Positions 1 to 32,974 of a DNA stretch of 32,974 nucleotides are shown here, piece after piece; within the stretch, counting starts at the first letter, position 1, and each line of letters starts with the position of its first letter. The DNA lies in NCBI GenBank assembly GCA_964443285.1, contig CAYUCJ010000001.1, positions 1 to 32,974 on the forward strand, read 5' to 3'. The position numbers and the translations under genes are program-made. The notes beneath the pieces are model-generated. The model was not told the origin of the DNA and did not search any database. It saw only the letters and a list, made by a program, of their open reading frames with translations. The DNA is from an uncultured Desulfobacteraceae bacterium (GTDB lineage: Bacteria > Desulfobacterota > DSM-4660 > Desulfatiglandales > Desulfatiglandaceae).

Positions 1-165
1 TTGCACCGATGCTCAGACCCGAGATACCTTGCCATGACATGCACATCCTCTGTCCGTTGCCATCCCGGATATTCTCTTATCTCAGGTTCGGATGAGATCG
101 TAATATGTTGCAGGTATCACAGATCTTGATGGCACAAAGCGTATAGCTCTGTTCACATTACTATC

Positions 166-438
166 CTATCCGAGTGCTTTATGGATTCTTTTTAAGCCCT
201 CTTCTAAGACTGATCTCGGACAAGCCAGATTGAAGCGAATATAACCATCTGAATTGGCAACGAACATGTTCCCACCTTCTAATAACACTCCAGCGTTGCT
301 GGCAAAATATAAGGATAGGCTTTCTTCTCTTGACAGATAGGCGCCTATATTAACCCATGCAAGATAAGTAGCCTCGGGAATACGAAGTACTGCTTTGGGC
401 AGGTAGGTTTCAAGATATTGCTTGGTAAAAGCAAAATT
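166..438 (-). pseudogene. 3'-terminal remnant of a MalY/PatB-type PLP-dependent C-S lyase (aminotransferase class I/II fold) gene
   Basis: Own minus-strand translation; the frame has no Met start, so it is absent from the ORF track: AFTKQYLETYLPKAVLRIPEATYLAWVNIGAYLSREESLSLYFASNAGVLLEGGNMFVANSDGYIRFNLACPRSVLEEGLKRIHKALG*. The stop is at 168..166. An in-frame TGA at 441..439 cuts the frame to about 90 codons. The E(A/G)TYLAW, GxxF and RFNxACPR blocks are conserved C-terminal blocks of MalY/PatB-like cystathionine beta-lyases, which are roughly 390 aa when intact. Confidence 0.55.
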
Positions 439-896
439 TCATCTACAACTATATCACTAAAGCCTCTTTTCAAAGGAGTTAATGTCACCGCCTGCGTTTT
501 GTCGGCCTCTTTCTGCTGAGCTCTATTGCCTGTTGCGCATCCGCTGAGTGCAATGATGAGAAAGACGGCAAAAATACAACCAAAGAAAAATACAAGCTTA
601 AAAGAATTGGTTCTGAAAACTTAATATCAAGTAACTTAGTGGGGTAGAAATTTAGTTGAATACATAGAGGAATAGGAGGGATCGCTTGCATTCTTAGGAA
701 GGATCCACTCCGTCAATAAATACTTAAGAGGTTTTGATTCAAAAGCGAACTGGTTAAACTCAGGGTAAATCCAGAAGCAAGGGGAAGTGGATTTATTTTC
801 CAGGGAATTTTGAGGCGTCCACAACCGCGGCAGCCTCTAAACGTGTCTTTTACTGCTCTGCGCTGAAGTGGGAATCTTTTCTACCCGAACTATCTG

Positions 897-924
897 TTGA
901 AATTTTGCAAAAAAAGTGTATAGA
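897..924 (+). promoter_or_regulatory. Candidate sigma70-type promoter for the first plus-strand operon
   Basis: -35 TTGAAA (897..902), 16-nt spacer, -10 TATAGA (919..924), about 50 nt upstream of the GTG at 974. Pattern match only. Confidence 0.3.
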
Positions 925-973
925 CTCCACACTAAGAATCAGGTGAACCGGATAGCTAAAAGGCAGGCCTTCA

Positions 974-1411
974 GTGAGCAACCTTGTGTCTACGGATAAC
1001 GATACCAAAAAAAGCAGTGAAGTACAGTTTACCGTCCCTTTTCACGATCTTGATCCCATGCAAATGGTTTGGCACGGCAATTATCTCAAGTATTTTGAGA
1101 TTGCTCGATCCGCACTCTTTGCCCGATCAGGTGTGGACCTTTTTGACTATTTTAAAAAAACGAATTGTCTATTTCCGATCATAAAGACAGCCACGAAACA
1201 CGTGGCTTCATTGAAATATCTTGATGAATTCAAATGTAAGGCAACCATCATTGAGGCAAAATGTAAGATTGTAGTGGAATTTCAAATAAGATTGCTTAGA
1301 AACAATCAACTCTGTGCAAAGGGAAGGACTGAACAGGTTGCAGTAAAATATCCCGAGAAAGAAATTTTGTTCGAAATACCGAAGGATATCCGTGAGGCTC
1401 TTGGATTTTAA
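974..1411 (+). CDS. 4HBT/YbgC-type hotdog-fold acyl-(CoA/ACP) thioesterase
   Basis: 145 aa, GTG start. The N-terminal block FTVPFHDLDPMQMVWHGNYLKYFEIAR is the catalytic-Asp plus HxxNY signature of 4-hydroxybenzoyl-CoA-thioesterase-like hotdog proteins. It is a paralogue of the ORF at 22434..22913 (HGNYLRYFEFGR). Confidence 0.8.
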   Translation: MSNLVSTDNDTKKSSEVQFTVPFHDLDPMQMVWHGNYLKYFEIARSALFARSGVDLFDYFKKTNCLFPIIKTATKHVASLKYLDEFKCKATIIEAKCKIVVEFQIRLLRNNQLCAKGRTEQVAVKYPEKEILFEIPKDIREALGF

Positions 1412-1413
1412 CT

Positions 1414-3132
1414 ATGGAACCCGATTTTCAAAAAGCATTGATTGCGGGAGTGGAGCGGGTTTCTGCATGGTCCGATGTGCTTGACCGAATCAATGTATTC
1501 CCGGTTGCGGATGGAGATACAGGACGCAATCTGAAAATCAGTCTCAGCCCGCTGCGACACATGAAAAAGCCTCGGGAAAAGACAATCCGTGATCTCCTGC
1601 TGTCGGCTCGCGGCAACTCAGGAAATATCGCAACTCGCTTTTTTTCGGGATTTTTGAACTCGGATTCCTGTGAAGGACTGTGTCATGCAACAAGAATCGG
1701 CAGGGATCTAGCGTGGGGGGCAGTGCACAACCCAGTTCCCGGAACGATGCTGACGGTTTTTGATGCTCTGGTTGATTTTTTGGAAAGAGAGGGTTTCGAA
1801 TATACCAATCAATGTGTCTCAGAGATTGTTAATCGGCTGGAAGAGGCCGTAAAGGCAACTCCGGAACTTCTGCCAAAGCTGAAATACGCCGGAGTAGTGG
1901 ATGCAGGGGCTTTGGGAATGTACATCTTTTTTGAAGGATTTTTTTTCGCTCTTGTAGGTCAAACCGAAAAATTTAGACTGATTCAGGTTGTATTCGAGAA
2001 CATGCTTGAAGTTTCTCCCTCCTTTCAGGAAGAGATGGAGGAAGGATACTGTGCAGACATGGTTCTCCACTTCCAGACCAACGCCGAAGAAAAAGTGGAG
2101 AAACTCTCCGAATGCGGTGGTAGTTTGGTAATCATTCCTCACCAGGAATATTTTAAGGTGCATTTACATACGGCTGACACCAGGAAAACCAGAAGCCGGA
2201 TTGAATGCCTGGGCGAGGTTATGCAATGGTCGGATGATAATATTGGAAGTCAAATCAAGTCGTTTAAACGCCAACCTCGCCGAGATGCCATTCATATAGT
2301 GACGGACGCGGCTGGCTCTATCACCCTCGATGATTCTTGTGAACTGGGATTTACTCTCCTTGACAGCTATATCAATGCAGGCGAAAAGTGCCTCCCTGAA
2401 ACACTGTTTTGTCCGTCCGAACTCTACAGGCTCATGCGAGCGGGCGTAAAAGCCTCGACTTCTCAGGCTTCAGTATTTGAAAGACATCAGTGTTATCAGA
2501 GAATCATTCATCAGTACCCCAGGGCACTGTACCTCTGCACAGGGTCTGTTTTCACCGGGAACTACCAGGTGGCTATGGACTGGAAACAAAAACATGATCC
2601 GGATGATTGTCTGACCGTTATCGACACTGCGGCCGCCTCAGGCAGACTGGGCGTCATTGTTATAGCCACTGCAAAATATTCCGCCAAAATCGATGACCCC
2701 GAGGCGGTGATCGAATTTGCCAATCGCACGATCAATGAGTGCCAGGAGTATGTCTTTCTTGATAAGCTTAAATATTTGGCCGCAGGAGGGCGGTTATCTA
2801 AATCAAGTGCATTTCTCGGAGACGCATTTCATGTTAAGCCGATTATCAGTCCGACGGCTGAGGGGGCTAAGAAGGTAGGCGTCGTAAAGAATCAAGAGGG
2901 GCAACTGGAGTTTGCCCTTCAGAGGCTTGAAGAGTCTCTCGATCACGCCTCAGCTCCTCTCATTATACTGGAGTATTCCGACAACCTTGCCTGGGTTATC
3001 GATACGCCAAAAAAAGAAATTGAAAGGGCTTACCCTTCAGCGGAGGTCCTGCTCAAGCCTTTATCTTTGTCTTCCGGGGTTCATATGGGTCCCGGGACCT
3101 GGGCGGTGGCCTTCCTGCCTGAATCGGCTTAG
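1414..3132 (+). CDS. DhaL/DAK2 (FakA N-terminal-like kinase domain) fused to a DegV (FakB-like fatty-acid-binding) domain
   Basis: 572 aa. The N-terminus has INVFPVADGDTGRNL and ARGNSGNI, the DAK2/YloV-FakA nucleotide-binding motifs. The C-terminal half has IHIVTDAAGS, KASTSQAS, GSVFTGNYQVA and VIDTAAASGRLG, which line up with the DegV blocks (IVTDS, TSQPS, LSGTYQSA, VIDSxxxSxGxG). The start lies 2 nt after the upstream stop. Confidence 0.85.
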   Translation: MEPDFQKALIAGVERVSAWSDVLDRINVFPVADGDTGRNLKISLSPLRHMKKPREKTIRDLLLSARGNSGNIATRFFSGFLNSDSCEGLCHATRIGRDLAWGAVHNPVPGTMLTVFDALVDFLEREGFEYTNQCVSEIVNRLEEAVKATPELLPKLKYAGVVDAGALGMYIFFEGFFFALVGQTEKFRLIQVVFENMLEVSPSFQEEMEEGYCADMVLHFQTNAEEKVEKLSECGGSLVIIPHQEYFKVHLHTADTRKTRSRIECLGEVMQWSDDNIGSQIKSFKRQPRRDAIHIVTDAAGSITLDDSCELGFTLLDSYINAGEKCLPETLFCPSELYRLMRAGVKASTSQASVFERHQCYQRIIHQYPRALYLCTGSVFTGNYQVAMDWKQKHDPDDCLTVIDTAAASGRLGVIVIATAKYSAKIDDPEAVIEFANRTINECQEYVFLDKLKYLAAGGRLSKSSAFLGDAFHVKPIISPTAEGAKKVGVVKNQEGQLEFALQRLEESLDHASAPLIILEYSDNLAWVIDTPKKEIERAYPSAEVLLKPLSLSSGVHMGPGTWAVAFLPESA

Positions 3133-3141
3133 GTTTCGAGA

Positions 3142-3993
3142 GTGAAGACAAAAAATTTCTTTCGGTTTCAGGGATTGGATGGGGACAACTCTGAAAGTTG
3201 TTACTTCAGCCTGAAGGAGGAAAATATCCGGCAGAATGTTGAGTTAACGGAAATTGACAGTAAGGGACGATTCGCTCTTGTGATTCCCACCTATAATCAC
3301 GGGAAACGAGTTGCAGAGGTTGTGAAGGAATCCCTGAAGTTTAACCTCCCATTGTTCGTGGTTGACGACGGTTCCACGGATCTAACCCAAGCCATGATTG
3401 CGGACCTCGAAGGGGTCTGTCCTCTGAGACACAATGAAAATCGCGGAAAAGGAGCGGCGATCCTTACAGGGTTTGCCGAAGCCTCTAAAGTTGCGGATTG
3501 GGCCATTACAATAGATGCGGATGGGCAACATAACCCTCAAGATGCCTTGAAAATGGTTCAGGCGATTCCTGAAAATGAACGACCTATCATCGTGGGGATG
3601 AGGCGAGGAATGGAGGGGAAGAGCGTCCCGTGGACCAGTCGATTTGGACGGAAGTTTTCCAATTTCTGGGTGTTGCTTTCAGGTGGACCCACCATGAAGG
3701 ATTCTCAAAGCGGATTCAGAATCTATCCTATCCCCGAAGCAATGAATCTGAACGTCCTTTCAAGACGATTTCAGTTCGAGGTTGAGATCCTGGTAAAGGC
3801 CGGATGGAAAAAAATGCGGGTCATCGAAGTGCCGGTCGAGGTGAATTATGGCCAGGGGGCTGAAAGGATCTCCCACTATAGGCCAGTTGTCGATTTCTTG
3901 AGAAACAGTAGCACGTTTGCCCGACTCATTATACAAAGGATAATCAGGCGTTTTACCCCTCTCTTCCGATCTGGAGGAACCCCCGTAATTTGA
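3142..3993 (+). CDS. Family 2 glycosyltransferase (DPM1/ArnC-like polyprenyl-phosphate or lipid glycosyltransferase)
   Basis: 283 aa, GTG start. Motifs: LVIPTYNH, VVDDGSTD, ENRGKGAA and the DxD-type ITIDADGQH. Confidence 0.85.
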   Translation: MKTKNFFRFQGLDGDNSESCYFSLKEENIRQNVELTEIDSKGRFALVIPTYNHGKRVAEVVKESLKFNLPLFVVDDGSTDLTQAMIADLEGVCPLRHNENRGKGAAILTGFAEASKVADWAITIDADGQHNPQDALKMVQAIPENERPIIVGMRRGMEGKSVPWTSRFGRKFSNFWVLLSGGPTMKDSQSGFRIYPIPEAMNLNVLSRRFQFEVEILVKAGWKKMRVIEVPVEVNYGQGAERISHYRPVVDFLRNSSTFARLIIQRIIRRFTPLFRSGGTPVI

Positions 3994-4089
3994 CCCCGCT
4001 TCAGCCCACAGCGGGGGAGCAAGGGAAGAAGTCGAGCGATGGGACGCAGTTCTCAGACCTCATACGCGAGGGAGCCTTAGCCGCGAGCA

Positions 4090-4977
4090 ATGAGAAAAAT
4101 TTTTCATAGAAGCGTAAGTCTGTTTTCAAAGGCAGCGGGCTCATGGATTTTTGTCGCATACGCTTGGGTCGTCTCAACAGGTTTTTTCCTCTTTTTCCCT
4201 TTAAGAGTTCGAAACAGTGTTCGCTTTTATCGGATTCTTTTTCCAGACCGTAATCGGACGTTTCATCTCTGGTGCGTTTGGCGGCAGTTTCACAATTTTG
4301 CAGATGTGTTTGTCGACCGCTTTTTGCTGCAGAAATTTTCGGATATCACATATTCGTCCGAAGGCTGGGAACACCTTGATCAAGCCCTTCGGGAAGGGCA
4401 CGGGGGAATTCTGCTCATGTCCCATATGGGGAACTGGGAGGTCGCTGCACATCTTTTAAAAAGCAAAGACCACAACCTGAAGTTGCTTCTCTACATGGGG
4501 GCCAAACATAAAGAGCAACTCGAGCGAATTCAAAAGGAGAGTCTTTCCCAAAGCGGCATAAGAATTATTGCCGTGGATCATCGAGGCGGATCTCCCTTGG
4601 ATCTTGTCGAGGGAATGAGGTTCATCAACTCGGGCGGGCTGGTTTCCTTAACCGGCGACCTGCTTTGGAAAGAGGATCAGCGGAGCGCATCGGTGACTTT
4701 CTTGGGGCAGGAAGTCTGCCTTCCAGCGACACCACACTTGCTGGCGCTTTTGTCCGGTGCTCCTTTATTTGTCTTTTTTGCCTTTCCAGCGGGAAATAGG
4801 CACTATCACTTTACCTTGTCCGAACCCATATACATCCAGGCCTCTTCCCGAGGCGAGAGAACGGAGGCCATCCGACGTTCTGCTCAAAGTTATGCAAATA
4901 TACTGGAAGAAGCCCTTCGAAAGAACCCTCTGCAATGGTATCACTTCGAGCCGTTCTTCGGTTCGAAATCAAAATGA
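4090..4977 (+). CDS. LpxL/HtrB-family (lipid A biosynthesis-type) lysolipid acyltransferase
   Basis: 295 aa with an N-terminal TM helix. GGILLMSHMGNWEVAAH matches the HX4(D/E) catalytic block of lauroyl/myristoyl acyltransferases. Overall length and layout fit this family. Confidence 0.75.
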   Translation: MRKIFHRSVSLFSKAAGSWIFVAYAWVVSTGFFLFFPLRVRNSVRFYRILFPDRNRTFHLWCVWRQFHNFADVFVDRFLLQKFSDITYSSEGWEHLDQALREGHGGILLMSHMGNWEVAAHLLKSKDHNLKLLLYMGAKHKEQLERIQKESLSQSGIRIIAVDHRGGSPLDLVEGMRFINSGGLVSLTGDLLWKEDQRSASVTFLGQEVCLPATPHLLALLSGAPLFVFFAFPAGNRHYHFTLSEPIYIQASSRGERTEAIRRSAQSYANILEEALRKNPLQWYHFEPFFGSKSK

Positions 4978-5089
4978 TCAGGAGTCCGATTCCGGTGATT
5001 CCCAAGTCTTCGCATCTTTGCGGCAGACAGAAGCCGGGAGATTTTTGGTTGCATTCGCGCCGCTCAATCTATAGCATACGGGCAGGGAA

Positions 5090-5365
5090 GTGGAAAATCT
5101 TATGAAACGCGACGAAATAGAATCCCAAATTCTCCAAATCTTCAGAGATCAATTCGAAATAGCGAACCCGGGCCTGGACCAAGACTTGAGAGAGGTGTAT
5201 GAGTTCGACAGCATCGACGCCATTGAACTCCTGAGGGAGATAGAAGTGTTGCTCGGCGCTAAACTGACGCGGGAAGAAAAGAAAAGCGCCATGGACATAC
5301 GAACGATCAACCAGATTCTTGATTACATCGAGTCGATCGGGGCGAGTAGGGCCGCACAGGTATAA
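5090..5365 (+). CDS. Acyl carrier protein (cluster-specific ACP 1)
   Basis: 91 aa from GTG 5090; an alternative ATG at 5102 would give 87 aa. The phosphopantetheine attachment motif is YEFDSIDAIELL. Confidence 0.85.
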   Translation: MENLMKRDEIESQILQIFRDQFEIANPGLDQDLREVYEFDSIDAIELLREIEVLLGAKLTREEKKSAMDIRTINQILDYIESIGASRAAQV

Positions 5366-5390
5366 CGCGTCAATTTTAAGAGATTTTTTG

Positions 5391-6629
5391 ATGAAACGAA
5401 GAGTCGTCATTACGGGATGCTCCGCCATAACGCCGATTGGTCACGGTAAGAAAGAAATCGTTCGCCATCTGGTAGATGGAATTTCCGGGGTTAAAAAATT
5501 GCGCGCTGATGATTTGCTTTCTGAATACATCCACTCCGGCGTCTATGGAACAGTGAGTTATCCGATTGAGTATGCCTTCAGGCGTCGGGATCGCAAGACC
5601 ATGGGGCCGGTTTCTTATTACGCTTGTCAAGTGGCAAAGGAGGCCATAGAAGAATCCGGTCTTGACGATGCCTATATCCGGTCAGGCAGGCTGGGTGTGG
5701 CTTTCGGGTCGACTCATGGCAGTCCTACCGTCCAAAGGCAGATCTACAAGTCGTTCTTCAGCGAATCTAAATCCGAATTCTCCTCCATAGGGGCCGTGGA
5801 TTACCTGAAATCGATGGTCCACACCACGGCAGTGAATATTACCAAGATGTTCGGCATCACCGGTCGGGTTCTCTCTTCTTCCACTGCCTGCACCACCAGC
5901 AGCCAGTCGATCGGATTCGGATACGAAATGATCAAGTTCGGCATTCAGGATGCGATGCTTTGTGGAGGCGCGGACGAGTACGACACGACGACGGTGGCCG
6001 TATTCGACAGCCTGATGGCCTGCTCGACCGCCTTCAACGACGCACCCCACCTTACCCCTCGCCCCTTCGACGAACAAAGAGACGGCCTTGTGGTTGGGGA
6101 AGGCGCTGGCGCCCTTCTGTTGGAAGAATATGAATCGGCCAAAAAGAGGAAAGCGAACATCTTGGCCGAGGTTATAGGGTTTTCCTGCAACAATAACGGC
6201 GGCGATTTGATTTTGCCTAATCTCGACGGAATTACTGAGACCATTCGTCTGGGGCTCAAAGATGCCGATGTCACCCCGGATTCAGTTGATTTTGTGAGCG
6301 CTCACGCCACTGCTACGAAGATGGGCGACATTATAGAAGCGCAAGCGATAGGAAAGGTGTACGGAACTTCTCCTGTGGTTGCAAGCTTGAAGAGCTACAT
6401 GGGACACACCATGGGATCGTGTGGGGCCATAGAGACCATCATGACCCTTTATATGATGGAAAGTGGATTTATCGCACCGACGTTGAACCTGAACAAGATC
6501 GATGAACGATGCAAGATGATTCACCTTGCGGTGGAACTCCTTGAATCCGACATTCGCCTTGCCGCGATTCAGAATTTCGCCTTTGGAGGTGTGAACACCT
6601 GTCTTGTGTTGAAGAAGTTCGATCAGTGA
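5391..6629 (+). CDS. Beta-ketoacyl-ACP synthase, FabF/FabB-like (KS-1)
   Basis: The ORF-track frame 5319..6629 is trimmed to ATG 5391 (MKRRVVITGCSAITPIG), because the longer form overlaps the ACP. The catalytic triad is present: SSTACTTSS (Cys), SAHATATKMGD (His), MGHTMGSCG (His). The C-terminus is NFAFGGVN. Confidence 0.9.
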   Translation: MKRRVVITGCSAITPIGHGKKEIVRHLVDGISGVKKLRADDLLSEYIHSGVYGTVSYPIEYAFRRRDRKTMGPVSYYACQVAKEAIEESGLDDAYIRSGRLGVAFGSTHGSPTVQRQIYKSFFSESKSEFSSIGAVDYLKSMVHTTAVNITKMFGITGRVLSSSTACTTSSQSIGFGYEMIKFGIQDAMLCGGADEYDTTTVAVFDSLMACSTAFNDAPHLTPRPFDEQRDGLVVGEGAGALLLEEYESAKKRKANILAEVIGFSCNNNGGDLILPNLDGITETIRLGLKDADVTPDSVDFVSAHATATKMGDIIEAQAIGKVYGTSPVVASLKSYMGHTMGSCGAIETIMTLYMMESGFIAPTLNLNKIDERCKMIHLAVELLESDIRLAAIQNFAFGGVNTCLVLKKFDQ

Positions 6630-7427
6630 TTGATCGGCAACACCGAGCCAAGCGAAATGAAGGCACTCTTAAGATCTCTTTATGACGTTGCGGTGACCCT
6701 ATTTCTCTGGTTTTATTACAGCCTCGGCTTCATTCTCTTCTTCGCCTCCTTCTATGTGGCCGCCTATCTTTTTTCTAAGAGTCGTGAGAGATCATTTCAG
6801 AGATTGAATCACCGATTTTACAAGGGATTCTTTTTTCTGCTCCGTCTTTTGGTCCCATGGGACAGATGGCGCATAGACGATGACGTCCTAAAAATCAGAT
6901 CTTCCGTTATCGTCTGCAACCACGTGTCGTATCTCGATCCTATCCTCATGATAGCGTTGTTTGAAAGACATAAGACTATCGTAAAGGCACGCTTTTTCAA
7001 GATGCCCATTTTTCGCCAGATCATCGAGCTGTCGGGGTACCTTCCCTCATCTTCGACCGGTAGGACAAGAAACATGATGGTTCAAAGGCTGGAAGAAATG
7101 GAGACTTACCTTGCCTCCGGTGGCAACCTCTTTGTTTTTCCGGAAGGAACGCGAAGCCGGGACGGTAAGGTGGGTCGGTTGAACAAGGGGGCGTTCAAGA
7201 TTGCCAGGCTTTGCAAAAAGCCGATCAAGGTCCTCTTCATTCGCAACACGGACAAATTGTTTCAGCCTGGAAAATTTTTGTTCAATACGTGCTCTTCGAA
7301 CACCGTCAGTGTGAAACTGCTTGCCAGCCTTGAACCTAACTATCAAAGCAGCGATTTTTCAATAGCTAAATTGGCGTCGGAGGTACATTCGTTGTTGGAG
7401 GCCCAAAGCGCGGAAGGAGCTGTTTGA
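6630..7427 (+). CDS. PlsC-family 1-acyl-sn-glycerol-3-phosphate (lysophospholipid) acyltransferase
   Basis: 265 aa from TTG 6630, which directly abuts the KS stop; an alternative ATG lies at 6657. Features: an N-terminal TM segment, the HX4D motif VCNHVSYLDP, and FPEGTRSRDG. Confidence 0.85.
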   Translation: MIGNTEPSEMKALLRSLYDVAVTLFLWFYYSLGFILFFASFYVAAYLFSKSRERSFQRLNHRFYKGFFFLLRLLVPWDRWRIDDDVLKIRSSVIVCNHVSYLDPILMIALFERHKTIVKARFFKMPIFRQIIELSGYLPSSSTGRTRNMMVQRLEEMETYLASGGNLFVFPEGTRSRDGKVGRLNKGAFKIARLCKKPIKVLFIRNTDKLFQPGKFLFNTCSSNTVSVKLLASLEPNYQSSDFSIAKLASEVHSLLEAQSAEGAV

Positions 7428-7512
7428 AAGCTTCCATAACCTGTCTAGGTGAACCTGATGGGCGCCAGGAGCAGGATGGACGCTTTATTTTTGAAGCACT
7501 GCGAGGGAGATT

Positions 7513-9003
7513 ATGAAGATTATCTTGATGTCCATGCCGGATGTGGCACCATTGATCATGCATGAATCCGCCTTCCATATGCCCAATTGCGGCATTGCCA
7601 GTGTCGGAGCGAATATCGACGACGGTCATGAAATCTACATTATCGACCTCATCCGAAAGCGCAAGCATCTGAGAAGGTATCTGACCAAGAAATTGCTGAA
7701 AATTTGTCCGGACCTTGTCGGGTTGTCGGCCATGGCATGGCAGTACGAAACCTGCGTAAAAATCATCAAGCTGATCAAGAGGCTGCTTCCGGAAACGAAG
7801 ATTCTCATCGGAGGGTACCATGCCACTTTGATGTATGAGGAGATTGCCGGATCCGACGAGGCACGATTGATCGACTTCATGGTGTGTGGAGAGGGAGAAG
7901 AGGCCTGCCGGCGTTTGGTCAATGCCCTGGAACGAAAAGATCTCTTCGAAAAGATCCCTTCGCTTTCCTACAAAAAGGGCGGACGCTTCGTCCACAATCC
8001 CAGAGGAGAGCTCCTGAATTTAGCCAAACTGAGACGTCCGATCAGAGACAAGCGGCGGTTGACCTGGGGATACCACATTATGAATTCCAAGGTTGAAGTC
8101 TTGGAAACCTCCCGGGGCTGCACGCGGACGTGCACTTTTTGCAGCATGAATCACATGTACGGGAGAGCGTTCAGGACGTTCCCAATCGAACGGGTAATGG
8201 CCGATTTGGATGAGATCTATCACCGCTGTAAGGCCAGATGGGTTTTTGTTGCAGACGACAACCTGGTCTTGGACCCTGCAAGGGTACTCAAAATCTGCGA
8301 CGCCATCATCGCACGGAATTTTCGGAACCTGCACCTGGTGGTCCAAGCTGACTGTGTGTCGATATCTCAAAATGAGGAAATGGTCCGCAAGATGGCCCAA
8401 GCCGGGATCAAAACCATTTTTCTGGGCATTGAAAACGTGTCTAAAAAGAACCTGGCCGAAGCCAGGAAGGGGAACATCGTAGAGGCCTCTCGAAAGGCTG
8501 TGGCGATGTGCCAAAAATACGACATCATGGTGGTCGGGGGGCTCATTTTCGGCTTTCCGGAAGACAACGAAACGGCCATCATAGAAAACTATGCCTTCTT
8601 GAAATCCATCGGAGCGGATACCGCCTACTGTCAGATTCTCACTCCCTATCCCAAAACCGTCATGCGCCAGCACTTGCTCGATGAAGGCCTGGTGACAAAC
8701 CTCCACGATTATAAATGGTACAATGGCATGTGGGCCAACGTGAAGACGAAGCACTTGGATTCCGATCGGCTACAGTATCTGTTCTGGTACCATCGCCAAA
8801 AGGTCCTGGGCTGGTGGGAGCCTTCGGAGCGTATCCGCCAGCAGGGATGGCTGTGGACCTCTATCTGGATCTATGCCTTCAGGCCCTTGTTGAAGCTTCT
8901 GATCAACCGGTCGCTCAGAAAGTACGGTTGGAGAGGACGCTATGAGAGAGAGATGAAACGCTTGTCCCGTGTGAACGCCTTTCCGGACCTGAAGGGGTTG
9001 TAA
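7513..9003 (+). CDS. Class B (cobalamin-binding domain) radical SAM enzyme, rSAM-1
   Basis: 496 aa. The N-terminal Rossmann-like B12-binding region is LVGLSAMAWQYETCVKIIKLIKRLLPETKILIGGYHAT. The CX3CX2C cluster motif is TSRGCTRTCTFCSM. A good SD (GAGGGAGA) lies upstream. Confidence 0.9.
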   Translation: MKIILMSMPDVAPLIMHESAFHMPNCGIASVGANIDDGHEIYIIDLIRKRKHLRRYLTKKLLKICPDLVGLSAMAWQYETCVKIIKLIKRLLPETKILIGGYHATLMYEEIAGSDEARLIDFMVCGEGEEACRRLVNALERKDLFEKIPSLSYKKGGRFVHNPRGELLNLAKLRRPIRDKRRLTWGYHIMNSKVEVLETSRGCTRTCTFCSMNHMYGRAFRTFPIERVMADLDEIYHRCKARWVFVADDNLVLDPARVLKICDAIIARNFRNLHLVVQADCVSISQNEEMVRKMAQAGIKTIFLGIENVSKKNLAEARKGNIVEASRKAVAMCQKYDIMVVGGLIFGFPEDNETAIIENYAFLKSIGADTAYCQILTPYPKTVMRQHLLDEGLVTNLHDYKWYNGMWANVKTKHLDSDRLQYLFWYHRQKVLGWWEPSERIRQQGWLWTSIWIYAFRPLLKLLINRSLRKYGWRGRYEREMKRLSRVNAFPDLKGL

Positions 9004-9011
9004 GCTCGGGC

Positions 9012-10271
9012 CTAAAGGCGCCGTCCAAAGGCGCGGCGCGCAAGGCTCCGATCTCTCGGCCTGAAAGTGTTGTCCGCCGCCTCCTTTCTGAGGACTTGTT
9101 GGAAAAGCTTGTACATCTTGATCTCTTGGGGCTCATCTTGGTAAAAGGCGTCCCAGGCGTATTGGAGCAATTGCTGTAGTCTCTCCGGAGACATGTGCTT
9201 CGGATAAAAAACAACCTTATCGGCGGAATAATCATCCCAGTCGAATGAAAAGATCCTGTCCTGCCGATTCAGGTCGTCGAAGGCCTTGGTTTGAGGGAAG
9301 GGCGTCAACACTGTAAACTCTGCAAGGTCCAGTTCGATCTCGAGCAGGAAATCGATCAGCCGCTTGATGCCGTCTTCCGTATGGCGGTCGAGTCCAAGAA
9401 GAATCGTGCCCTCCACCGAAATGCCATAGTCGTGGTACCTTTTGATCCTGTCCCGAATATAATCCGAGGTGTCGAAGACCGCCTGATACACATACCAGGC
9501 CCCGGCGCGCGCAGCTAAGTCGAGCACCTCCGGCTTGTCCTCGATGGGATGGCTGCACCACTTTTTCTTTAATGGAATCATCTCCTTGAACAACTCCATT
9601 TCCCATTGAGTATCTTGGGCAAGGGAATTGTCCACGATGAACAATCGGTTGTTATCGATGCTGGCCATCTCTTCGACGGCCTTGGGGACGGGACGCGGCC
9701 TGAACTCTCTCCCCCCCAGATAGGCCACCGCACAAGGATAGCAGTGATAACGGCACCCGCGAGAGGCGTGAACCAGGTCGACCATCTGGATGCCTTTGTA
9801 GTTGTAAAGGTCGCGTTTCAGAATGTCCCTTCGAGCGGTACCTACAGTCTCGATCGGCGGTTTGTCGTCGAGGTGGTTGTAAACCTTTTGCAACCGGTCT
9901 TTCCTGAAGTCCGCAAAGACCCTCTCCATCTTTCCTTCGGCCTCGCCAATGAAGACGGAGTCCGCATGCCTCATGGTTTCCTCGGCGTGGAGCATCGCGG
10001 CTATGCCGCCGCAGATCACCTTGACGCCCTTTTGCCGGTAGGCTTCTGCGATCTCCCACCCCCTCTTGACCTGAAGGGTCAGCATCATGGATATGCCGAC
10101 AAAATCAACCGAGGCGTTAAAATCGAGCTCCTCCAGGTTCTCGTCGACGAACGACACTTCGACGTCGTGCGGCAGGGATGCGGCGAAGACGGCCGGCCCG
10201 TGAGGTGGCAGGTGAAATTCGGTTTGTCTCTTCAGTTTCGGCCATCGCGGATATATCAGTTTGAACTTCAT
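9012..10271 (-). CDS. Class B (cobalamin-binding domain) radical SAM enzyme, rSAM-2
   Basis: 419 aa. The B12-domain-like N-terminus is FVGISMMLTLQVKRGWEIAEAYRQKGVKVICGG. The CX3CX2C motif is ASRGCRYHCYPCAV. It is convergent with rSAM-1, with stop codons 8 bp apart. Confidence 0.9.
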   Translation of the reverse strand: MKFKLIYPRWPKLKRQTEFHLPPHGPAVFAASLPHDVEVSFVDENLEELDFNASVDFVGISMMLTLQVKRGWEIAEAYRQKGVKVICGGIAAMLHAEETMRHADSVFIGEAEGKMERVFADFRKDRLQKVYNHLDDKPPIETVGTARRDILKRDLYNYKGIQMVDLVHASRGCRYHCYPCAVAYLGGREFRPRPVPKAVEEMASIDNNRLFIVDNSLAQDTQWEMELFKEMIPLKKKWCSHPIEDKPEVLDLAARAGAWYVYQAVFDTSDYIRDRIKRYHDYGISVEGTILLGLDRHTEDGIKRLIDFLLEIELDLAEFTVLTPFPQTKAFDDLNRQDRIFSFDWDDYSADKVVFYPKHMSPERLQQLLQYAWDAFYQDEPQEIKMYKLFQQVLRKEAADNTFRPRDRSLARRAFGRRL

Positions 10272-10286
10272 GGTCTAACCTTTGTG

Positions 10287-10325
10287 GGGTAGTCATACTA
10301 CCCTGCAGTCCCGCCCGTGGCGGGA
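10287..10325. other. Two adjacent short stem-loops in the 79-bp spacer between the lipoprotein gene and rSAM-2
   Basis: Hairpin 1: GGGTAGT (10287..10293), loop CAT, ACTACCC (10297..10303). Hairpin 2: TCCCGCC (10309..10315), loop CGT, GGCGGGA (10319..10325). Both have 7-bp perfect stems. There is no U-tract on the minus-strand transcript, so they are not classical terminators. Confidence 0.3.
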
Positions 10326-10350
10326 GGGGAAAAGGGCCTCTTCGTAAAAG

Positions 10351-11022
10351 CTAATCTCTTATCCGAACGGCTTCTATCAGGTTCATGATCAGTTTGTAGC
10401 TCTGAGGGCCATGCGCGGAGAGCTCGATTTTTTTTGGGACCCCTGCGTTGCCTTCGGCGTCTTTCCCAGACGTAATCTTCACGGTTCGGAGCAGGCGATC
10501 ATCTTGCGCGTATTGTCTGATTTCCCAGTGTCCGCCGTGTCTGCAAAGCACGTCTTCGAATCCTCCATCGGCTTCTCGATGCCTGCAGATCGAGGTCCCG
10601 TTCTTTAGAAACCCTGACTCGACGGCTGCCCCCTCAGGCCTAAGGAAGATGAGACGAATGTCCTTTACGAGACCCTCCGCGAACGCTCGTGAATCGAAAG
10701 GGGCAAAGGCCCGGTTGACTGTGAGCCTCCGGCGGTAGGTTGCATCGAAGACCACCAGACCCTCAAGGGTCATGATGACGCAGTGAAAAGATCGGTCCGC
10801 AGAAGAAATCACCGCGATACCGATGACAAAAACCTTTTTCCCGTCAGGCATGACGTCTTCGATCGAATGTACGAACTGCCATTTGCCCTTCGGAAAATGA
10901 TTTAGACAGGTTTGACGGATCCGTGTTGCGGCGAGCCTCCCTGCCGGACCCACTCGCGGGAGGTTGCTGCACGAAGTGAGAAGGGCGACGACCGCCAGCA
11001 GTGGAAGGAGGCGTCTCATCAC
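10351..11022 (-). CDS. Lipoprotein of unknown function, cluster-associated
   Basis: 223 aa with a signal peptide and lipobox (MMRRLLPLLAVVALLTSC). The start overlaps the LolA-like stop (GTGA, or TGATG if ATG 11019 is used). Its size and its position beside the LolA-like gene recall the uncharacterised lipoprotein of aryl-polyene-type clusters. That link is an inference, not verified. Confidence 0.65.
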   Translation of the reverse strand: MMRRLLPLLAVVALLTSCSNLPRVGPAGRLAATRIRQTCLNHFPKGKWQFVHSIEDVMPDGKKVFVIGIAVISSADRSFHCVIMTLEGLVVFDATYRRRLTVNRAFAPFDSRAFAEGLVKDIRLIFLRPEGAAVESGFLKNGTSICRHREADGGFEDVLCRHGGHWEIRQYAQDDRLLRTVKITSGKDAEGNAGVPKKIELSAHGPQSYKLIMNLIEAVRIRD

Positions 11023-11636
11023 GGTTGCCGGAATAAAATATCATCGATCGGTTGATTAATTGTCACCCTATCGAACACGATCTTCGTGAAGGAGTCTCGG
11101 TCTTCGAAGATGGTCACGGATTTTATCACGCTGGTGCCATCGGAAAGGACGATTTCGATTCGCTGAATCAAGGCGGCAAGGGATTGCTCTTTCGGCACGA
11201 GCACGATCTTTCGGCCATGCTCCAAGGTCGATGTAAGAGCAGGATTCTCATCGAAGTGTCCTTTCAGCCAGTTGGTGATTTCCTGCACAACCATCTGCAT
11301 GGACGGTAGATTTGCCGAAGCGTCTGCGACAAGATTGCCATTTCTCAGAACATAGCGCTTCGTTTTGCCGTTCTGTGTCAACAGGATGCTTCGAACGGGG
11401 TATCTATATTCCCATCGAAGCGAGTCGGGAGTCCTAAAACAAAAGATCCCTCCCGAAACCAGGGGACTGGAAAGAATTTTCATGTGCCTATACTGGGTAA
11501 ATTCGCCACGCACAGAAGTAATTCTTCCAGCAGAAATTTTTATATCGTTCCAGGTATCCGCCCGAACGCTACTTGAATAGGTTGCCACGAAAATCATGAC
11601 ACATGCGAACACGAATGCAGATGTTGTTTTCTCCAT
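11019..11636 (-). CDS. LolA-like outer-membrane lipoprotein/lipid carrier protein
   Basis: 205 aa with a signal peptide (FVFACVMIFVATYSSSVRA). The blocks GEFTQYRHMKILSSPLVSGGIFCFRTPDSLRWEYRYP fit the LolA-fold family (FxQ ... SxG ... P ... RWEY). Confidence 0.75.
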   Translation of the reverse strand: MEKTTSAFVFACVMIFVATYSSSVRADTWNDIKISAGRITSVRGEFTQYRHMKILSSPLVSGGIFCFRTPDSLRWEYRYPVRSILLTQNGKTKRYVLRNGNLVADASANLPSMQMVVQEITNWLKGHFDENPALTSTLEHGRKIVLVPKEQSLAALIQRIEIVLSDGTSVIKSVTIFEDRDSFTKIVFDRVTINQPIDDILFRQP

Positions 11637-11756
11637 TTCTCAGACAGCCTCTATGAGAAATTTAGCAGTGTCTACCATCAACATAGAGTAGGAAAAGGAC
11701 TAGTCCCCGATCTGGTTGCTAGCAGCTTTTTTGAGCGAGGAATCCAATTTCGTGAG

Positions 11757-12494
11757 TTAAAACATTCCTCCGTTTACAGATAATACTTGACCGGTAATAT
11801 AGGATGCATCGTCGGAACAGAGGAATCTTACAACCTTAGCTACTTCCTCCGGCTTGCCGACCCTCGCCATCGGGATGACAGCCTTAATATTTTCCACCGG
11901 TGCCTCCTTTATCATATCTGTCTCTATGAGACCCGGTGCCACCACATTCACTCGGATCCCCAATCTGGCCACTTCGGATGCAACGGCTCTACTGGCGCCG
12001 ATCAGTCCCGCTTTCGCTGCTGAGTAATTCGCTTGACCTCTATTTGCGACCAAAGCGGCGATAGAAGAAATCGATACGATGGCTCCACGTTTTTGAAAGA
12101 TCATTTTTTCGAGGAGAGGTCTGGTTACGTTGTAGAATCCGCAGAGGCTTGTATTGATCACCGTTTCCCAGTCTTCACGGGGCATCATGACAAACAAGCC
12201 GTCAGAGTGAATGCCAGCGTTATTTACCAGAACATCGACCGACTCGAAGCTTTCAATGATCTCGTCAACGGCCTTTTGGGTCTCATCCCGACTCGAAACA
12301 TCAAATTTCATGATCTTGCCTTTGGAGCCCTGGTGTCTTAATGCCTCGAGGGTTTCAGTTGCTCCCTGCTTATCCGACCTGTAGTTGACTACGACATAGT
12401 ATCCGGATTTTGCCAGTTCGACGCAGATGGCCCGTCCGATTCCTCTACTGCCGCCGGTCACTACCGCAACTTTACCAACAGATTCTCCAATCAC
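11757..12494 (-). CDS. fabG: 3-oxoacyl-ACP reductase (SDR, FabG-like)
   Basis: 245 aa, GTG start. Motifs: VVTGGSRGIGRAI (TGxxxGxG), NNAG, and the Ser...YSAAK (YxxxK) catalytic set. Confidence 0.92.
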   Translation of the reverse strand: MIGESVGKVAVVTGGSRGIGRAICVELAKSGYYVVVNYRSDKQGATETLEALRHQGSKGKIMKFDVSSRDETQKAVDEIIESFESVDVLVNNAGIHSDGLFVMMPREDWETVINTSLCGFYNVTRPLLEKMIFQKRGAIVSISSIAALVANRGQANYSAAKAGLIGASRAVASEVARLGIRVNVVAPGLIETDMIKEAPVENIKAVIPMARVGKPEEVAKVVRFLCSDDASYITGQVLSVNGGMF

Positions 12495-12515
12495 TTGCGC
12501 ATCCTTTCCGAGAAG

Positions 12516-12956
12516 TTATAAACTGTCTGAACCAACCTGAACCAACTGCAATGTAATTTCCCCAACAATCTTCGAGTGGATATGGACTGTTCCCGCAATC
12601 TCTCTGAAGTTATCAAATTTGAATATATTTTTGCTCATGGTAATGATGCGCGTGTTTAATGGAATGACGTCAACAAAGAAATGAGACTGCTTGATGCCGA
12701 CCAACCATCCCTTTCTTACGAATTCCTCACCCTGTGTTCGTATGCCGTGCCAGCAATTACAGATCCCGGCTGTTTGAGCGACAATTTCGATCAGTATAAG
12801 TGCATTTACTGCTTTTCCGTCAAACAAAGGCCAATTAGAGGAAACATTCGAAAGTGTGGTAGCCTTCTCTTCATCCACTTCAATAATTTCTTCGACAAGC
12901 TTCATTCTGCCTCGATGGGGCAGAAGGTCTTCAACAGGTATGTTAGCCCTGTTCAC
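12516..12956 (-). CDS. Single-hotdog 3-hydroxyacyl-ACP dehydratase (FabA/FabZ-like)
   Basis: 146 aa, GTG start. The N-terminus LLPHRGRMKLVEEI matches the LPHRxPxLLxD-type start of FabZ/FabA-like dehydratases. It is the first gene of the minus-strand operon. Confidence 0.7.
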   Translation of the reverse strand: MNRANIPVEDLLPHRGRMKLVEEIIEVDEEKATTLSNVSSNWPLFDGKAVNALILIEIVAQTAGICNCWHGIRTQGEEFVRKGWLVGIKQSHFFVDVIPLNTRIITMSKNIFKFDNFREIAGTVHIHSKIVGEITLQLVQVGSDSL

Positions 12957-13014
12957 GCTGATCGGTCCTTTTCAATGGTAACATATTGAACATAAAACAG
13001 AAAATACTACAAGC

Positions 13015-13043
13015 TTGACGACAAACGCAGCATAGTATACATT
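13015..13043 (+). promoter_or_regulatory. Candidate promoter in the 214-bp divergent region between the minus operon (12956<-) and the plus operon (->13171)
   Basis: TTGACG (13015..13020) is followed 15-17 nt later by TATACA/TACATT (13036..13043). The -10 element is imperfect. Pattern match only. Confidence 0.25.
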
Positions 13044-13170
13044 ACCTCCCCTGTAGGTTAAAGAAATAAATATGAACATGTCCAACTTTTCAGGCGTCCG
13101 GCACCCAACCGAAAGGGTTCTGGAAGGTTCTCCCCCGCAACACACCTAGGTAATGATTTCGGGAAACAAA

Positions 13171-13437
13171 ATGGAAAATCTAATCAATGAGCTCAAAGTC
13201 AAGATCATCGATTTGTTGAATTTGACTGATCTGAACCCGGATGACATTGGTGCCGACGATCAGTTGGTCGGCACAGAGCTTGCGATCGACTCCATTGATG
13301 TGCTCGAAATGGTGATCATGATAGAAAAGGACTATGGCATCAAGATCGAAAGTCGTGAACTCGGAGTCAGAATCTTTGCAACCCTGAGGTCCTTGGCTGA
13401 ATATATTCATGAAAATTGCCGGGAGCTGCCCAATTGA
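13171..13437 (+). CDS. Acyl carrier protein (cluster-specific ACP 2)
   Basis: The ORF-track frame starts at 13153. ATG 13171 is preferred because GGGA lies 6 nt upstream. The attachment motif is LAIDSIDVLEMV. Confidence 0.85.
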   Translation: MENLINELKVKIIDLLNLTDLNPDDIGADDQLVGTELAIDSIDVLEMVIMIEKDYGIKIESRELGVRIFATLRSLAEYIHENCRELPN

Positions 13438-15593
13438 CGGGAACTCGGGCTTACATTTCAGGCATGGGGGTGATCAGTTCCCTCGGTTCTGGAATTTTGG
13501 AGACGACAGACGCAATTCGAAAGGATTTGAACGGTCTCAGACCTCTGACTCTTTTCCCCTCAACACCGAATTATCCTGTCGGTGAAGTCTCCGGACCGAT
13601 TCAAACAGATTCCCTCCCACGAACCCACCTTCTCGCCCGTCTAGCAGCTGATCAGGCAATGAGCGAATCGGACGAAGCGCCTGATGCGGTCGTCCTTGGA
13701 ATAACAACCGGCGGAATGTCGACAACCGAAAACCTTTTGGAAAAGAAGAAGGATGATCCAGGATTATTTTGCTATCATGCCGCTGCATCGGTTGCAGAAG
13801 ACCTCGCAATACGATACCTATGTACAGGGCCTGTGATTACTGTTTCCACTGCCTGTTCCTCCGGAGCTGTCGCCATAAAACTTGCCTTGGAAATGCTACG
13901 GGCCCGCCTCGCCGAAAGAGTTCTTGCTGGAGGGGCGGATGCGTTGTGCCGTTTGACCTATTTCGGATTCAAATCCCTGCAGCTCATCGACCCCATCGGT
14001 TGCCGTCCCCTGGATAGGGACCGGCGCGGGATGTCCATGGCCGAAGGTGCGGCTATGCTGCTGCTGACCAACCGACCTGATAGGGCAGTGGCAGAGGTCC
14101 TCGGAGCAGGATTATCATGTGATGCTTATCATCTTGTGAAACCGGATCCCCAGGGTAGGGGTGCCTTGGCTGCCATGCACGCGGCCATACTGGATGCAGG
14201 GATTTCGGCGTCGGATATCGACTATATTAACCTTCATGGTACCGGTACACCGGACAACGATTGTTCCGAGGCCGAGGCAATAAATACCCTATTTCCCGAT
14301 CAGAAACCCCTATTGTCGTCCGTAAAAGGAGCCTTTGGGCATTCTTTGGCCGCTGCGGGAGCCATTGAAGCAGTGATTTCAGCCATCAGCGTTTCCAGGG
14401 ACCTCGTTCCCGGCAATGAAGGGTGCCAATTTCCCGACGCCGATCTAAAATTAGACCCGGTTATGAAACCGACCGATTTCCCCGTTGATTGCGTGCTGTC
14501 GAATTCTTTTGGTTTTGGGGGAAACAACGCTTCTGTTATCATCGGTGCCCCTGGAAGGTCCCGCTGTTACGCCCCTTCCTCAAAAACGGAGCCTCTAGCG
14601 ATCCTCGGATACGCCTGCCTAACAGGAGCGGGAGATACGGAGGCTACGATGGCAAGAATATCCATGGGAAGCTCCTGCAAAGGGGTATTGTCCCTTCAGC
14701 GGATATCAAAAAATCTTCCGTCTCGAATCGTTCGCCGCCTAAAGCGCTTGCCTCGGATATCTCTTTCCCTAGCGATAGCGGCCCTTGAAAAGTCAGGCCG
14801 GACCATTCCACCCTCCTCAGTTTTCATGGGCACAGGTTGGGGTGCTCTCTCTGAGACTCATGATTTTCTGACACGCCTTTTCGAAACCGGCGGGCAGTTC
14901 CCGAGCCCTACAGACTTCGTAGGGTCGGTTCATAATGCTTCCGCCGGCCAAGTCGCTTTACATTTTCAGTCCACCGATGCCAATGTCACCACCACCGGAG
15001 GTGACTACTCTTTTGAACAGGCTCTCTTGGCCGCTCAGCTCCTTGCCAGGGACGGCAATAACAGTTCTTTTGTAATCGGGGCGGACGAATCCCATTCGGT
15101 ATTGTCCAAGTATTTCGACGATTCCGTCTTGACTGATGAGATCCTTTCCGATGGGGGCGGTGCTTTTTGCCTGTCGAATGGGGATAGCGAATCAGGTTTA
15201 TACATCCATCTCAGTTTTTACGAAAACGTACAGAACAATCCGGAAGTGGTGGCATCCCTCGTGTCACGTTTGGGTGGTCCGGCTCAGATACAAACTACAT
15301 ATGGAGTACTTCTGACGGGGATTCCCGGGGGTTGTCGGCGAGAAAGTGAAAAACAGTTCCGGCAATTCCTTTCTCTATCAGGCTTAAAAAGCCCTGTGAT
15401 TGATTACCGTAAACTAACTGGTGAATTTGCCTCCTCGTCAGCGGTTGCGGCCGTACTGGCGGCCGGATTCATGGAGAAAGGAGTGATTCCCGTCTCGCTC
15501 TGTAGCAACCGTTCAGCTCTCCTCGACGGGAAACGCGCCCTAGTCTTGGGGCTGGGCAAATTTGTCACGGCCTTGGAACTGTTGAGAAGATGA
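13434..15593 (+). CDS. Fused beta-ketoacyl synthase (KS-2) and Cys-less KS-like/chain-length-factor-like domain
   Basis: The ORF-track frame starts at 13416. TTG 13434 is preferred (TTGA overlap with the ACP stop, GGGAG 8 nt upstream). The N-terminal half carries VSTACSSGAV (Cys), NLHGTGTPDND (His), FGHSLAAAGAIE (His) and NSFGFGGNNASV. The C-terminal half (from about LAILGYACLTGAGD) repeats the KS fold start, but TTTGGDYSFEQAL stands where the active-site Cys motif should be, and no His-His pair is recognisable. Confidence 0.85.
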   Translation: MTGTRAYISGMGVISSLGSGILETTDAIRKDLNGLRPLTLFPSTPNYPVGEVSGPIQTDSLPRTHLLARLAADQAMSESDEAPDAVVLGITTGGMSTTENLLEKKKDDPGLFCYHAAASVAEDLAIRYLCTGPVITVSTACSSGAVAIKLALEMLRARLAERVLAGGADALCRLTYFGFKSLQLIDPIGCRPLDRDRRGMSMAEGAAMLLLTNRPDRAVAEVLGAGLSCDAYHLVKPDPQGRGALAAMHAAILDAGISASDIDYINLHGTGTPDNDCSEAEAINTLFPDQKPLLSSVKGAFGHSLAAAGAIEAVISAISVSRDLVPGNEGCQFPDADLKLDPVMKPTDFPVDCVLSNSFGFGGNNASVIIGAPGRSRCYAPSSKTEPLAILGYACLTGAGDTEATMARISMGSSCKGVLSLQRISKNLPSRIVRRLKRLPRISLSLAIAALEKSGRTIPPSSVFMGTGWGALSETHDFLTRLFETGGQFPSPTDFVGSVHNASAGQVALHFQSTDANVTTTGGDYSFEQALLAAQLLARDGNNSSFVIGADESHSVLSKYFDDSVLTDEILSDGGGAFCLSNGDSESGLYIHLSFYENVQNNPEVVASLVSRLGGPAQIQTTYGVLLTGIPGGCRRESEKQFRQFLSLSGLKSPVIDYRKLTGEFASSSAVAAVLAAGFMEKGVIPVSLCSNRSALLDGKRALVLGLGKFVTALELLRR

Positions 15594-16939
15594 AAATCCT
15601 GCTGGTCTCAGCCAACACTCTGAAGGAACCCTACCCTGTTTATCCGCTTGGCCTGGATTATGTGGCAGCGGCTGTCTCCGTCCATCACGACGTTCAGATC
15701 GCCGACATGAATGCCTTAGAAAGCTATGAACTGCTTCGAGAAACCATTGGAGAGTTCTCGCCCGATGTGGTGGGCATTTCACTGCGGAACATAGATAATA
15801 CCGACGTCTCCGATCCAATGGGGTTTGCCGAATCCTACCACGAACTTGTTGAGACGATTCGGGATTGTTCCGATGCGATACTTGTCTTAGGGGGAAGCGG
15901 TTTTACCATTTACCCTGATACGTTCATGAACGCCCTCAAAGCGGATTACGGCATTGTTGGGGAGGGGGAGCGTTTGGTCCTGCTCCTTGACGCGATCGAA
16001 AACCACCAAGATGCGGCGGTGATTCCAGGAGTGGTAACGCCCGGTCTTAGCAAACCCTTTCCGGGACCGTGGAAAGGAACTTTTTTTCGGGACTTTCGCG
16101 GAGACCGACCTCATGTAGAGTTTTACCTTAAAAGAGGCGGTATGTTGAACCTCCAAACCAAGCGTGGATGCGGCTACCGATGCATTTATTGCACTTATCC
16201 TCACATCGAAGGCCCTGTCCAGCGGTTCGTTTCCCCGGAAGAGGCGGCGGGTAGCGCGATTCAGCTGCAAGCGGCTGGAGCGAAATATCTTTTCGTTACG
16301 GATTCAGCTTTCAATTCTGACGTTGCCCACAGCCTAGATGTTGCCCGTGCCTTTGTAGAAGCGGGTGTGTCCATACCGTGGGGGGCGTATTTCACTCCTG
16401 CTGAGCCTCCCCCAAATTACTTCCGGATAATGGCAGATGCGGGGTTGATCCATGTGGAATTCGGCACAGAGTCCCTTTCCGACCGGGTGCTCGCATCATA
16501 TCGGAAACCTTTCAGGTCCCGAGACATCTTCGAAGCGCATCGGAGCGCCATTGACGCCGGGTTGCATGTAGCCCATTTCTTCCTGTTGGGGGGACCCGGC
16601 GAGACTTCGGACACCCTGGACGAGACCCTGGGGCGCCTTGACGGGCTTGAGAAGTCCGCTCTCTTTTTTTTCTGCGGCATGCGCATTTACCCGAATACGA
16701 AGCTGTTCGAGATGGCGGTCAATGAGGGGCAGACAGCGAAAAGCGAAAGCGTCATGGCGCCCCTATTTTACCGCTCGGCATTCATCGAAACCGCTGAGAT
16801 CCTTCGCCGCCTGAAAGAACGCGGGGAAGACCGCCTCAACTGGATCATCGGGTCGGGCGGCCGAAAGATGGCAAAGGTGATCGAGAGACTGCATGAACGC
16901 GGCCATACAGGTCCCCTTTGGGAATATCTCGTCAGATGA
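15590..16939 (+). CDS. Class B (cobalamin-binding domain) radical SAM enzyme, rSAM-3
   Basis: 449 aa. ATGA overlap with the KS-CLF stop. The B12-domain-like N-terminus is VVGISLRNID...AILVLGGSGFT. The CX3CX2C motif is TKRGCGYRCIYCTY. Confidence 0.9.
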   Translation: MKILLVSANTLKEPYPVYPLGLDYVAAAVSVHHDVQIADMNALESYELLRETIGEFSPDVVGISLRNIDNTDVSDPMGFAESYHELVETIRDCSDAILVLGGSGFTIYPDTFMNALKADYGIVGEGERLVLLLDAIENHQDAAVIPGVVTPGLSKPFPGPWKGTFFRDFRGDRPHVEFYLKRGGMLNLQTKRGCGYRCIYCTYPHIEGPVQRFVSPEEAAGSAIQLQAAGAKYLFVTDSAFNSDVAHSLDVARAFVEAGVSIPWGAYFTPAEPPPNYFRIMADAGLIHVEFGTESLSDRVLASYRKPFRSRDIFEAHRSAIDAGLHVAHFFLLGGPGETSDTLDETLGRLDGLEKSALFFFCGMRIYPNTKLFEMAVNEGQTAKSESVMAPLFYRSAFIETAEILRRLKERGEDRLNWIIGSGGRKMAKVIERLHERGHTGPLWEYLVR

Positions 16940-16985
16940 CAGTGTTGCGTGAAGGACCCTCTGATGTGATCGTAGATGGGAGTTC

Positions 16986-17345
16986 GTGGTCATGTGGTAC
17001 GAGGTAGAAGATTTTGGACAATCCGACGCTTGTGTGCTATTCGCAGAAGTTATCGTGCCGGCAGATTCACCCTGGTTCTGTGGCCATTTCCCGGGCGAAC
17101 CGATTCTTCCGGGGATCGCAGAACTGGGAATGGTCTTTGACACCATCGCTAGAGCTTGTGGTGGGAAGACGGCGATCAAGAGCATCAGCCGAGTAAAGTT
17201 CAAACAGACCGTCAGGCCCGACGATCGCTTGAAGATCTTTGCAGTCCCCAAAAAAGGGGACGGTGACGCTTATGACTTTCGCATCATGCGTGAGGAAGAA
17301 GTGGTCTGCAGCGGAGTGATGACGTGTCGAGGATCGCGGGGATGA
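16986..17345 (+). CDS. FabZ-like single-hotdog 3-hydroxyacyl-ACP dehydratase
   Basis: 119 aa from GTG 16986; an alternative ATG lies at 16992. WFCGHFPGEPILPGIAELGMV matches the FabZ catalytic block (F.GHFP..P..PG.L..E). Confidence 0.8.
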   Translation: MVMWYEVEDFGQSDACVLFAEVIVPADSPWFCGHFPGEPILPGIAELGMVFDTIARACGGKTAIKSISRVKFKQTVRPDDRLKIFAVPKKGDGDAYDFRIMREEEVVCSGVMTCRGSRG

Positions 17346-17462
17346 CGAAACGAATGGCGGATGATCGGATACAGGGTCGGGGGGTACCCGTCGAGAGGTT
17401 TTTATTAGAGGTCGGTTGCCGGAAGGCGAGGAGCTATTAATCCAGAGCAAGGGAGAGTAAAG

Positions 17463-17750
17463 ATGTCCACCAAAATGAACGTTGAGCAATTAATCCTACG
17501 TGTCGCGGAAATCATCATCCAAGAGCTCAAGCTGGAAGATGTTACGCCGGAAACGTTCAATCCCGAGATCGATTTAGTAGACGAAGTGGGAGTCGACAGC
17601 ATGGATCTGGCCACCGTGGCTTTGGTCTTGCAGGATGAATATGCGATTCGGATCGATGAAGACGACTATCCAAGACTGGCGAACGTCCGCCTCATCGCTG
17701 AATACATCCTTCAAAAGCAAAACGAAGGGACTGAGAAATCAGCTGCTTAG
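17463..17750 (+). CDS. Acyl carrier protein (cluster-specific ACP 3)
   Basis: 95 aa with a strong SD (AAGGGAGAG). The attachment motif is VGVDSMDLATV. Confidence 0.85.
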   Translation: MSTKMNVEQLILRVAEIIIQELKLEDVTPETFNPEIDLVDEVGVDSMDLATVALVLQDEYAIRIDEDDYPRLANVRLIAEYILQKQNEGTEKSAA

Positions 17751-17763
17751 ATTGGAGAAGACC

Positions 17764-18861
17764 ATGGATCTCCTTAGAAGAGACCGGGTTGACGCCGGGG
17801 ACCGCGATACCCATAAACGATGGAGGTTCTCGGAAATTCTCGCTGATCGAGCGATTCGCAACAGATGGGAAAAGGTGCGAAAATATTTCTTCCTGCGCGA
17901 ATCGACCTACGACATGACCAATCGGTGTAACGTCCGGTGCGAAGGCTGCTATTACTATGAAGGTGAGAAACAGTTCGCACAAGAAAACAAGGACCCGGAT
18001 GCATGGAAAGAGCTGATGCAGTCGGAGAAGGTCAGGGGCATCACTTATGTGGTACTGGCTGGCGCTGAGCCTTCTCTGGTTCCGGATCTCTGCGAAGCGT
18101 GTTTTGAGGAAATGCCTTTGGGAACGATTGCCTCCAACGGGCTGAAAATCATCCCCGAATCGGTGGGCTATCGCATACACATCTCTGTCTGGGGAAACGA
18201 CAAAACCAGCCGTAAGGTACGGAAGGCCGCGGACATGCTCGTGAGGCAGATGGACAACTACAGGGAGGATCCGCGAGCTATTTTTGTTTACACCTTTACA
18301 CGGGACAACATCGATCAGGTATATGATGTGGCTGATTACCTCGTGAAAAATGGGTGTCGCCTCACCTTCAATGTCTTTTCGGCACCGGTCGGTTACAATG
18401 GCCCCTTGCGCCACACGGCTGAGTCACTTGCGCAAACCCGAAAGGCCATGATCGAACTGCTCACGAGGTATCCGGATCATGTGCTTTTCTCCCAGTATTC
18501 GGCTGTGGCCCACACCCATCGAAAGGGCATGCACAATCTTTACTCTTGCATGTACCCGCGCGTTAACCCTTCTTCAGACCTGGGGTTGGGTCGATCCTTC
18601 AGGCAGTACCGCACCGATCTCACCTGGGACAGAAACGCCGCCTGCTGCGTACCTGATACGGATTGCACGGATTGCCGACATTACGCCTCCGGCAGCGCGG
18701 TGGTGACCGCTCGAATGTTTCGCCATGCTGCGGGCCCTGAAACGTTCAAGGCCTGGCTCGACTATGTGGATACCTATCTTGCCGTCTGGGTGATGGGATA
18801 CGACAAAAGTCCCAATCTTTCCGACCGATTGGTAGCACCGCCGGGACACGACGTCCTTTGA
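17764..18861 (+). CDS. Radical SAM enzyme with Cys-rich C-terminal (auxiliary-cluster-like) motif, rSAM-4
   Basis: The ORF-track frame 17635..18861 is trimmed to ATG 17764 (GGAGA 6 nt upstream), because the longer form overlaps ACP 3. The CX3CX2C motif is YDMTNRCNVRCEGCYYY. The C-terminal motif is CCVPDTDCTDC. There is no B12 domain. It is a paralogue of the next gene. Confidence 0.85.
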   Translation: MDLLRRDRVDAGDRDTHKRWRFSEILADRAIRNRWEKVRKYFFLRESTYDMTNRCNVRCEGCYYYEGEKQFAQENKDPDAWKELMQSEKVRGITYVVLAGAEPSLVPDLCEACFEEMPLGTIASNGLKIIPESVGYRIHISVWGNDKTSRKVRKAADMLVRQMDNYREDPRAIFVYTFTRDNIDQVYDVADYLVKNGCRLTFNVFSAPVGYNGPLRHTAESLAQTRKAMIELLTRYPDHVLFSQYSAVAHTHRKGMHNLYSCMYPRVNPSSDLGLGRSFRQYRTDLTWDRNAACCVPDTDCTDCRHYASGSAVVTARMFRHAAGPETFKAWLDYVDTYLAVWVMGYDKSPNLSDRLVAPPGHDVL

Positions 18862-18911
18862 CCCGGAGACCGTTTGTTAGATGAAGACTCGGAATTTCTT
18901 GAGAGGCTCCG

Positions 18912-19910
18912 ATGAAGACGATCAATTCATTATTGGATCAACACTGGTACGAGCGCTACAAGCGCATTTCAAAACTCAACGTCCGCAGTTCGATCTACGA
19001 CGTGACCAATCGATGCAATTTGCGGTGCAAAGGCTGTTTCTTCTTTTCCTCAGGGGAACATGAAGCTGCTGCGGAGGAAACGGACATCAGGAAGTGGGGA
19101 ACTTTCATTGATCAGGAAAAGAAACGAGGGGTCAACCTCGCTATCTTGATCGGCGGGGAACCGACGCTTTGCTTAGACAGAGTGGAGGCGTTCTACAAGC
19201 GTCTACCGACGTTTTGTGCAACCAATGGCCTGATCAAGGTTCCGCGGGACCGATTTCCCGATTTGATGGTGGGCATCTCACTGTGGGGAGACGAAGAGGA
19301 TGAAAAGATCCTCCGGGGAAAATCCACCTTCGACATTTCCAGTAGAAATTACGAGGGCGATCAAAATGCCTATTACCTTTATACCCTCACCCCGAAGCAG
19401 ATCGGAAAGATCGACCGGGTTATACGAAGGATCAGGGATGTCGGTCTCAAAGTCCACATGCAGCTACTCTCCAACGACGAAGGTGTTGACGGCTTTTACT
19501 GGAAGCCTGAGGATCTCTCCGCCATACGGTTCGAGATGGACGACATGCTGGAAAGATACCCAGAGACGGTCATATCTTCTCGGTACTATCATGAAATCAT
19601 CACAACGGGAAAGATGTTGGGGAGACACTTCGGCTGGGACGAATGCCCTTCCGTCACGCAACTCTTGGATGTGCGGGCCCCTCCTCCTAAGCGGTTGGCG
19701 GGTTTTATCCGCTGGTCTTCGGACCTTGAGACCATGCACCGGTGCTGCACTTCCGAGACCAGAGACTGCTCCACCTGCAAGGACGGCGCAGCCCACATGA
19801 GCTGGATCATGGTGAACAAACGGGCACACATTCGCACGACGCAGGATCTGCAAAATTGGATCGAAGTCTATGAGATGTTCGCTAAACTCTATCAGTTCAT
19901 CCCATGGTAG
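18912..19910 (+). CDS. Radical SAM enzyme with Cys-rich C-terminal motif, rSAM-5 (paralogue of rSAM-4)
   Basis: 332 aa. Motifs: YDVTNRCNLRCKGCFFF and C-terminal CCTSETRDCSTC. It shares the blocks GGEPTL/GAEPSL, TNGL/SNGL and ISLWGD/ISVWGN with rSAM-4. Confidence 0.85.
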   Translation: MKTINSLLDQHWYERYKRISKLNVRSSIYDVTNRCNLRCKGCFFFSSGEHEAAAEETDIRKWGTFIDQEKKRGVNLAILIGGEPTLCLDRVEAFYKRLPTFCATNGLIKVPRDRFPDLMVGISLWGDEEDEKILRGKSTFDISSRNYEGDQNAYYLYTLTPKQIGKIDRVIRRIRDVGLKVHMQLLSNDEGVDGFYWKPEDLSAIRFEMDDMLERYPETVISSRYYHEIITTGKMLGRHFGWDECPSVTQLLDVRAPPPKRLAGFIRWSSDLETMHRCCTSETRDCSTCKDGAAHMSWIMVNKRAHIRTTQDLQNWIEVYEMFAKLYQFIPW

Positions 19911-21160
19911 CATCGTCAAAAAAAGTAGTCATCCTCGGCTATGACGCCGTTTCACCCTTGGGAACCGACCTGGAGACCGAGTGGGAAAAGGCACTCGGGG
20001 GAGAAAGCGGCGTCTCGAATTTGACGAGATTCCCGTTTGCGGAGGACTTTCCAGTGCGCTTCGCCGGTGAAGTTGGCGACATCGATGTCGGGCCTTACCC
20101 CTTTCTGAGCCCCCGCAGCCTGGCGCTCTGGCCATCTCCCATCTTCAAGTACGCCATGCTGGTGGTCCACCGAGCGCTTGTGAAGAGCGGTGTGGAAATT
20201 ACCCCTGAGTTGTCACCTAGAGTCGCTGTGACCTTTAGCTCGGCGGTGGGGGGGCAAGATGCCGTCGTGCAAGCCACCCGGCACATGGTCACCGAGAACA
20301 AACTGCCTCCCCCCTACACCAATCCCAATTCCTGTATCAACATGGTGGGGGGCAAGGTATCGATTCTCACCAAGGCCACTGGACCGATTACGTCGACCGT
20401 CTCCGCTTGCGCCACCGGCGTTGCTTCAATCATTGTAGGAGCGATGTTTTTGGAGCAAGGCATGGCCGACGTTGTCATTTGTGGCGCGGTCGATTTTCCC
20501 TTAGTTGAACCCATCGTCGCGGGGTTTGCCACAATGAACGGGGCCTATTGCTCCAAACCCGGAAGGGCGGAGGAACCAGCAAGCAATGCCAGCCGTCCGT
20601 TTTCGGCTGATCGAAGAGGGTTCGTGGTCTCCGAGGGGGCCGGCTGTGTCGTCATCGGCACGAAAGCATTCGCCGCCGCCCATGGGCTGGATTACAAGGT
20701 CGAGGTAGCCGGGTGGGGCATGACATCCGACGCCTGTCATTACGTGGCACCCCATTTGAAGACAGTAACCCGTTGCATCGCTCAGTGCATCTACGACGCA
20801 GGTATATCGCCTCACGATATCGACGCCGTCAATGCCCATGCGGCTTCCACGAAGGTCGGCGACAAGGTGGAATACGACGCCTTGAAGGAAGTATTCGGGG
20901 ATGCCATGCCGCCGATCTCGGCAAACAAATCTCTTACCGGTCACGCGATGGGAGCCTCCAGTGCGATCGAATCCGTTTTTGCCGTAGAGGGAATGCTGAA
21001 CGGAATTTTGTTGCCGACTATTAATTATTCGCCGGATCCCTCGATGCTTCTGGATTGCACGGCCGAAGGTGCTCGCCGGCTCGAGCAGGAATATGTGCTA
21101 AAAGATGCCTTCGGCTTTGGCGGGTTCAATTCATGCGTCGTTTTTCACAGGATAGCGTGA
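19904..21160 (+). CDS. Beta-ketoacyl-ACP synthase (KS-3)
   Basis: 418 aa. 7-nt overlap with rSAM-5 (ATGGTAG). The triad is VSACATGVAS (Cys), NAHAASTKVGD (His), TGHAMGASSAIE (His). The C-terminus is AFGFGGFNS. Confidence 0.9.
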   Translation: MVASSKKVVILGYDAVSPLGTDLETEWEKALGGESGVSNLTRFPFAEDFPVRFAGEVGDIDVGPYPFLSPRSLALWPSPIFKYAMLVVHRALVKSGVEITPELSPRVAVTFSSAVGGQDAVVQATRHMVTENKLPPPYTNPNSCINMVGGKVSILTKATGPITSTVSACATGVASIIVGAMFLEQGMADVVICGAVDFPLVEPIVAGFATMNGAYCSKPGRAEEPASNASRPFSADRRGFVVSEGAGCVVIGTKAFAAAHGLDYKVEVAGWGMTSDACHYVAPHLKTVTRCIAQCIYDAGISPHDIDAVNAHAASTKVGDKVEYDALKEVFGDAMPPISANKSLTGHAMGASSAIESVFAVEGMLNGILLPTINYSPDPSMLLDCTAEGARRLEQEYVLKDAFGFGGFNSCVVFHRIA

Positions 21161-21166
21161 GGAGAA

Positions 21167-22432
21167 ATGAAAGCCCCAAGAAATAGAAAGGTATTCGTTG
21201 TGGGATACAGCGTCGCCACGCCGTTGGGAAAAACCTTCGACGGGACGTGGGAGCGGGCCGTTCGCGGCGAGGCTGGTTTTCGCAGGCTGACCAGGTCTCG
21301 AACCACTTCTCTCGCCAACGTCGTAGGAGAGATTCCCGACTGGGACCCGATGGCTTTGGACTTTGTGGACAAAAAGGAAGCTTATAATTGGAACGCCGCC
21401 TATGTCTTGTTAACCATGAGCGTCTGCAAAGAAGCCCTGTCGCATGCGGGTCTGGAGATCGACAATGAAACCGGCCCCAGGACGGCCTGCCTGATAGGTT
21501 CCGCCCTAAACGGGGCGGATGCCTATCGCATTGCCATGGACAACTATGTGAACGAAGGACCGTACAAGGTCAGCCCTTATCTGCTTCCAAACCTTTGCGC
21601 CAACCTGCCCGCGGGAAAGGCCGGTATGCTTTTGGGATTCACAGGCCCAGTCTTCTCCCCCCAGGGTGCGTGCGCTTCTGGAAACCACGCCATCGGCCTC
21701 GGCGCCCGGATGATCAGGGACGGCGACTGCGACTTCGTTCTAGCCGGGGGCGTCGATGCCTGTCTTGTTCCGGAGATCGTGCAAGGCTTTGCCAACATGA
21801 ACGCCACGATCAAGGTTAGTCCCGAGGATCGCGCCCATGAGGACCCGACTCAGGCCTCCCGGCCTTTCAGCGTCGACCGGAAAGGCATCGTTCTTTCTGA
21901 GGGGGCCGGGGTTCTCGTCTTGGCCGCCGAGGATCTGCTCTTGGCGTACGGCTTGACGCCTAAGGCCGAAGTCGTGGGGATCGGCTGGACTTCCGACGCC
22001 CTACACTACACCCGACCCAACGCGGAAACGATCGTGCGTGCTATGCGGGAAGCCATAGAAGACGCCTGTCTTGAGGCTGCTGACATCCAATACGTTAGCG
22101 CCCACGGGACGTCTACGCCCAAAGGTGACACTACCGAGATCGGCTGTCTTCGAACTGTGTTCGGCCCCGCTCTCGAGAGGATTCCTGTGTCTTCGAACAA
22201 GTCTCAAATCGGACACACCCTCGGGGCGTCTGCCGCGATTGAAGCCGCTTTAGGGATCGAAGCTATGCGCCAAGGGCTGGTTCTTCCGACTGTAAACCAT
22301 GTTCCCGACCCCGCCTTCTCGGATGTGGATGTGGTCCCGAATAAGGCCCGCGCCTATCGATACGAACTGTTTCTTTCTAATGCTTTCGGGTTCGGAGGCA
22401 CCAACTGCTGCGTTGTCTTTCGAGGGGTATAA
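21167..22432 (+). CDS. Beta-ketoacyl-ACP synthase (KS-4)
   Basis: 421 aa with an AGGAGA SD. The triad is QGACASGNHA (Cys), SAHGTSTPKGD (His), IGHTLGASAAIE (His). The C-terminus is AFGFGGTNC. Confidence 0.9.
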   Translation: MKAPRNRKVFVVGYSVATPLGKTFDGTWERAVRGEAGFRRLTRSRTTSLANVVGEIPDWDPMALDFVDKKEAYNWNAAYVLLTMSVCKEALSHAGLEIDNETGPRTACLIGSALNGADAYRIAMDNYVNEGPYKVSPYLLPNLCANLPAGKAGMLLGFTGPVFSPQGACASGNHAIGLGARMIRDGDCDFVLAGGVDACLVPEIVQGFANMNATIKVSPEDRAHEDPTQASRPFSVDRKGIVLSEGAGVLVLAAEDLLLAYGLTPKAEVVGIGWTSDALHYTRPNAETIVRAMREAIEDACLEAADIQYVSAHGTSTPKGDTTEIGCLRTVFGPALERIPVSSNKSQIGHTLGASAAIEAALGIEAMRQGLVLPTVNHVPDPAFSDVDVVPNKARAYRYELFLSNAFGFGGTNCCVVFRGV

Positions 22433-22433
22433 C

Positions 22434-22913
22434 ATGAGACCGAAACCATTTGTCCCAGAGACTTTCAACGGAGACGAACGTTATGTGAGGGACAAGACCG
22501 ACGGACTCGTGTGGCACAGATGTCGGCAGCGCATCCTTTATGCAGATACGGATCGATCTCAATGCGTTTACCACGGGAATTACCTGCGCTATTTTGAGTT
22601 TGGCAGGGCTTCGTTGATGCGGGATACCGCCTACCCGTACCGGGAGATCGAAGAGAGTGGGTATGTGTATCCGATTATCGAGATCGGCGTCACCTACCAC
22701 AACCCGCTCTGTTATGACGATTCTATCGTTGTCTATACGCGTCCCGTGACGCTCGAACTGGTTCGGATAAGGTTCGATTATATCATCGGACTCGAAGAGA
22801 CTTATGAGATCATCTGCAAGGGATTCACGCGACATTGCGCCGTGAATAGTTCCGGCAATCCAGTGAAGGTAGACAGCAAAACGGCCTATTTATGGAAAAC
22901 GTTTCCCAAGTGA
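22434..22913 (+). CDS. 4HBT/YbgC-type hotdog-fold thioesterase (second copy)
   Basis: The ORF-track frame 22299..22913 is trimmed to ATG 22434, 1 nt after the KS-4 stop. The diagnostic block is ILYADTDRSQCVYHGNYLRYFEFGRASL. Confidence 0.8.
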   Translation: MRPKPFVPETFNGDERYVRDKTDGLVWHRCRQRILYADTDRSQCVYHGNYLRYFEFGRASLMRDTAYPYREIEESGYVYPIIEIGVTYHNPLCYDDSIVVYTRPVTLELVRIRFDYIIGLEETYEIICKGFTRHCAVNSSGNPVKVDSKTAYLWKTFPK

Positions 22914-24553
22914 ACGAGTCGGTCCGCATTCCCGTCGACCTCCTCATTCATCCCTATCTGCTGGACCATCGCTTTGAAGGCAGCGTCATCTATCCCGCGG
23001 TAGAAGCGATGCAGACCCTTGCAAAGGAGGTGAAGCGGCTTTGGCCGAATGCGGATGTCAACTCCATATGCCGTGCCCGGTTCGACAAATTTCTCTACAT
23101 CGACCCGAGTGCCTCTCGCGTACCCGCCTGGATCGACGTCACCGTACACGAAAAAGGAGACATCGCCGCCGCGCTCCTTACCAAAAGCAGGTCGAAACAA
23201 CACGCCATCACACGCGTCAAGGAACACGCCGCACTCTGTTTCCCTCTCCTCCAACCGGATCTCCCCGAGCCGCCCATTGATCTGATTTCAGCTCTCGAAG
23301 GGATCTGTCTTGAAATCCCTCCAGGGGACATCTATCGGTACCTCGTTCCCTTCGGTCCCTCTTTCCACAATGTCAGAAGCACCCTCCTCATTTCCGAAGA
23401 CGGGGCCATCGCGTGGACTTATGCGCCTCCAGCCCCCCCGGCCGGAGAAGATTTTGCCGGCCTGCTGGGGTCTCCTTTTCCCCTCGACGCCTCATTTCAT
23501 GCGGCTTGTGCCTGGGGCCAGCAGTACGGAGGAATCGTCGCCTTTCCCGTGGGGATCGAAAAGAAGGTCCTGTTCAAACGGACTAAACCAGGCGAGACCT
23601 ATGTCAGCCGGATCCTCCCCCTTCGCGCAGAGCCGGGACAGCTCGCCTTCGATATCTGGATCTACGACGAGGGAGGGACCCTATACGAGGCCGCCTGTGG
23701 CGTGCATATGAGGGATGTGAACGCAGGGCACATGAAGTCGCCCCCGTGGGTGATGGACAGGGGCACGAAACCTCCCTTGGAGAGAATGAGAAACTGTTGC
23801 CGCGGCATCTCAGTGGTGGAGTTGAAATCGATCCTACCGTTCGCCGAAAGGTCTCTTTCGGATCGTGAAAGAAAACGCCTGGAGGGACTGGGAGAGACTC
23901 GCAGGAGGAGCTACCTGGCGGCCCGATTGGCCTGTAAACGCCTCTACAGGAGGCTGAGAGGAGGCGACCTCGACACTCCCGCTTCCGACATCACCACCGT
24001 CTGTGCCGATCAGACCCGTCCCTGCTGCCCTCTGAGTGGTCATGAATCACCGGTTTCCTGTTCGGTGTCGCACGACAAGCGATTTGGCATCGCAGCGGTT
24101 TGCGATAATCTTGTCGGCGTAGATGTGGAAAGGATCTCCGAGCGGGTCTTAAAATCGCGGCATCTGTACATGAGTGACTCGGAACAACTCCTCGTCCGGG
24201 AGGCGGCTCTGGGTGAAATGGAGGCCGCGGTCAGGATATGGACGATCAAGGAAGCAGTCGCCAAGGCCTTGGACATGAACCTGGCTGAGTCGTGGAATCG
24301 CGTTGAGGTATGCACGGTCGGTGCTTTCGAGAGCAAGTTTCAATTGAATGACCACGACTTCCTGACCGCAGTCCACGAGACGGTGGGACGGCATCTGTTT
24401 ACACTCGTTTGCACAGCCTCACACTCGGATGGAAGTGCGACAGTCTTCGGTTTTGGCCAGCGTTTGCCCACCTCGAAAGACAGAGTGATGAAAACGTTGG
24501 TCGATGCGGGAAGAGGGGATGGTGACCTGGGTGGAAAAAAGTGGAGAGATTGA
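22892..24553 (+). CDS. PKS-type double-hotdog dehydratase (PS-DH) domain fused to an Sfp-type 4'-phosphopantetheinyl transferase domain
   Basis: 553 aa; an alternative GTG at 22910 would give a GTGA overlap. The N-terminal part (about 290 aa) has IHPYLLDHRFEGSVIYP, an exact HxxxGxxxxP motif, and later PLDASFHAACAW (DxxxH), the two signatures of polyketide/PUFA-synthase DH domains. The C-terminal part has RRRSYLAARLACKRL, VSCSVSHDKRFG, VGVDVERI and IWTIKEAVAKAL, the PPTase GxDxE and W(T/S)xKE(A/S)xxK motifs. Confidence 0.8.
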   Translation: MENVSQVNESVRIPVDLLIHPYLLDHRFEGSVIYPAVEAMQTLAKEVKRLWPNADVNSICRARFDKFLYIDPSASRVPAWIDVTVHEKGDIAAALLTKSRSKQHAITRVKEHAALCFPLLQPDLPEPPIDLISALEGICLEIPPGDIYRYLVPFGPSFHNVRSTLLISEDGAIAWTYAPPAPPAGEDFAGLLGSPFPLDASFHAACAWGQQYGGIVAFPVGIEKKVLFKRTKPGETYVSRILPLRAEPGQLAFDIWIYDEGGTLYEAACGVHMRDVNAGHMKSPPWVMDRGTKPPLERMRNCCRGISVVELKSILPFAERSLSDRERKRLEGLGETRRRSYLAARLACKRLYRRLRGGDLDTPASDITTVCADQTRPCCPLSGHESPVSCSVSHDKRFGIAAVCDNLVGVDVERISERVLKSRHLYMSDSEQLLVREAALGEMEAAVRIWTIKEAVAKALDMNLAESWNRVEVCTVGAFESKFQLNDHDFLTAVHETVGRHLFTLVCTASHSDGSATVFGFGQRLPTSKDRVMKTLVDAGRGDGDLGGKKWRD

Positions 24554-25251
24554 TGATGACTAGTTTTAGATGCCTGACAGGGATCTGGCGTACGCGCCGG
24601 CGCATACTGACTTTTGTTTTTTGCGGGATCGGCTTGTTTCTGTCTTGTGCCGCCCATGCGAAATCAGTTGAAGGAGACGTCTCTGGAGAGTCTAATTCCC
24701 CTTTCACACGCAACAGAATGTCGATTCAGCTGGTTTCGGGTGCGGTTTTTTCTCCCTTCATCTGGAAGATGCAAAGGCCGAAGTTGGATTTCTTTCAGAC
24801 CAACCTGCGCCTCGGATGGATGCTGACCGAGCCGGGTCGAGGGCACTCGATCTTGAGGGGCTGCCATGAACTGCTCCTGGAGTTTACCCATGCTGTTATT
24901 TTCTCGGGCGGGGGCCATTACATGTATGGGATTACGCCTCTCGGACGGTACAATTTCGTTCAGCCCAATGCGAAGTGGGTTCCCTACTTTCAAGGCGGTG
25001 TGGGGATCATCTACACCGATGCATACAAGGATAAATCACAGAATGTGATCGGGCAGGCCTTCGGGTTTACCCCTCAGTTCGGTGTAGGACTGCAGTATTT
25101 TGCGGGGAAGGCGTGGTCCATCGACTTAGAAGGAAAATTGGAGCACATTTCCAATGCGGGCATGAGCAGCAGAAATGAAGGGGTCAATGGAGGCGGAATC
25201 TTTCTCGGGGTGACCTGCTTTTTAGAGGGGACGCCTGCGGCAGATCATTGA
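24553..25251 (+). CDS. PagL-like outer-membrane acyloxyacyl hydrolase (lipid A 3-O-deacylase family)
   Basis: The ORF-track frame starts at GTG 24541. ATG 24553 is preferred (GGAGAG upstream, 1-nt overlap with the preceding TGA). It has a signal peptide (FVFCGIGLFLSCAAHA). The beta-barrel-like, aromatic-rich sequence ends with LEHISNAGMSSRNEGVNGGGIFLGV, where HxSN is the His/Ser catalytic motif of PagL-type deacylases. Confidence 0.65.
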   Translation: MMTSFRCLTGIWRTRRRILTFVFCGIGLFLSCAAHAKSVEGDVSGESNSPFTRNRMSIQLVSGAVFSPFIWKMQRPKLDFFQTNLRLGWMLTEPGRGHSILRGCHELLLEFTHAVIFSGGGHYMYGITPLGRYNFVQPNAKWVPYFQGGVGIIYTDAYKDKSQNVIGQAFGFTPQFGVGLQYFAGKAWSIDLEGKLEHISNAGMSSRNEGVNGGGIFLGVTCFLEGTPAADH

Positions 25252-25278
25252 AAACTTAAGCTGGTCATGCGACGGACT

Positions 25279-25632
25279 TCAGCGGCTCTTGTGCGTCAAT
25301 CTTTCAACGGCAACTCGTGTGGCCCAGCGCAGAAAAATCTTTGAATATTTTGCACCCGCTAAATACATGCCGAGCAAAAAAACCAAGTGGGACAGCCCGT
25401 AGAGTAACGGCCCGCCAACCGCTATTAGCGGAGGCATTCGCCAATGGATCGACAAGGCGGCTAGCACGCTTATCGCCGGCCAGCCGATGAGATAACTGAT
25501 CGCTATAGCGGATATTCCGAGCAGAACCCGGACCGAAGGCTTTTCCTGAAACGCGCTAAGATCAGCCCGGTCCTCGATTGCTTTGCGCACATAATCGGTT
25601 TGGGCAAGTTTTTCAAGTAGTTTCATTTTCAT
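25279..25632 (-). CDS. Small integral membrane protein, unknown function
   Basis: 117 aa. It is the only minus-strand ORF in this stretch. Hydrophobic segments (VLLGISAIAISYLIGWPAISVLAAL, LIAVGGPLLYGLSHLVFLLGMYLA) suggest 2-3 TM helices. No recognisable catalytic motif. Confidence 0.45.
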   Translation of the reverse strand: MKMKLLEKLAQTDYVRKAIEDRADLSAFQEKPSVRVLLGISAIAISYLIGWPAISVLAALSIHWRMPPLIAVGGPLLYGLSHLVFLLGMYLAGAKYSKIFLRWATRVAVERLTHKSR

Positions 25633-25835
25633 CCACGGCCAGAGGCAGCATCCAAGACGGCGCGCGATTCTCTCCTCCCCCTCCTACGGTCCGGAGTTTT
25701 GTCCTCGGCAAATGACGGGGAGAGCGCAGAGAGGCGTAAAAGAAGGCGCCAAGAAGCTTCGAGGGAAGTGAAGATCATAACGGCTGGAAAACGACTGTCA
25801 AGGACAATATGAAAAGGGGTTTAAACAGAGGGTAA

Positions 25836-26573
25836 ATGCACCCTCGCCGGATAACCATGGAGGCCTTCAACCTCGATCATTGTTGGGAATTTTTCGACAG
25901 CATCTACTGTATCTCTCTTAGGGAAAGACAAGACCGGCGAAGAGAGGCAAAGATGCAGTTCGACCGCGTGGGCCTGTTGGAGAGAGTCGAGTTTTCCCTC
26001 GTGAACAAACACCCGGAAAACAACGAACAGGGGATTTATGAATCTCACTTGGCTTGCATCAGAAAAGGCATCGAAGTCGACGCGAAAACAATCTTGATCT
26101 TCGAAGACGACATCCTTTTTGAACGGTTCAGCCGTAGCAGGCTCAGACATTGCGTCGACTTTTTGTCGGCCGTTCCCGATTGGAATCTCCTCTTTCTTGG
26201 ATGCTTGGTCAAGAGCAGCAAGAGAACAGTCGATGCAAACGTCCTCGAGGTGAAATATCGAAGCTTGGCTCATGCCTATGCTATAAACCGCAAGTTTGCC
26301 GAGGTCTTAGTCGAACAGCCGTGGCAGGGTTTGGCCTACGATCAAATGCTCAGCTCTTATGAGCGAGGCTGCTACGCCATCTACCCTTCCCTTGCTTTTC
26401 AGAGCAATTCCGCTACGGACAACGCCCAATGCCTACGGTTGGATAGGTTTCGACGATTGTGTGGGGGACTGCGGCTTATCCAAAAAATTGATGAGGCCTA
26501 TCATCTTCACAGGAGAAATTTTATATTCTTCCATCTTCTTTTGGCCTCCATTGTCCTGTTGTGGCTCTTCTAA
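25836..26573 (+). CDS. Family 25-like glycosyltransferase (LPS/LOS beta-glycosyltransferase type) with C-terminal TM anchor
   Basis: 245 aa with a good SD (AGAGGG). IYCISLRERQDRRREA, ESHLACIRKG and ILIFEDDILF match the GT25 layout (ISL..x.eRR ... SH ... EDD). Confidence 0.6.
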   Translation: MHPRRITMEAFNLDHCWEFFDSIYCISLRERQDRRREAKMQFDRVGLLERVEFSLVNKHPENNEQGIYESHLACIRKGIEVDAKTILIFEDDILFERFSRSRLRHCVDFLSAVPDWNLLFLGCLVKSSKRTVDANVLEVKYRSLAHAYAINRKFAEVLVEQPWQGLAYDQMLSSYERGCYAIYPSLAFQSNSATDNAQCLRLDRFRRLCGGLRLIQKIDEAYHLHRRNFIFFHLLLASIVLLWLF

Positions 26574-26609
26574 CCCTGTCAGACAGGCTTTCAGGCTTTG
26601 GATTTTAGA

Positions 26610-29600
26610 ATGAGACCGAAAATCTTCAACCCGTACATACTGATTGCGACCCTCCTAGCCTTGTCCTTGCTGTTCGCTGTGGGTTTCCACCGGTTGAAAG
26701 TCGACACGGACATCATCAATTATCTGCCCGAAGATCCCATCATCCAAAACGCCATGCACGTTTTCAAAAATCACGAAATCCAGGATCACGTTGTGATTGA
26801 CGTTTCTCTCGAAAAAAGAGGACTGGATCGACTGGTCGAATACGGCGACAAAGTCGAAGAGGCTTTGAGGGCCGATGGACTGTTCAAGACCGTTGGCTTG
26901 CGGAATTTCGCAAACTCAATGCCCGCCTTGGCGAGCTTCATCACAAAAGATCTCCCAGTGCTGTTTGACGAAAAGGAGCTGAACGAAGAGATTCGGCCTC
27001 TAATCCAGCCGGAAGCGATTCATAAGCGATTGGAGGAGCTTCATCGAAATTTGATGAACCTGGACAGCATCGGCCAGGCCGAATTCATCGAAAATGATCC
27101 CCTTGGACTAAAAAAATTTGTAATGGCCAGGTTGGCGTCGTTGGCCCCCTCCCAAAATGCCCATTTTTATAGGGGGCAACTCTTATCCTCTGACAATAGA
27201 CACTTGCTCGTGATCGCTTCTCCTAAGGGTTCGAGTACCGATACCCGATTTTCCCGTAAAGTGGTCGAGGCGATAAGCAAGATCGCCAAATCGCTGGGTC
27301 AAGAGGCATCCCAAAGGGGAGACCGCCTGACGCTGACCCCTGTAGGCGCCTACCGCGTTGCGCTCGACAACGAGCTGATCGTGAGAAGGGACGTCAAAGT
27401 AGCGATTCTCTTCGCGACCGTAGGTATTGCGTTGCTGCTCGTCTTGGCCTTTCCGAGGCCTTACATGGGGTTATTATCCCTTTTCCCATCGATCGCAGGG
27501 ACCATGCTGGCCTTTTTTGTCTTTTCCTTGCTACACCAATCGATATCGATTATGGTGCTCGGATTTGGGGGTGCCATCATATCTATTACCGTCGATCATG
27601 TGATCGCCTACCTTTTGTTCCTTGATCGCCCCCACTGGACCTGCGGAAAAGAGGCGTCGCGAGAGGTCCGTTCAGTAGGCCTACTCGCCTTACTCACGAC
27701 CGTGGGCGGCTTTGAAGGGCTCTCTCTTAGCGGATTTCCGATCCTCGAACAGCTCGGCCAATTCACGGTCCTCGGAATGTCTCTGTCGTTTGTCTTCACT
27801 CACTTCGTTTTCCCATTGATCTTTCCATCGATGCCTCCCTCCAGGCCGCGAACGTTGCCCCTTCAAAAGGTTGTAAACAAATTGGCTCGATTCGGGAAAA
27901 AGGGTGCCTTAGTCGCCTTCTGTTTTGCCGCAGTCATGCTTTTCTTCGCGAAGCCTGAATTCAACGTCAACCTTAGTTCCATGAACACCGTGAGCAAGGA
28001 AACGGCAGCCGCTGACAAACTCCTCGCAGATGTTTGGGGAAACGTGACCAACAAGATTTTTTTGATGGTTGAGGCGGACAGCATCGTGGACCTGGAGACC
28101 AAGGAGGATCGACTCCTGAAAAGGCTGGGCCCGGAACTGTCCTCGGGCGCTTTGTCATCAGGCATCGTCTCTTCGATGATCTTTCCGGGAAAAAGTAGGA
28201 GAGATGCGAATTTGGTGGCCTGGAAAAAGTTTTGGAACAGCGACAGAATCTCGGCGCTCAAGAAAACGGTGAAAAAGACCTCTGCCGAGCTCGGCTTTTC
28301 AACAGCAGGCTTTGAAACCTTTTACAAAACCCTTGAACCCTCGTGGCGTCCGGCGGGAAACTTCAACGTCCCCGAAGAGTTCTACCCCCTTCTTGGCATG
28401 AAGAAGAACCCCGACGGATCATGGATACAGATCTCAACTTTCACAACCGGCAAATCCTTCGATAGCGAGCGATTTTACGCGGAGCATCACAGTCTGGGAA
28501 GCATCTTCGATCCGATGCTCTTTTCTAAAAGGCTCGGCCAACTTCTCTTTTCCACTTTCCTGAAGATGCTCGTCATCATAGGGGCGGGCGTGGTTGTGCT
28601 CGTTTTCCTATTTTTCCTCGACTTGAGGTTGACCCTGGCTTCGCTGCTGCCGGTCGTGTTCTCGTTCATCTGCACCCTGGGCGCTCTGAATCTCCTGGGC
28701 CACCCCCTCGACATTTCGACCTTAATGCTCTCGATTGTCGCCATAGGAATGGGAATCGACTACTCTCTATTCTTTGTCCGAAGCTATCAAAGATATGGCG
28801 ATGCCTCACACCCCTCCTTCGGCCTTATCCGCATGTCTGTTTTCATGTCCGCAGCCACCACCTTTGTGGGTTTTTGTGCCTTGTGCTTCGCCGAACACAA
28901 TCTCTTGAGGAGTGCAGGTCTGACCTCGACCCTGGCCGTCGGATTTGCGCTGACAGGGGCTTTTTTGATCTTGCCGCCGGTTATGGAACACCTTCTTCAG
29001 GATCGCAAGAAGGACATCCTCGAAGGTCGGACGCCCGCAGAGAGAGTTCTAAGACGATACCGGAACATAGAGACATACCCGAGATTGTTCGCGCGGTTCA
29101 AGCTGCTTTTAGATCCCATGTTCATAGAACTGCCAGCCCTTTTGAACACCCATCAAAACGGCGTGCGGACAATTGTCGATATCGGGGTTGGCTACGGCGT
29201 GCCGGCGTGTTGGTTTTTGGAGTGCTTTCCAGAATCGAAGGTGTACGGCATCGAGCCTGACCCTGATCGAGTGGGTATTGCGTCCAAAGCGATTGGAAAA
29301 AGGGGGCTTATCACCCGCGGCCGCGCACCGGAAATGCCGCAGACGCCGACTTTGGCTGATATGGCGACCATGTTGGACATGATGCATTATCTGGACGACG
29401 AGGGTTTGAAACTTACGCTGAAGAGGTTGCACGGCAGTCTTTGCCGGGAAGGCTTTGCGATCATCCGAACGGCGCTCGTTCCTGAAAGGAAATTCCCATG
29501 GACATGGTGGATGGAGAATCTTAAGCTAAAGGCTCACGGAGTTCCAACCTATTATCGTCCCCTTGATGAAATCGAAAAAAGGATGATCGAGGCTGGATTT

Positions 29601-29672
29601 GTTATCGAGCACACCGCCTTTTCAGGGTCCAAAAAGGAATTAATCTGGCTTGTGCTGAAGATCAAACAGTGA
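26610..29672 (+). CDS. MMPL/RND-superfamily-type 'predicted exporter' membrane protein fused to a C-terminal class I SAM-dependent methyltransferase domain
   Basis: 1020 aa from ATG 26610; the ORF track begins at TTG 26598. There are two blocks of hydrophobic helices (about aa 270-420 and 640-790), each preceded by a large soluble loop, as in MMPL-type lipid exporters. The last 220 aa or so contain IVDIGVGYGVPACWFL (SAM motif I, GxGxG), VYGIEPD (motif II acidic residue) and MLDMMHYLDDEG. Confidence 0.8.
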   Translation: MRPKIFNPYILIATLLALSLLFAVGFHRLKVDTDIINYLPEDPIIQNAMHVFKNHEIQDHVVIDVSLEKRGLDRLVEYGDKVEEALRADGLFKTVGLRNFANSMPALASFITKDLPVLFDEKELNEEIRPLIQPEAIHKRLEELHRNLMNLDSIGQAEFIENDPLGLKKFVMARLASLAPSQNAHFYRGQLLSSDNRHLLVIASPKGSSTDTRFSRKVVEAISKIAKSLGQEASQRGDRLTLTPVGAYRVALDNELIVRRDVKVAILFATVGIALLLVLAFPRPYMGLLSLFPSIAGTMLAFFVFSLLHQSISIMVLGFGGAIISITVDHVIAYLLFLDRPHWTCGKEASREVRSVGLLALLTTVGGFEGLSLSGFPILEQLGQFTVLGMSLSFVFTHFVFPLIFPSMPPSRPRTLPLQKVVNKLARFGKKGALVAFCFAAVMLFFAKPEFNVNLSSMNTVSKETAAADKLLADVWGNVTNKIFLMVEADSIVDLETKEDRLLKRLGPELSSGALSSGIVSSMIFPGKSRRDANLVAWKKFWNSDRISALKKTVKKTSAELGFSTAGFETFYKTLEPSWRPAGNFNVPEEFYPLLGMKKNPDGSWIQISTFTTGKSFDSERFYAEHHSLGSIFDPMLFSKRLGQLLFSTFLKMLVIIGAGVVVLVFLFFLDLRLTLASLLPVVFSFICTLGALNLLGHPLDISTLMLSIVAIGMGIDYSLFFVRSYQRYGDASHPSFGLIRMSVFMSAATTFVGFCALCFAEHNLLRSAGLTSTLAVGFALTGAFLILPPVMEHLLQDRKKDILEGRTPAERVLRRYRNIETYPRLFARFKLLLDPMFIELPALLNTHQNGVRTIVDIGVGYGVPACWFLECFPESKVYGIEPDPDRVGIASKAIGKRGLITRGRAPEMPQTPTLADMATMLDMMHYLDDEGLKLTLKRLHGSLCREGFAIIRTALVPERKFPWTWWMENLKLKAHGVPTYYRPLDEIEKRMIEAGFVIEHTAFSGSKKELIWLVLKIKQ

Positions 29673-30589
29673 AGGGCGTGAACCCCGACTTCGCCCGACG
29701 ACCTTCTTCCTATGTCAACGCACCCTCGGTAGAAGCTTTGAAACCCATGAAAGTCCATCCAGGAATCTCTTCTTTGTCCATTGCCGAAAGACTCGGCCTC
29801 GTTTCTTTGCTGACTGCTGCCTTGCTTGCTTTTCTGGATGTGCGGCTTTCGACCATCCCTTTGGGTGGGTTCCTTCTGCTTTGCATCGTGTTTCCCTTTT
29901 TCCCTCGAAGCAATTTTTATTTACCGGTCGTCAGTCATGGCGTATCGGGGAAAAAGGCCGTGGCACTCACCTTCGACGATGGCCCTGATCCGCTGTCCAC
30001 CCCAGAATTGCTCCGTCTGCTTTTGAATCATGGGGTGAAAGCGACGTTCTTCGTCACGGGGAAAAGGGCGTCCAAGCACCCGGAATTGGTGCGGGAAATT
30101 TTGGGCCAAGGGCATACCCTCGGAAACCACACTTACAGCCATGATTGTCTGCTGGCATTGAGGAGCACAAAGCGTCTGTTCAAAGAAATAGAATCAACTC
30201 AGGATGTTTTGGGTGGTTTCGGTATCAGGTGTCTGGCGGTCCGTCCCCCAGTGGGGGTTTCAAGCCCCAGACTTCGAAAGGTCCTTGAAAAGACAAATGC
30301 CATGAACATAAGTTTCTGCTGTCGTGCCTTAGATGGTGGCAACAGATGGATCGCCAACCTTTCAGAGAAGATCCTGAAACGAGTGCGTCCTGACGACATT
30401 GTCCTGCTTCACGATGCCCAGCCCAAAGAGGTCCGTCTCTTGCCCTTTTGGCTAAAGGAAGTCGAGTCGATTCTTTCAGGCTTGGAAGCAAAGGGCCTCG
30501 CCGTTCTCCCTTTGTCCGAGATCATTGGAAGGCCGGTGATGCTGACGGAAAAGAAGAAAAAAGGGGAAGGAGAGGGGGCGGTCTTCTAG
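29669..30589 (+). CDS. Membrane-anchored polysaccharide deacetylase (NodB homology/CE4 domain)
   Basis: 306 aa from GTG 29669 (GTGA overlap); an alternative ATG lies at 29747. There are two N-terminal TM segments. Motifs: VALTFDDGPD, VKATFFVTG and GHTLGNHTYSH, which form the CE4 metal-binding Asp-His-His set. Confidence 0.85.
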   Translation: MKGVNPDFARRPSSYVNAPSVEALKPMKVHPGISSLSIAERLGLVSLLTAALLAFLDVRLSTIPLGGFLLLCIVFPFFPRSNFYLPVVSHGVSGKKAVALTFDDGPDPLSTPELLRLLLNHGVKATFFVTGKRASKHPELVREILGQGHTLGNHTYSHDCLLALRSTKRLFKEIESTQDVLGGFGIRCLAVRPPVGVSSPRLRKVLEKTNAMNISFCCRALDGGNRWIANLSEKILKRVRPDDIVLLHDAQPKEVRLLPFWLKEVESILSGLEAKGLAVLPLSEIIGRPVMLTEKKKKGEGEGAVF

Positions 30590-30605
30590 GCGTAAGGACG
30601 CTTTT

Positions 30606-31313
30606 TCAGCGCGCCATGCAGCGTCCTACGAGTTCGCTTAAATCCCGAAGTTCGCTTTTCTCGAATTCGATCACGCCGCTTTTCTTCCATCTCAATTCCC
30701 CGTATGGAGCAATTCCCTCGGAAGGTGATTTCTCTATGAGGAAAAAGAGCGCACCAGGGGGTGCCTTGCTGAAAGCGTCAAAGGGGGGAGGGTGTTTCAC
30801 GTTGTTGACGCCGAAAATCATCTGATCGCATTCTCCCAAGGCGATGCTGCCCAACGCCAGCCTCAAACAGGTCAGCCCGAGAGGACAGGGCTCGTTGACG
30901 ACGAAGGCCTTTCCGGTAATCCCGAATCGGATGGCCGCCTCACCAAGAAAACTATTGGATAGAGTGTAGGCGAACAAGGCGGGGCTTGCACCGGTACCCC
31001 CCTCGCGCATGACTGTTTCATAATAATTGAGATCGATGCCGAGGCAGCCGTACTCAGTGGAAACAATGACGCCGATGTTTCTCTTGTGCGCCCATCGATC
31101 CATTTCCGCGTCTTTCAGGGCGAAGGAGATGGCGGCAATGCCAACCTTCGAGTATTCGCCCATCCGCCTGAAACTTGGGTATGGCTCTTCGAACAGTCTT
31201 TCGTGCTCGATGTTGGGCAATGGGCCCTCGCCGAAGGCAAATTCATCACCATCCCTTGCGCATCCCATGTTGGTTGCGGTGACCCAGCCGATTCCCGTGA
31301 CGCTCGCGATCAC
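30606..31313 (-). CDS. Short KS-like protein lacking the condensing triad (chain-length-factor/ApeC-like partner)
   Basis: 235 aa, GTG start with a GTGA overlap on the upstream KS-5 stop. It has a KS-fold N-terminal half (IASVTGIGWVTA, SPALFAYTLSNSFLGEAAIRFGITG) but no TACxS Cys motif. It is too short to hold the two His motifs. Confidence 0.75.
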   Translation of the reverse strand: MIASVTGIGWVTATNMGCARDGDEFAFGEGPLPNIEHERLFEEPYPSFRRMGEYSKVGIAAISFALKDAEMDRWAHKRNIGVIVSTEYGCLGIDLNYYETVMREGGTGASPALFAYTLSNSFLGEAAIRFGITGKAFVVNEPCPLGLTCLRLALGSIALGECDQMIFGVNNVKHPPPFDAFSKAPPGALFFLIEKSPSEGIAPYGELRWKKSGVIEFEKSELRDLSELVGRCMAR

Positions 31314-32485
31314 GCCTGTTGCTCTTTTCCCAGTACGAGGGCGGCATTGATGCCGCCGAAGCCTGAATTAGCGGTCAACAAATAATCTCCTGAAATGGAG
31401 AGGGGTTCTCGGCTGACCCATCCCTTTGCCTCGGACATCGGATGGGTAAGGCCCACAGTCGGGGGGATTTCTTTAGAGGAGAGCGCTTGTAGCGCCATGG
31501 CAACCTCAACCCCCCCAGCAGCCCCCAGGCAATGCCCGACGGCGCCTTTAACCGAGTAGACGGGGATCCTCCTTTTTCCAAACACCTTCCGGAACGCGGT
31601 AAGTTCCATAAGGTCATTGTACACGGTGCCTGTACCGTGTGCACTCACGGCGGCGACCGCTTCGCTTGCCAACCCTGCCCTTTTCAAGCTAGATAATATG
31701 GCTTGTTCCAATCCGCAACCCTCCTTGTCTGGAGCCGTGATATGGGTCGCATCGCTTGCAACGCCCCAACCGACCACATTTCCAAGAGGAGGGCGGTTCT
31801 CCTGCTTCGCCCGGTCTCTGCTCATCAAAAGCAAGGCTGCTGCCCCTTCTCCAAGTGATAAGCCCTGCCGGTCACGGTCGAAGGGTTTACAGGGAACGGG
31901 GGACAACGCTTTGAGAGCCGAGAATCCTGAAAAGGTGAATTCGGCAACTAGGTCGATACAGCAGACCAACACTACGTCGGCTCTTCCCAAGGCGATCAAC
32001 CCAGCTCCTTGAGCTAACGCAATGGCAGAGGAGGCACACGCCGCACTGATGTTGAACCCCTGTTCGATCAGCCCCAGCTTTCTCGATACGAATCGAGAGA
32101 TGGATGAAAGCGAAATATCCTCGATCTTGGCGGGCTTCCCACTTTGAGATTTCTCCAAGTTGTCGATTCCCGCCTTTGCGGTGGCTGTGATAAGAAGGGA
32201 GTCAGGAGGGACAGGTGCCATTTCAGTGAATAGACGGTCAAGAAGCGGTCGTATCATGGATCCTCCGTCACACCGTTTCAGATCCGCGATACAGGCGGCA
32301 TACTTGGAGCTGTAATTTTCTACAGGAAAGCGGGTTACACGTCTGACGGCTGTCTTTCCCGACAGGAGCCTCTGCCAAGAATCTCGAAGATTGTCTCCTA
32401 GCGCAGTCACCATGGTTGCATCTGTAATCTGAACCTCCCGAATGCTGTGGAATTCTGAGTTTTGGTTTGTCTGCTTTGAATTCAT
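31310..32485 (-). CDS. Beta-ketoacyl-ACP synthase (KS-5)
   Basis: 391 aa. The triad is ISAACASSAIA (Cys), SAHGTGTVYND (His), VGHCLGAAGGVE (His). The C-terminus is NSGFGGINA. It is translationally coupled to the CLF-like gene. Confidence 0.9.
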   Translation of the reverse strand: MNSKQTNQNSEFHSIREVQITDATMVTALGDNLRDSWQRLLSGKTAVRRVTRFPVENYSSKYAACIADLKRCDGGSMIRPLLDRLFTEMAPVPPDSLLITATAKAGIDNLEKSQSGKPAKIEDISLSSISRFVSRKLGLIEQGFNISAACASSAIALAQGAGLIALGRADVVLVCCIDLVAEFTFSGFSALKALSPVPCKPFDRDRQGLSLGEGAAALLLMSRDRAKQENRPPLGNVVGWGVASDATHITAPDKEGCGLEQAILSSLKRAGLASEAVAAVSAHGTGTVYNDLMELTAFRKVFGKRRIPVYSVKGAVGHCLGAAGGVEVAMALQALSSKEIPPTVGLTHPMSEAKGWVSREPLSISGDYLLTANSGFGGINAALVLGKEQQA

Positions 32486-32575
32486 ATTATGTGCGAGCCA
32501 CTTCGTTTAGAGGAAGCGTCCACTTATTCACGGGGCTTAAAAAATAGGGGCGATACGGACTTGTTTTTCAGGCGG

Positions 32576-32604
32576 AGCATAGGAAGATTGACTTTATGTG
32601 TCAA
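32576..32604 (-). promoter_or_regulatory. Candidate sigma70-type promoter for the KS-5/CLF minus-strand operon
   Basis: Read on the minus strand: -35 TTGACA (32604..32599, perfect), 17-nt spacer, -10 TATGCT (32581..32576). It lies about 90 nt upstream of ATG 32485. Confidence 0.4.
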
Positions 32605-32816
32605 GCCCTATTTCCAGAAATTGTGGATAGGGTTTTATGGTGCCGAGAAAAGGGTTTACAAACGTTTAGCACAGAGTTTTCTCTTCTGTTCCGGATCGAG
32701 CAAGTATTGGGGGAGGCAAAGAATGCTCGCGCCCGCTTTAATCAATACACTCCTCTGCATGCAACGATACTTCTAATACCCTTACCTAACCTGAGCGATT
32801 CTTGAAAAAAAAGTCC

Positions 32817-32845
32817 TTCACCTGGAGGTAACTTACTGGTATAAT
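32817..32845 (+). promoter_or_regulatory. Candidate extended -10 promoter firing rightwards out of the island
   Basis: -35 TTCACC (32817..32822), 17-nt spacer ending in TGG, and a perfect -10 TATAAT (32840..32845). This gives a TGnTATAAT extended -10. Confidence 0.4.
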
Positions 32846-32903
32846 TCTTAAAAGCTACTAAAAGAACAAGCCAGAAAGCCAAACCAAAGAGGTGGAGGGC
32901 TTC

Positions 32904-32949
32904 ATGAATAGAAATAGCAAGAGTCAGCGACCTCCGGCATAGCCGGAGG
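32904..32949 (+). other. 12-codon mini-ORF with strong SD whose stop codon sits in the loop of a GC-rich hairpin (possible leader/attenuator element)
   Basis: The SD GAGGTGGAGGG (32889..32899) precedes ATG 32904, encoding MNRNSKSQRPPA* (32904..32942). The hairpin is CCTCCGGC (32931..32938), loop ATA, GCCGGAGG (32942..32949), and the TAG stop spans 32940..32942. The downstream gene lies outside the window. Confidence 0.25.
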
Positions 32950-32974
32950 CTTGAAATATGTGAACCGCTCAAAG

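Follow-up and report, generated by a model that had tools for sequence, protein, structure and literature searches.

An aryl polyene-related lipid gene cluster with five radical SAM genes in an uncultured Desulfobacteraceae bacterium

What kind of lipid might be made by a locus that joins aryl polyene-type export and anchoring genes to five radical SAM genes? The question is raised by the window, a stretch of 32,974 nucleotides from an uncultured Desulfobacteraceae bacterium (contig CAYUCJ010000001.1), in which 31 ORFs were found between positions 974 and 32485 (96% coding). Pfam and NCBIfam domain calls bore out the gene inventory of a preliminary description of this DNA, calls and coordinates alike. 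That description counted 29 co-oriented or tightly coupled genes. The tight packing stands, with nine overlapping junctions and remaining gaps mostly below 120 nt, but the ORFs number 31 and form six blocks whose strand alternates from block to block.

The cluster encodes five ketosynthases (KS1, the N-half of KS-CLF, KS3, KS4 and KS5), all with the Cys-His-His triad intact in a motif check, and two non-catalytic KS-like units, the C-half of the 725-aa KS-CLF fusion and the 235-aa KSN. Three ACPs, one FabG, three dehydratase domains, two 4HBT thioesterases and one PPTase complete the acyl-chain genes. The CxxxCxxC motif was present in all five radical SAM proteins previously listed, three of which have a B12-binding domain, the Pfam scores of rSAM2 being marginal. 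Export genes are those for LolA, a lipoprotein and an MMPL protein; GT2, GT25, CE4, LpxL-type and PlsC-type acyltransferase, PagL-like and FakA-FakB fusion genes were also found. The likely true starts of KS1, rSAM4 and TE2 are 5391, 17764 and 22434, and, in agreement with the revised starts, genes called in one relative are 365 and 159 aa long.

Direct BLASTP of the window against the 18 Ape proteins of the E. coli CFT073 ape cluster revealed homologues of 13, among them the reciprocal pairs ApeR/KS1, ApeO/KS-CLF, ApeQ/FabG and ApeE/ACP2; the aryl polyene-style chassis proposed earlier is thus supported. ApeH, ApeB, ApeA, ApeG and ApeN had no detectable window homologue in this comparison; ApeH and ApeB are the aryl-specific proteins of the E. 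coli cluster. According to the Pfam and NCBIfam domain calls, no cluster ORF encodes an AMP-ligase, an aromatic lyase or an enoyl reductase, in agreement with the reported lack of an ammonia-lyase or acyl-AMP ligase for an aryl starter. The cluster is related to those for aryl polyene outer-membrane pigments, but its aromatic-starter genes have been lost and five radical SAM genes acquired.

The first block lies on the forward strand and starts with TE1 (974..1411), a 4HBT/YbgC-type thioesterase (Pfam 4HBT_2, 44.5 bits) resembling E. coli ApeK (33% identity, E 1e-26). The following gene (1414..3132) had been described as a DhaL-DegV fusion. The fusion is real, and since its domains are Dak2, the middle domain of FakA and DegV (Pfam Dak2, FakA-like_M and DegV; NCBIfam YloV, DegV and FakA), it is better assigned to the FakA-FakB fatty-acid-kinase type. 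It adjoins TE1 in the relative L067 too, and the presence of PlsY inside the cluster in eight related loci, which favours glycerolipid anchoring of the product, fits its occurrence here. ApeJ, a single protein in E. coli, is split in the window into two adjacent genes: a GT2 glycosyltransferase (3142..3993; Glycos_transf_2, 85.8 bits), the counterpart of the N-terminal half (32% identity to residues 8-224), and an LpxL-type acyltransferase (4090..4977; Lip_A_acyltrans, 56.2 bits), that of the C-terminal half (26% identity to residues 319-549). Then come ACP1 (5090..5365; PP-binding, DS motif, 31% identity to ApeF) and KS1 (5391..6629, in an ORF opening at 5319; PRK09116, 406.7 bits), which is the reciprocal best hit of ApeR (39% identity, E 3e-93). 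The block ends with an ApeD-like PlsC-type lysophospholipid acyltransferase (6630..7427; Pfam Acyltransferase, 73.9 bits; 27% identity to ApeD) and rSAM1 (7513..9003), a BchE/HpnR-like protein with B12-binding and Radical_SAM domains, CTRTCTFC at residue 203 and a BchE score of 168 bits, below the cut-off. The position of rSAM1 varies among relatives.

On the reverse strand, rSAM2 (9012..10271), a B12-type radical SAM protein with weak Pfam matches, carries CRYHCYPC at residue 173. The lipoprotein (10351..11022; signal peptide, LLTSC lipobox) had no Pfam or NCBIfam match; it occupies the position of the LolB-like ApeN and is conserved beside LolA in 27 of 39 loci. The ApeL-like LolA carrier (11019..11636; Pfam LolA, 47.3 bits) scored 91.6 bits against LolA2_flexi, below the 125-bit cut-off. 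An ApeQ-like FabG-type ketoreductase (11757..12494; 45% identity to ApeQ) exceeded the 273-bit cut-off of NF004200 (307 bits) and fell below the 340-bit cut-off of FlxB (310 bits). The last gene of this block encodes an ApeP-like hotdog dehydratase (12516..12956; Pfam ApeP-like, 31.6 bits; 25% identity to ApeP).

The next forward block opens with the ApeE-like ACP2 (13153..13437; NF006617, 73.9 bits, above the 70-bit cut-off; 42% identity to ApeE) and the KS-CLF fusion (13416..15593; ketoacyl-synt, Ketoacyl-synt_C and Ketoacyl-synt_2), whose best PDB matches are 9s5h_B (amxFabF2) and 6qsp_A. Its N-half is an ApeO-like ketosynthase predicted to be active (KS-CLF is 36% identical to ApeO); its C-half is chain-length-factor-like, without the Cys or His residues, and 26% identical to ApeC. 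The KS-CLF stop overlaps by 4 nt the start of rSAM3 (15590..16939), which belongs to TIGR04072 (379.4 bits, above the 360-bit cut-off), named "lipid biosynthesis B12-binding/radical SAM protein" at NCBI. The nearest characterised relatives of rSAM3 are BzaD (137.6 bits) and TsrM (111.9 bits), the latter also being the best PDB match (6wte, E 1e-28). An ApeI-like hotdog dehydratase follows (16986..17345; Pfam FabA and ApeI-like; 33% identity to ApeI; PDB matches 3esi and 6qsr_A).

ACP3 (17463..17750; PP-binding, DS motif) opens a separable cassette, module B. It is followed by rSAM4 (17764..18861, in an ORF opening at 17635; Radical_SAM, 40.1 bits; CNVRCEGC and a C-terminal CCVPDTDCTDC cluster) and its paralogue rSAM5 (18912..19910; CNLRCKGC and a C-terminal CTSETRDCSTC), which share 27% identity. 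rSAM5, of an unnamed family, shows the strongest conservation among all proteins of the locus; its homologues, at 81-89% identity, fall into more than 1897 clusters, and a PDB sequence search with it gave no match. For rSAM4/rSAM5, the AlphaFold model reached a pLDDT of 70, and PqqE (TM-score about 0.4) was the sole Foldseek match at E <= 0.001; informative relatives of the two were not found. The cassette continues with the FabF-like KS3 (19904..21160) and KS4 (21167..22432), both with the triad intact, 41% identical to each other and the latter about 76% conserved across loci. TE2 (22434..22913, in an ORF opening at 22299; 4HBT_2) has a 159-aa gene called at its position in the relative L085. 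A fusion of a PS-DH dehydratase domain with a 4'-phosphopantetheinyl transferase (22892..24553; PS-DH, ACPS) lacks the PPTase half in some relatives. The PagL-like outer-membrane protein or deacylase (24541..25251; PagL, 60.8 bits) is specific to the window, with no homologue in the 80 loci scanned.

A 117-aa membrane protein with hydrophobic segments (25279..25632, reverse strand) matched no Pfam or NCBIfam family; 18 of the 39 long loci have it, conserved at 54-81%. The forward genes beyond it encode a GT25-like glycosyltransferase (25836..26573; Glyco_transf_25, 31.8 bits, above the 24-bit cut-off), an ApeM-like MMPL/RND exporter of the HAE3 type (26598..29672; MMPL; 109 bits against HAE3) and a CE4 polysaccharide deacetylase (29669..30589; Polysacc_deac_1, 99.2 bits). 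The exporter has a C-terminal SAM-methyltransferase domain (Methyltransf_25/11), a fusion kept in L015, L021 and L085. The final reverse-strand pair consists of KSN (30606..31313), an N-domain-only protein partly covering the ketoacyl-synt model, and KS5 (31310..32485; best NCBIfam match AmcF, 233.8 bits, below the 325-bit cut-off; triad intact), which overlap by 4 nt. The two KS-like units had been described as Cys-less, which is correct for the C-half of KS-CLF but not for KSN: a Cys is retained in KSN at the aligned nucleophile position, and its His-His half is missing altogether. KSN is likely the short CLF partner of KS5; its 235 aa compare with 239 aa in ApeC (PDB 6qsp_B).

The island was previously regarded as an orphan. 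This view is not tenable, as a scan anchored on TIGR04072 (the rSAM3 family) found the same architecture in at least 80 loci or species-level genomes, mostly Desulfobacterales; cultured bacteria such as Desulfosudis oleivorans and Desulfosarcina are among the carriers. rSAM2, rSAM4, rSAM5, KS3 and KS4 each occur, with order kept, in 30 of the 39 long loci (at least 20 kb), rSAM2 being about 76% conserved there. In about 63 of the 70 loci that could be assessed, the gene directly upstream of rSAM3, or of the KS-CLF/rSAM3 unit, is ACP2. With rSAM5 as the anchor, two loci showed the same cluster. Conservation of the radical SAM genes thus goes together with that of the KS and ACP genes, and the possibility of an accidental adjacency, raised in the preliminary description, fails. 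Gene order persists in dozens of species, at amino-acid identities of 35-88%, which puts the arrangement far beyond chance. Two of the radical SAM families, one of them TIGR04072, searched in public data, gave more than 3600 and more than 1800 clusters at 90% identity. Similarly described FAS and radical SAM clusters were reported in deltaproteobacteria in 2009, the likeness being by description only (PMC2649909), and surveys list Desulfobacterota clusters typed "ladderane" or "aryl polyene", a likeness by type label only (PMC9902471, PMC13635244). The window cluster belongs to a described, chemically unsolved family: none of its members has yielded an isolated product and, as stated earlier, no characterised product is on record for the present architecture.

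The suggested analogy with ladderane loci is thin. Of the window proteins, rSAM2 comes closest to the B12 radical SAM enzyme of anammox Cluster I (28.6% identity over 455 aa, E 3e-49). The window is not orthologous to Cluster I; rSAM2 alone shows a resemblance, to its B12 enzyme. The ladderane link is weak.

Based on the observed gene content, active-site motifs, Ape homology and conserved synteny, we suggest the following pathway, whose chemical steps, starter unit and radical SAM reactions we infer. The type II KS/CLF set, comprising the fused KS-CLF, the ApeR-like KS1 and the split pair KS5/KSN, would act with the ApeQ-like ketoreductase and the ApeI/ApeP-like dehydratases. Since the cluster has no enoyl reductase, conjugated polyenoyl or 3-hydroxy-polyenoyl chains would form on dedicated ACPs; housekeeping FabI could, however, reduce them to saturated products. 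The starter is probably acetyl, supplied by malonyl-ACP decarboxylation, a route by which KS/CLF heterodimers can start synthesis (preprint 10.64898/2026.05.19.726425), and not an aromatic acid. An aromatic starter could nevertheless come from a ligase whose gene lies outside the cluster, and some relatives do encode a ligase within the cluster.

rSAM3, a translationally coupled cobalamin enzyme, would then act on the ACP2-bound chain, most likely through C-methylation of an sp2 carbon; aromatic sp2 carbons are the methylation sites of both BzaD and TsrM. Similarity to TsrM/BzaD leaves the reaction type unfixed; cyclisations, ring contractions and dehydrations are likewise catalysed by cobalamin radical SAM enzymes. 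Under the proposed pathway, rSAM1 and rSAM2 would contribute additional cobalamin/radical chemistry, and the polyene may be methylated, cyclised or coupled. The second cassette (ACP3, rSAM4, rSAM5, KS3, KS4, TE2 and DH-PPTase) may make or tailor a second acyl chain.

APEL has a glycerol-P-GalNAc backbone and a conjugated C26:5 acyl chain, and the roles of ApeD and ApeJ in its assembly are taken from the same work (APEL preprint). By analogy, the ApeD-like PlsC and the split ApeJ (GT2 and LpxL-like) would load the chains onto a glycerol-phosphate-hexosamine backbone, GT25 and CE4 would trim the head group, and the FakA-FakB fusion could re-activate released acid. Delivery of the lipid to the outer membrane would fall to the MMPL transporter, LolA and the lipoprotein. 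The product is most likely an APEL-like outer-membrane glycophospholipid with polyenoyl chains tailored by cobalamin/radical SAM enzymes. Taken as a whole, the pathway as stated, a form of the aryl-polyene-lipid (APEL) pathway that is widespread in Desulfobacterales, is given a little better than an even chance (about 0.55).

Based on the ORF listing and the Pfam/NCBIfam scans, 31 ORFs were found between positions 974 and 32485, and 96% of this region is coding. The ORFs form six blocks on alternating strands; nine junctions overlap, and most of the remaining gaps are shorter than 120 nt. The gene inventory and coordinates of the preliminary description were upheld in nearly all details. An alignment of the seven KS-like sequences of the window showed an intact Cys-His-His triad in KS1 (5391-6629), in the N-terminal half of the 725-aa KS-CLF fusion (13416-15593), in KS3 (19904-21160) and KS4 (21167-22432), and in KS5 (31310-32485, minus strand). 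In the C-terminal half of the fusion, the nucleophile Cys and both His residues are missing. KSN (235 aa, 30606-31313, minus strand) is an N-domain-only fragment whose entire His-His half is gone. The initial count of two Cys-less KS-like units is therefore only half right: it holds for the C-terminal half of the fusion but not for KSN, which keeps a Cys at the nucleophile position.

The DS motif was found in all three ACPs, a lipobox in the protein encoded at 10351-11022, and CxxxCxxC in all five radical SAM proteins, namely rSAM1 (7513-9003, plus strand), rSAM2 (9012-10271, minus strand), rSAM3 (15590-16939, plus strand), rSAM4 (17764-18861, plus strand) and rSAM5 (18912-19910, plus strand). 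The features of class B (cobalamin) radical SAM enzymes are present in rSAM1 and rSAM3, which scored above both Pfam cut-offs (B12-binding and Radical_SAM). For rSAM2, the B12-binding match was marginal (32.8 vs. 32.1 bits) and the Radical_SAM match was below the cut-off; the protein contains the motif CRYHCYPC. rSAM4 and rSAM5 are paralogues (27% identity), each with a second Cys cluster close to the C-terminus. AMP-binding, aromatic-lyase (Lyase_aromatic) and enoyl-reductase domains were absent from all 31 ORFs according to Pfam, and there were no Ole-type genes among them.

At the left end of the window, a minus-strand ORF extends past the boundary, outside the cluster, and a small minus-strand ORF (about 400-640) carries a lipoprotein-like signal, LIIALSGC. 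The left-flank fragments gave no significant Pfam match (one match of 0.097 was below the cut-off). The G+C content is 0.43-0.46 at positions 1-3000 and 0.50-0.58 in the remainder of the cluster. No convincing gene was found in the last 490 bases. An Rfam scan of the whole window returned zero matches, the cobalamin riboswitch included, and promoter and terminator scans of positions 1-14000 gave results at chance level.

The proteins of the window were compared by BLASTP with ApeA-R of E. coli CFT073, encoded by the aryl polyene (APE) cluster of that strain. KS1 was the reciprocal best hit of ApeR (39%, E 3e-93), and FabG matched ApeQ (45%). The N-terminal half of the KS-CLF fusion corresponded to ApeO (36%, E 4e-61) and its C-terminal half to ApeC (26% over 108 aa); PDB entries 6qsp_A and 6qsp_B were among the best matches of the fusion. 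ACP2 matched ApeE (42%) and passed the NF006617 model, while ApeF matched ACP1 and ACP2 at about 30% (31% for ACP1). The two hotdog dehydratases found counterparts in ApeI (33%) and ApeP (25%), with Pfam matches of the same ApeI-like and ApeP-like types. Further matches linked the thioesterase TE1 to ApeK (33%), the PlsC-like acyltransferase to ApeD (27%), the MMPL protein to ApeM (23%) and the LolA-like carrier to ApeL (28% over 71 aa). The two-domain protein ApeJ matched GT2 and the LpxL-like acyltransferase, products of adjacent genes (32% and 26%). The likeness, at 23-45% identity overall, thus extends from the KS/CLF pair, second KS, two ACPs, ketoreductase and dehydratases to the ApeK, ApeD, ApeJ, ApeL and ApeM counterparts; an enoyl reductase is encoded in neither cluster, and the export logic appears to be shared. 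The core-gene set by which Grammbitter et al. defined ape clusters is complete in the window. The APE-type chassis proposed earlier was borne out by these matches.

There are also clear differences from the E. coli cluster. KS and CLF are fused into one 725-aa protein, whereas ApeO and ApeC are separate, and ApeJ (558 aa, positions 7713-9389 of the E. coli locus) is split into two adjacent genes (3142-4977). No BLASTP match was found among the window proteins for the aryl-ACP synthetase ApeH, the methyltransferase ApeB, or ApeA, ApeG and ApeN; a lipoprotein without an assigned family sits beside LolA at the place equivalent to that of ApeN (DUF3261). The lack of aryl-starter genes stated in the preliminary description was upheld by the missing ApeH match and by the Pfam results. 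In addition to the ape gene set, the window contains five radical SAM genes, a third ACP, three more KS genes, a second thioesterase, DH-PPTase, GT25, CE4, a Fak fusion, a PagL-like gene and a methyltransferase domain on the MMPL transporter. The equivalog level of the flexirubin models was missed (310 bits vs. a cut-off of 340 bits for FlxB, and 91.6 vs. 125 bits for LolA2_flexi). The locus family is a clear variant of the characterised aryl polyene system, examples of which are known from E. coli CFT073 and Xenorhabdus doucetiae. According to Grammbitter et al., the aryl polyene lipid (APEL) of this system is built on a glycerol-phosphate-GalNAc backbone, to which two acyl chains, one conjugated (C26:5) and one saturated, are attached, along with an aryl polyene in ester linkage to the sugar; a lysophospholipid receives the conjugated chain from ApeD, and the sugar is added and acylated by ApeJ. 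This structure provides a concrete template for the anchoring genes of the window.

The cluster had been regarded as an orphan, and this view was refuted by a scan of one genome per species with the TIGR04072 radical SAM, the family of rSAM3, as an anchor. The architecture recurred in the 80 loci returned, nearly all from Desulfobacterales, Desulfobacteraceae, Desulfosarcinaceae or Desulfococcaceae, with a few from Myxococcales MAGs. One of them (L030) is titled Desulfosudis oleivorans, and some carriers of the locus, this one included, seem to be of species that have cultured members. More than 3600 clusters at 90% identity match rSAM3 at E <= 1e-20, and those with names are Desulfobacterales or Thermodesulfobacteriota MAGs.

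The window proteins were mapped on the loci by tblastn under a best-query-per-region rule, and counts were taken from the 39 loci with a length of 20 kb or more. The order and orientation of the counted genes were the same as in the window: rSAM2 (30/39), lipoprotein (27/39), LolA (28/39), FabG (36/39), ApeP-like DH (31/39), ACP2 (38/39), ApeI-like DH (33/39), ACP3 (29/39), rSAM4, rSAM5, KS3 and KS4 (30/39 each), TE2 (29/39) and DH(-PPTase) (26/39). The most conserved proteins were rSAM5 (about 80% identity), rSAM2 and KS4 (about 76% each). The locus L001 (HGW-Deltaproteobacteria-15), from the best-matching relative (72-88% amino-acid identity), is colinear from KS1 to GT25 with 60-88% identity. 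An accidental adjacency of the radical SAM and KS/ACP genes had been named as a possible objection; since these genes are kept alongside each other in the same order across the loci, the objection is answered, and their co-conservation can be taken as established.

Several further features of the loci were observed. The MMPL/RND exporter (26598-29672) bears a C-terminal SAM-methyltransferase domain, an unusual transporter-enzyme fusion conserved in the related loci L015, L021 and L085; the domain has no BLASTP similarity to ApeB, and a PDB sequence search gave nothing informative. The 117-aa membrane protein encoded at 25279-25632 has no assigned family and was found with 54-81% identity in 18 of the 39 long loci; in every case its gene separates the DH gene from GT25/MMPL and has the opposite orientation. 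The PS-DH-PPTase fusion (22892-24553) lacks its PPTase half in L009, L030, L055, L069 and L085; in these relatives, the match or gene call is confined to the N-terminal part of about 270 aa, which makes the fusion a variable feature of the family. The PagL-like outer-membrane gene (24541-25251) and the end of the DH-PPTase gene share 13 nt. No homologue of it was found in any of the 80 related loci, and several relatives have an esterase and/or PlsY at its position. The FakA-FakB fusion was seen otherwise in only one of the 80 loci (L067). The PagL-like gene and the Fak fusion are the window's own additions to the family. An additional B12-type radical SAM gene, whose product is 22% identical to rSAM1, lies on the opposite strand between rSAM5 and KS3 in L004 (14606-15775). 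The locus L086, on a 138-kb contig, has numerous split or truncated genes, among them a 616-aa KS-CLF, a 241-aa rSAM3 fragment and a 289-aa KS, which looks like the result of frameshift errors in a long-read assembly rather than pseudogene formation.

The invariant core of the family consists of ACP2 and rSAM3. A fused KS-CLF lies between them in 49 of the 70 assessable loci (50 with L059, allowing for an N-gap); ACP2 abuts rSAM3 directly, without an intervening KS-CLF, in 10 loci and lies within about 300 nt upstream in four more. In the window, the KS-CLF stop and the rSAM3 start overlap by 4 nt. The cassette ACP3-rSAM4-rSAM5-KS3-KS4-TE2-DH(-PPTase), designated module B, is absent en bloc from L015, L021 and the Myxococcales loci, which keep rSAM3 and the APE-like remainder, or chassis. 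Immediately after rSAM3 and the ApeI-like dehydratase come, in both L015 and L021, the genes of the small membrane protein, the MMPL protein and CE4; L015 has GT25 as well. The positions of rSAM1 and of the KS5/KSN pair vary between loci, and module B has an ACP, a thioesterase and a PPTase of its own. The absence of module B as a block, the shifting positions and the enzymes of the module's own would suit two or more independent pathways lying side by side, the APE-like chassis and the radical SAM/KS cassette, with no common product. We consider such an arrangement decidedly improbable, as the insertion site of module B is constant, between the ApeI-like dehydratase and the export and head-group genes (30 of the 39 long loci, 50-88% identity), and the module contains no ketoreductase, acyltransferase or exporter of its own. 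Moreover, both look-ups anchored on rSAM5 homologues (L085 and L086) brought back the same cluster with the full chassis, including the MMPL-methyltransferase fusion. The accessory genes of the relatives, for which unassigned ORFs were clustered and representatives scanned with Pfam, bear on another explanation, namely that the window holds an authentic aryl polyene cluster, with its aromatic starter and the loading enzyme supplied from elsewhere in the genome, the product being a radical-SAM-tailored aryl polyene lipid. An aromatic amino-acid lyase (PF00221, 553 bits) and/or an AMP-ligase-ApeI fusion was found in the Myxococcales loci L068, L071, L073 and L078 and in L064 and L065. These six are bona fide aryl polyene clusters that also carry a TIGR04072-type enzyme, which suggests that radical-SAM-tailored aryl polyenes exist in Myxococcota. 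The lyase, the ligase, a phytoene-dehydrogenase-like gene, PlsY and module B are united in L064; in two Desulfobacteraceae loci (L041 and L051), a ligase adjoins the DH-PPTase gene. PlsY follows the DH gene in eight loci (seven of Desulfobacterales type and L064). It is also known that in E. coli 4-hydroxybenzoate is supplied by UbiC, which is encoded outside the ape cluster (PMC8253772). We nevertheless regard a starter supplied from elsewhere as possible but unlikely: neither an ApeH homologue nor an AMP-binding domain occurs in the 31 ORFs of the window, the aryl methyltransferase ApeB has no homologue there, and in most Desulfobacterales loci both lyase and ligase are missing within 10 kb on either side of rSAM3. 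The window contains none of the four accessory genes of the relatives (lyase, AMP-ligase, phytoene-dehydrogenase-like gene and PlsY).

The anammox comparison covered Cluster I (KustE3603-3608, loci L081/L082), one of three Kuenenia clusters beside kuste2802-2805 and kuste3335-3352. Cluster I encodes an ACP, FabZ, FabF2, FabFmut, a phytoene-dehydrogenase-like protein and a B12 radical SAM enzyme. Its general theme recalls that of the window: a dedicated ACP, a hotdog dehydratase, a KS accompanied by an inactive one, and a radical SAM protein of the cobalamin type. Ladderane-type or other cyclobutane/carbocyclic fatty acids, formed by the radical SAM chemistry proposed for anammox bacteria, would be in keeping with several matches. 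The NCBIfam model of rSAM3 bears the short name "rSAM_ladder_B12"; rSAM2 is the closest window homologue of the Cluster I radical SAM, full-length though distant (28.6% over 455 aa, E 3e-49). The best PDB match of the KS domain is the anammox amxFabF2 (9s5h_B; identity 97% with a Planctomycetia protein and 89% with Kuenenia), and KS5 has its best NCBIfam match, below the cut-off, in AmcF, "cispentacin biosynthesis acyltransferase subunit". However, the Cluster I enzyme (L081:13989-15449) reached only 87.9 bits against the TIGR04072 cut-off of 360 and matched rSAM3 at no better than E 4e-5, so the name of the model was rejected as a tie between rSAM3 and Cluster I; what the model represents must be another anammox paralogue, or else just the deltaproteobacterial/APE-associated enzymes. 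Among the window ACPs, none matched amxACP at E < 1e-3. amxFabZ scored as a true FabZ (150 bits), unlike the ApeI/ApeP-type dehydratases of the window, and matched 71 aa of the ApeI-like one (27%). A phytoene-dehydrogenase homologue was found in the window neither as an Amino_oxidase domain nor by BLASTP. The identity of the window's KS domains with amxFabF2 (28-33%) does not exceed that with ApeO or ApeR (for the KS domain, 36% with ApeO and 33% with amxFabF2), and amxFabFmut found its best matches in the active KS3 and KS4 (27%). amxFabFmut is a full-length FabF, whereas the inactive partner in the window is a short, fused CLF half, and Cluster I, unlike the window, has no export or anchoring genes nearby. 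Judged from these comparisons, the window as a whole is no orthologue of Cluster I; the likeness is one of theme, together with one distant radical SAM homology. In addition, the role of Cluster I in ladderane synthesis is itself unproven (PMC10139942). Desulfotalea psychrophila, a carrier of clusters described as similar, gave no detectable ladderanes (PMC2649909), and these lipids have been described as unique to anammox bacteria. A ladderane-type product is thus very improbable.

As early as 2009, Rattray et al. reported clusters combining FAS and radical SAM genes in Desulfotalea psychrophila, Geobacter and Pelobacter (PMC2649909), and metagenome surveys contain "ladderane" or "aryl polyene" BGC calls in Desulfobacterota (PMC9902471, PMC13635244). 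By their description, the deltaproteobacterial clusters resemble the window in having fabF paralogues (some inactive), ACPs, radical SAM genes, a glycosyltransferase and a polysaccharide-deacetylase-like gene; they come from the same phylum, and their product is equally without chemical definition. The Desulfotalea cluster also includes phytoene-dehydrogenase-like and phenylacetyl-CoA-ligase-like genes, both missing from the window. Rattray et al. proposed that the clusters shared by Kuenenia and Desulfotalea provide a route by which polyunsaturated fatty acids or hydrocarbons are made anaerobically. The polyunsaturated hydrocarbons of D. psychrophila (PMC2649909), the missing enoyl reductase of the window and the phytoene-dehydrogenase-like flavoenzyme genes of the related loci L060 and L064 are in line with such a route. 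On the other hand, the window has no homologue of this dehydrogenase and no Ole-type genes, and its split ApeJ, ApeD-like, MMPL and LolA proteins point to a membrane-anchored complex lipid instead of a free hydrocarbon; we therefore find a polyunsaturated product of this kind hard to credit. Literature searches revealed no paper on TIGR04072 or on the product of APE-plus-radical-SAM clusters. Taken together, the preliminary interpretation stands as to the chassis, the missing aryl genes and a product without characterisation, whereas it overstated both the uniqueness of the locus, given 80 related loci, and the ladderane connection, given that there is no orthology to Cluster I.

Regarding the chemistry of the radical SAM enzymes, rSAM3 matched NCBIfam TIGR04072, "lipid biosynthesis B12-binding/radical SAM protein", with 379.4 bits (curated cut-off 360), residues 2-448 being aligned to positions 1-442 of the 443 in the model. 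The homologue from L065 scored 407.8 bits, and that from the Myxococcales locus L078, at 341.7 bits, was just below the cut-off. rSAM3 also matched the BzaD model over nearly its full length (137.6 bits) and TsrM, both as a model and as structure 6wte (E 1e-28, the best stretch in the B12-binding domain), with scores far below the cut-offs of both families, 450 and 500 bits. BzaD and TsrM are its nearest characterised relatives, and both methylate aromatic sp2 carbons. By this analogy, the most economical guess for rSAM3 is C-methylation of an sp2 carbon; the proposed substrate would be an ACP-bound acyl chain, in contrast to the indole or benzimidazole of the relatives. Because of the gene adjacency and coupling, rSAM3 probably acts on ACP2-bound intermediates. 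The AlphaFold2 prediction for rSAM5 reached a pLDDT of 70 and left the Cys-rich C-terminus unmodelled, and its Foldseek matches in the PDB were limited to PqqE (E 7e-5, TM about 0.4) and generic TIM barrels; from the predicted structure, rSAM5 may be called a "SPASM-like radical SAM" and no more than that. A PDB sequence search gave no match for rSAM5 and one marginal match for rSAM2. Matches of the CLF half to designer PPR proteins were rejected as repeat artefacts with no significant stretch.

The best-supported reading of the locus is an APEL-type pathway without an aryl starter, for which homology, motifs and synteny are observed and all of the chemistry is inferred. The KS/CLF, the ketoreductase and the dehydratases, with no enoyl reductase, would yield chains with conjugated double bonds, carried by dedicated ACPs. 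A KS/CLF-like heterodimer from anammox bacteria has been found to decarboxylate malonyl-ACP and thereby to initiate synthesis (preprint 10.64898/2026.05.19.726425); by analogy, the same reaction could offer a starter-free initiation route here. rSAM3 would then C-methylate the ACP2-bound chain at an sp2 carbon, after which anchoring and export may follow the APEL logic. The Fak fusion suggests re-entry into glycerolipids, and CE4 and GT25 suggest editing of the head group. A bolder proposal, which we hold to be speculative and rather improbable, is that rSAM2 together with rSAM4 and rSAM5 goes beyond methylation and forges C-C bonds (cyclisation or cross-linking) in ACP-bound polyenoyls; the outcome would be a new class of outer-membrane lipids, carbocyclic or cross-linked, in sulfate-reducing Desulfobacterales.

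Few bacterial biosynthetic gene clusters are as widespread as those of the aryl-polyene type. The present loci show a large and very well conserved Desulfobacterales branch in which the aromatic starter has been dropped and up to five radical SAM enzymes have been gained, two of the five enzyme families having no curated name. The locus belongs to a widespread cluster family with one database-named gene and with clusters described as similar in the literature since 2009; its value is that of a well-defined "known unknown", not of a new kind of system. The locus could inform the ladderane problem because rSAM2 is homologous to the Cluster I enzyme, the heterologous production of which failed; anammox bacteria, too, have no genetic system (PMC10139942). 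If the formation of C-C bonds by rSAM2, rSAM4 and rSAM5 were true, cultivable sulfate-reducing Desulfobacterales would be a tractable surrogate for the enzymology of ladderane formation. Solving the structure of the product would give the TIGR04072 family its first function and would reveal a new lipid class in the envelope of abundant sediment sulfate reducers.

Follow-up and report, generated by a model that had tools for sequence, protein, structure and literature searches.

The stretch of DNA analyzed here, which we call the window (32,974 nucleotides), carries an open frame at 1414..3132 on the forward (+) strand that begins with ATG and encodes a protein of 572 aa, P0001. We describe P0001 as a Dak2-FakA middle-DegV fusion and a putative single-chain fatty acid kinase. 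Upstream lies a gene for a 145-aa hotdog thioesterase of the 4HBT/YbgC type (974..1411, +; Pfam 4HBT_2, 44.5 bits), and the junction sequence places its TAA stop 2 nt ahead of the kinase ATG. The next gene in the operon encodes a GT2 glycosyltransferase (3142..3993, +). The wider context includes genes for an LpxL/HtrB-family lipid acyltransferase (4090..4977, +), a PlsC-type (PF01553) acyltransferase (6630..7427, +), and a B12-binding radical SAM enzyme, referred to below as enzyme 1 (7513..9003, +). A scan for promoters and terminators returned signals at background level.

Domain architecture of the putative kinase fusion

A sequence-only reading of this DNA had proposed that the gene fuses a DhaL-type kinase domain to a genuine DegV domain, and profile searches bore this out. 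The Pfam models for Dak2 (aa 30-176, 64.6 bits) and FakA-like_M (PF21645; aa 211-281, 34.3 bits) both matched P0001 above their curated cut-offs. The DegV model (PF02645) matched aa 293-569 with 127.4 bits against a cut-off of 27, covering model positions 2-279 of 280, and the NCBIfam DegV model TIGR00762 scored 132.6 bits (cut-off, 99.7). On the DNA, these matches correspond to a Dak2 (DhaL/FakA_N-like) ATP-Mg domain at 1501..1941 (+), a FakA middle (FakA_L/M) domain at 2044..2256 (+), and a predicted fatty-acid-binding domain, a complete DegV of the FakB-like kind, at 2290..3120 (+). The motifs quoted earlier were located at aa 33-39 (DGDTGRN), aa 66-70 (RGNSG), aa 349-353 (TSQAS), and aa 380-385 (FTGNYQ).

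The C-terminal half was compared with both the FakA C-domain and DegV, and it scored as DegV. FakA-like_C (PF13684) had no match in P0001 at E <= 0.01, which together with the full-length DegV match rules out an ordinary FakA C-domain in this position. Because the C-terminal half does not score as a FakA C-domain, the fusion observation stands. The accompanying contrast with canonical FakA was correct in that P0001 has a full DegV and no PF13684 domain, but it was drawn too sharply, since the FakA C-domain also has a DegV-like fold, in reduced form. Pfam also returned no match in P0001 to the Dak1 (DhaK) substrate domain; the substrate domain is DegV.

Scores against models of the known kinase proteins were far lower than their cut-offs. 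P0001 reached 176.4 bits with YloV (TIGR03599; cut-off, 396.1), 121.9 bits with FakA_VfrB (NF038248; cut-off, 975), and 36.4 bits with the FakB1 equivalog (cut-off, 350), and the YloV and FakA models aligned to it over their first ~300 positions only. Its DegV domain forms the C-terminal half of a 572-aa chain, unlike the stand-alone FakB of ~280 aa that shuttles between the membrane and FakA.

Conserved residues and predicted structure

We aligned P0001 with the Firmicutes proteins and assessed conservation across 103 family representatives that are 25-70% identical. The residues assigned to the Dak2 domain, N27, D33, D35, T36, N68, and D163, align with N32, D38, D40, T41, N82, and D185 of Staphylococcus aureus FakA, and these ADP/2Mg ligands are invariant or nearly invariant among the representatives. 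The middle domain holds a Cys-His-His triad, C213, H250, and H252, equivalent to FakA residues C240, H282, and H284, which are required for activity (PMC9136124, the source for experimental roles in FakA). C213 is invariant, and each of the two histidines is kept in 102 of the 103 representatives. In the DegV domain, T349, T381, R460, and H557 correspond to Thr62, Ser95, Arg173, and His270 of FakB1. Of these, Thr62, Ser95, and His270 form the hydrogen-bond network around the carboxylate, while Arg173 is catalytic (PMC8892158, the source for experimental roles in FakB). Across the same sample, this network and the Arg show little or no variation. T381 represents a Ser-to-Thr change relative to FakB1 Ser95; this carboxylate-binding position is Thr in the clade of P0001, in contrast to the Ser of most DegV domains. 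Judged by alignment, the data support the view that no sequence feature of a fatty acid kinase is missing from the single chain of P0001.

The predicted fold agrees with this assignment. An AlphaFold2 model of P0001 had a mean pLDDT of 91.4 and a pTM of 0.91. Its C-terminal half superposed on complete DegV/FakB structures with target TM scores of 0.80-0.89, and its N-terminal part superposed on FakA_N with target TM scores of 0.76-0.79. Both the Pfam match and the superposition indicate a full DegV with two subdomains. The whole-chain model superposed poorly on FakA 7W7H (TM 0.29-0.31), which indicates no more than a different or a flexible domain arrangement.

Distribution and phylogeny

The earlier reading had suggested a search for the same architecture and its genomic context in other genomes. 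The search showed the three-domain fusion to be common and the clade of P0001 to occur, on the contigs sampled, in one type of cluster. The Dak2-FakA_M-DegV architecture exists in thousands of copies across many phyla, annotated as "DegV family protein." All 120 of the 120 top matches and all 10 of the 10 sampled representatives match P0001 in domain content and order and can be aligned end to end. Full-length matches to P0001 likewise span many phyla, with housekeeping-type fusions being 24-32% identical to it, and among the proteins sampled, those from outside Firmicutes have the fused form. Dak2-DegV fusions are also mentioned in a preprint (bioRxiv 10.1101/2021.02.16.431466) that cites Erni et al. 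2006. The architecture is thus already recorded and not new, and its novelty had been overstated. Our literature search for a characterized natural FakA-FakB or Dak2-DegV fusion yielded a passing mention only. It found no biochemical datum for any member of the fused family and no link between such a kinase fusion and ladderane-type clusters.

Fusions associated with the cluster form a single clade of 73 tips (support, 0.99), with members in Desulfobacterota, SAR324, and Polyangiaceae. The clade branches beside a group of other fusions in which both of the members sampled for context are coupled to plsY. Dak2/DegV scores are 64/127 bits in the clade of P0001, compared with 105-145/230-270 bits in more distant fusions; therefore, its substrate or partner may differ from ordinary fatty acids. 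Of 81 high-quality genomes taken from this order, a group of sulfate-reducer-type bacteria, 24 contained the clade and with it the cluster.

Gene neighborhoods

At 11 of 14 clade loci (the window, L001, L006, L009, L010, L012, L013, L014, L016, L017, and L090), the gene immediately upstream of the fusion encodes the 4HBT thioesterase or its ortholog; at the other three (L011, L015, and L028), it is absent from that position. The GT2 gene adjoins the fusion or stays near it at L001, L009, L010, L011, L012, and L016. On every sampled contig long enough to judge, the clade fusion was found within the same aryl-polyene-like radical-SAM lipid cluster, and cluster genes around the fusion are shared by L001, L006, L009-L012, L014-L017, L028, and L090.

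Genes for the acyl-phosphate-dependent step were distributed unevenly. A private PlsY is encoded within the cluster at four clade loci (L006, L011, L017, and L028). Among the more distant fusions, plsY is directly adjacent at L021, L022, L029, L034, and L066, and it overlaps the fusion start by 4 nt at L088 and L089. Near canonical fakA, plsY was found at 0 of ~45 loci. PlsX occurred in none of the clusters examined.

Elsewhere in the host genome, which is 76% complete, we found PlsX and PlsY genes but no FakA_C. Its single DegV and single Dak2 domain are both in P0001. The fusion also carries the only DegV in four of five other clade genomes; in the fifth, another DegV domain, with a higher score, is encoded elsewhere by an open frame of 626 aa. 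Only one PlsY was found in the host genome, on another contig. It is 30-37% identical to all of the cluster PlsYs alike, with the L017 entry in this comparison being a wrong ORF.

Proposed mechanism

We propose that P0001 is a self-contained kinase that makes acyl-phosphate from a thioesterase-released acid, and we put the probability of this explanation as a whole at roughly 55%. That P0001 by itself is an acyl-phosphate-forming kinase is probable; we infer this activity from its residues, fold, and context. The full role, leading from the thioesterase to PlsY or PlsX, has about an even chance of being correct. We likewise infer what the acid is, that the thioesterase hands it over, and what accepts the acyl-phosphate.

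Under this proposal, the DegV domain would hold a free long-chain acid with the carboxylate at the domain surface, and the Dak2 domain would bind ATP together with two Mg2+ ions. The middle domain would contribute the Cys-His-His triad and probably a dimer interface, and the product of the ATP-dependent reaction would be an acyl-phosphate. A covalent link of ~10 residues may play the part of the C-domain in Firmicutes FakA by bringing the acid-loaded DegV to the kinase. FakA_NL, which lacks the C-domain, is still active on FakB with a Km ~10-fold worse, and FakA_C merely docks FakB. Because FakA without its C-domain still phosphorylates the FakB-bound acid, a covalent tether could replace docking.

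The kinase gene, second in its operon, would be translationally coupled to the gene for the 4HBT thioesterase, which probably cuts the acyl chain, once finished or tailored, from an ACP specific to the cluster. The kinase would then capture the freed acid and re-activate it. From there, the acyl-phosphate could pass to PlsY, which would acylate glycerol-3-phosphate. Alternatively, it could pass through PlsX to the general ACP and on to the PlsC- and LpxL-type acyltransferases, enzymes that use acyl-ACP or acyl-CoA. By either path, the special chain would enter a glycerolipid anchor. PlsY is an acyltransferase that uses acyl-phosphate (PMC9136124 and PMC5700162). The acceptor step is proposed by analogy because the window's own cluster contains neither PlsY nor PlsX and the sole PlsY lies on another contig.

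The pairing of thioesterase and kinase, together with PlsY in related clusters, predicts that a radical-SAM-modified acyl chain enters a membrane lipid via acyl-phosphate. If so, this would be a new use of acyl-phosphate in specialized lipid biosynthesis. The kinase would also offer a handle on the product of the cluster, because the protein would be expected to carry either this product or its precursor as the bound acid.

Alternative explanations

It is possible that the thioesterase proofreads stalled or aberrant acyl-ACPs and that the kinase recycles any free fatty acid into phospholipid, as a general form of salvage or detoxification. More distant fusions do occur in housekeeping contexts beside plsY, and since no further DegV or Dak2 domain was found in its genome, P0001 could also serve general needs. 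However, the clade is monophyletic and confined to this cluster type on all sampled contigs that were long enough to judge, and its occurrence in the order is what would be expected of an accessory function. The better-scoring second DegV in one clade genome is also consistent with separate roles. We therefore regard general salvage as unlikely.

A different explanation concerns the start of chain synthesis. Here, a free fatty or aryl acid would be converted to acyl-phosphate and passed by PlsX to an ACP as a primer for the ketosynthases, so that the kinase would replace an acyl-AMP ligase. Fak followed by PlsX is the Firmicutes route by which exogenous acids become acyl-ACP and are elongated (PMC9136124, PMC11586512, and PMC10146087). 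The window holds neither an AMP-binding ligase nor an ammonia-lyase, and PlsX is present in the genome. Yet an AMP-binding ligase, accompanied by an aromatic ammonia-lyase, coexists with the fusion in the sister clusters L006, L017, and L009; L009 has the lyase, thioesterase, and fusion genes, with the ligase 4 kb upstream. Because these clusters carry both, the kinase is not the substitute of the ligase, and we rejected substitution as the main reading. Moreover, the clusters examined contain PlsY in four cases and PlsX in none, and the constant upstream partner is a thioesterase, which releases chains. Starter activation is thus rather unlikely. The sequence-only reading had offered release followed by re-activation alongside this starter route; the former fits the conserved thioesterase-kinase pair and the PlsY of related clusters, but the latter was not supported.

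The re-activation model leaves one observation unexplained. In Desulfobacter, the C-terminus of the whole kinase fusion is joined to a full-length ortholog of radical SAM enzyme 1. These proteins make up 14 protein clusters, including those of the cultured D. hydrogenophilus and D. vibrioformis, and aa ~610-1125 of P0286-P0297 align with enzyme 1 along its entire length at 63-65% identity. In addition, the gene immediately after the fusion at L006 and L017 encodes another B12 radical SAM enzyme, and at L014 such a gene adjoins the fusion on the opposite strand. The Desulfobacter fusion gives a hint that tailoring, too, may act on the acid held by DegV. DegV would then be a non-covalent carrier on which a B12 radical SAM enzyme could modify the acid or acyl-phosphate close to its carboxyl end, with phosphorylation before or after. 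An ACP-independent lipid branch would consist of the thioesterase, the kinase, and a B12 radical SAM enzyme, joined in some genomes by a private PlsY; in it, the acid would be held by DegV, tailored, and released as acyl-phosphate. If true, biosynthetic tailoring would have in DegV a third type of acyl carrier, in addition to ACP and CoA. We know of no radical SAM enzyme that acts on a DegV-bound lipid, and the literature searched contained none. The fusion may reflect mere co-expression of consecutive steps, and the acyl chain in solved FakB structures is buried in a tunnel (PMC8892158) and thus little accessible. We consider this carrier role, and the branch built on it, quite unlikely.

It is highly improbable that P0001 is not self-contained, with DegV merely replacing FakA_C as a dock for a separate FakB or acting as a lipid sensor or regulator without kinase activity: FakA_C does bind FakB through its own DegV-like fold, and a separate DegV gene could be missed in an incomplete genome, but the full two-subdomain DegV retains carboxylate-binding and catalytic residues beyond the needs of a docking module, the kinase residues are all invariant or nearly so, and other DegV domains were lacking in the host and in most of the further clade genomes.

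Comparison with known systems

The closest characterized counterparts are FakA and FakB of Firmicutes (S. aureus and S. suis; PDB 7RM7, 8VIP, 7W7H, 5UTO, and 4X9X). P0001 resembles them in its Dak2-type ATP/2Mg domain with the same ligands, its middle domain with the triad, its DegV-fold acid binder with a Thr/Ser/His network and catalytic Arg, and an expected acyl-phosphate product that would feed PlsY or PlsX. It differs in being one polypeptide rather than two, in having a complete DegV in place of the PF13684 C-domain, and in scoring far below the FakA and FakB equivalog cut-offs. It also occurs in Gram-negative-type lineages, where its clade resides in a specialized lipid cluster and not near plsX or fab genes. 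Work on fatty acid kinase has dealt only with the two-protein system found in Gram-positive bacteria. A single-chain kinase would be a simple object for asking how the bound acid meets the ATP site and the triad, a question also posed by FakA/FakB (PMC9136124).

Housekeeping-type fusions share with P0001 the identical three-domain order, full-length alignment, and the same conserved residues. Their contexts, however, are unrelated or plsY-coupled, whereas the clade of P0001 is tied to the radical SAM lipid cluster and the thioesterase.

The surrounding genes resemble the extended FASII clusters of the aryl-polyene or "ladderane-type" kind. Shared features are KS/CLF pairs, ACPs, a FabG-type reductase, dehydratases, and 4HBT thioesterases, along with LolA-like and MMPL-type export genes, GT2, and LpxL- and PlsC-type acyltransferases. 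The cluster type of the window differs by adding five radical SAM genes and the Fak fusion; to our knowledge, no such kinase is present in the aryl-polyene clusters described so far.

Finally, P0001 can be compared with the dihydroxyacetone kinases (Citrobacter DAK, eukaryotic triokinase, and DhaK/DhaL), which also combine an EDD-fold substrate domain with a DhaL/Dak2 nucleotide domain. The single-chain members of this group have both domains fused in one chain, as P0001 does, and work as dimers. In P0001, by contrast, the order is reversed, with the L-type domain first, a middle domain is inserted, and DegV takes the place of Dak1.

Domain composition and fold of the fusion protein

The forward-strand gene at 1414-3132 encodes a 572-aa protein (P0001) that joins three domains in one chain. 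Pfam searches identified a Dak2 domain at aa 30-176 (64.6 bits), a FakA-like middle (M) domain at aa 211-281 (34.3 bits), and a DegV domain at aa 293-569 (127.4 bits; model positions 2-279 of 280), each above its curated cut-off. The NCBIfam DegV model TIGR00762 also passed (132.6 bits versus a cut-off of 99.7). Of the YloV and FakA models in NCBIfam, only the first ~300 positions aligned to P0001, with scores far below cut-off. Alignment to solved structures divided the chain in the same way: aa 5-280 aligned with FakA (7W7H residues 9-319, and 8VIP and 7RM7 over the N-domain) and aa 293-569 with DegV/FakB proteins. An AlphaFold2 model built from 24 family members was confident (mean pLDDT, 91.4; pTM, 0.91). 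Its C-terminal half superimposed on whole DegV/FakB chains with target TM scores of 0.80-0.89, and its N-terminal part superimposed on FakA_N with scores of 0.76-0.79; the tether of ~10 residues between the middle and DegV domains was the sole low-pLDDT stretch within the chain. These results confirm the DhaL-DegV fusion proposed by the sequence-only reading. The C-terminal half is a DegV domain and not the ordinary FakA C-domain, PF13684, which had no Pfam match in P0001.

Conservation of catalytic residues

In S. aureus, FakA binds ADP and two Mg2+ through Asn32, Asp38, Asp40, Thr41, Asn82, and Asp185, and Cys240, His282, and His284 of its middle domain are each worth about 100-fold of activity (PMC9136124). 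FakB1 binds the carboxylate through Thr62, Ser95, and His270 and needs Arg173 in catalysis (PMC8892158). By alignment, the equivalents in P0001 are N27, D33, D35, T36, N68, and D163 for the ADP/Mg2+ ligands, C213, H250, and H252 for the Cys-His-His set, and T349, T381, H557, and R460 for the FakB1 residues. These positions were all invariant or nearly so in an alignment of 103 full-length fused-family representatives that share 25-70% identity with P0001. The sole systematic difference was at the Ser95 equivalent, which is Thr in the clade of cluster-associated relatives and Ser in most DegV domains. Therefore, one chain holds all the residues of known importance to the two-protein enzyme. The domain that P0001 lacks, FakA_C, is the one that docks FakB, and its dispensability for the chemistry has already been shown: FakA_NL, which has no C-domain, remains an active kinase on FakB, with only its Km worsened, by ~10-fold (PMC9136124). 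In P0001, the tether would take over the role of docking, and the protein is predicted to work as FakA and FakB do together. The best-supported reading, to which we assign a probability of roughly 0.75, is that P0001 alone is an acyl-phosphate-forming fatty acid kinase.

A common architecture with a distinct, cluster-associated clade

Lacking the C-domain and scoring below the cut-off, P0001 falls outside the FakA equivalog, and it differs from FakB, which is a stand-alone protein. It belongs instead to a large, annotated, uncharacterised Dak2-M-DegV family. A word-indexed protein search with P0001 returned more than 7,800 matches, and each of the top 120 had the three domains in ~572 aa; these were named "DegV family protein" and came from Desulfobacterales and Thermodesulfobacteriota. 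Searched exhaustively, a set of 50%-identity representatives yielded 294 matches below 1e-30 in two tiers, a closer one 36-52% identical to P0001 and a second one of ~600 aa at 25-32%; the three-domain architecture was present in all 10 representatives sampled over both. In species genomes, full-length homologs at 34-60% identity occurred in lineages including Syntrophaceae, Smithella, Desulfococcus, SAR324, and Polyangiaceae, and those at 23-28% in lineages including Cytophagia, Bacteroidales, Xanthomonadales, Gemmatimonadales, Spirochaetota, Acidobacteriota, Thermotogae, Vagococcus, and Anaerorhabdus. Canonical Firmicute FakA matched P0001 from aa 5 to ~300 only. The architecture is therefore very common and in itself ordinary; the interest of P0001 lies in a testable pathway idea and in the radical SAM fusion of its Desulfobacter relatives. 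Within the order, the gene is distributed as an accessory trait would be, occurring in 24 of 81 high-quality genomes and two of six families.

Our literature search turned up no characterisation of any fused form; a passage of one preprint, citing Erni et al. 2006, mentions Dak2-DegV fusions near heliorhodopsin genes (bioRxiv 10.1101/2021.02.16.431466). One metagenomic representative (P0255, 834 aa) carries Dak2, FakA_M, FakA_C, and DegV, a whole FakA joined to FakB, so that natural fusions exist both with and without FakA_C.

A tree of the N and middle domains placed the cluster-associated proteins in one clade (73 tips; support, 0.99) without intruders, and canonical FakA in a separate group. 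P0001 thus belongs to a distinct clade of the family that is tied to a specialised lipid cluster. The clade's neighbour was a group of other fusions, of which the two members sampled for context (loci L088 and L089; 30-32% identical to P0001) were coupled to plsY. There, the fusion directly follows plsY, and its start overlaps the plsY stop by 4 nt (L088:7381-9830 and L089:7360-9794), likely a plsY-kinase operon in a housekeeping context. Distant-tier fusions also had a housekeeping context (L007), and plsY was their immediate same-strand neighbour in L021, L022, L029, L034, and L066; it lies downstream in L021, L022, L029, and L066. Among ~45 canonical fakA loci, none had plsY within its flanks and ~17 had plsX within 7 kb.

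Genomic context and proposed pathway

The P0001 gene is second in an operon that begins after ~970 bp of AT-rich non-coding DNA. The first gene encodes a 4HBT/YbgC thioesterase (974-1411), with a gap of 2 nt between its end and the P0001 ATG. Downstream are genes for a GT2 glycosyltransferase, an LpxL-type acyltransferase, a ketosynthase (KS), and a PlsC-type acyltransferase, followed by five radical SAM genes, three of them of the B12 type. Next come a LolA-like protein, a FabG-type reductase, KS/CLF pairs, a dehydratase-PPTase fusion, a PagL-like protein, an MMPL-type exporter with a methyltransferase tail, and a polysaccharide deacetylase. Together, these genes make up an aryl-polyene-like chassis to which radical SAM tailoring is added. 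The window encodes neither an AMP ligase nor an ammonia-lyase, and neither PlsX nor PlsY. The source genome, a 76%-complete MAG of 585 contigs, contains one DegV and one Dak2 domain (both in P0001), one PlsX, and one PlsY, and no FakA_C was found in it.

The region at 1-970, ahead of the thioesterase, has lower G+C and short ORFs only (43% G+C in the first 2 kb of the window versus about 50% downstream). This stretch probably forms the left border of the cluster and serves as its regulatory region; a consensus scan of it gave no convincing promoter.

We compared loci by tblastn of the window's proteins against fetched loci, together with called genes. The same cluster type surrounded every closer-tier member on a long-enough contig (L001, L006, L009-L012, L014-L017, L028, and L090). 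A thioesterase ortholog lay directly upstream of the fusion in 11 of 14 loci (exceptions, L011, L015, and L028), and four clusters had a private PlsY (L006, L011, L017, and L028). The sequence-only reading had also considered that the kinase might replace a missing starter ligase. An AMP-binding ligase, with an aromatic ammonia-lyase, accompanies the fusion in L006, L017, and L009, which argues against such a substitution and suggests an aryl starter in these versions of the cluster. The two genes are just upstream of the thioesterase-kinase pair (L006:6690-9604, L017:6681-9556, and L009:3998-9508), as is an acyl-CoA dehydrogenase in L009; the window's cluster has none of these three genes.

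As a fatty acid kinase, P0001 could act in a pathway in which the translationally coupled thioesterase would release a chain from a cluster ACP, the DegV domain would take up the freed acid, and the Dak2 and middle domains would phosphorylate it. The acyl-phosphate would then pass to PlsY, or PlsX would turn it into acyl-ACP for use by the PlsC- and LpxL-type acyltransferases, and the lipid anchor so built would be glycosylated and exported. In such a route, chains on dedicated ACPs would bypass PlsX by way of the thioesterase and the kinase. We regard the odds of this full role, from thioesterase to PlsY/PlsX, as about even.

Fusion to a radical SAM enzyme in Desulfobacter

A search for longer relatives of P0001 found 14 protein clusters of 1102-1125 aa (P0286-P0299) in Desulfobacter, including the cultured D. 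vibrioformis and D. hydrogenophilus. Each of them contains a whole Dak2-M-DegV unit, 40-42% identical to P0001, with a B12-binding radical SAM enzyme attached at its C-terminus. Along its entire length, the attached enzyme shares 63-65% identity with the first B12 radical SAM enzyme of the window (7513-9003). In D. hydrogenophilus, the fusion gene (L090:10001-13342) has a thioesterase directly upstream and lies in a compact cluster with the order KS-CLF, B12 radical SAM, PEMT-like methyltransferase, radical SAM, thioesterase, fusion, ACP, and dehydratase; no export or anchoring genes (GT2, LpxL, PlsC, or MMPL) occur within 10 kb of it. This Rosetta-stone fusion points to a common target molecule for the radical SAM enzyme and the acid-binding kinase. 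The same link raises the reading, of low probability, that tailoring takes place with DegV as the carrier.

The fusion carried the sole DegV domain in four of five other clade genomes. The fifth, that of locus L016, has a second, much higher-scoring DegV domain (G002:C12:161629-162471; 234 bits) in a 626-aa open frame, which may be a housekeeping-type fusion beside the cluster one. If so, the two forms would appear to be non-redundant.

Follow-up and report, generated by a model that had tools for sequence, protein, structure and literature searches.

The two radical SAM genes that meet tail to tail in this stretch of DNA, rSAM-1 and rSAM-2, probably encode two evolutionarily separate class-B-type tailoring enzymes of a conserved aryl-polyene-like cluster of Desulfobacterota, in which they belong to two different modules that meet at a contingent junction. 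The window, meaning the whole stretch analysed (32,974 nucleotides from an uncultured Desulfobacteraceae bacterium), holds a 32-kb aryl-polyene-like type II FAS/PKS cluster with five radical SAM genes, laid out as follows; the operon membership of the strings ending in rSAM-1 and rSAM-2 is deduced from spacing and conserved gene order rather than from transcripts.

974..7427, plus strand: attachment/assembly operon upstream of rSAM-1, with a 4HBT thioesterase, Dak2-DegV protein (FakA-like), GT2, LpxL-like acyltransferase, ACP3 (5090-5365), KS (5319-6629) and PlsC-like acyltransferase (6630-7427)
7513..9003, plus strand: rSAM-1, class-B-type radical SAM protein of 496 aa, accessory last gene of the attachment/assembly operon
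9004..9011: spacer of 8 nt between the two stop codons
9012..10271, minus strand: rSAM-2, class-B-like radical SAM protein of 419 aa, core gene, last in the KR/DH/LolA operon
10351..11022, minus strand: lipoprotein of unknown family with signal peptide and lipobox LLTSC, directly upstream of rSAM-2
11019..11636, minus strand: LolA-like carrier (flexirubin LolA2-like; PF03548 47.3 bits; NF053544 91.6 bits, below the cut-off of 125)
11757..12494, minus strand: FabG/FlxB-like ketoreductase (adh_short_C2 216 bits)
12516..12956, minus strand: ApeP/FabZ-like dehydratase (PF22817 31.6 bits), first gene of the minus-strand operon
13153..16939, plus strand: first part of the divergent core operon, with ACP1 (13153-13437), fused KS-CLF (13416-15593) and rSAM-3 (15590-16939)
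16986..25251, plus strand: continuation of the core operon, with an ApeI-like DH, ACP2, two radical SAM genes, two KS genes, a 4HBT thioesterase, a DH-PPTase fusion and a PagL-like protein
25836..32485: further cluster genes, on the plus strand a GT25, an MMPL/RND-methyltransferase fusion and a polysaccharide deacetylase, on the minus strand a CLF/KS pair

An earlier note on this DNA had described the pair as convergent genes closing two opposing operons, with stop codons 8 bp apart and too little space for a terminator between them, and this description stands. Both are real intact reading frames with exactly the coordinates claimed, each is the last gene of its string, and the stop codons are a TAA at 9001-9003 for rSAM-1 and a TAG (reverse complement) at 9012-9014 for rSAM-2. 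These gene ends are native, since homologues have equal lengths (496 aa; 419-420 aa) and identical C-termini. A terminator or structured element at the junction was rejected, as a consensus scan finds no terminator-like site there and folding is no better than that of shuffled sequence (z = -0.43 and -0.48). In L001, the closest relative among the matches listed, the same C-termini are separated by a spacer of 67 nt that contains a stable hairpin (dG -27.3, z = -2.64); here, some 59 nt of such a spacer are absent. A tight convergent junction is not unusual in this window, where the other two leave gaps of 27 and 16 nt, also without terminators.

Synteny across 80 species genomes rejects the convergent pair as a conserved unit. 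Among the 47 loci with enough flanking sequence to be informative, whose frequencies are not unbiased because loci were picked by similarity to rSAM-2, the rSAM-1 module is convergent with and adjacent to rSAM-2 in eight, convergent with inserts of at least 1 kb in another eight, co-directional in 17, convergent but devoid of rSAM-1 in five, and found nowhere within 10 kb in nine. Stop-to-stop gaps of convergent loci run from 1 to 6303 nt (1 to 193 nt in the five closest-spaced pairs). The module moves as a block, with conserved gene order and in either orientation relative to rSAM-2; the lipoprotein gene immediately precedes rSAM-2 in most loci. One could propose that the tight junction is a selected feature, where antisense read-through or collision of RNA polymerases couples or limits both operons; indeed, an 8-nt gap devoid of terminator-like elements and of stable structure makes it physically likely that transcription reads through from both sides. 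Yet a regulatory role for such transcription, which the earlier note had predicted, finds no comparative support: the head-on arrangement is not conserved, the spacing varies up to 6.3 kb, the nearest relative among the matches listed has a hairpin spacer, and the equally tight junctions elsewhere in the window point to general genome compaction. We thus regard this proposal as very improbable and the 8-bp junction as an incidental local layout of little significance, not a regulatory device.

The two genes also differ in how strongly they are conserved. Across the 80 genomes, rSAM-2 has a median identity of 78%, against 41-67% for its operon neighbours, and ranks second in the cluster after rSAM-5; together these two proteins make up its constrained core. 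Relatives of rSAM-2 are confirmed in at least 561 stretches of species-representative genomes and its orthogroup is present in more than 500 species-level genomes. This orthogroup is sharply bounded, with few representatives at the 50%-identity level (one full-length at 79%, one at 53%) followed by proteins at 39% or less. Relatives at about 35% identity (P0253 and P0257) lie in unrelated neighbourhoods, one of them methyltransferase/corrinoid and the other probably archaeal, so no function can be transferred from them to rSAM-2. By contrast with this core gene, rSAM-1 is an accessory, optional gene closing the lipid-attachment operon, and its presence varies naturally between lineages, being missing from five related loci that retain the rest of the module. 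Searched for as an exact match, rSAM-1 has no entry in the contig index.

The machinery around both genes was identified with Pfam and NCBIfam as that of an aryl-polyene-type cluster: KS-CLF, ACP, KR, ApeI/ApeP-type dehydratases, LolA-like carrier, MMPL exporter, GT2, LPLAT acyltransferases and 4HBT thioesterases. Its likeness to the Ape and Flx systems extends to the FlxB-like reductase, to the LolA2-like affinity of the carrier and to the lipoprotein, which occupies the ApeN position, matches no Pfam or NCBIfam family and was detected in 68 of the 80 loci. Unlike those systems, the window contains no ammonia-lyase or adenylation enzyme, and its FlxB and LolA2 scores fall below the equivalog cut-offs; the ketoreductase at 11757..12494 reaches 310 bits for FlxB (cut-off 340) and passes as FabG PRK05653.1-5 (307 bits, cut-off 273). 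To our knowledge, neither five radical SAM genes nor a FakA-like kinase are part of described Ape/Flx clusters. Aromatic ammonia-lyase and AMP-ligase are hallmarks of aryl-polyene starter-unit supply. No aromatic ammonia-lyase or aryl-adenylating enzyme was found among the scanned ORFs of the 33-kb contig, so that the term aryl-polyene-like describes the machinery and not necessarily the product. The 53% orthologue of rSAM-2 sits in a related, more distant cluster (L081) where an aromatic ammonia-lyase and an AMP-ligase are present, along with an amine oxidase.

Clusters of this type are known as the "ladderane-type" extended FASII clusters of Desulfotalea psychrophila and Kuenenia stuttgartiensis (Rattray et al. 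2009, PMC2649909); they have been described and found expressed, including transcription in anoxic waters, with no product assigned (PMC2649909, PMC9902471). With them the window shares multiple FabF/KS paralogues, dedicated ACPs, FabZ/FabG-like genes, several radical SAM genes, a polysaccharide deacetylase, a methyltransferase, a glycosyltransferase, a membrane transporter and an occurrence in Deltaproteobacteria/Desulfobacterota, and it differs in having no phytoene-dehydrogenase-like and phenylacetyl-CoA-ligase-like genes. The antiSMASH label for such clusters is "ladderane", and it may be asked whether their radical SAM enzymes cyclise a polyene to give carbocyclic lipids, ladderane-like or other, a route that has been proposed for anammox bacteria. 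The polyene-type KS-CLF/KR/DH machinery, with no enoyl reductase among the window ORFs scanned, would suit this idea, as would rSAM-3, which belongs to the "ladderane" family TIGR04072 (379.4 bits, cut-off 360). However, D. psychrophila carries a syntenic cluster and no ladderanes were detected in it (PMC2649909), ladderanes are known from anammox Planctomycetota only, and the role of such genes is unproven even there; ladderane-like products are in our opinion extremely unlikely. The membership of rSAM-3 does bear out the earlier count of three B12-domain (class B) proteins in a lipid cluster, to which two radical SAM genes of the core operon that have no B12 domain (about 17770-18861 and 18912-19910) must be added among the five in total.

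As claimed previously, rSAM-1 and rSAM-2 each combine an N-terminal B12-binding-type domain with a CX3CX2C motif; this motif sits in a partial TIM-barrel core. In rSAM-1, PF02310 (67.9 bits) and PF04055 (59.4 bits) are both well above threshold and the motif reads CTRTCTFC (C203/C207/C210). In rSAM-2, PF02310 is marginal (32.8 bits, threshold 32.1), PF04055 falls under its threshold (20.9 against 29.5 bits), although the structural model is matched by radical SAM cores of the PDB, and the motif reads CRYHCYPC (C173/C177/C180). The weak Pfam score had raised the idea of a decayed radical SAM protein, which was rejected given that the three cluster cysteines are invariant in 90 rSAM-2 relatives, that the AlphaFold model is confident (pLDDT 94.4) with the full class-B-type architecture including the radical SAM core, and that conservation is second only to rSAM-5. 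With 23% identity between rSAM-1 and rSAM-2, and 22-23% in all pairs with rSAM-3, these proteins are not close paralogues, in line with what had been said of the convergent pair.

Assignment of either protein to a characterised class B family was rejected, as all NCBIfam scores lie far under the cut-offs (HpnR, BchE, PhpK, Tes and TIGR04072 included). The best curated families of rSAM-1, over about 400 residues, are BchE (TIGR02026, 168 bits, cut-off 481) and then HpnR (TIGR04367, 127.6 bits, cut-off 650), ahead of HpnJ (TIGR03471, 104 bits, cut-off 578), TIGR04072 rSAM_ladder_B12 (103.6 bits, cut-off 360), the AprD4 family NF033070 (61.7 bits, cut-off 500) and Tes/GDGT-MAS NF045702 (22.2 bits, cut-off 450); for this tetraether lipid synthase, PDB 7tol is a weak match to rSAM-1 (E 6e-5). 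Against the same models rSAM-2 scores 35 (BchE), 33 (HpnR), 42 (HpnJ), 48.8 (TIGR04072) and 27 bits (NF033070), with no match to NF045702. BchE, a class B radical SAM cyclase, and HpnR, the hopanoid C-3 methylase, both use hydrophobic substrates. Unlike in their settings, no tetrapyrrole or hopanoid genes lie near rSAM-1, and the BchE label given by JGI to rSAM-1 homologues is an over-prediction. TIGR04072, the "lipid biosynthesis B12-binding/radical SAM protein" family, has the same domain architecture and cluster type; rSAM-1 and rSAM-2, both far under its cut-off, form separate orthogroups for which there is no curated model.

The structural models (pLDDT 80.5 for the AlphaFold2 model of rSAM-1) place a beta-alpha N-domain in both proteins, so that the cobalamin-binding-type fold is present in both. 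Whole-chain matches to both include cobalamin-bound TsrM, MgmA and CysS, those to TokK and OxsB being found for rSAM-1 only. The best structural match of both is AprD4 (PDB 6fd2), the radical SAM 1,2-diol dehydratase of apramycin biosynthesis, with which they share a three-part architecture of Rossmann-like N-domain, partial TIM-barrel radical SAM core and C-domain; at 16-18% identity, this resemblance is structural only (TM 0.69-0.79, 0.69 for rSAM-1), and AprD4 acts on an aminoglycoside whereas the context here is lipid/polyketide biosynthesis. AprD4 binds no cobalamin despite its Rossmann-like domain (PMC12931638), and the fold by itself does not decide cobalamin use by either protein. Since no curated cut-off is reached and the best model match is cobalamin-free, rSAM-1 plausibly depends on cobalamin, and rSAM-2 may or may not do so; the dependence put forward in the earlier note was overstated, and acyl-chain methylation is a guess from family statistics, as any reaction type named for these two proteins must be while no cut-off is reached.

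That all three B12-domain proteins are cobalamin-dependent C-methyltransferases, placing methyl branches on unactivated acyl carbons as HpnP/HpnR, Fom3 and GenK do, nevertheless has arguments on its side. Most characterised class B enzymes are methyltransferases (PMC12931638), the B12-binding domain of rSAM-1 is strong, HpnR is its second-best curated family, and the methylases TokK, CysS, TsrM and MgmA match it in sequence and fold. The scores fall far short, however (HpnR 128 of 650, PhpK 101 of 600, KedN5 88 of 700), the best fold match of both proteins is a cobalamin-free dehydratase, and the B12-binding match of rSAM-2 is marginal and devoid of the GGxH histidine. An Rfam scan of the whole window found no cobalamin riboswitch and no other family, no tRNAs were found, and the MMPL protein of the cluster already carries a fused SAM methyltransferase domain of the conventional kind. 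Taken for all three proteins, methylation is in our view rather unlikely.

For rSAM-2, one may instead consider a cobalamin-independent, AprD4-like enzyme whose Rossmann-like N-domain binds substrate in place of cobalamin and which, together with the KR and DH of its operon, would use radical chemistry to dehydrate, rearrange or cyclise a hydroxylated or unsaturated ACP-bound intermediate. AprD4 is clearly its best fold match (E 5e-19, TM 0.78-0.79; the next match has E 1.5e-15, TM 0.64, and MgmA, TsrM and CysS are among the others) and also its best PDB match by profile. rSAM-2 has a marginal B12-binding score, its orthogroup no longer has His91 and Pro96 in the N-domain motif, and the GGxH histidine that this orthogroup lacks is retained by 79 of 84 more distant relatives. 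On the other side, identity to AprD4 is 17-18%, with a family-model score of 27 of 500 bits; at the sequence level the two are similar in the radical SAM core and C-domain, the N-domain yielding no significant PDB sequence alignment even with a 90-sequence profile, and the strictly conserved GG and GEAE motifs of the N-domain fit cofactor binding as well. We hold an AprD4-like rSAM-2 to be unlikely. The protein differs from its relatives at several near-invariant positions, including the aromatic residue preceding the third cluster cysteine (CRYHCYPC), departures that could translate into atypical SAM chemistry.

Returning to two separate enzymes in two modules, the arrangement could work as follows. 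The biosynthetic core module includes a minus-strand operon (DH, KR, LolA, lipoprotein) that ends in rSAM-2, and the activation/attachment module (thioesterase, fatty-acid-kinase-like Dak2-DegV, GT2, LpxL-like, ACP, KS, PlsC-like) ends in the optional rSAM-1; in this lineage the modules point at one another and have presumably lost the spacer that separated them, which would leave the 8-bp tail-to-tail junction. In a cluster without enoyl reductase, KS-CLF, KR and DH would build an unsaturated acyl-ACP chain, on which rSAM-2, as a cytoplasmic protein with a single [4Fe-4S] site converting SAM to a 5'-deoxyadenosyl radical, may perform the core C-H-activating step. rSAM-1 would act late and optionally, on the chain or on the lipid once assembled, most likely by cobalamin-dependent methylation or ring formation. 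The product would then be joined to an anchor, either a glycolipid or an acyl lipid, and LolA, the lipoprotein and MMPL would take it to the outer membrane.

A 2026 review describes the modification of acyl (non-isoprenoid) lipids by radical SAM enzymes as hardly explored, ladderanes and jawsamycin being the only acyl lipids so far even proposed as radical SAM substrates (PMC13459092); our literature search for a characterised product or for the rSAM-1 and rSAM-2 orthogroups found nothing relevant. It is tempting, if speculative and on balance improbable, to see in rSAM-2 the signature catalyst of an undescribed lipid or pigment class in sulfate-reducing bacteria, with a radical chemistry on an ACP-bound polyene that would be new for fatty-acyl substrates and could be, for example, cyclisation, cross-linking or a cobalamin-independent rearrangement; this idea draws on the ultra-conserved, bounded orthogroup, its derived motifs (CRYHCYPC and the loss of the GGxH histidine) and its AprD4-like fold. 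Clusters of this type are widespread, frequent among sulfate-reducing bacteria and routinely mislabelled "ladderane", and rSAM-2 and rSAM-5 as a core with a variable rSAM-1 offer a concrete experimental entry point, with carriers available in culture (Desulfobulbus rhabdoformis, Desulforhopalus sp. IMCC35007 and Thiorhodococcus mannitoliphagus). The product of the cluster could be a new sediment biomarker for sulfate reducers and is worth finding.

The two convergent radical SAM genes with a B12-binding-type domain, rSAM-1 and rSAM-2, lie exactly where the earlier note had placed them, their stop codons separated by 8 nt:

7513..9003, plus strand: rSAM-1, ORF of 496 aa
9012..10271, minus strand: rSAM-2, ORF of 419 aa

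The stop codon TAA of rSAM-1 occupies 9001-9003 and the TAG of rSAM-2, on the opposite strand, 9012-9014, leaving a spacer at 9004-9011. Since homologues of both proteins have the same lengths and C-terminal residues as those of the window, the junction has neither truncated nor extended either product. The note's remark that there is no room for a terminator between the genes was borne out, as our terminator scan found no terminator-like site at the junction and the 111 nt spanning it fold no better than shuffled sequences on both strands (z = -0.43 and -0.48). Closely packed gene ends of this kind are usual in the window: at the two remaining convergent junctions, 25251/25279 and 30589/30606, the gaps are 27 and 16 nt, and no terminator-like hairpins were found there either.

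One large lipid/polyketide cluster fills the contig, from 974 to at least 32485, and is organized as follows:

Plus strand, string ending in rSAM-1: 4HBT thioesterase, Dak2-DegV (FakA-like) fusion, GT2 glycosyltransferase, LpxL-like acyltransferase, ACP, KS, PlsC-like acyltransferase
5090-5365, plus strand: the third ACP gene (PF00550, 33.7 bits)
Minus strand, string ending in rSAM-2: ApeP/FabZ-like dehydratase, FabG/FlxB-like ketoreductase, LolA2-like carrier, lipoprotein
Divergent genes, in order: ACP1, fused KS-CLF, rSAM-3, ApeI-like dehydratase, ACP2, two radical SAM genes without B12 domain, two KS, second thioesterase, DH-PPTase fusion, PagL-like protein, GT25, MMPL/RND-methyltransferase fusion, polysaccharide deacetylase, CLF/KS pair
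17635-18861, plus strand: first radical SAM gene without B12 domain
18912-19910, plus strand: second radical SAM gene without B12 domain, rSAM-5

The third ACP gene lies just upstream of the KS gene and slightly overlaps its annotated TTG start at 5319; because the two adjoin, the rSAM-1 operon owns an ACP-KS pair. The first radical SAM gene without B12 domain probably starts near 17770, as the longer ORF from 17635 overlaps ACP2. The count of three B12-domain proteins in a lipid cluster stands, within a total of five radical SAM genes and three ACPs. No enoyl reductase was found among the window ORFs scanned, and the minus-strand lipoprotein (lipobox LLTSC) matches no Pfam or NCBIfam family. 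Four genes are unusual fusions: KS-CLF (13416-15593, a single protein of 725 aa), a PKS-type dehydratase-phosphopantetheinyl transferase (22892-24553, fused also in L081, a related contig), an MMPL/RND transporter-SAM methyltransferase (26598-29672, 1024 aa) and the FakA-like Dak2-DegV protein (1414-3132). Upstream of the first cluster gene, positions 1-973 are AT-richer (GC 0.42), contain no convincing gene apart from a possible short 3' end of a minus-strand gene at 166-288, and may hold a promoter region or the cluster border.

Thousands of close homologues of rSAM-1 and of rSAM-2 occur in Desulfobacterales/Thermodesulfobacteriota metagenome bins, where their annotation is generic only. The public label [quoted passage not shown] (BchE) on rSAM-1 homologues is an over-prediction, as is "YgiQ family" on homologues of both; rSAM-1 scores 168 bits against the BchE model, whose cut-off is 481. 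A scan of species-representative genomes confirmed at least 561 stretches encoding rSAM-2 relatives, and the best 80 of these (76-87% identity) were fetched with their flanks and all window proteins mapped onto them. In the mapped loci, rSAM-2 lies nearly always directly behind the lipoprotein gene, ending a DH-KR-LolA-lipoprotein operon, and the thioesterase-to-PlsC attachment genes form a module that relocates as a block. Arrangements were counted in the 47 loci, from the best 80 of at least 561, whose downstream sequence was long enough. In 8 loci the module is convergent and its rSAM-1 lies less than 1 kb from rSAM-2, in another 8 it is convergent with an insert of 1.6-6.3 kb, often an extra CLF/KS pair, and in 5 it is convergent and lacks rSAM-1; it is co-directional with rSAM-2 in 17, chiefly Desulfobulbales, where rSAM-1 lies on the same strand some 7 kb farther downstream, and 9 loci have no module inside 10 kb. 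The whole cluster is also found in the isolate Thiorhodococcus mannitoliphagus DSM 18266, a purple sulfur gammaproteobacterium (rSAM-2 78% identical), as well as in two bins that bear the labels Gammaproteobacteria and Pseudomonadota, which suggests transfer between phyla or, for the two bins, mis-binning.

At convergent loci the stop-to-stop gaps are 1, 40, 67, 110, 193, 516, 879, 910 and 1584-6303 nt. The closest relative among the best 80 of at least 561 stretches, L001 (HGW-Deltaproteobacteria-15), shares 86% identity with the window in rSAM-1 and 87% in rSAM-2, and the last 10 residues agree at 9 and 8 positions, respectively. Its two radical SAM genes are separated by 67 nt (L001 11261-11327), about 59 nt of which are missing from the window, and this spacer folds stably into a hairpin (dG -27.3 kcal/mol, z = -2.64) that could be a bidirectional terminator. 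A regulatory role for the tight junction, very improbable in our view, would be in keeping with the lack of a terminator-like site; the variable gaps and orientations, together with the spacer of L001, point instead to a recent lineage-specific spacer loss, with module orientations free to vary and no conserved feature at the 8-bp junction. We thus regard this convergent junction as incidental.

The two genes differ in status. rSAM-1 is the terminal gene of the module wherever it is present in the mapped loci, and at least five modules that are intact in other respects lack it; it is an accessory gene. rSAM-2 is a core gene of the cluster. It occurs in every locus by construction, the loci having been chosen through it; its conservation says more. 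In the whole cluster only rSAM-5 (median identity 79% across genomes) ranks above it: the median identity of rSAM-2 across the genomes of the fetched loci is 78%, compared with 67% (FabG), 54% (KS-CLF), 46% (dehydratase), 45% (LolA) and 41% (lipoprotein). An exhaustive phmmer search against 1.8 billion 50%-identity representatives delimited its orthogroup, returning one full-length representative at 79%, one at 53% and a handful of fragments or shorter sequences at 48-83%, all others being at or below 39% identity. Relatives at about 35% lie in unrelated neighbourhoods and matched no curated family. Compared with 84 more distant relatives, in which these sites are nearly invariant, the orthogroup carries changes that are conserved inside it:

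Residue 91: GGxH His91 to Ala
Residue 96: Pro96 to Ala
Residue 174: Pro following the first cluster cysteine to Arg
Residue 179: aromatic residue preceding the third cluster cysteine to Pro (CRYHCYPC)
Residues 215-216: DDN to DNS
Residue 297: Asp297 to His
Residue 327: Gly of the PGT motif to His or Gln

Derived residues that are conserved in this way are the hallmark of an enzyme that has neofunctionalised and is strongly constrained.

Both proteins fall within the broad class-B-type architecture, as had been read from the sequence: each has a CX3CX2C motif (CTRTCTFC in rSAM-1, CRYHCYPC in rSAM-2) and an N-terminal B12-binding-like domain, scoring 67.9 bits in rSAM-1 (Radical_SAM 59.4 bits) and 32.8 bits in rSAM-2, barely over the Pfam threshold of 32.1 (Radical_SAM 20.9 bits, under its threshold of 29.5). 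Nor are they close paralogues, the mutual identity of rSAM-1, rSAM-2 and rSAM-3 being only 22-23%. The predicted models, confident for rSAM-2 (pLDDT 94.4, pTM 0.91) and acceptable for rSAM-1 (pLDDT 80.5), consist of three parts: Rossmann-like N-domain, radical SAM core and C-domain. The best PDB match of rSAM-2 is AprD4 (E 5e-19, TM 0.78), followed by MgmA (E 1.5e-15, TM 0.64); AprD4 is also best for rSAM-1, nearly tied with cobalamin-bound MgmA, TsrM, TokK, CysS and OxsB. AprD4 binds no cobalamin, yet groups with B12-dependent enzymes (2026 review, PMC12931638), so that the N-terminal domains do have the cobalamin-binding fold whose lack the note had named as a counter-argument, yet this fold in itself does not prove cobalamin use. 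The proposal of multiple cobalamin-dependent modifications is only partly supported: cobalamin dependence is likely for rSAM-1 and rSAM-3, and rSAM-2 may or may not share it. That all three are methylases is unlikely, given AprD4 as the best fold match of both rSAM-1 and rSAM-2. The AprD4 match and the marginal B12-binding score would agree with rSAM-2 being a cobalamin-free AprD4-like enzyme, a reading also unlikely; its score below the AprD4 cut-off points the other way. Only five cysteines are present in rSAM-2, making an auxiliary cluster unlikely, and no cobalamin riboswitch was found in the window. Both rSAM-1 and rSAM-2 remain below the curated cut-offs for TIGR04072, BchE, HpnR, HpnJ, PhpK, AprD4 and Tes, and rSAM-3 exceeds that of TIGR04072, "lipid biosynthesis B12-binding/radical SAM protein" (379.4 versus 360 bits).

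For export and attachment the cluster has the genes of aryl-polyene/flexirubin clusters, and antiSMASH labels the cluster type "ladderane". Rattray et al. described the type in Desulfotalea psychrophila and further Deltaproteobacteria, noted its synteny with clusters of Kuenenia, and detected no ladderanes in D. psychrophila (PMC2649909); ladderane-like cyclisation is very improbable here. A divergent relative, L081 (Logan SRR22746133 contig, 1-19300), in which the 53% rSAM-2 orthologue heads an ACP-ACP-KS-CLF operon, encodes an aromatic ammonia-lyase, an AMP-ligase (AMP-binding enzyme) and a phytoene-desaturase-like amine oxidase; its cluster has no TIGR04072-type gene. This links the rSAM-2 orthogroup to polyene-type machinery more closely than the "ladderane" protein is linked to it. 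Starting from the architecture, two-module layout, core versus accessory status and variable junction observed here, we infer the reactions from established type II aryl-polyene synthase and radical SAM chemistry. KS-CLF, KR and DH, without enoyl reductase, would yield an unsaturated acyl-ACP, whose chain rSAM-2, like the remaining radical SAM enzymes of the core, would modify through a 5'-deoxyadenosyl radical. The thioesterase and FakA-like kinase would free the acid and activate it again, the acyltransferases and GT2 would attach it to an anchor, and LolA, the lipoprotein and MMPL would carry the product to the outer membrane. rSAM-1 would act late and optionally, its BchE/HpnR-like profile scores making a cobalamin-dependent methylation or a ring closure the most plausible reaction.

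Metatranscriptomics has found such clusters expressed in Desulfobacterota, their function being judged unknown (PMC9902471), and our literature search found no paper characterising the cluster product, rSAM-1 or rSAM-2. The cluster is of a known kind with an uncharacterised product, which makes its two convergent radical SAM enzymes, members of none of the curated families tested, biochemically interesting.

Follow-up and report, generated by a model that had tools for sequence, protein, structure and literature searches.

Judged from their sequences, rSAM-4 and rSAM-5 are genuine paralogous radical SAM enzymes, and their genes lie side by side in the lipid-building operon of a bacterium of the sulfate-reducer type, between those of a dedicated acyl carrier protein (ACP3) and two ketosynthases (KS3 and KS4). 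On balance, and with slightly more conviction than doubt, we consider them a pair of auxiliary-cluster enzymes that tailors an ACP3-bound acyl intermediate before or during its elongation by KS3 and KS4. The module and its flanking genes are located as follows in the window, i.e., the whole stretch of 32,974 nt that was analyzed:

15590-16939: B12-binding radical SAM enzyme, neighboring gene (TIGR04072 rSAM_ladder_B12, 379.4 bits; cutoff 360)
16986..17345, + strand: FabZ/ApeI-like dehydratase, immediately 5' of the module (Pfam FabA and ApeI-like matches)
17463..17750, + strand: ACP3, dedicated acyl carrier protein (Pfam PP-binding, E=4e-8; DSMD phosphopantetheine site)
17764..18861, + strand: rSAM-4, radical SAM enzyme of 365 aa (Pfam Radical_SAM, 40.5 bits; cutoff 29.5)
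18912..19910, + strand: rSAM-5, radical SAM paralogue of 332 aa (27% identity to rSAM-4)
19904..21160, + strand: KS3, FabF-like ketosynthase with a Cys-His-His triad (Pfam ketoacyl-synt N and C domains)
21167..22432, + strand: KS4, second FabF-like ketosynthase with a Cys-His-His triad (Pfam/NCBIfam matches, synteny)
22434..22913, + strand: 4HBT/YbgC-type thioesterase, probable release step (TIGR00051, 69.3 bits; cutoff 68.7; syntenic)
22892..24553, + strand: fusion of a PS-DH dehydratase and a phosphopantetheinyl transferase, which probably makes holo-ACP (Pfam ACPS and PS-DH; syntenic)

The DSMD site of ACP3 lies within the motif GVDSMDLA, and its TAG stop codon (17748-17750) is followed after 13 nt by the ATG of rSAM-4 (17764), upstream of which a Shine-Dalgarno-like GGAGAA sequence is found. 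This start was preferred to a longer ORF beginning at 17635 because most homologues are 365 aa in length. rSAM-5 comes next, and its end overlaps the start of KS3 (19904) by 7 nt, so that the gene order and spacing agree with those given in the first-pass annotation. For KS3, the nearest NCBIfam model is fabF, at a score under the cutoff of that model. The module genes look co-transcribed, since they are separated by short gaps (13 and 50 nt) or overlap (by 7 and 22 nt) and the + strand intergenic gaps of the window contain no terminator-like sites. Across the window, the number of such sites did not exceed shuffle expectation, and an Rfam scan revealed neither a riboswitch nor any other RNA.

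The first-pass annotation had described the two enzymes as clear paralogues, which is borne out far past chance by a BLASTP alignment of 27% identity across 330 aa (E=4e-36). All motifs that it quoted are found in both proteins: the cluster loop reads YDMTNRCNVRCEGC in rSAM-4 and YDVTNRCNLRCKGC in rSAM-5, and further pairs are AGAEPSL and GGEPTL, SNGL and TNGL, and ISVWG and ISLWG, respectively. Both proteins retain the CX3CX2C motif together with a GGE-type SAM motif. For rSAM-4, none of the 51 distant and none of the 109 aligned relatives departs from the three cysteines or from G61. rSAM-5 scores 27.9 bits with Pfam PF04055 against a gathering threshold of 29.5, while its homology to rSAM-4 is clear. 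Homologues are 68-83% identical for rSAM-4 and 81-89% identical for rSAM-5. An AF2 model of rSAM-4 built from a 109-sequence alignment reached a pLDDT of 92.8 with alternating strands and helices, and Foldseek searches with it returned a probability of 1.0 for SuiB, viperin, anSME, BioB, and HydE. Model and Foldseek matches together indicate a partial (beta/alpha)6 TIM-barrel core in rSAM-4. An earlier model from a 27-sequence alignment, in which the Cys-rich region had a pLDDT below 50 and Foldseek was uninformative, was replaced. The cysteine sites of both enzymes, all on the + strand, are:

17926..17949, + strand: rSAM-4 CX3CX2C (C55, C59, C62), radical SAM [4Fe-4S] site
19014..19037, + strand: rSAM-5 CX3CX2C (C35, C39, C42), read from sequence and invariant in the alignment
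18547..18549, + strand: rSAM-4 C262, a conserved Cys and candidate fourth ligand of an auxiliary cluster
18643..18675, + strand: rSAM-4 Cys block CCVPDTDCTDC (C294, C295, C301, C304), from the alignment of distant relatives
19644..19646, + strand: rSAM-5 C245 (ECPSV), upstream conserved Cys, from the alignment
19743..19778, + strand: rSAM-5 Cys block CCTSETRDCSTC (C278, C279, C286, C289), from the alignment

The C-terminal cysteines had previously been read as a shared di-Cys plus C-x2-C block that might ligate an auxiliary Fe-S cluster. The first Cys and the C-x2-C pair stand up to comparison, as C294, C301, and C304 (rSAM-4 numbering) are invariant in 51/51 full-length distant relatives of 23-41% identity. 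The di-Cys pair, however, is not conserved: its second position (C295) is a Cys in 37/51 of these relatives and otherwise G, A, or P. Nearly all relatives carry an extra Cys 25-35 residues before the block (C262 in rSAM-4, C245 in rSAM-5), and C245 is kept in the rSAM-5 clade as well as in the distant members P0337, P0364, P0369, and P0380. Because these C-terminal and upstream cysteines are conserved, rSAM-4 and rSAM-5 very probably each hold one auxiliary Fe-S cluster, with the C-x6/7-C-x2-C block and one upstream Cys as its likely ligands; the proposed auxiliary site is thus consistent with the homologues. For residues 275-321 of rSAM-4, the predicted secondary structure consists of short strands and helices.

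The label “SPASM/twitch-like” that accompanied this proposal cannot be demonstrated by sequence. Pfam scans gave no PF13186 (SPASM) match for the full proteins or their C-terminal parts, and no Fer4 domain in the C-terminal parts, even at E<=10. The SPASM seven-Cys motif CX9-15GX4C-gap-CX2CX5CX3C-gap-C, which serves two auxiliary clusters (PF13186/TIGR04085), is absent from both enzymes; instead, only four to five C-terminal cysteines are conserved, in the spacing C-x~25-35-C(C)-x5/6-C-x2-C. Twitch enzymes (BtrN, MoaA, SkfB, SpeY type) bind one auxiliary cluster in a C-terminal domain that resembles a shortened SPASM domain and consists of a beta-hairpin plus a helix. Fold matches to them were weak (SpeY, TMq 0.23; BlsE, 0.53), the best Foldseek TM-scores being 0.4-0.53. 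The HpnH model was absent among all 22 NCBIfam matches of rSAM-4 and among the 25 listed for rSAM-5 (E<=0.01), which speaks against the HpnH-like subfamily named earlier as a candidate.

Weak similarity of the radical SAM core to PapB, ScmE, SkfB, and SuiB raises the question of a RiPP or other peptide maturase accompanied by an unannotated precursor peptide. This explanation is effectively refuted: the scores lie far under the family cutoffs and are confined to the core, the ~45 residues before the core leave no N-terminal domain of RRE size, the 13- and 50-nt gaps are too small for a precursor gene, and the neighbors in at least 150 (~160) loci are ACP, KS, and TE genes. A nearby precursor, which the first-pass annotation had named as evidence against its own interpretation, is therefore not part of the context at this locus. 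Other matches point toward Tes/Mss-like enzymes, which would couple finished membrane lipids tail to tail or cross-link them, the neighboring ACP being incidental. With the NCBIfam model Tes/GDGT-MAS (NF045702), scores of 22.8 and 27.6 bits were obtained that are confined to residues 29-112, and the match to the GDGT-MAS structure 7tol in the PDB (E=7e-4) does not extend beyond residues 49-129. Genes for lipid acyltransferases and exporters are present in the cluster. Yet these matches span only the 60-80-residue cluster-binding region and remain far under the 450-bit Tes cutoff, and the near-universal adjacency of an ACP over unrelated contexts is hard to square with free-lipid substrates. 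We therefore consider it very unlikely that the pair acts in this way.

Comparative genomics argues for a carrier-bound substrate. In 67/74 species genome loci and in 76/77 metagenome loci, the gene immediately 5' of the rSAM-4-type gene encodes an ACP. The metagenome loci were collected with the alignment of closer relatives (A5) and include a clade of only 44-53% identity in which all 18 of 18 loci show this arrangement. ACP-rSAM adjacency is seen again in five or more genomic settings that are unrelated to one another, lending strong comparative support to the earlier suggestion that the enzymes act on ACP-tethered intermediates. The gene order is kept in Desulfobacterales, Syntrophales, and Spirochaetota, with the FabZ/ApeI-like dehydratase gene located 5' of ACP3 in most related loci and KS3 after rSAM-5 in 45/64 evaluable loci. 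The full order ACP-rSAM-rSAM-KS-KS, whose conservation had been raised as a check, is frequent without being obligatory. What is conserved is a core made up of the ACP and the rSAM-4 type, and the rSAM-5 type has been added in some clades only. Over 75 species loci, median identity amounts to 69% for ACP3 and, in the same loci, to 79.7% for rSAM-5, which is conserved more strongly than any other gene of the cluster, 71.2% for rSAM-4, 46% for DH/PPTase, and 43% for FabZ. Both radical SAM genes are under extreme purifying selection. The family is present in at least 514 species-level genomes, with Desulfobacter vibrioformis DSM 8776 as a cultured host and MAG-derived matches labeled D. postgatei and Desulfosudis oleivorans.

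Distant relatives (28-50% identity) adjoin an ACP in KS clusters, in sulfated-glycan loci, and in FAAL/desaturase clusters. Their arrangements comprise KS-KS-rSAM-rSAM-ACP-KS-MaoC-FabH, ACP-rSAM-rSAM with no adjacent KS, rSAM-ACP pairs within sulfated-polysaccharide loci that have no KS, ACP-rSAM adjoining a thiolase-like protein, and FAAL-PlsC-KS-ACP-rSAM-desaturase-FabH. Reinekea marinisedimentorum carries a minimal rSAM-ACP pair. One relative is placed between luxI and luxR; LuxI enzymes use acyl-ACP as substrate. Two relatives are found without an adjacent ACP, namely, L082, which adjoins an MBOAT gene, and L086. That ACP plus rSAM is the smallest conserved unit, even in glycan loci without a KS, and that some clusters also carry FabH-type priming enzymes, could mean that the rSAM-4 type matures the carrier protein or its starter unit, i.e., that it acts on the phosphopantetheine arm, the ACP polypeptide, or a very small loaded group such as malonyl or acetyl, thereby creating an unusual primer instead of tailoring a chain that is being elongated. 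However, the ACPs beside family members look unremarkable: they carry a DS(M/L/I) site, and a single Tyr is the sole extra conserved residue. The searched literature contains no precedent for such a reaction, which we regard as unlikely.

The first-pass annotation had also suggested, as an example, that the pair might close rings in a polyene or cross-link it. As in “type c” ladderane proposals, these reactions would take place on a polyenoyl-ACP during elongation, and a coupling of radical SAM ring closure to elongation has been put forward in the literature (PMC10139942; PMC13459092). The neighboring B12-binding enzyme passes the TIGR04072 cutoff and marks the cluster as “ladderane-like,” and the KS-CLF fusion and FabZ-like gene resemble anammox cluster I. 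In addition, the window contains no enoyl reductase gene and polyene intermediates are therefore plausible. On the other hand, Desulfobacterales, Syntrophales, and Spirochaetota are not known ladderane producers, and in Desulfotalea, which has a syntenic cluster, no ladderanes were found (PMC2649909). Polyene cyclization is moreover implausible for the relatives in loci without KS genes and for the one between luxI and luxR. In Kuenenia, the order FabZ-ACP-FabG-rSAM-rSAM prompted a comparison with kuste3342 and kuste3343, whose orthology to rSAM-4/5 was rejected on partial N-terminal sequences (Javidpour S2 table): that of kuste3342 is of the B12-binding type and 39% identical to the B12-binding enzyme of the window, and that of kuste3343 matches over 58 residues only and is missing the family-invariant Gly of CxxxCxGC. 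Ring formation thus finds no support in these comparisons and is distinctly improbable as the function of the pair.

Since the family almost always adjoins a carrier protein, radical chemistry on a carrier-bound acyl chain is most likely. The structure of the genes, their paralogy, the conservation of the motifs, and the linkage to an ACP are shown by the data, whereas we infer the auxiliary cluster, the ACP-tethered substrate, the oxidative outcome, and the order of steps. In this model, both enzymes would be catalytically competent, each carrying the [4Fe-4S] cluster that cleaves SAM and, very probably, a single auxiliary cluster, and their most likely substrate would be an acyl thioester on the dedicated ACP3. 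They would modify the acyl chain through hydrogen-atom abstraction, likely as a net two-electron oxidation in which the auxiliary cluster accepts the second electron. The outcome may be an O2-independent desaturation, oxidation, or C-C bond formation at a position inaccessible to normal FAS chemistry; adenosylation and sulfur insertion are further conceivable reactions. KS3 and KS4 would then extend the modified unit, the 4HBT thioesterase would release it, and its incorporation into an outer-membrane-type lipid would involve the cluster's APE-like acyltransferase, LolA, and MMPL genes. Together with its ACP, the rSAM-4 type may represent an ancient core unit to which the rSAM-5 type added a second, related step.

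Genome mining assigns “ladderane” labels to such clusters in many non-anammox phyla, their product being unrecognised (PMC9902471), and within the cluster studied here, conservation is highest in the radical SAM pair. Its fixed pairing with a dedicated ACP offers a simple handle consisting of one ACP and one or two enzymes. Once solved, the reaction would provide a new O2-independent functionalization of acyl chains and clarify which parts of “ladderane-like” clusters bear on ladderanes. More tentatively, and with the odds somewhat against it, rSAM-4 and rSAM-5 could be founders of a large, hitherto unrecognised carrier-protein-dependent radical SAM family that places an undescribed modification on acyl-ACP. 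The acyl group modified in this way would go into three or more kinds of product, namely, the outer-membrane lipids of anaerobes, acyl groups that decorate sulfated polysaccharides, and possibly signals of the acyl-homoserine-lactone type. If true, this would bring the cases of radical SAM chemistry on ketoacyl (non-isoprenoid) lipids to only about three and would explain what is encoded by the “ladderane” BGC calls that are widespread outside anammox bacteria. For the family, there is neither a curated model nor a closely related solved structure, public databases give it generic names only, and no characterised ACP-linked member of the rSAM-4/5 type was found in the searched literature.

Among known systems, the SPASM/twitch group (SkfB, SuiB, PqqE, CteB, anSME, BtrN, SpeY, and BlsE) contains the best sequence and fold neighbors of rSAM-4/5. 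Both have an N-terminal cluster loop of the form CNxxCxxC, a GGEP motif for SAM, and a partial TIM-barrel core, as well as extra C-terminal cysteines suggestive of an auxiliary Fe-S cluster; in SPASM/twitch enzymes, fully ligated auxiliary clusters have redox roles. Unlike this group, rSAM-4/5 give no SPASM HMM match, show another Cys pattern and TM-scores <=0.53, and have an ACP as genomic partner instead of a peptide or sugar pathway. SwfC of sponge symbionts, an enzyme of the B12-binding type, was ruled out as a relative.

At the level of gene clusters, the anammox candidates (Kuenenia kuste3603-3608 and kuste3335-3352) and the syntenic Desulfotalea clusters (Rattray 2009; Javidpour 2016) share with the window dedicated ACPs, a KS/CLF pair, a FabZ variant, a B12-binding radical SAM enzyme (TIGR04072), a polysaccharide deacetylase, and an MMPL-like exporter, and their radical SAM genes are likewise uncharacterised; unlike these clusters, the window has no phytoene-desaturase-like gene. 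APE type II PKS/FAS clusters share with it ApeI- and ApeP-like dehydratases, a KS/CLF pair, FabG, LolA-like and MMPL genes, and genes for an LpxL-like acyltransferase, a glycosyltransferase, and a thioesterase. Radical SAM genes are not known from APE clusters. An aryl-starter activating enzyme was not found in the window.

LipA, which acts on a protein-tethered octanoyl chain, is a precedent for radical SAM chemistry on carrier-tethered acyl chains while or after these are assembled. It inserts sulfur and has an N-terminal auxiliary motif, while the Jaw5/C10P subfamily comprises HemN-like class C methylases; rSAM-4/5 belong to neither type, and their sequence relationship to both is limited to the superfamily core. 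Jaw5, a HemN-like radical SAM cyclopropanase that works with an iterative PKS, nevertheless provides a second precedent for such chemistry on a carrier-tethered acyl chain (PMC13459092).

The whole window is a single long gene cluster of lipid or polyketide type, containing three acyl carrier proteins (ACPs), at least six ketosynthase (KS)-type genes, FabG and three dehydratase-type genes. The annotated ORFs of the whole window include neither an enoyl-ACP reductase nor a phytoene-desaturase-like gene, and the lack of the former makes unsaturated intermediates plausible. Two radical SAM enzymes, rSAM-4 and rSAM-5, are located within a tightly coupled stretch of this cluster.

Genes of the ACP3-rSAM stretch (window coordinates)
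16986-17345, + strand, FabZ/ApeI-like dehydratase
17463-17750, + strand, acyl carrier protein ACP3 with a DSMD site
17764-18861, + strand, rSAM-4
18912-19910, + strand, rSAM-5
19904-21160, + strand, FabF-like ketosynthase KS3
21167-22432, + strand, FabF-like ketosynthase KS4
22434-22913, + strand, 4HBT thioesterase
22892-24553, + strand, unusual fusion of a PS-DH dehydratase and a phosphopantetheinyl transferase (DH/PPTase)

The spacing described in the first-pass annotation is exact, as 13 nt separate the ACP3 stop from the rSAM-4 start and rSAM-5 overlaps KS3 by 7 nt. A longer rSAM-4 ORF starting at 17635 was rejected, since the homologs are mostly 365 aa long and start at the position corresponding to 17764. 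Between the genes of the stretch, the + strand contains no terminator-like site (the overall number of such sites is not above shuffle expectation), so the genes are probably co-transcribed. A Cys-His-His triad can be read from the sequences of both KS3 and KS4. Elsewhere in the window, two unusual fusions join an MMPL-type transporter to a C-terminal SAM methyltransferase domain (26598-29672, +) and a FakA-like (Dak2) domain to DegV (1414-3132, +).

Within the radical SAM superfamily, rSAM-4 and rSAM-5 stand out as a new and well-delimited variant by their C-terminal cysteine pattern and near-universal ACP partner. Both carry intact radical SAM active-site motifs and match the Pfam Radical_SAM model, rSAM-4 over the threshold and rSAM-5 slightly under it. 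Their proposed paralogy is borne out by an alignment of 330 residues with 27% identity (E=4e-36). No NCBIfam model scores either protein above its cutoff, and all weak matches (NirJ, PapB, ScmE, SkfB, Tes, MoaA) are restricted to the cluster-binding N-terminal 60-150 residues; a Tes/Mss-like action on finished lipids is considered less likely, and maturation of a RiPP is effectively excluded. Only 468 clusters at E<=1e-3 came out of an exhaustive search through 1.84 billion representatives, which indicates a compact family. Among the best 120 database clusters, homologs are 68-83% identical to rSAM-4 and 81-89% identical to rSAM-5. Public names of both proteins and their relatives are generic (“radical SAM protein,” “MoaA/NifB/PqqE/SkfB family”), and a literature search found no description of the family.

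Cysteine conservation was counted in 51 full-length members, which, apart from the cluster representative of each paralogue, are 23-41% identical to the window proteins. The CX3CX2C cysteines, the Gly of CxxxCxGC and the C-terminal C294, C301 and C304 (rSAM-4 numbering) are invariant. Thus, the C-terminal cysteines singled out in the first-pass annotation are retained among homologs, but within its “CC” block this holds only for the first residue, as the second (C295) is Cys in 37/51 members. Nearly all members possess an extra Cys 25-35 residues upstream of the block (C262 in rSAM-4, C245 in rSAM-5), and the four conserved cysteines would fit a single auxiliary Fe-S cluster. The SPASM label is not supported by the sequence, as neither SPASM nor Fer4 models matched the C-terminal Cys region at a threshold as permissive as E<=10. 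With a 109-sequence alignment, a second AlphaFold model of high confidence was obtained (pLDDT 92.8, pTM 0.91); its best PDB neighbors are SuiB, BlsE, CteB, viperin-like enzymes, anSME and DesII (TM 0.39-0.53), which places the predicted fold near the SPASM/twitch group, without a close structure.

When one genome per species was scanned, a relative turned up in at least 514 genomes, and the best 80 loci were analyzed. These stem from Desulfobacterales, Syntrophales and Spirochaetota; among the sources are the isolate Desulfobacter vibrioformis DSM 8776 as well as MAG records labeled D. postgatei and Desulfosudis oleivorans. With a median identity of 79.7%, rSAM-5 is the most conserved of all cluster genes in these loci, compared with 71.2% for rSAM-4, 69.4% for ACP3, 43% for the neighboring FabZ and 46% for DH/PPTase. 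The order FabZ-ACP3-rSAM4-rSAM5-KS3-KS4-TE-DH/PPT recurs in most of them: among evaluable loci, ACP3 lies directly 5' of rSAM-4 in 67/74, rSAM-5 directly 3' of rSAM-4 in 61/72 and KS3 next after rSAM-5 in 45/64. The ACP-rSAM-rSAM-KS-KS order is widespread but not obligatory, since rSAM-5 is found elsewhere in the cluster at two loci (L039, L041) and two others (L055, L080) read ACP3-rSAM4-KS3-rSAM5-KS4. Metagenomes contributed 80 loci whose relatives share 44-75% identity with rSAM-4; of the evaluable cases, 76/77 have an ACP-like ORF directly upstream, among them 18/18 from a clade with less than 55% identity to rSAM-4 that usually has no rSAM-5 partner. Two genes without Pfam match, coding for a 223-aa protein beside LolA (10351-11022, -) and a 117-aa probable membrane protein (25279-25632, -), are syntenic across many related loci at 30-81% identity.

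More distant members (28-50% identical) occur in variable contexts. Locus L084 reads KS-KS-rSAM4-like-rSAM5-like-ACP-KS-MaoC-FabH, while L090 exhibits ACP-rSAM4-like-rSAM5-like with no adjacent KS and a second enzyme 56% identical to rSAM-5. In L081 (10001-11285) and L085 (10001-11255), a lone rSAM-4-like gene immediately precedes one for an 86-aa carrier protein in sulfated-polysaccharide loci rich in glycosyltransferases, sulfotransferases and epimerases, with no KS nearby; a protein carried by L081 is also named in a Reinekea marinisedimentorum genome. ACP-rSAM adjoins a thiolase-like protein in L088 and L110; in their clade (L110 1534-8985, L088, L087) the pair is flanked by this thiolase-like protein (TLP1_add_C) and by a Ser/Thr kinase-NACHT-TPR protein of very large size. 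The compact cluster L106 (20-6963) comprises FAAL, a PlsC-type acyltransferase, KS, ACP, rSAM-4-like, a membrane fatty-acid desaturase and FabH, an odd combination in which an oxygen-dependent desaturase adjoins a radical SAM enzyme. In the alphaproteobacterial MAG locus L089 (7299-10082), the 381-aa relative P0444 is encoded between an autoinducer synthase of LuxI type and a regulator of LuxR type, which hints at a radical-SAM-modified acyl-homoserine lactone. Two of the distant loci, L086 and L082 (the latter next to an MBOAT gene), have no ACP. The shared element is the carrier protein, not a ketosynthase or one specific end product. This pattern provides the strongest, though indirect, evidence for a carrier-bound substrate and supports the earlier idea of ACP-tethered chemistry; maturation of the carrier protein or of a primer is less likely. 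The same contexts identify ACP together with the rSAM-4 type as the ancestral unit, to which the rSAM-5 type was added in some lineages.

For action on a carrier-bound chain, the substrate would be held on ACP3 and a 5'-deoxyadenosyl radical would attack the acyl chain by hydrogen abstraction. As in anSME- and BtrN-type enzymes, the second electron might be passed to an auxiliary cluster, here predicted, with full Cys ligation. This would yield a desaturation, an oxidation or a C-C bond independently of oxygen, and rSAM-5 may perform a second, related step. The modified unit could then be extended by KS3 and KS4, released by the thioesterase and passed to the aryl-polyene (APE)-like acyltransferase, LolA and MMPL machinery.

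The first-pass annotation had proposed ring closure as one example of the chemistry, which is not supported; ring formation or ladderane chemistry is less likely. As kuste3339-3343 of Kuenenia reads FabZ-ACP-FabG-rSAM-rSAM, kuste3342 and kuste3343 were tested as counterparts, using truncated gene sequences (Javidpour supplement). In these partial sequences, kuste3342 exhibits a B12-binding N-terminus and 39% identity to the third B12-rSAM of the window (15590-16939), while kuste3343, an enzyme of generic CNLRCLYC/GGGEPLL type, matches rSAM-4/5 over 58 residues only and lacks the family-invariant Gly. Judged on these sequences, rSAM-4 and rSAM-5 do not appear to belong to the gene set discussed for ladderanes. 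Desulfotalea possesses a cluster syntenic with those of Kuenenia, yet makes no ladderanes (PMC2649909), and the function of BGCs called “ladderane” in Desulfobacterota and further phyla is acknowledged as unknown (PMC9902471).

Further genes compared with known clusters (window coordinates)
7513-9003, + strand, first rSAM with N-terminal B12-binding domain
9012-10271, - strand, second rSAM with N-terminal B12-binding domain (median identity 77.6% across loci, nearly that of rSAM-5)
13416-15593, + strand, 725-aa fusion of KS and a chain-length-factor (CLF)-like half (Ketoacyl-synt_2), flanked by ACP2 and the third B12-rSAM
15590-16939, + strand, third rSAM with N-terminal B12-binding domain

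The third B12-rSAM passes NCBIfam TIGR04072 (“rSAM_ladder_B12,” “lipid biosynthesis B12-binding/radical SAM protein”) with 379 bits at a cutoff of 360. Genes for export and anchoring (LolA, LpxL-like, PagL-like, GT2, GT25, deacetylase) are similar to those of aryl-polyene clusters, and the block ACP2/KS-CLF/B12-rSAM/FabZ resembles anammox cluster I, with the KS-CLF fusion as a one-polypeptide likeness to the recently described amxFabF2/amxFabFmut heterodimer of that cluster.
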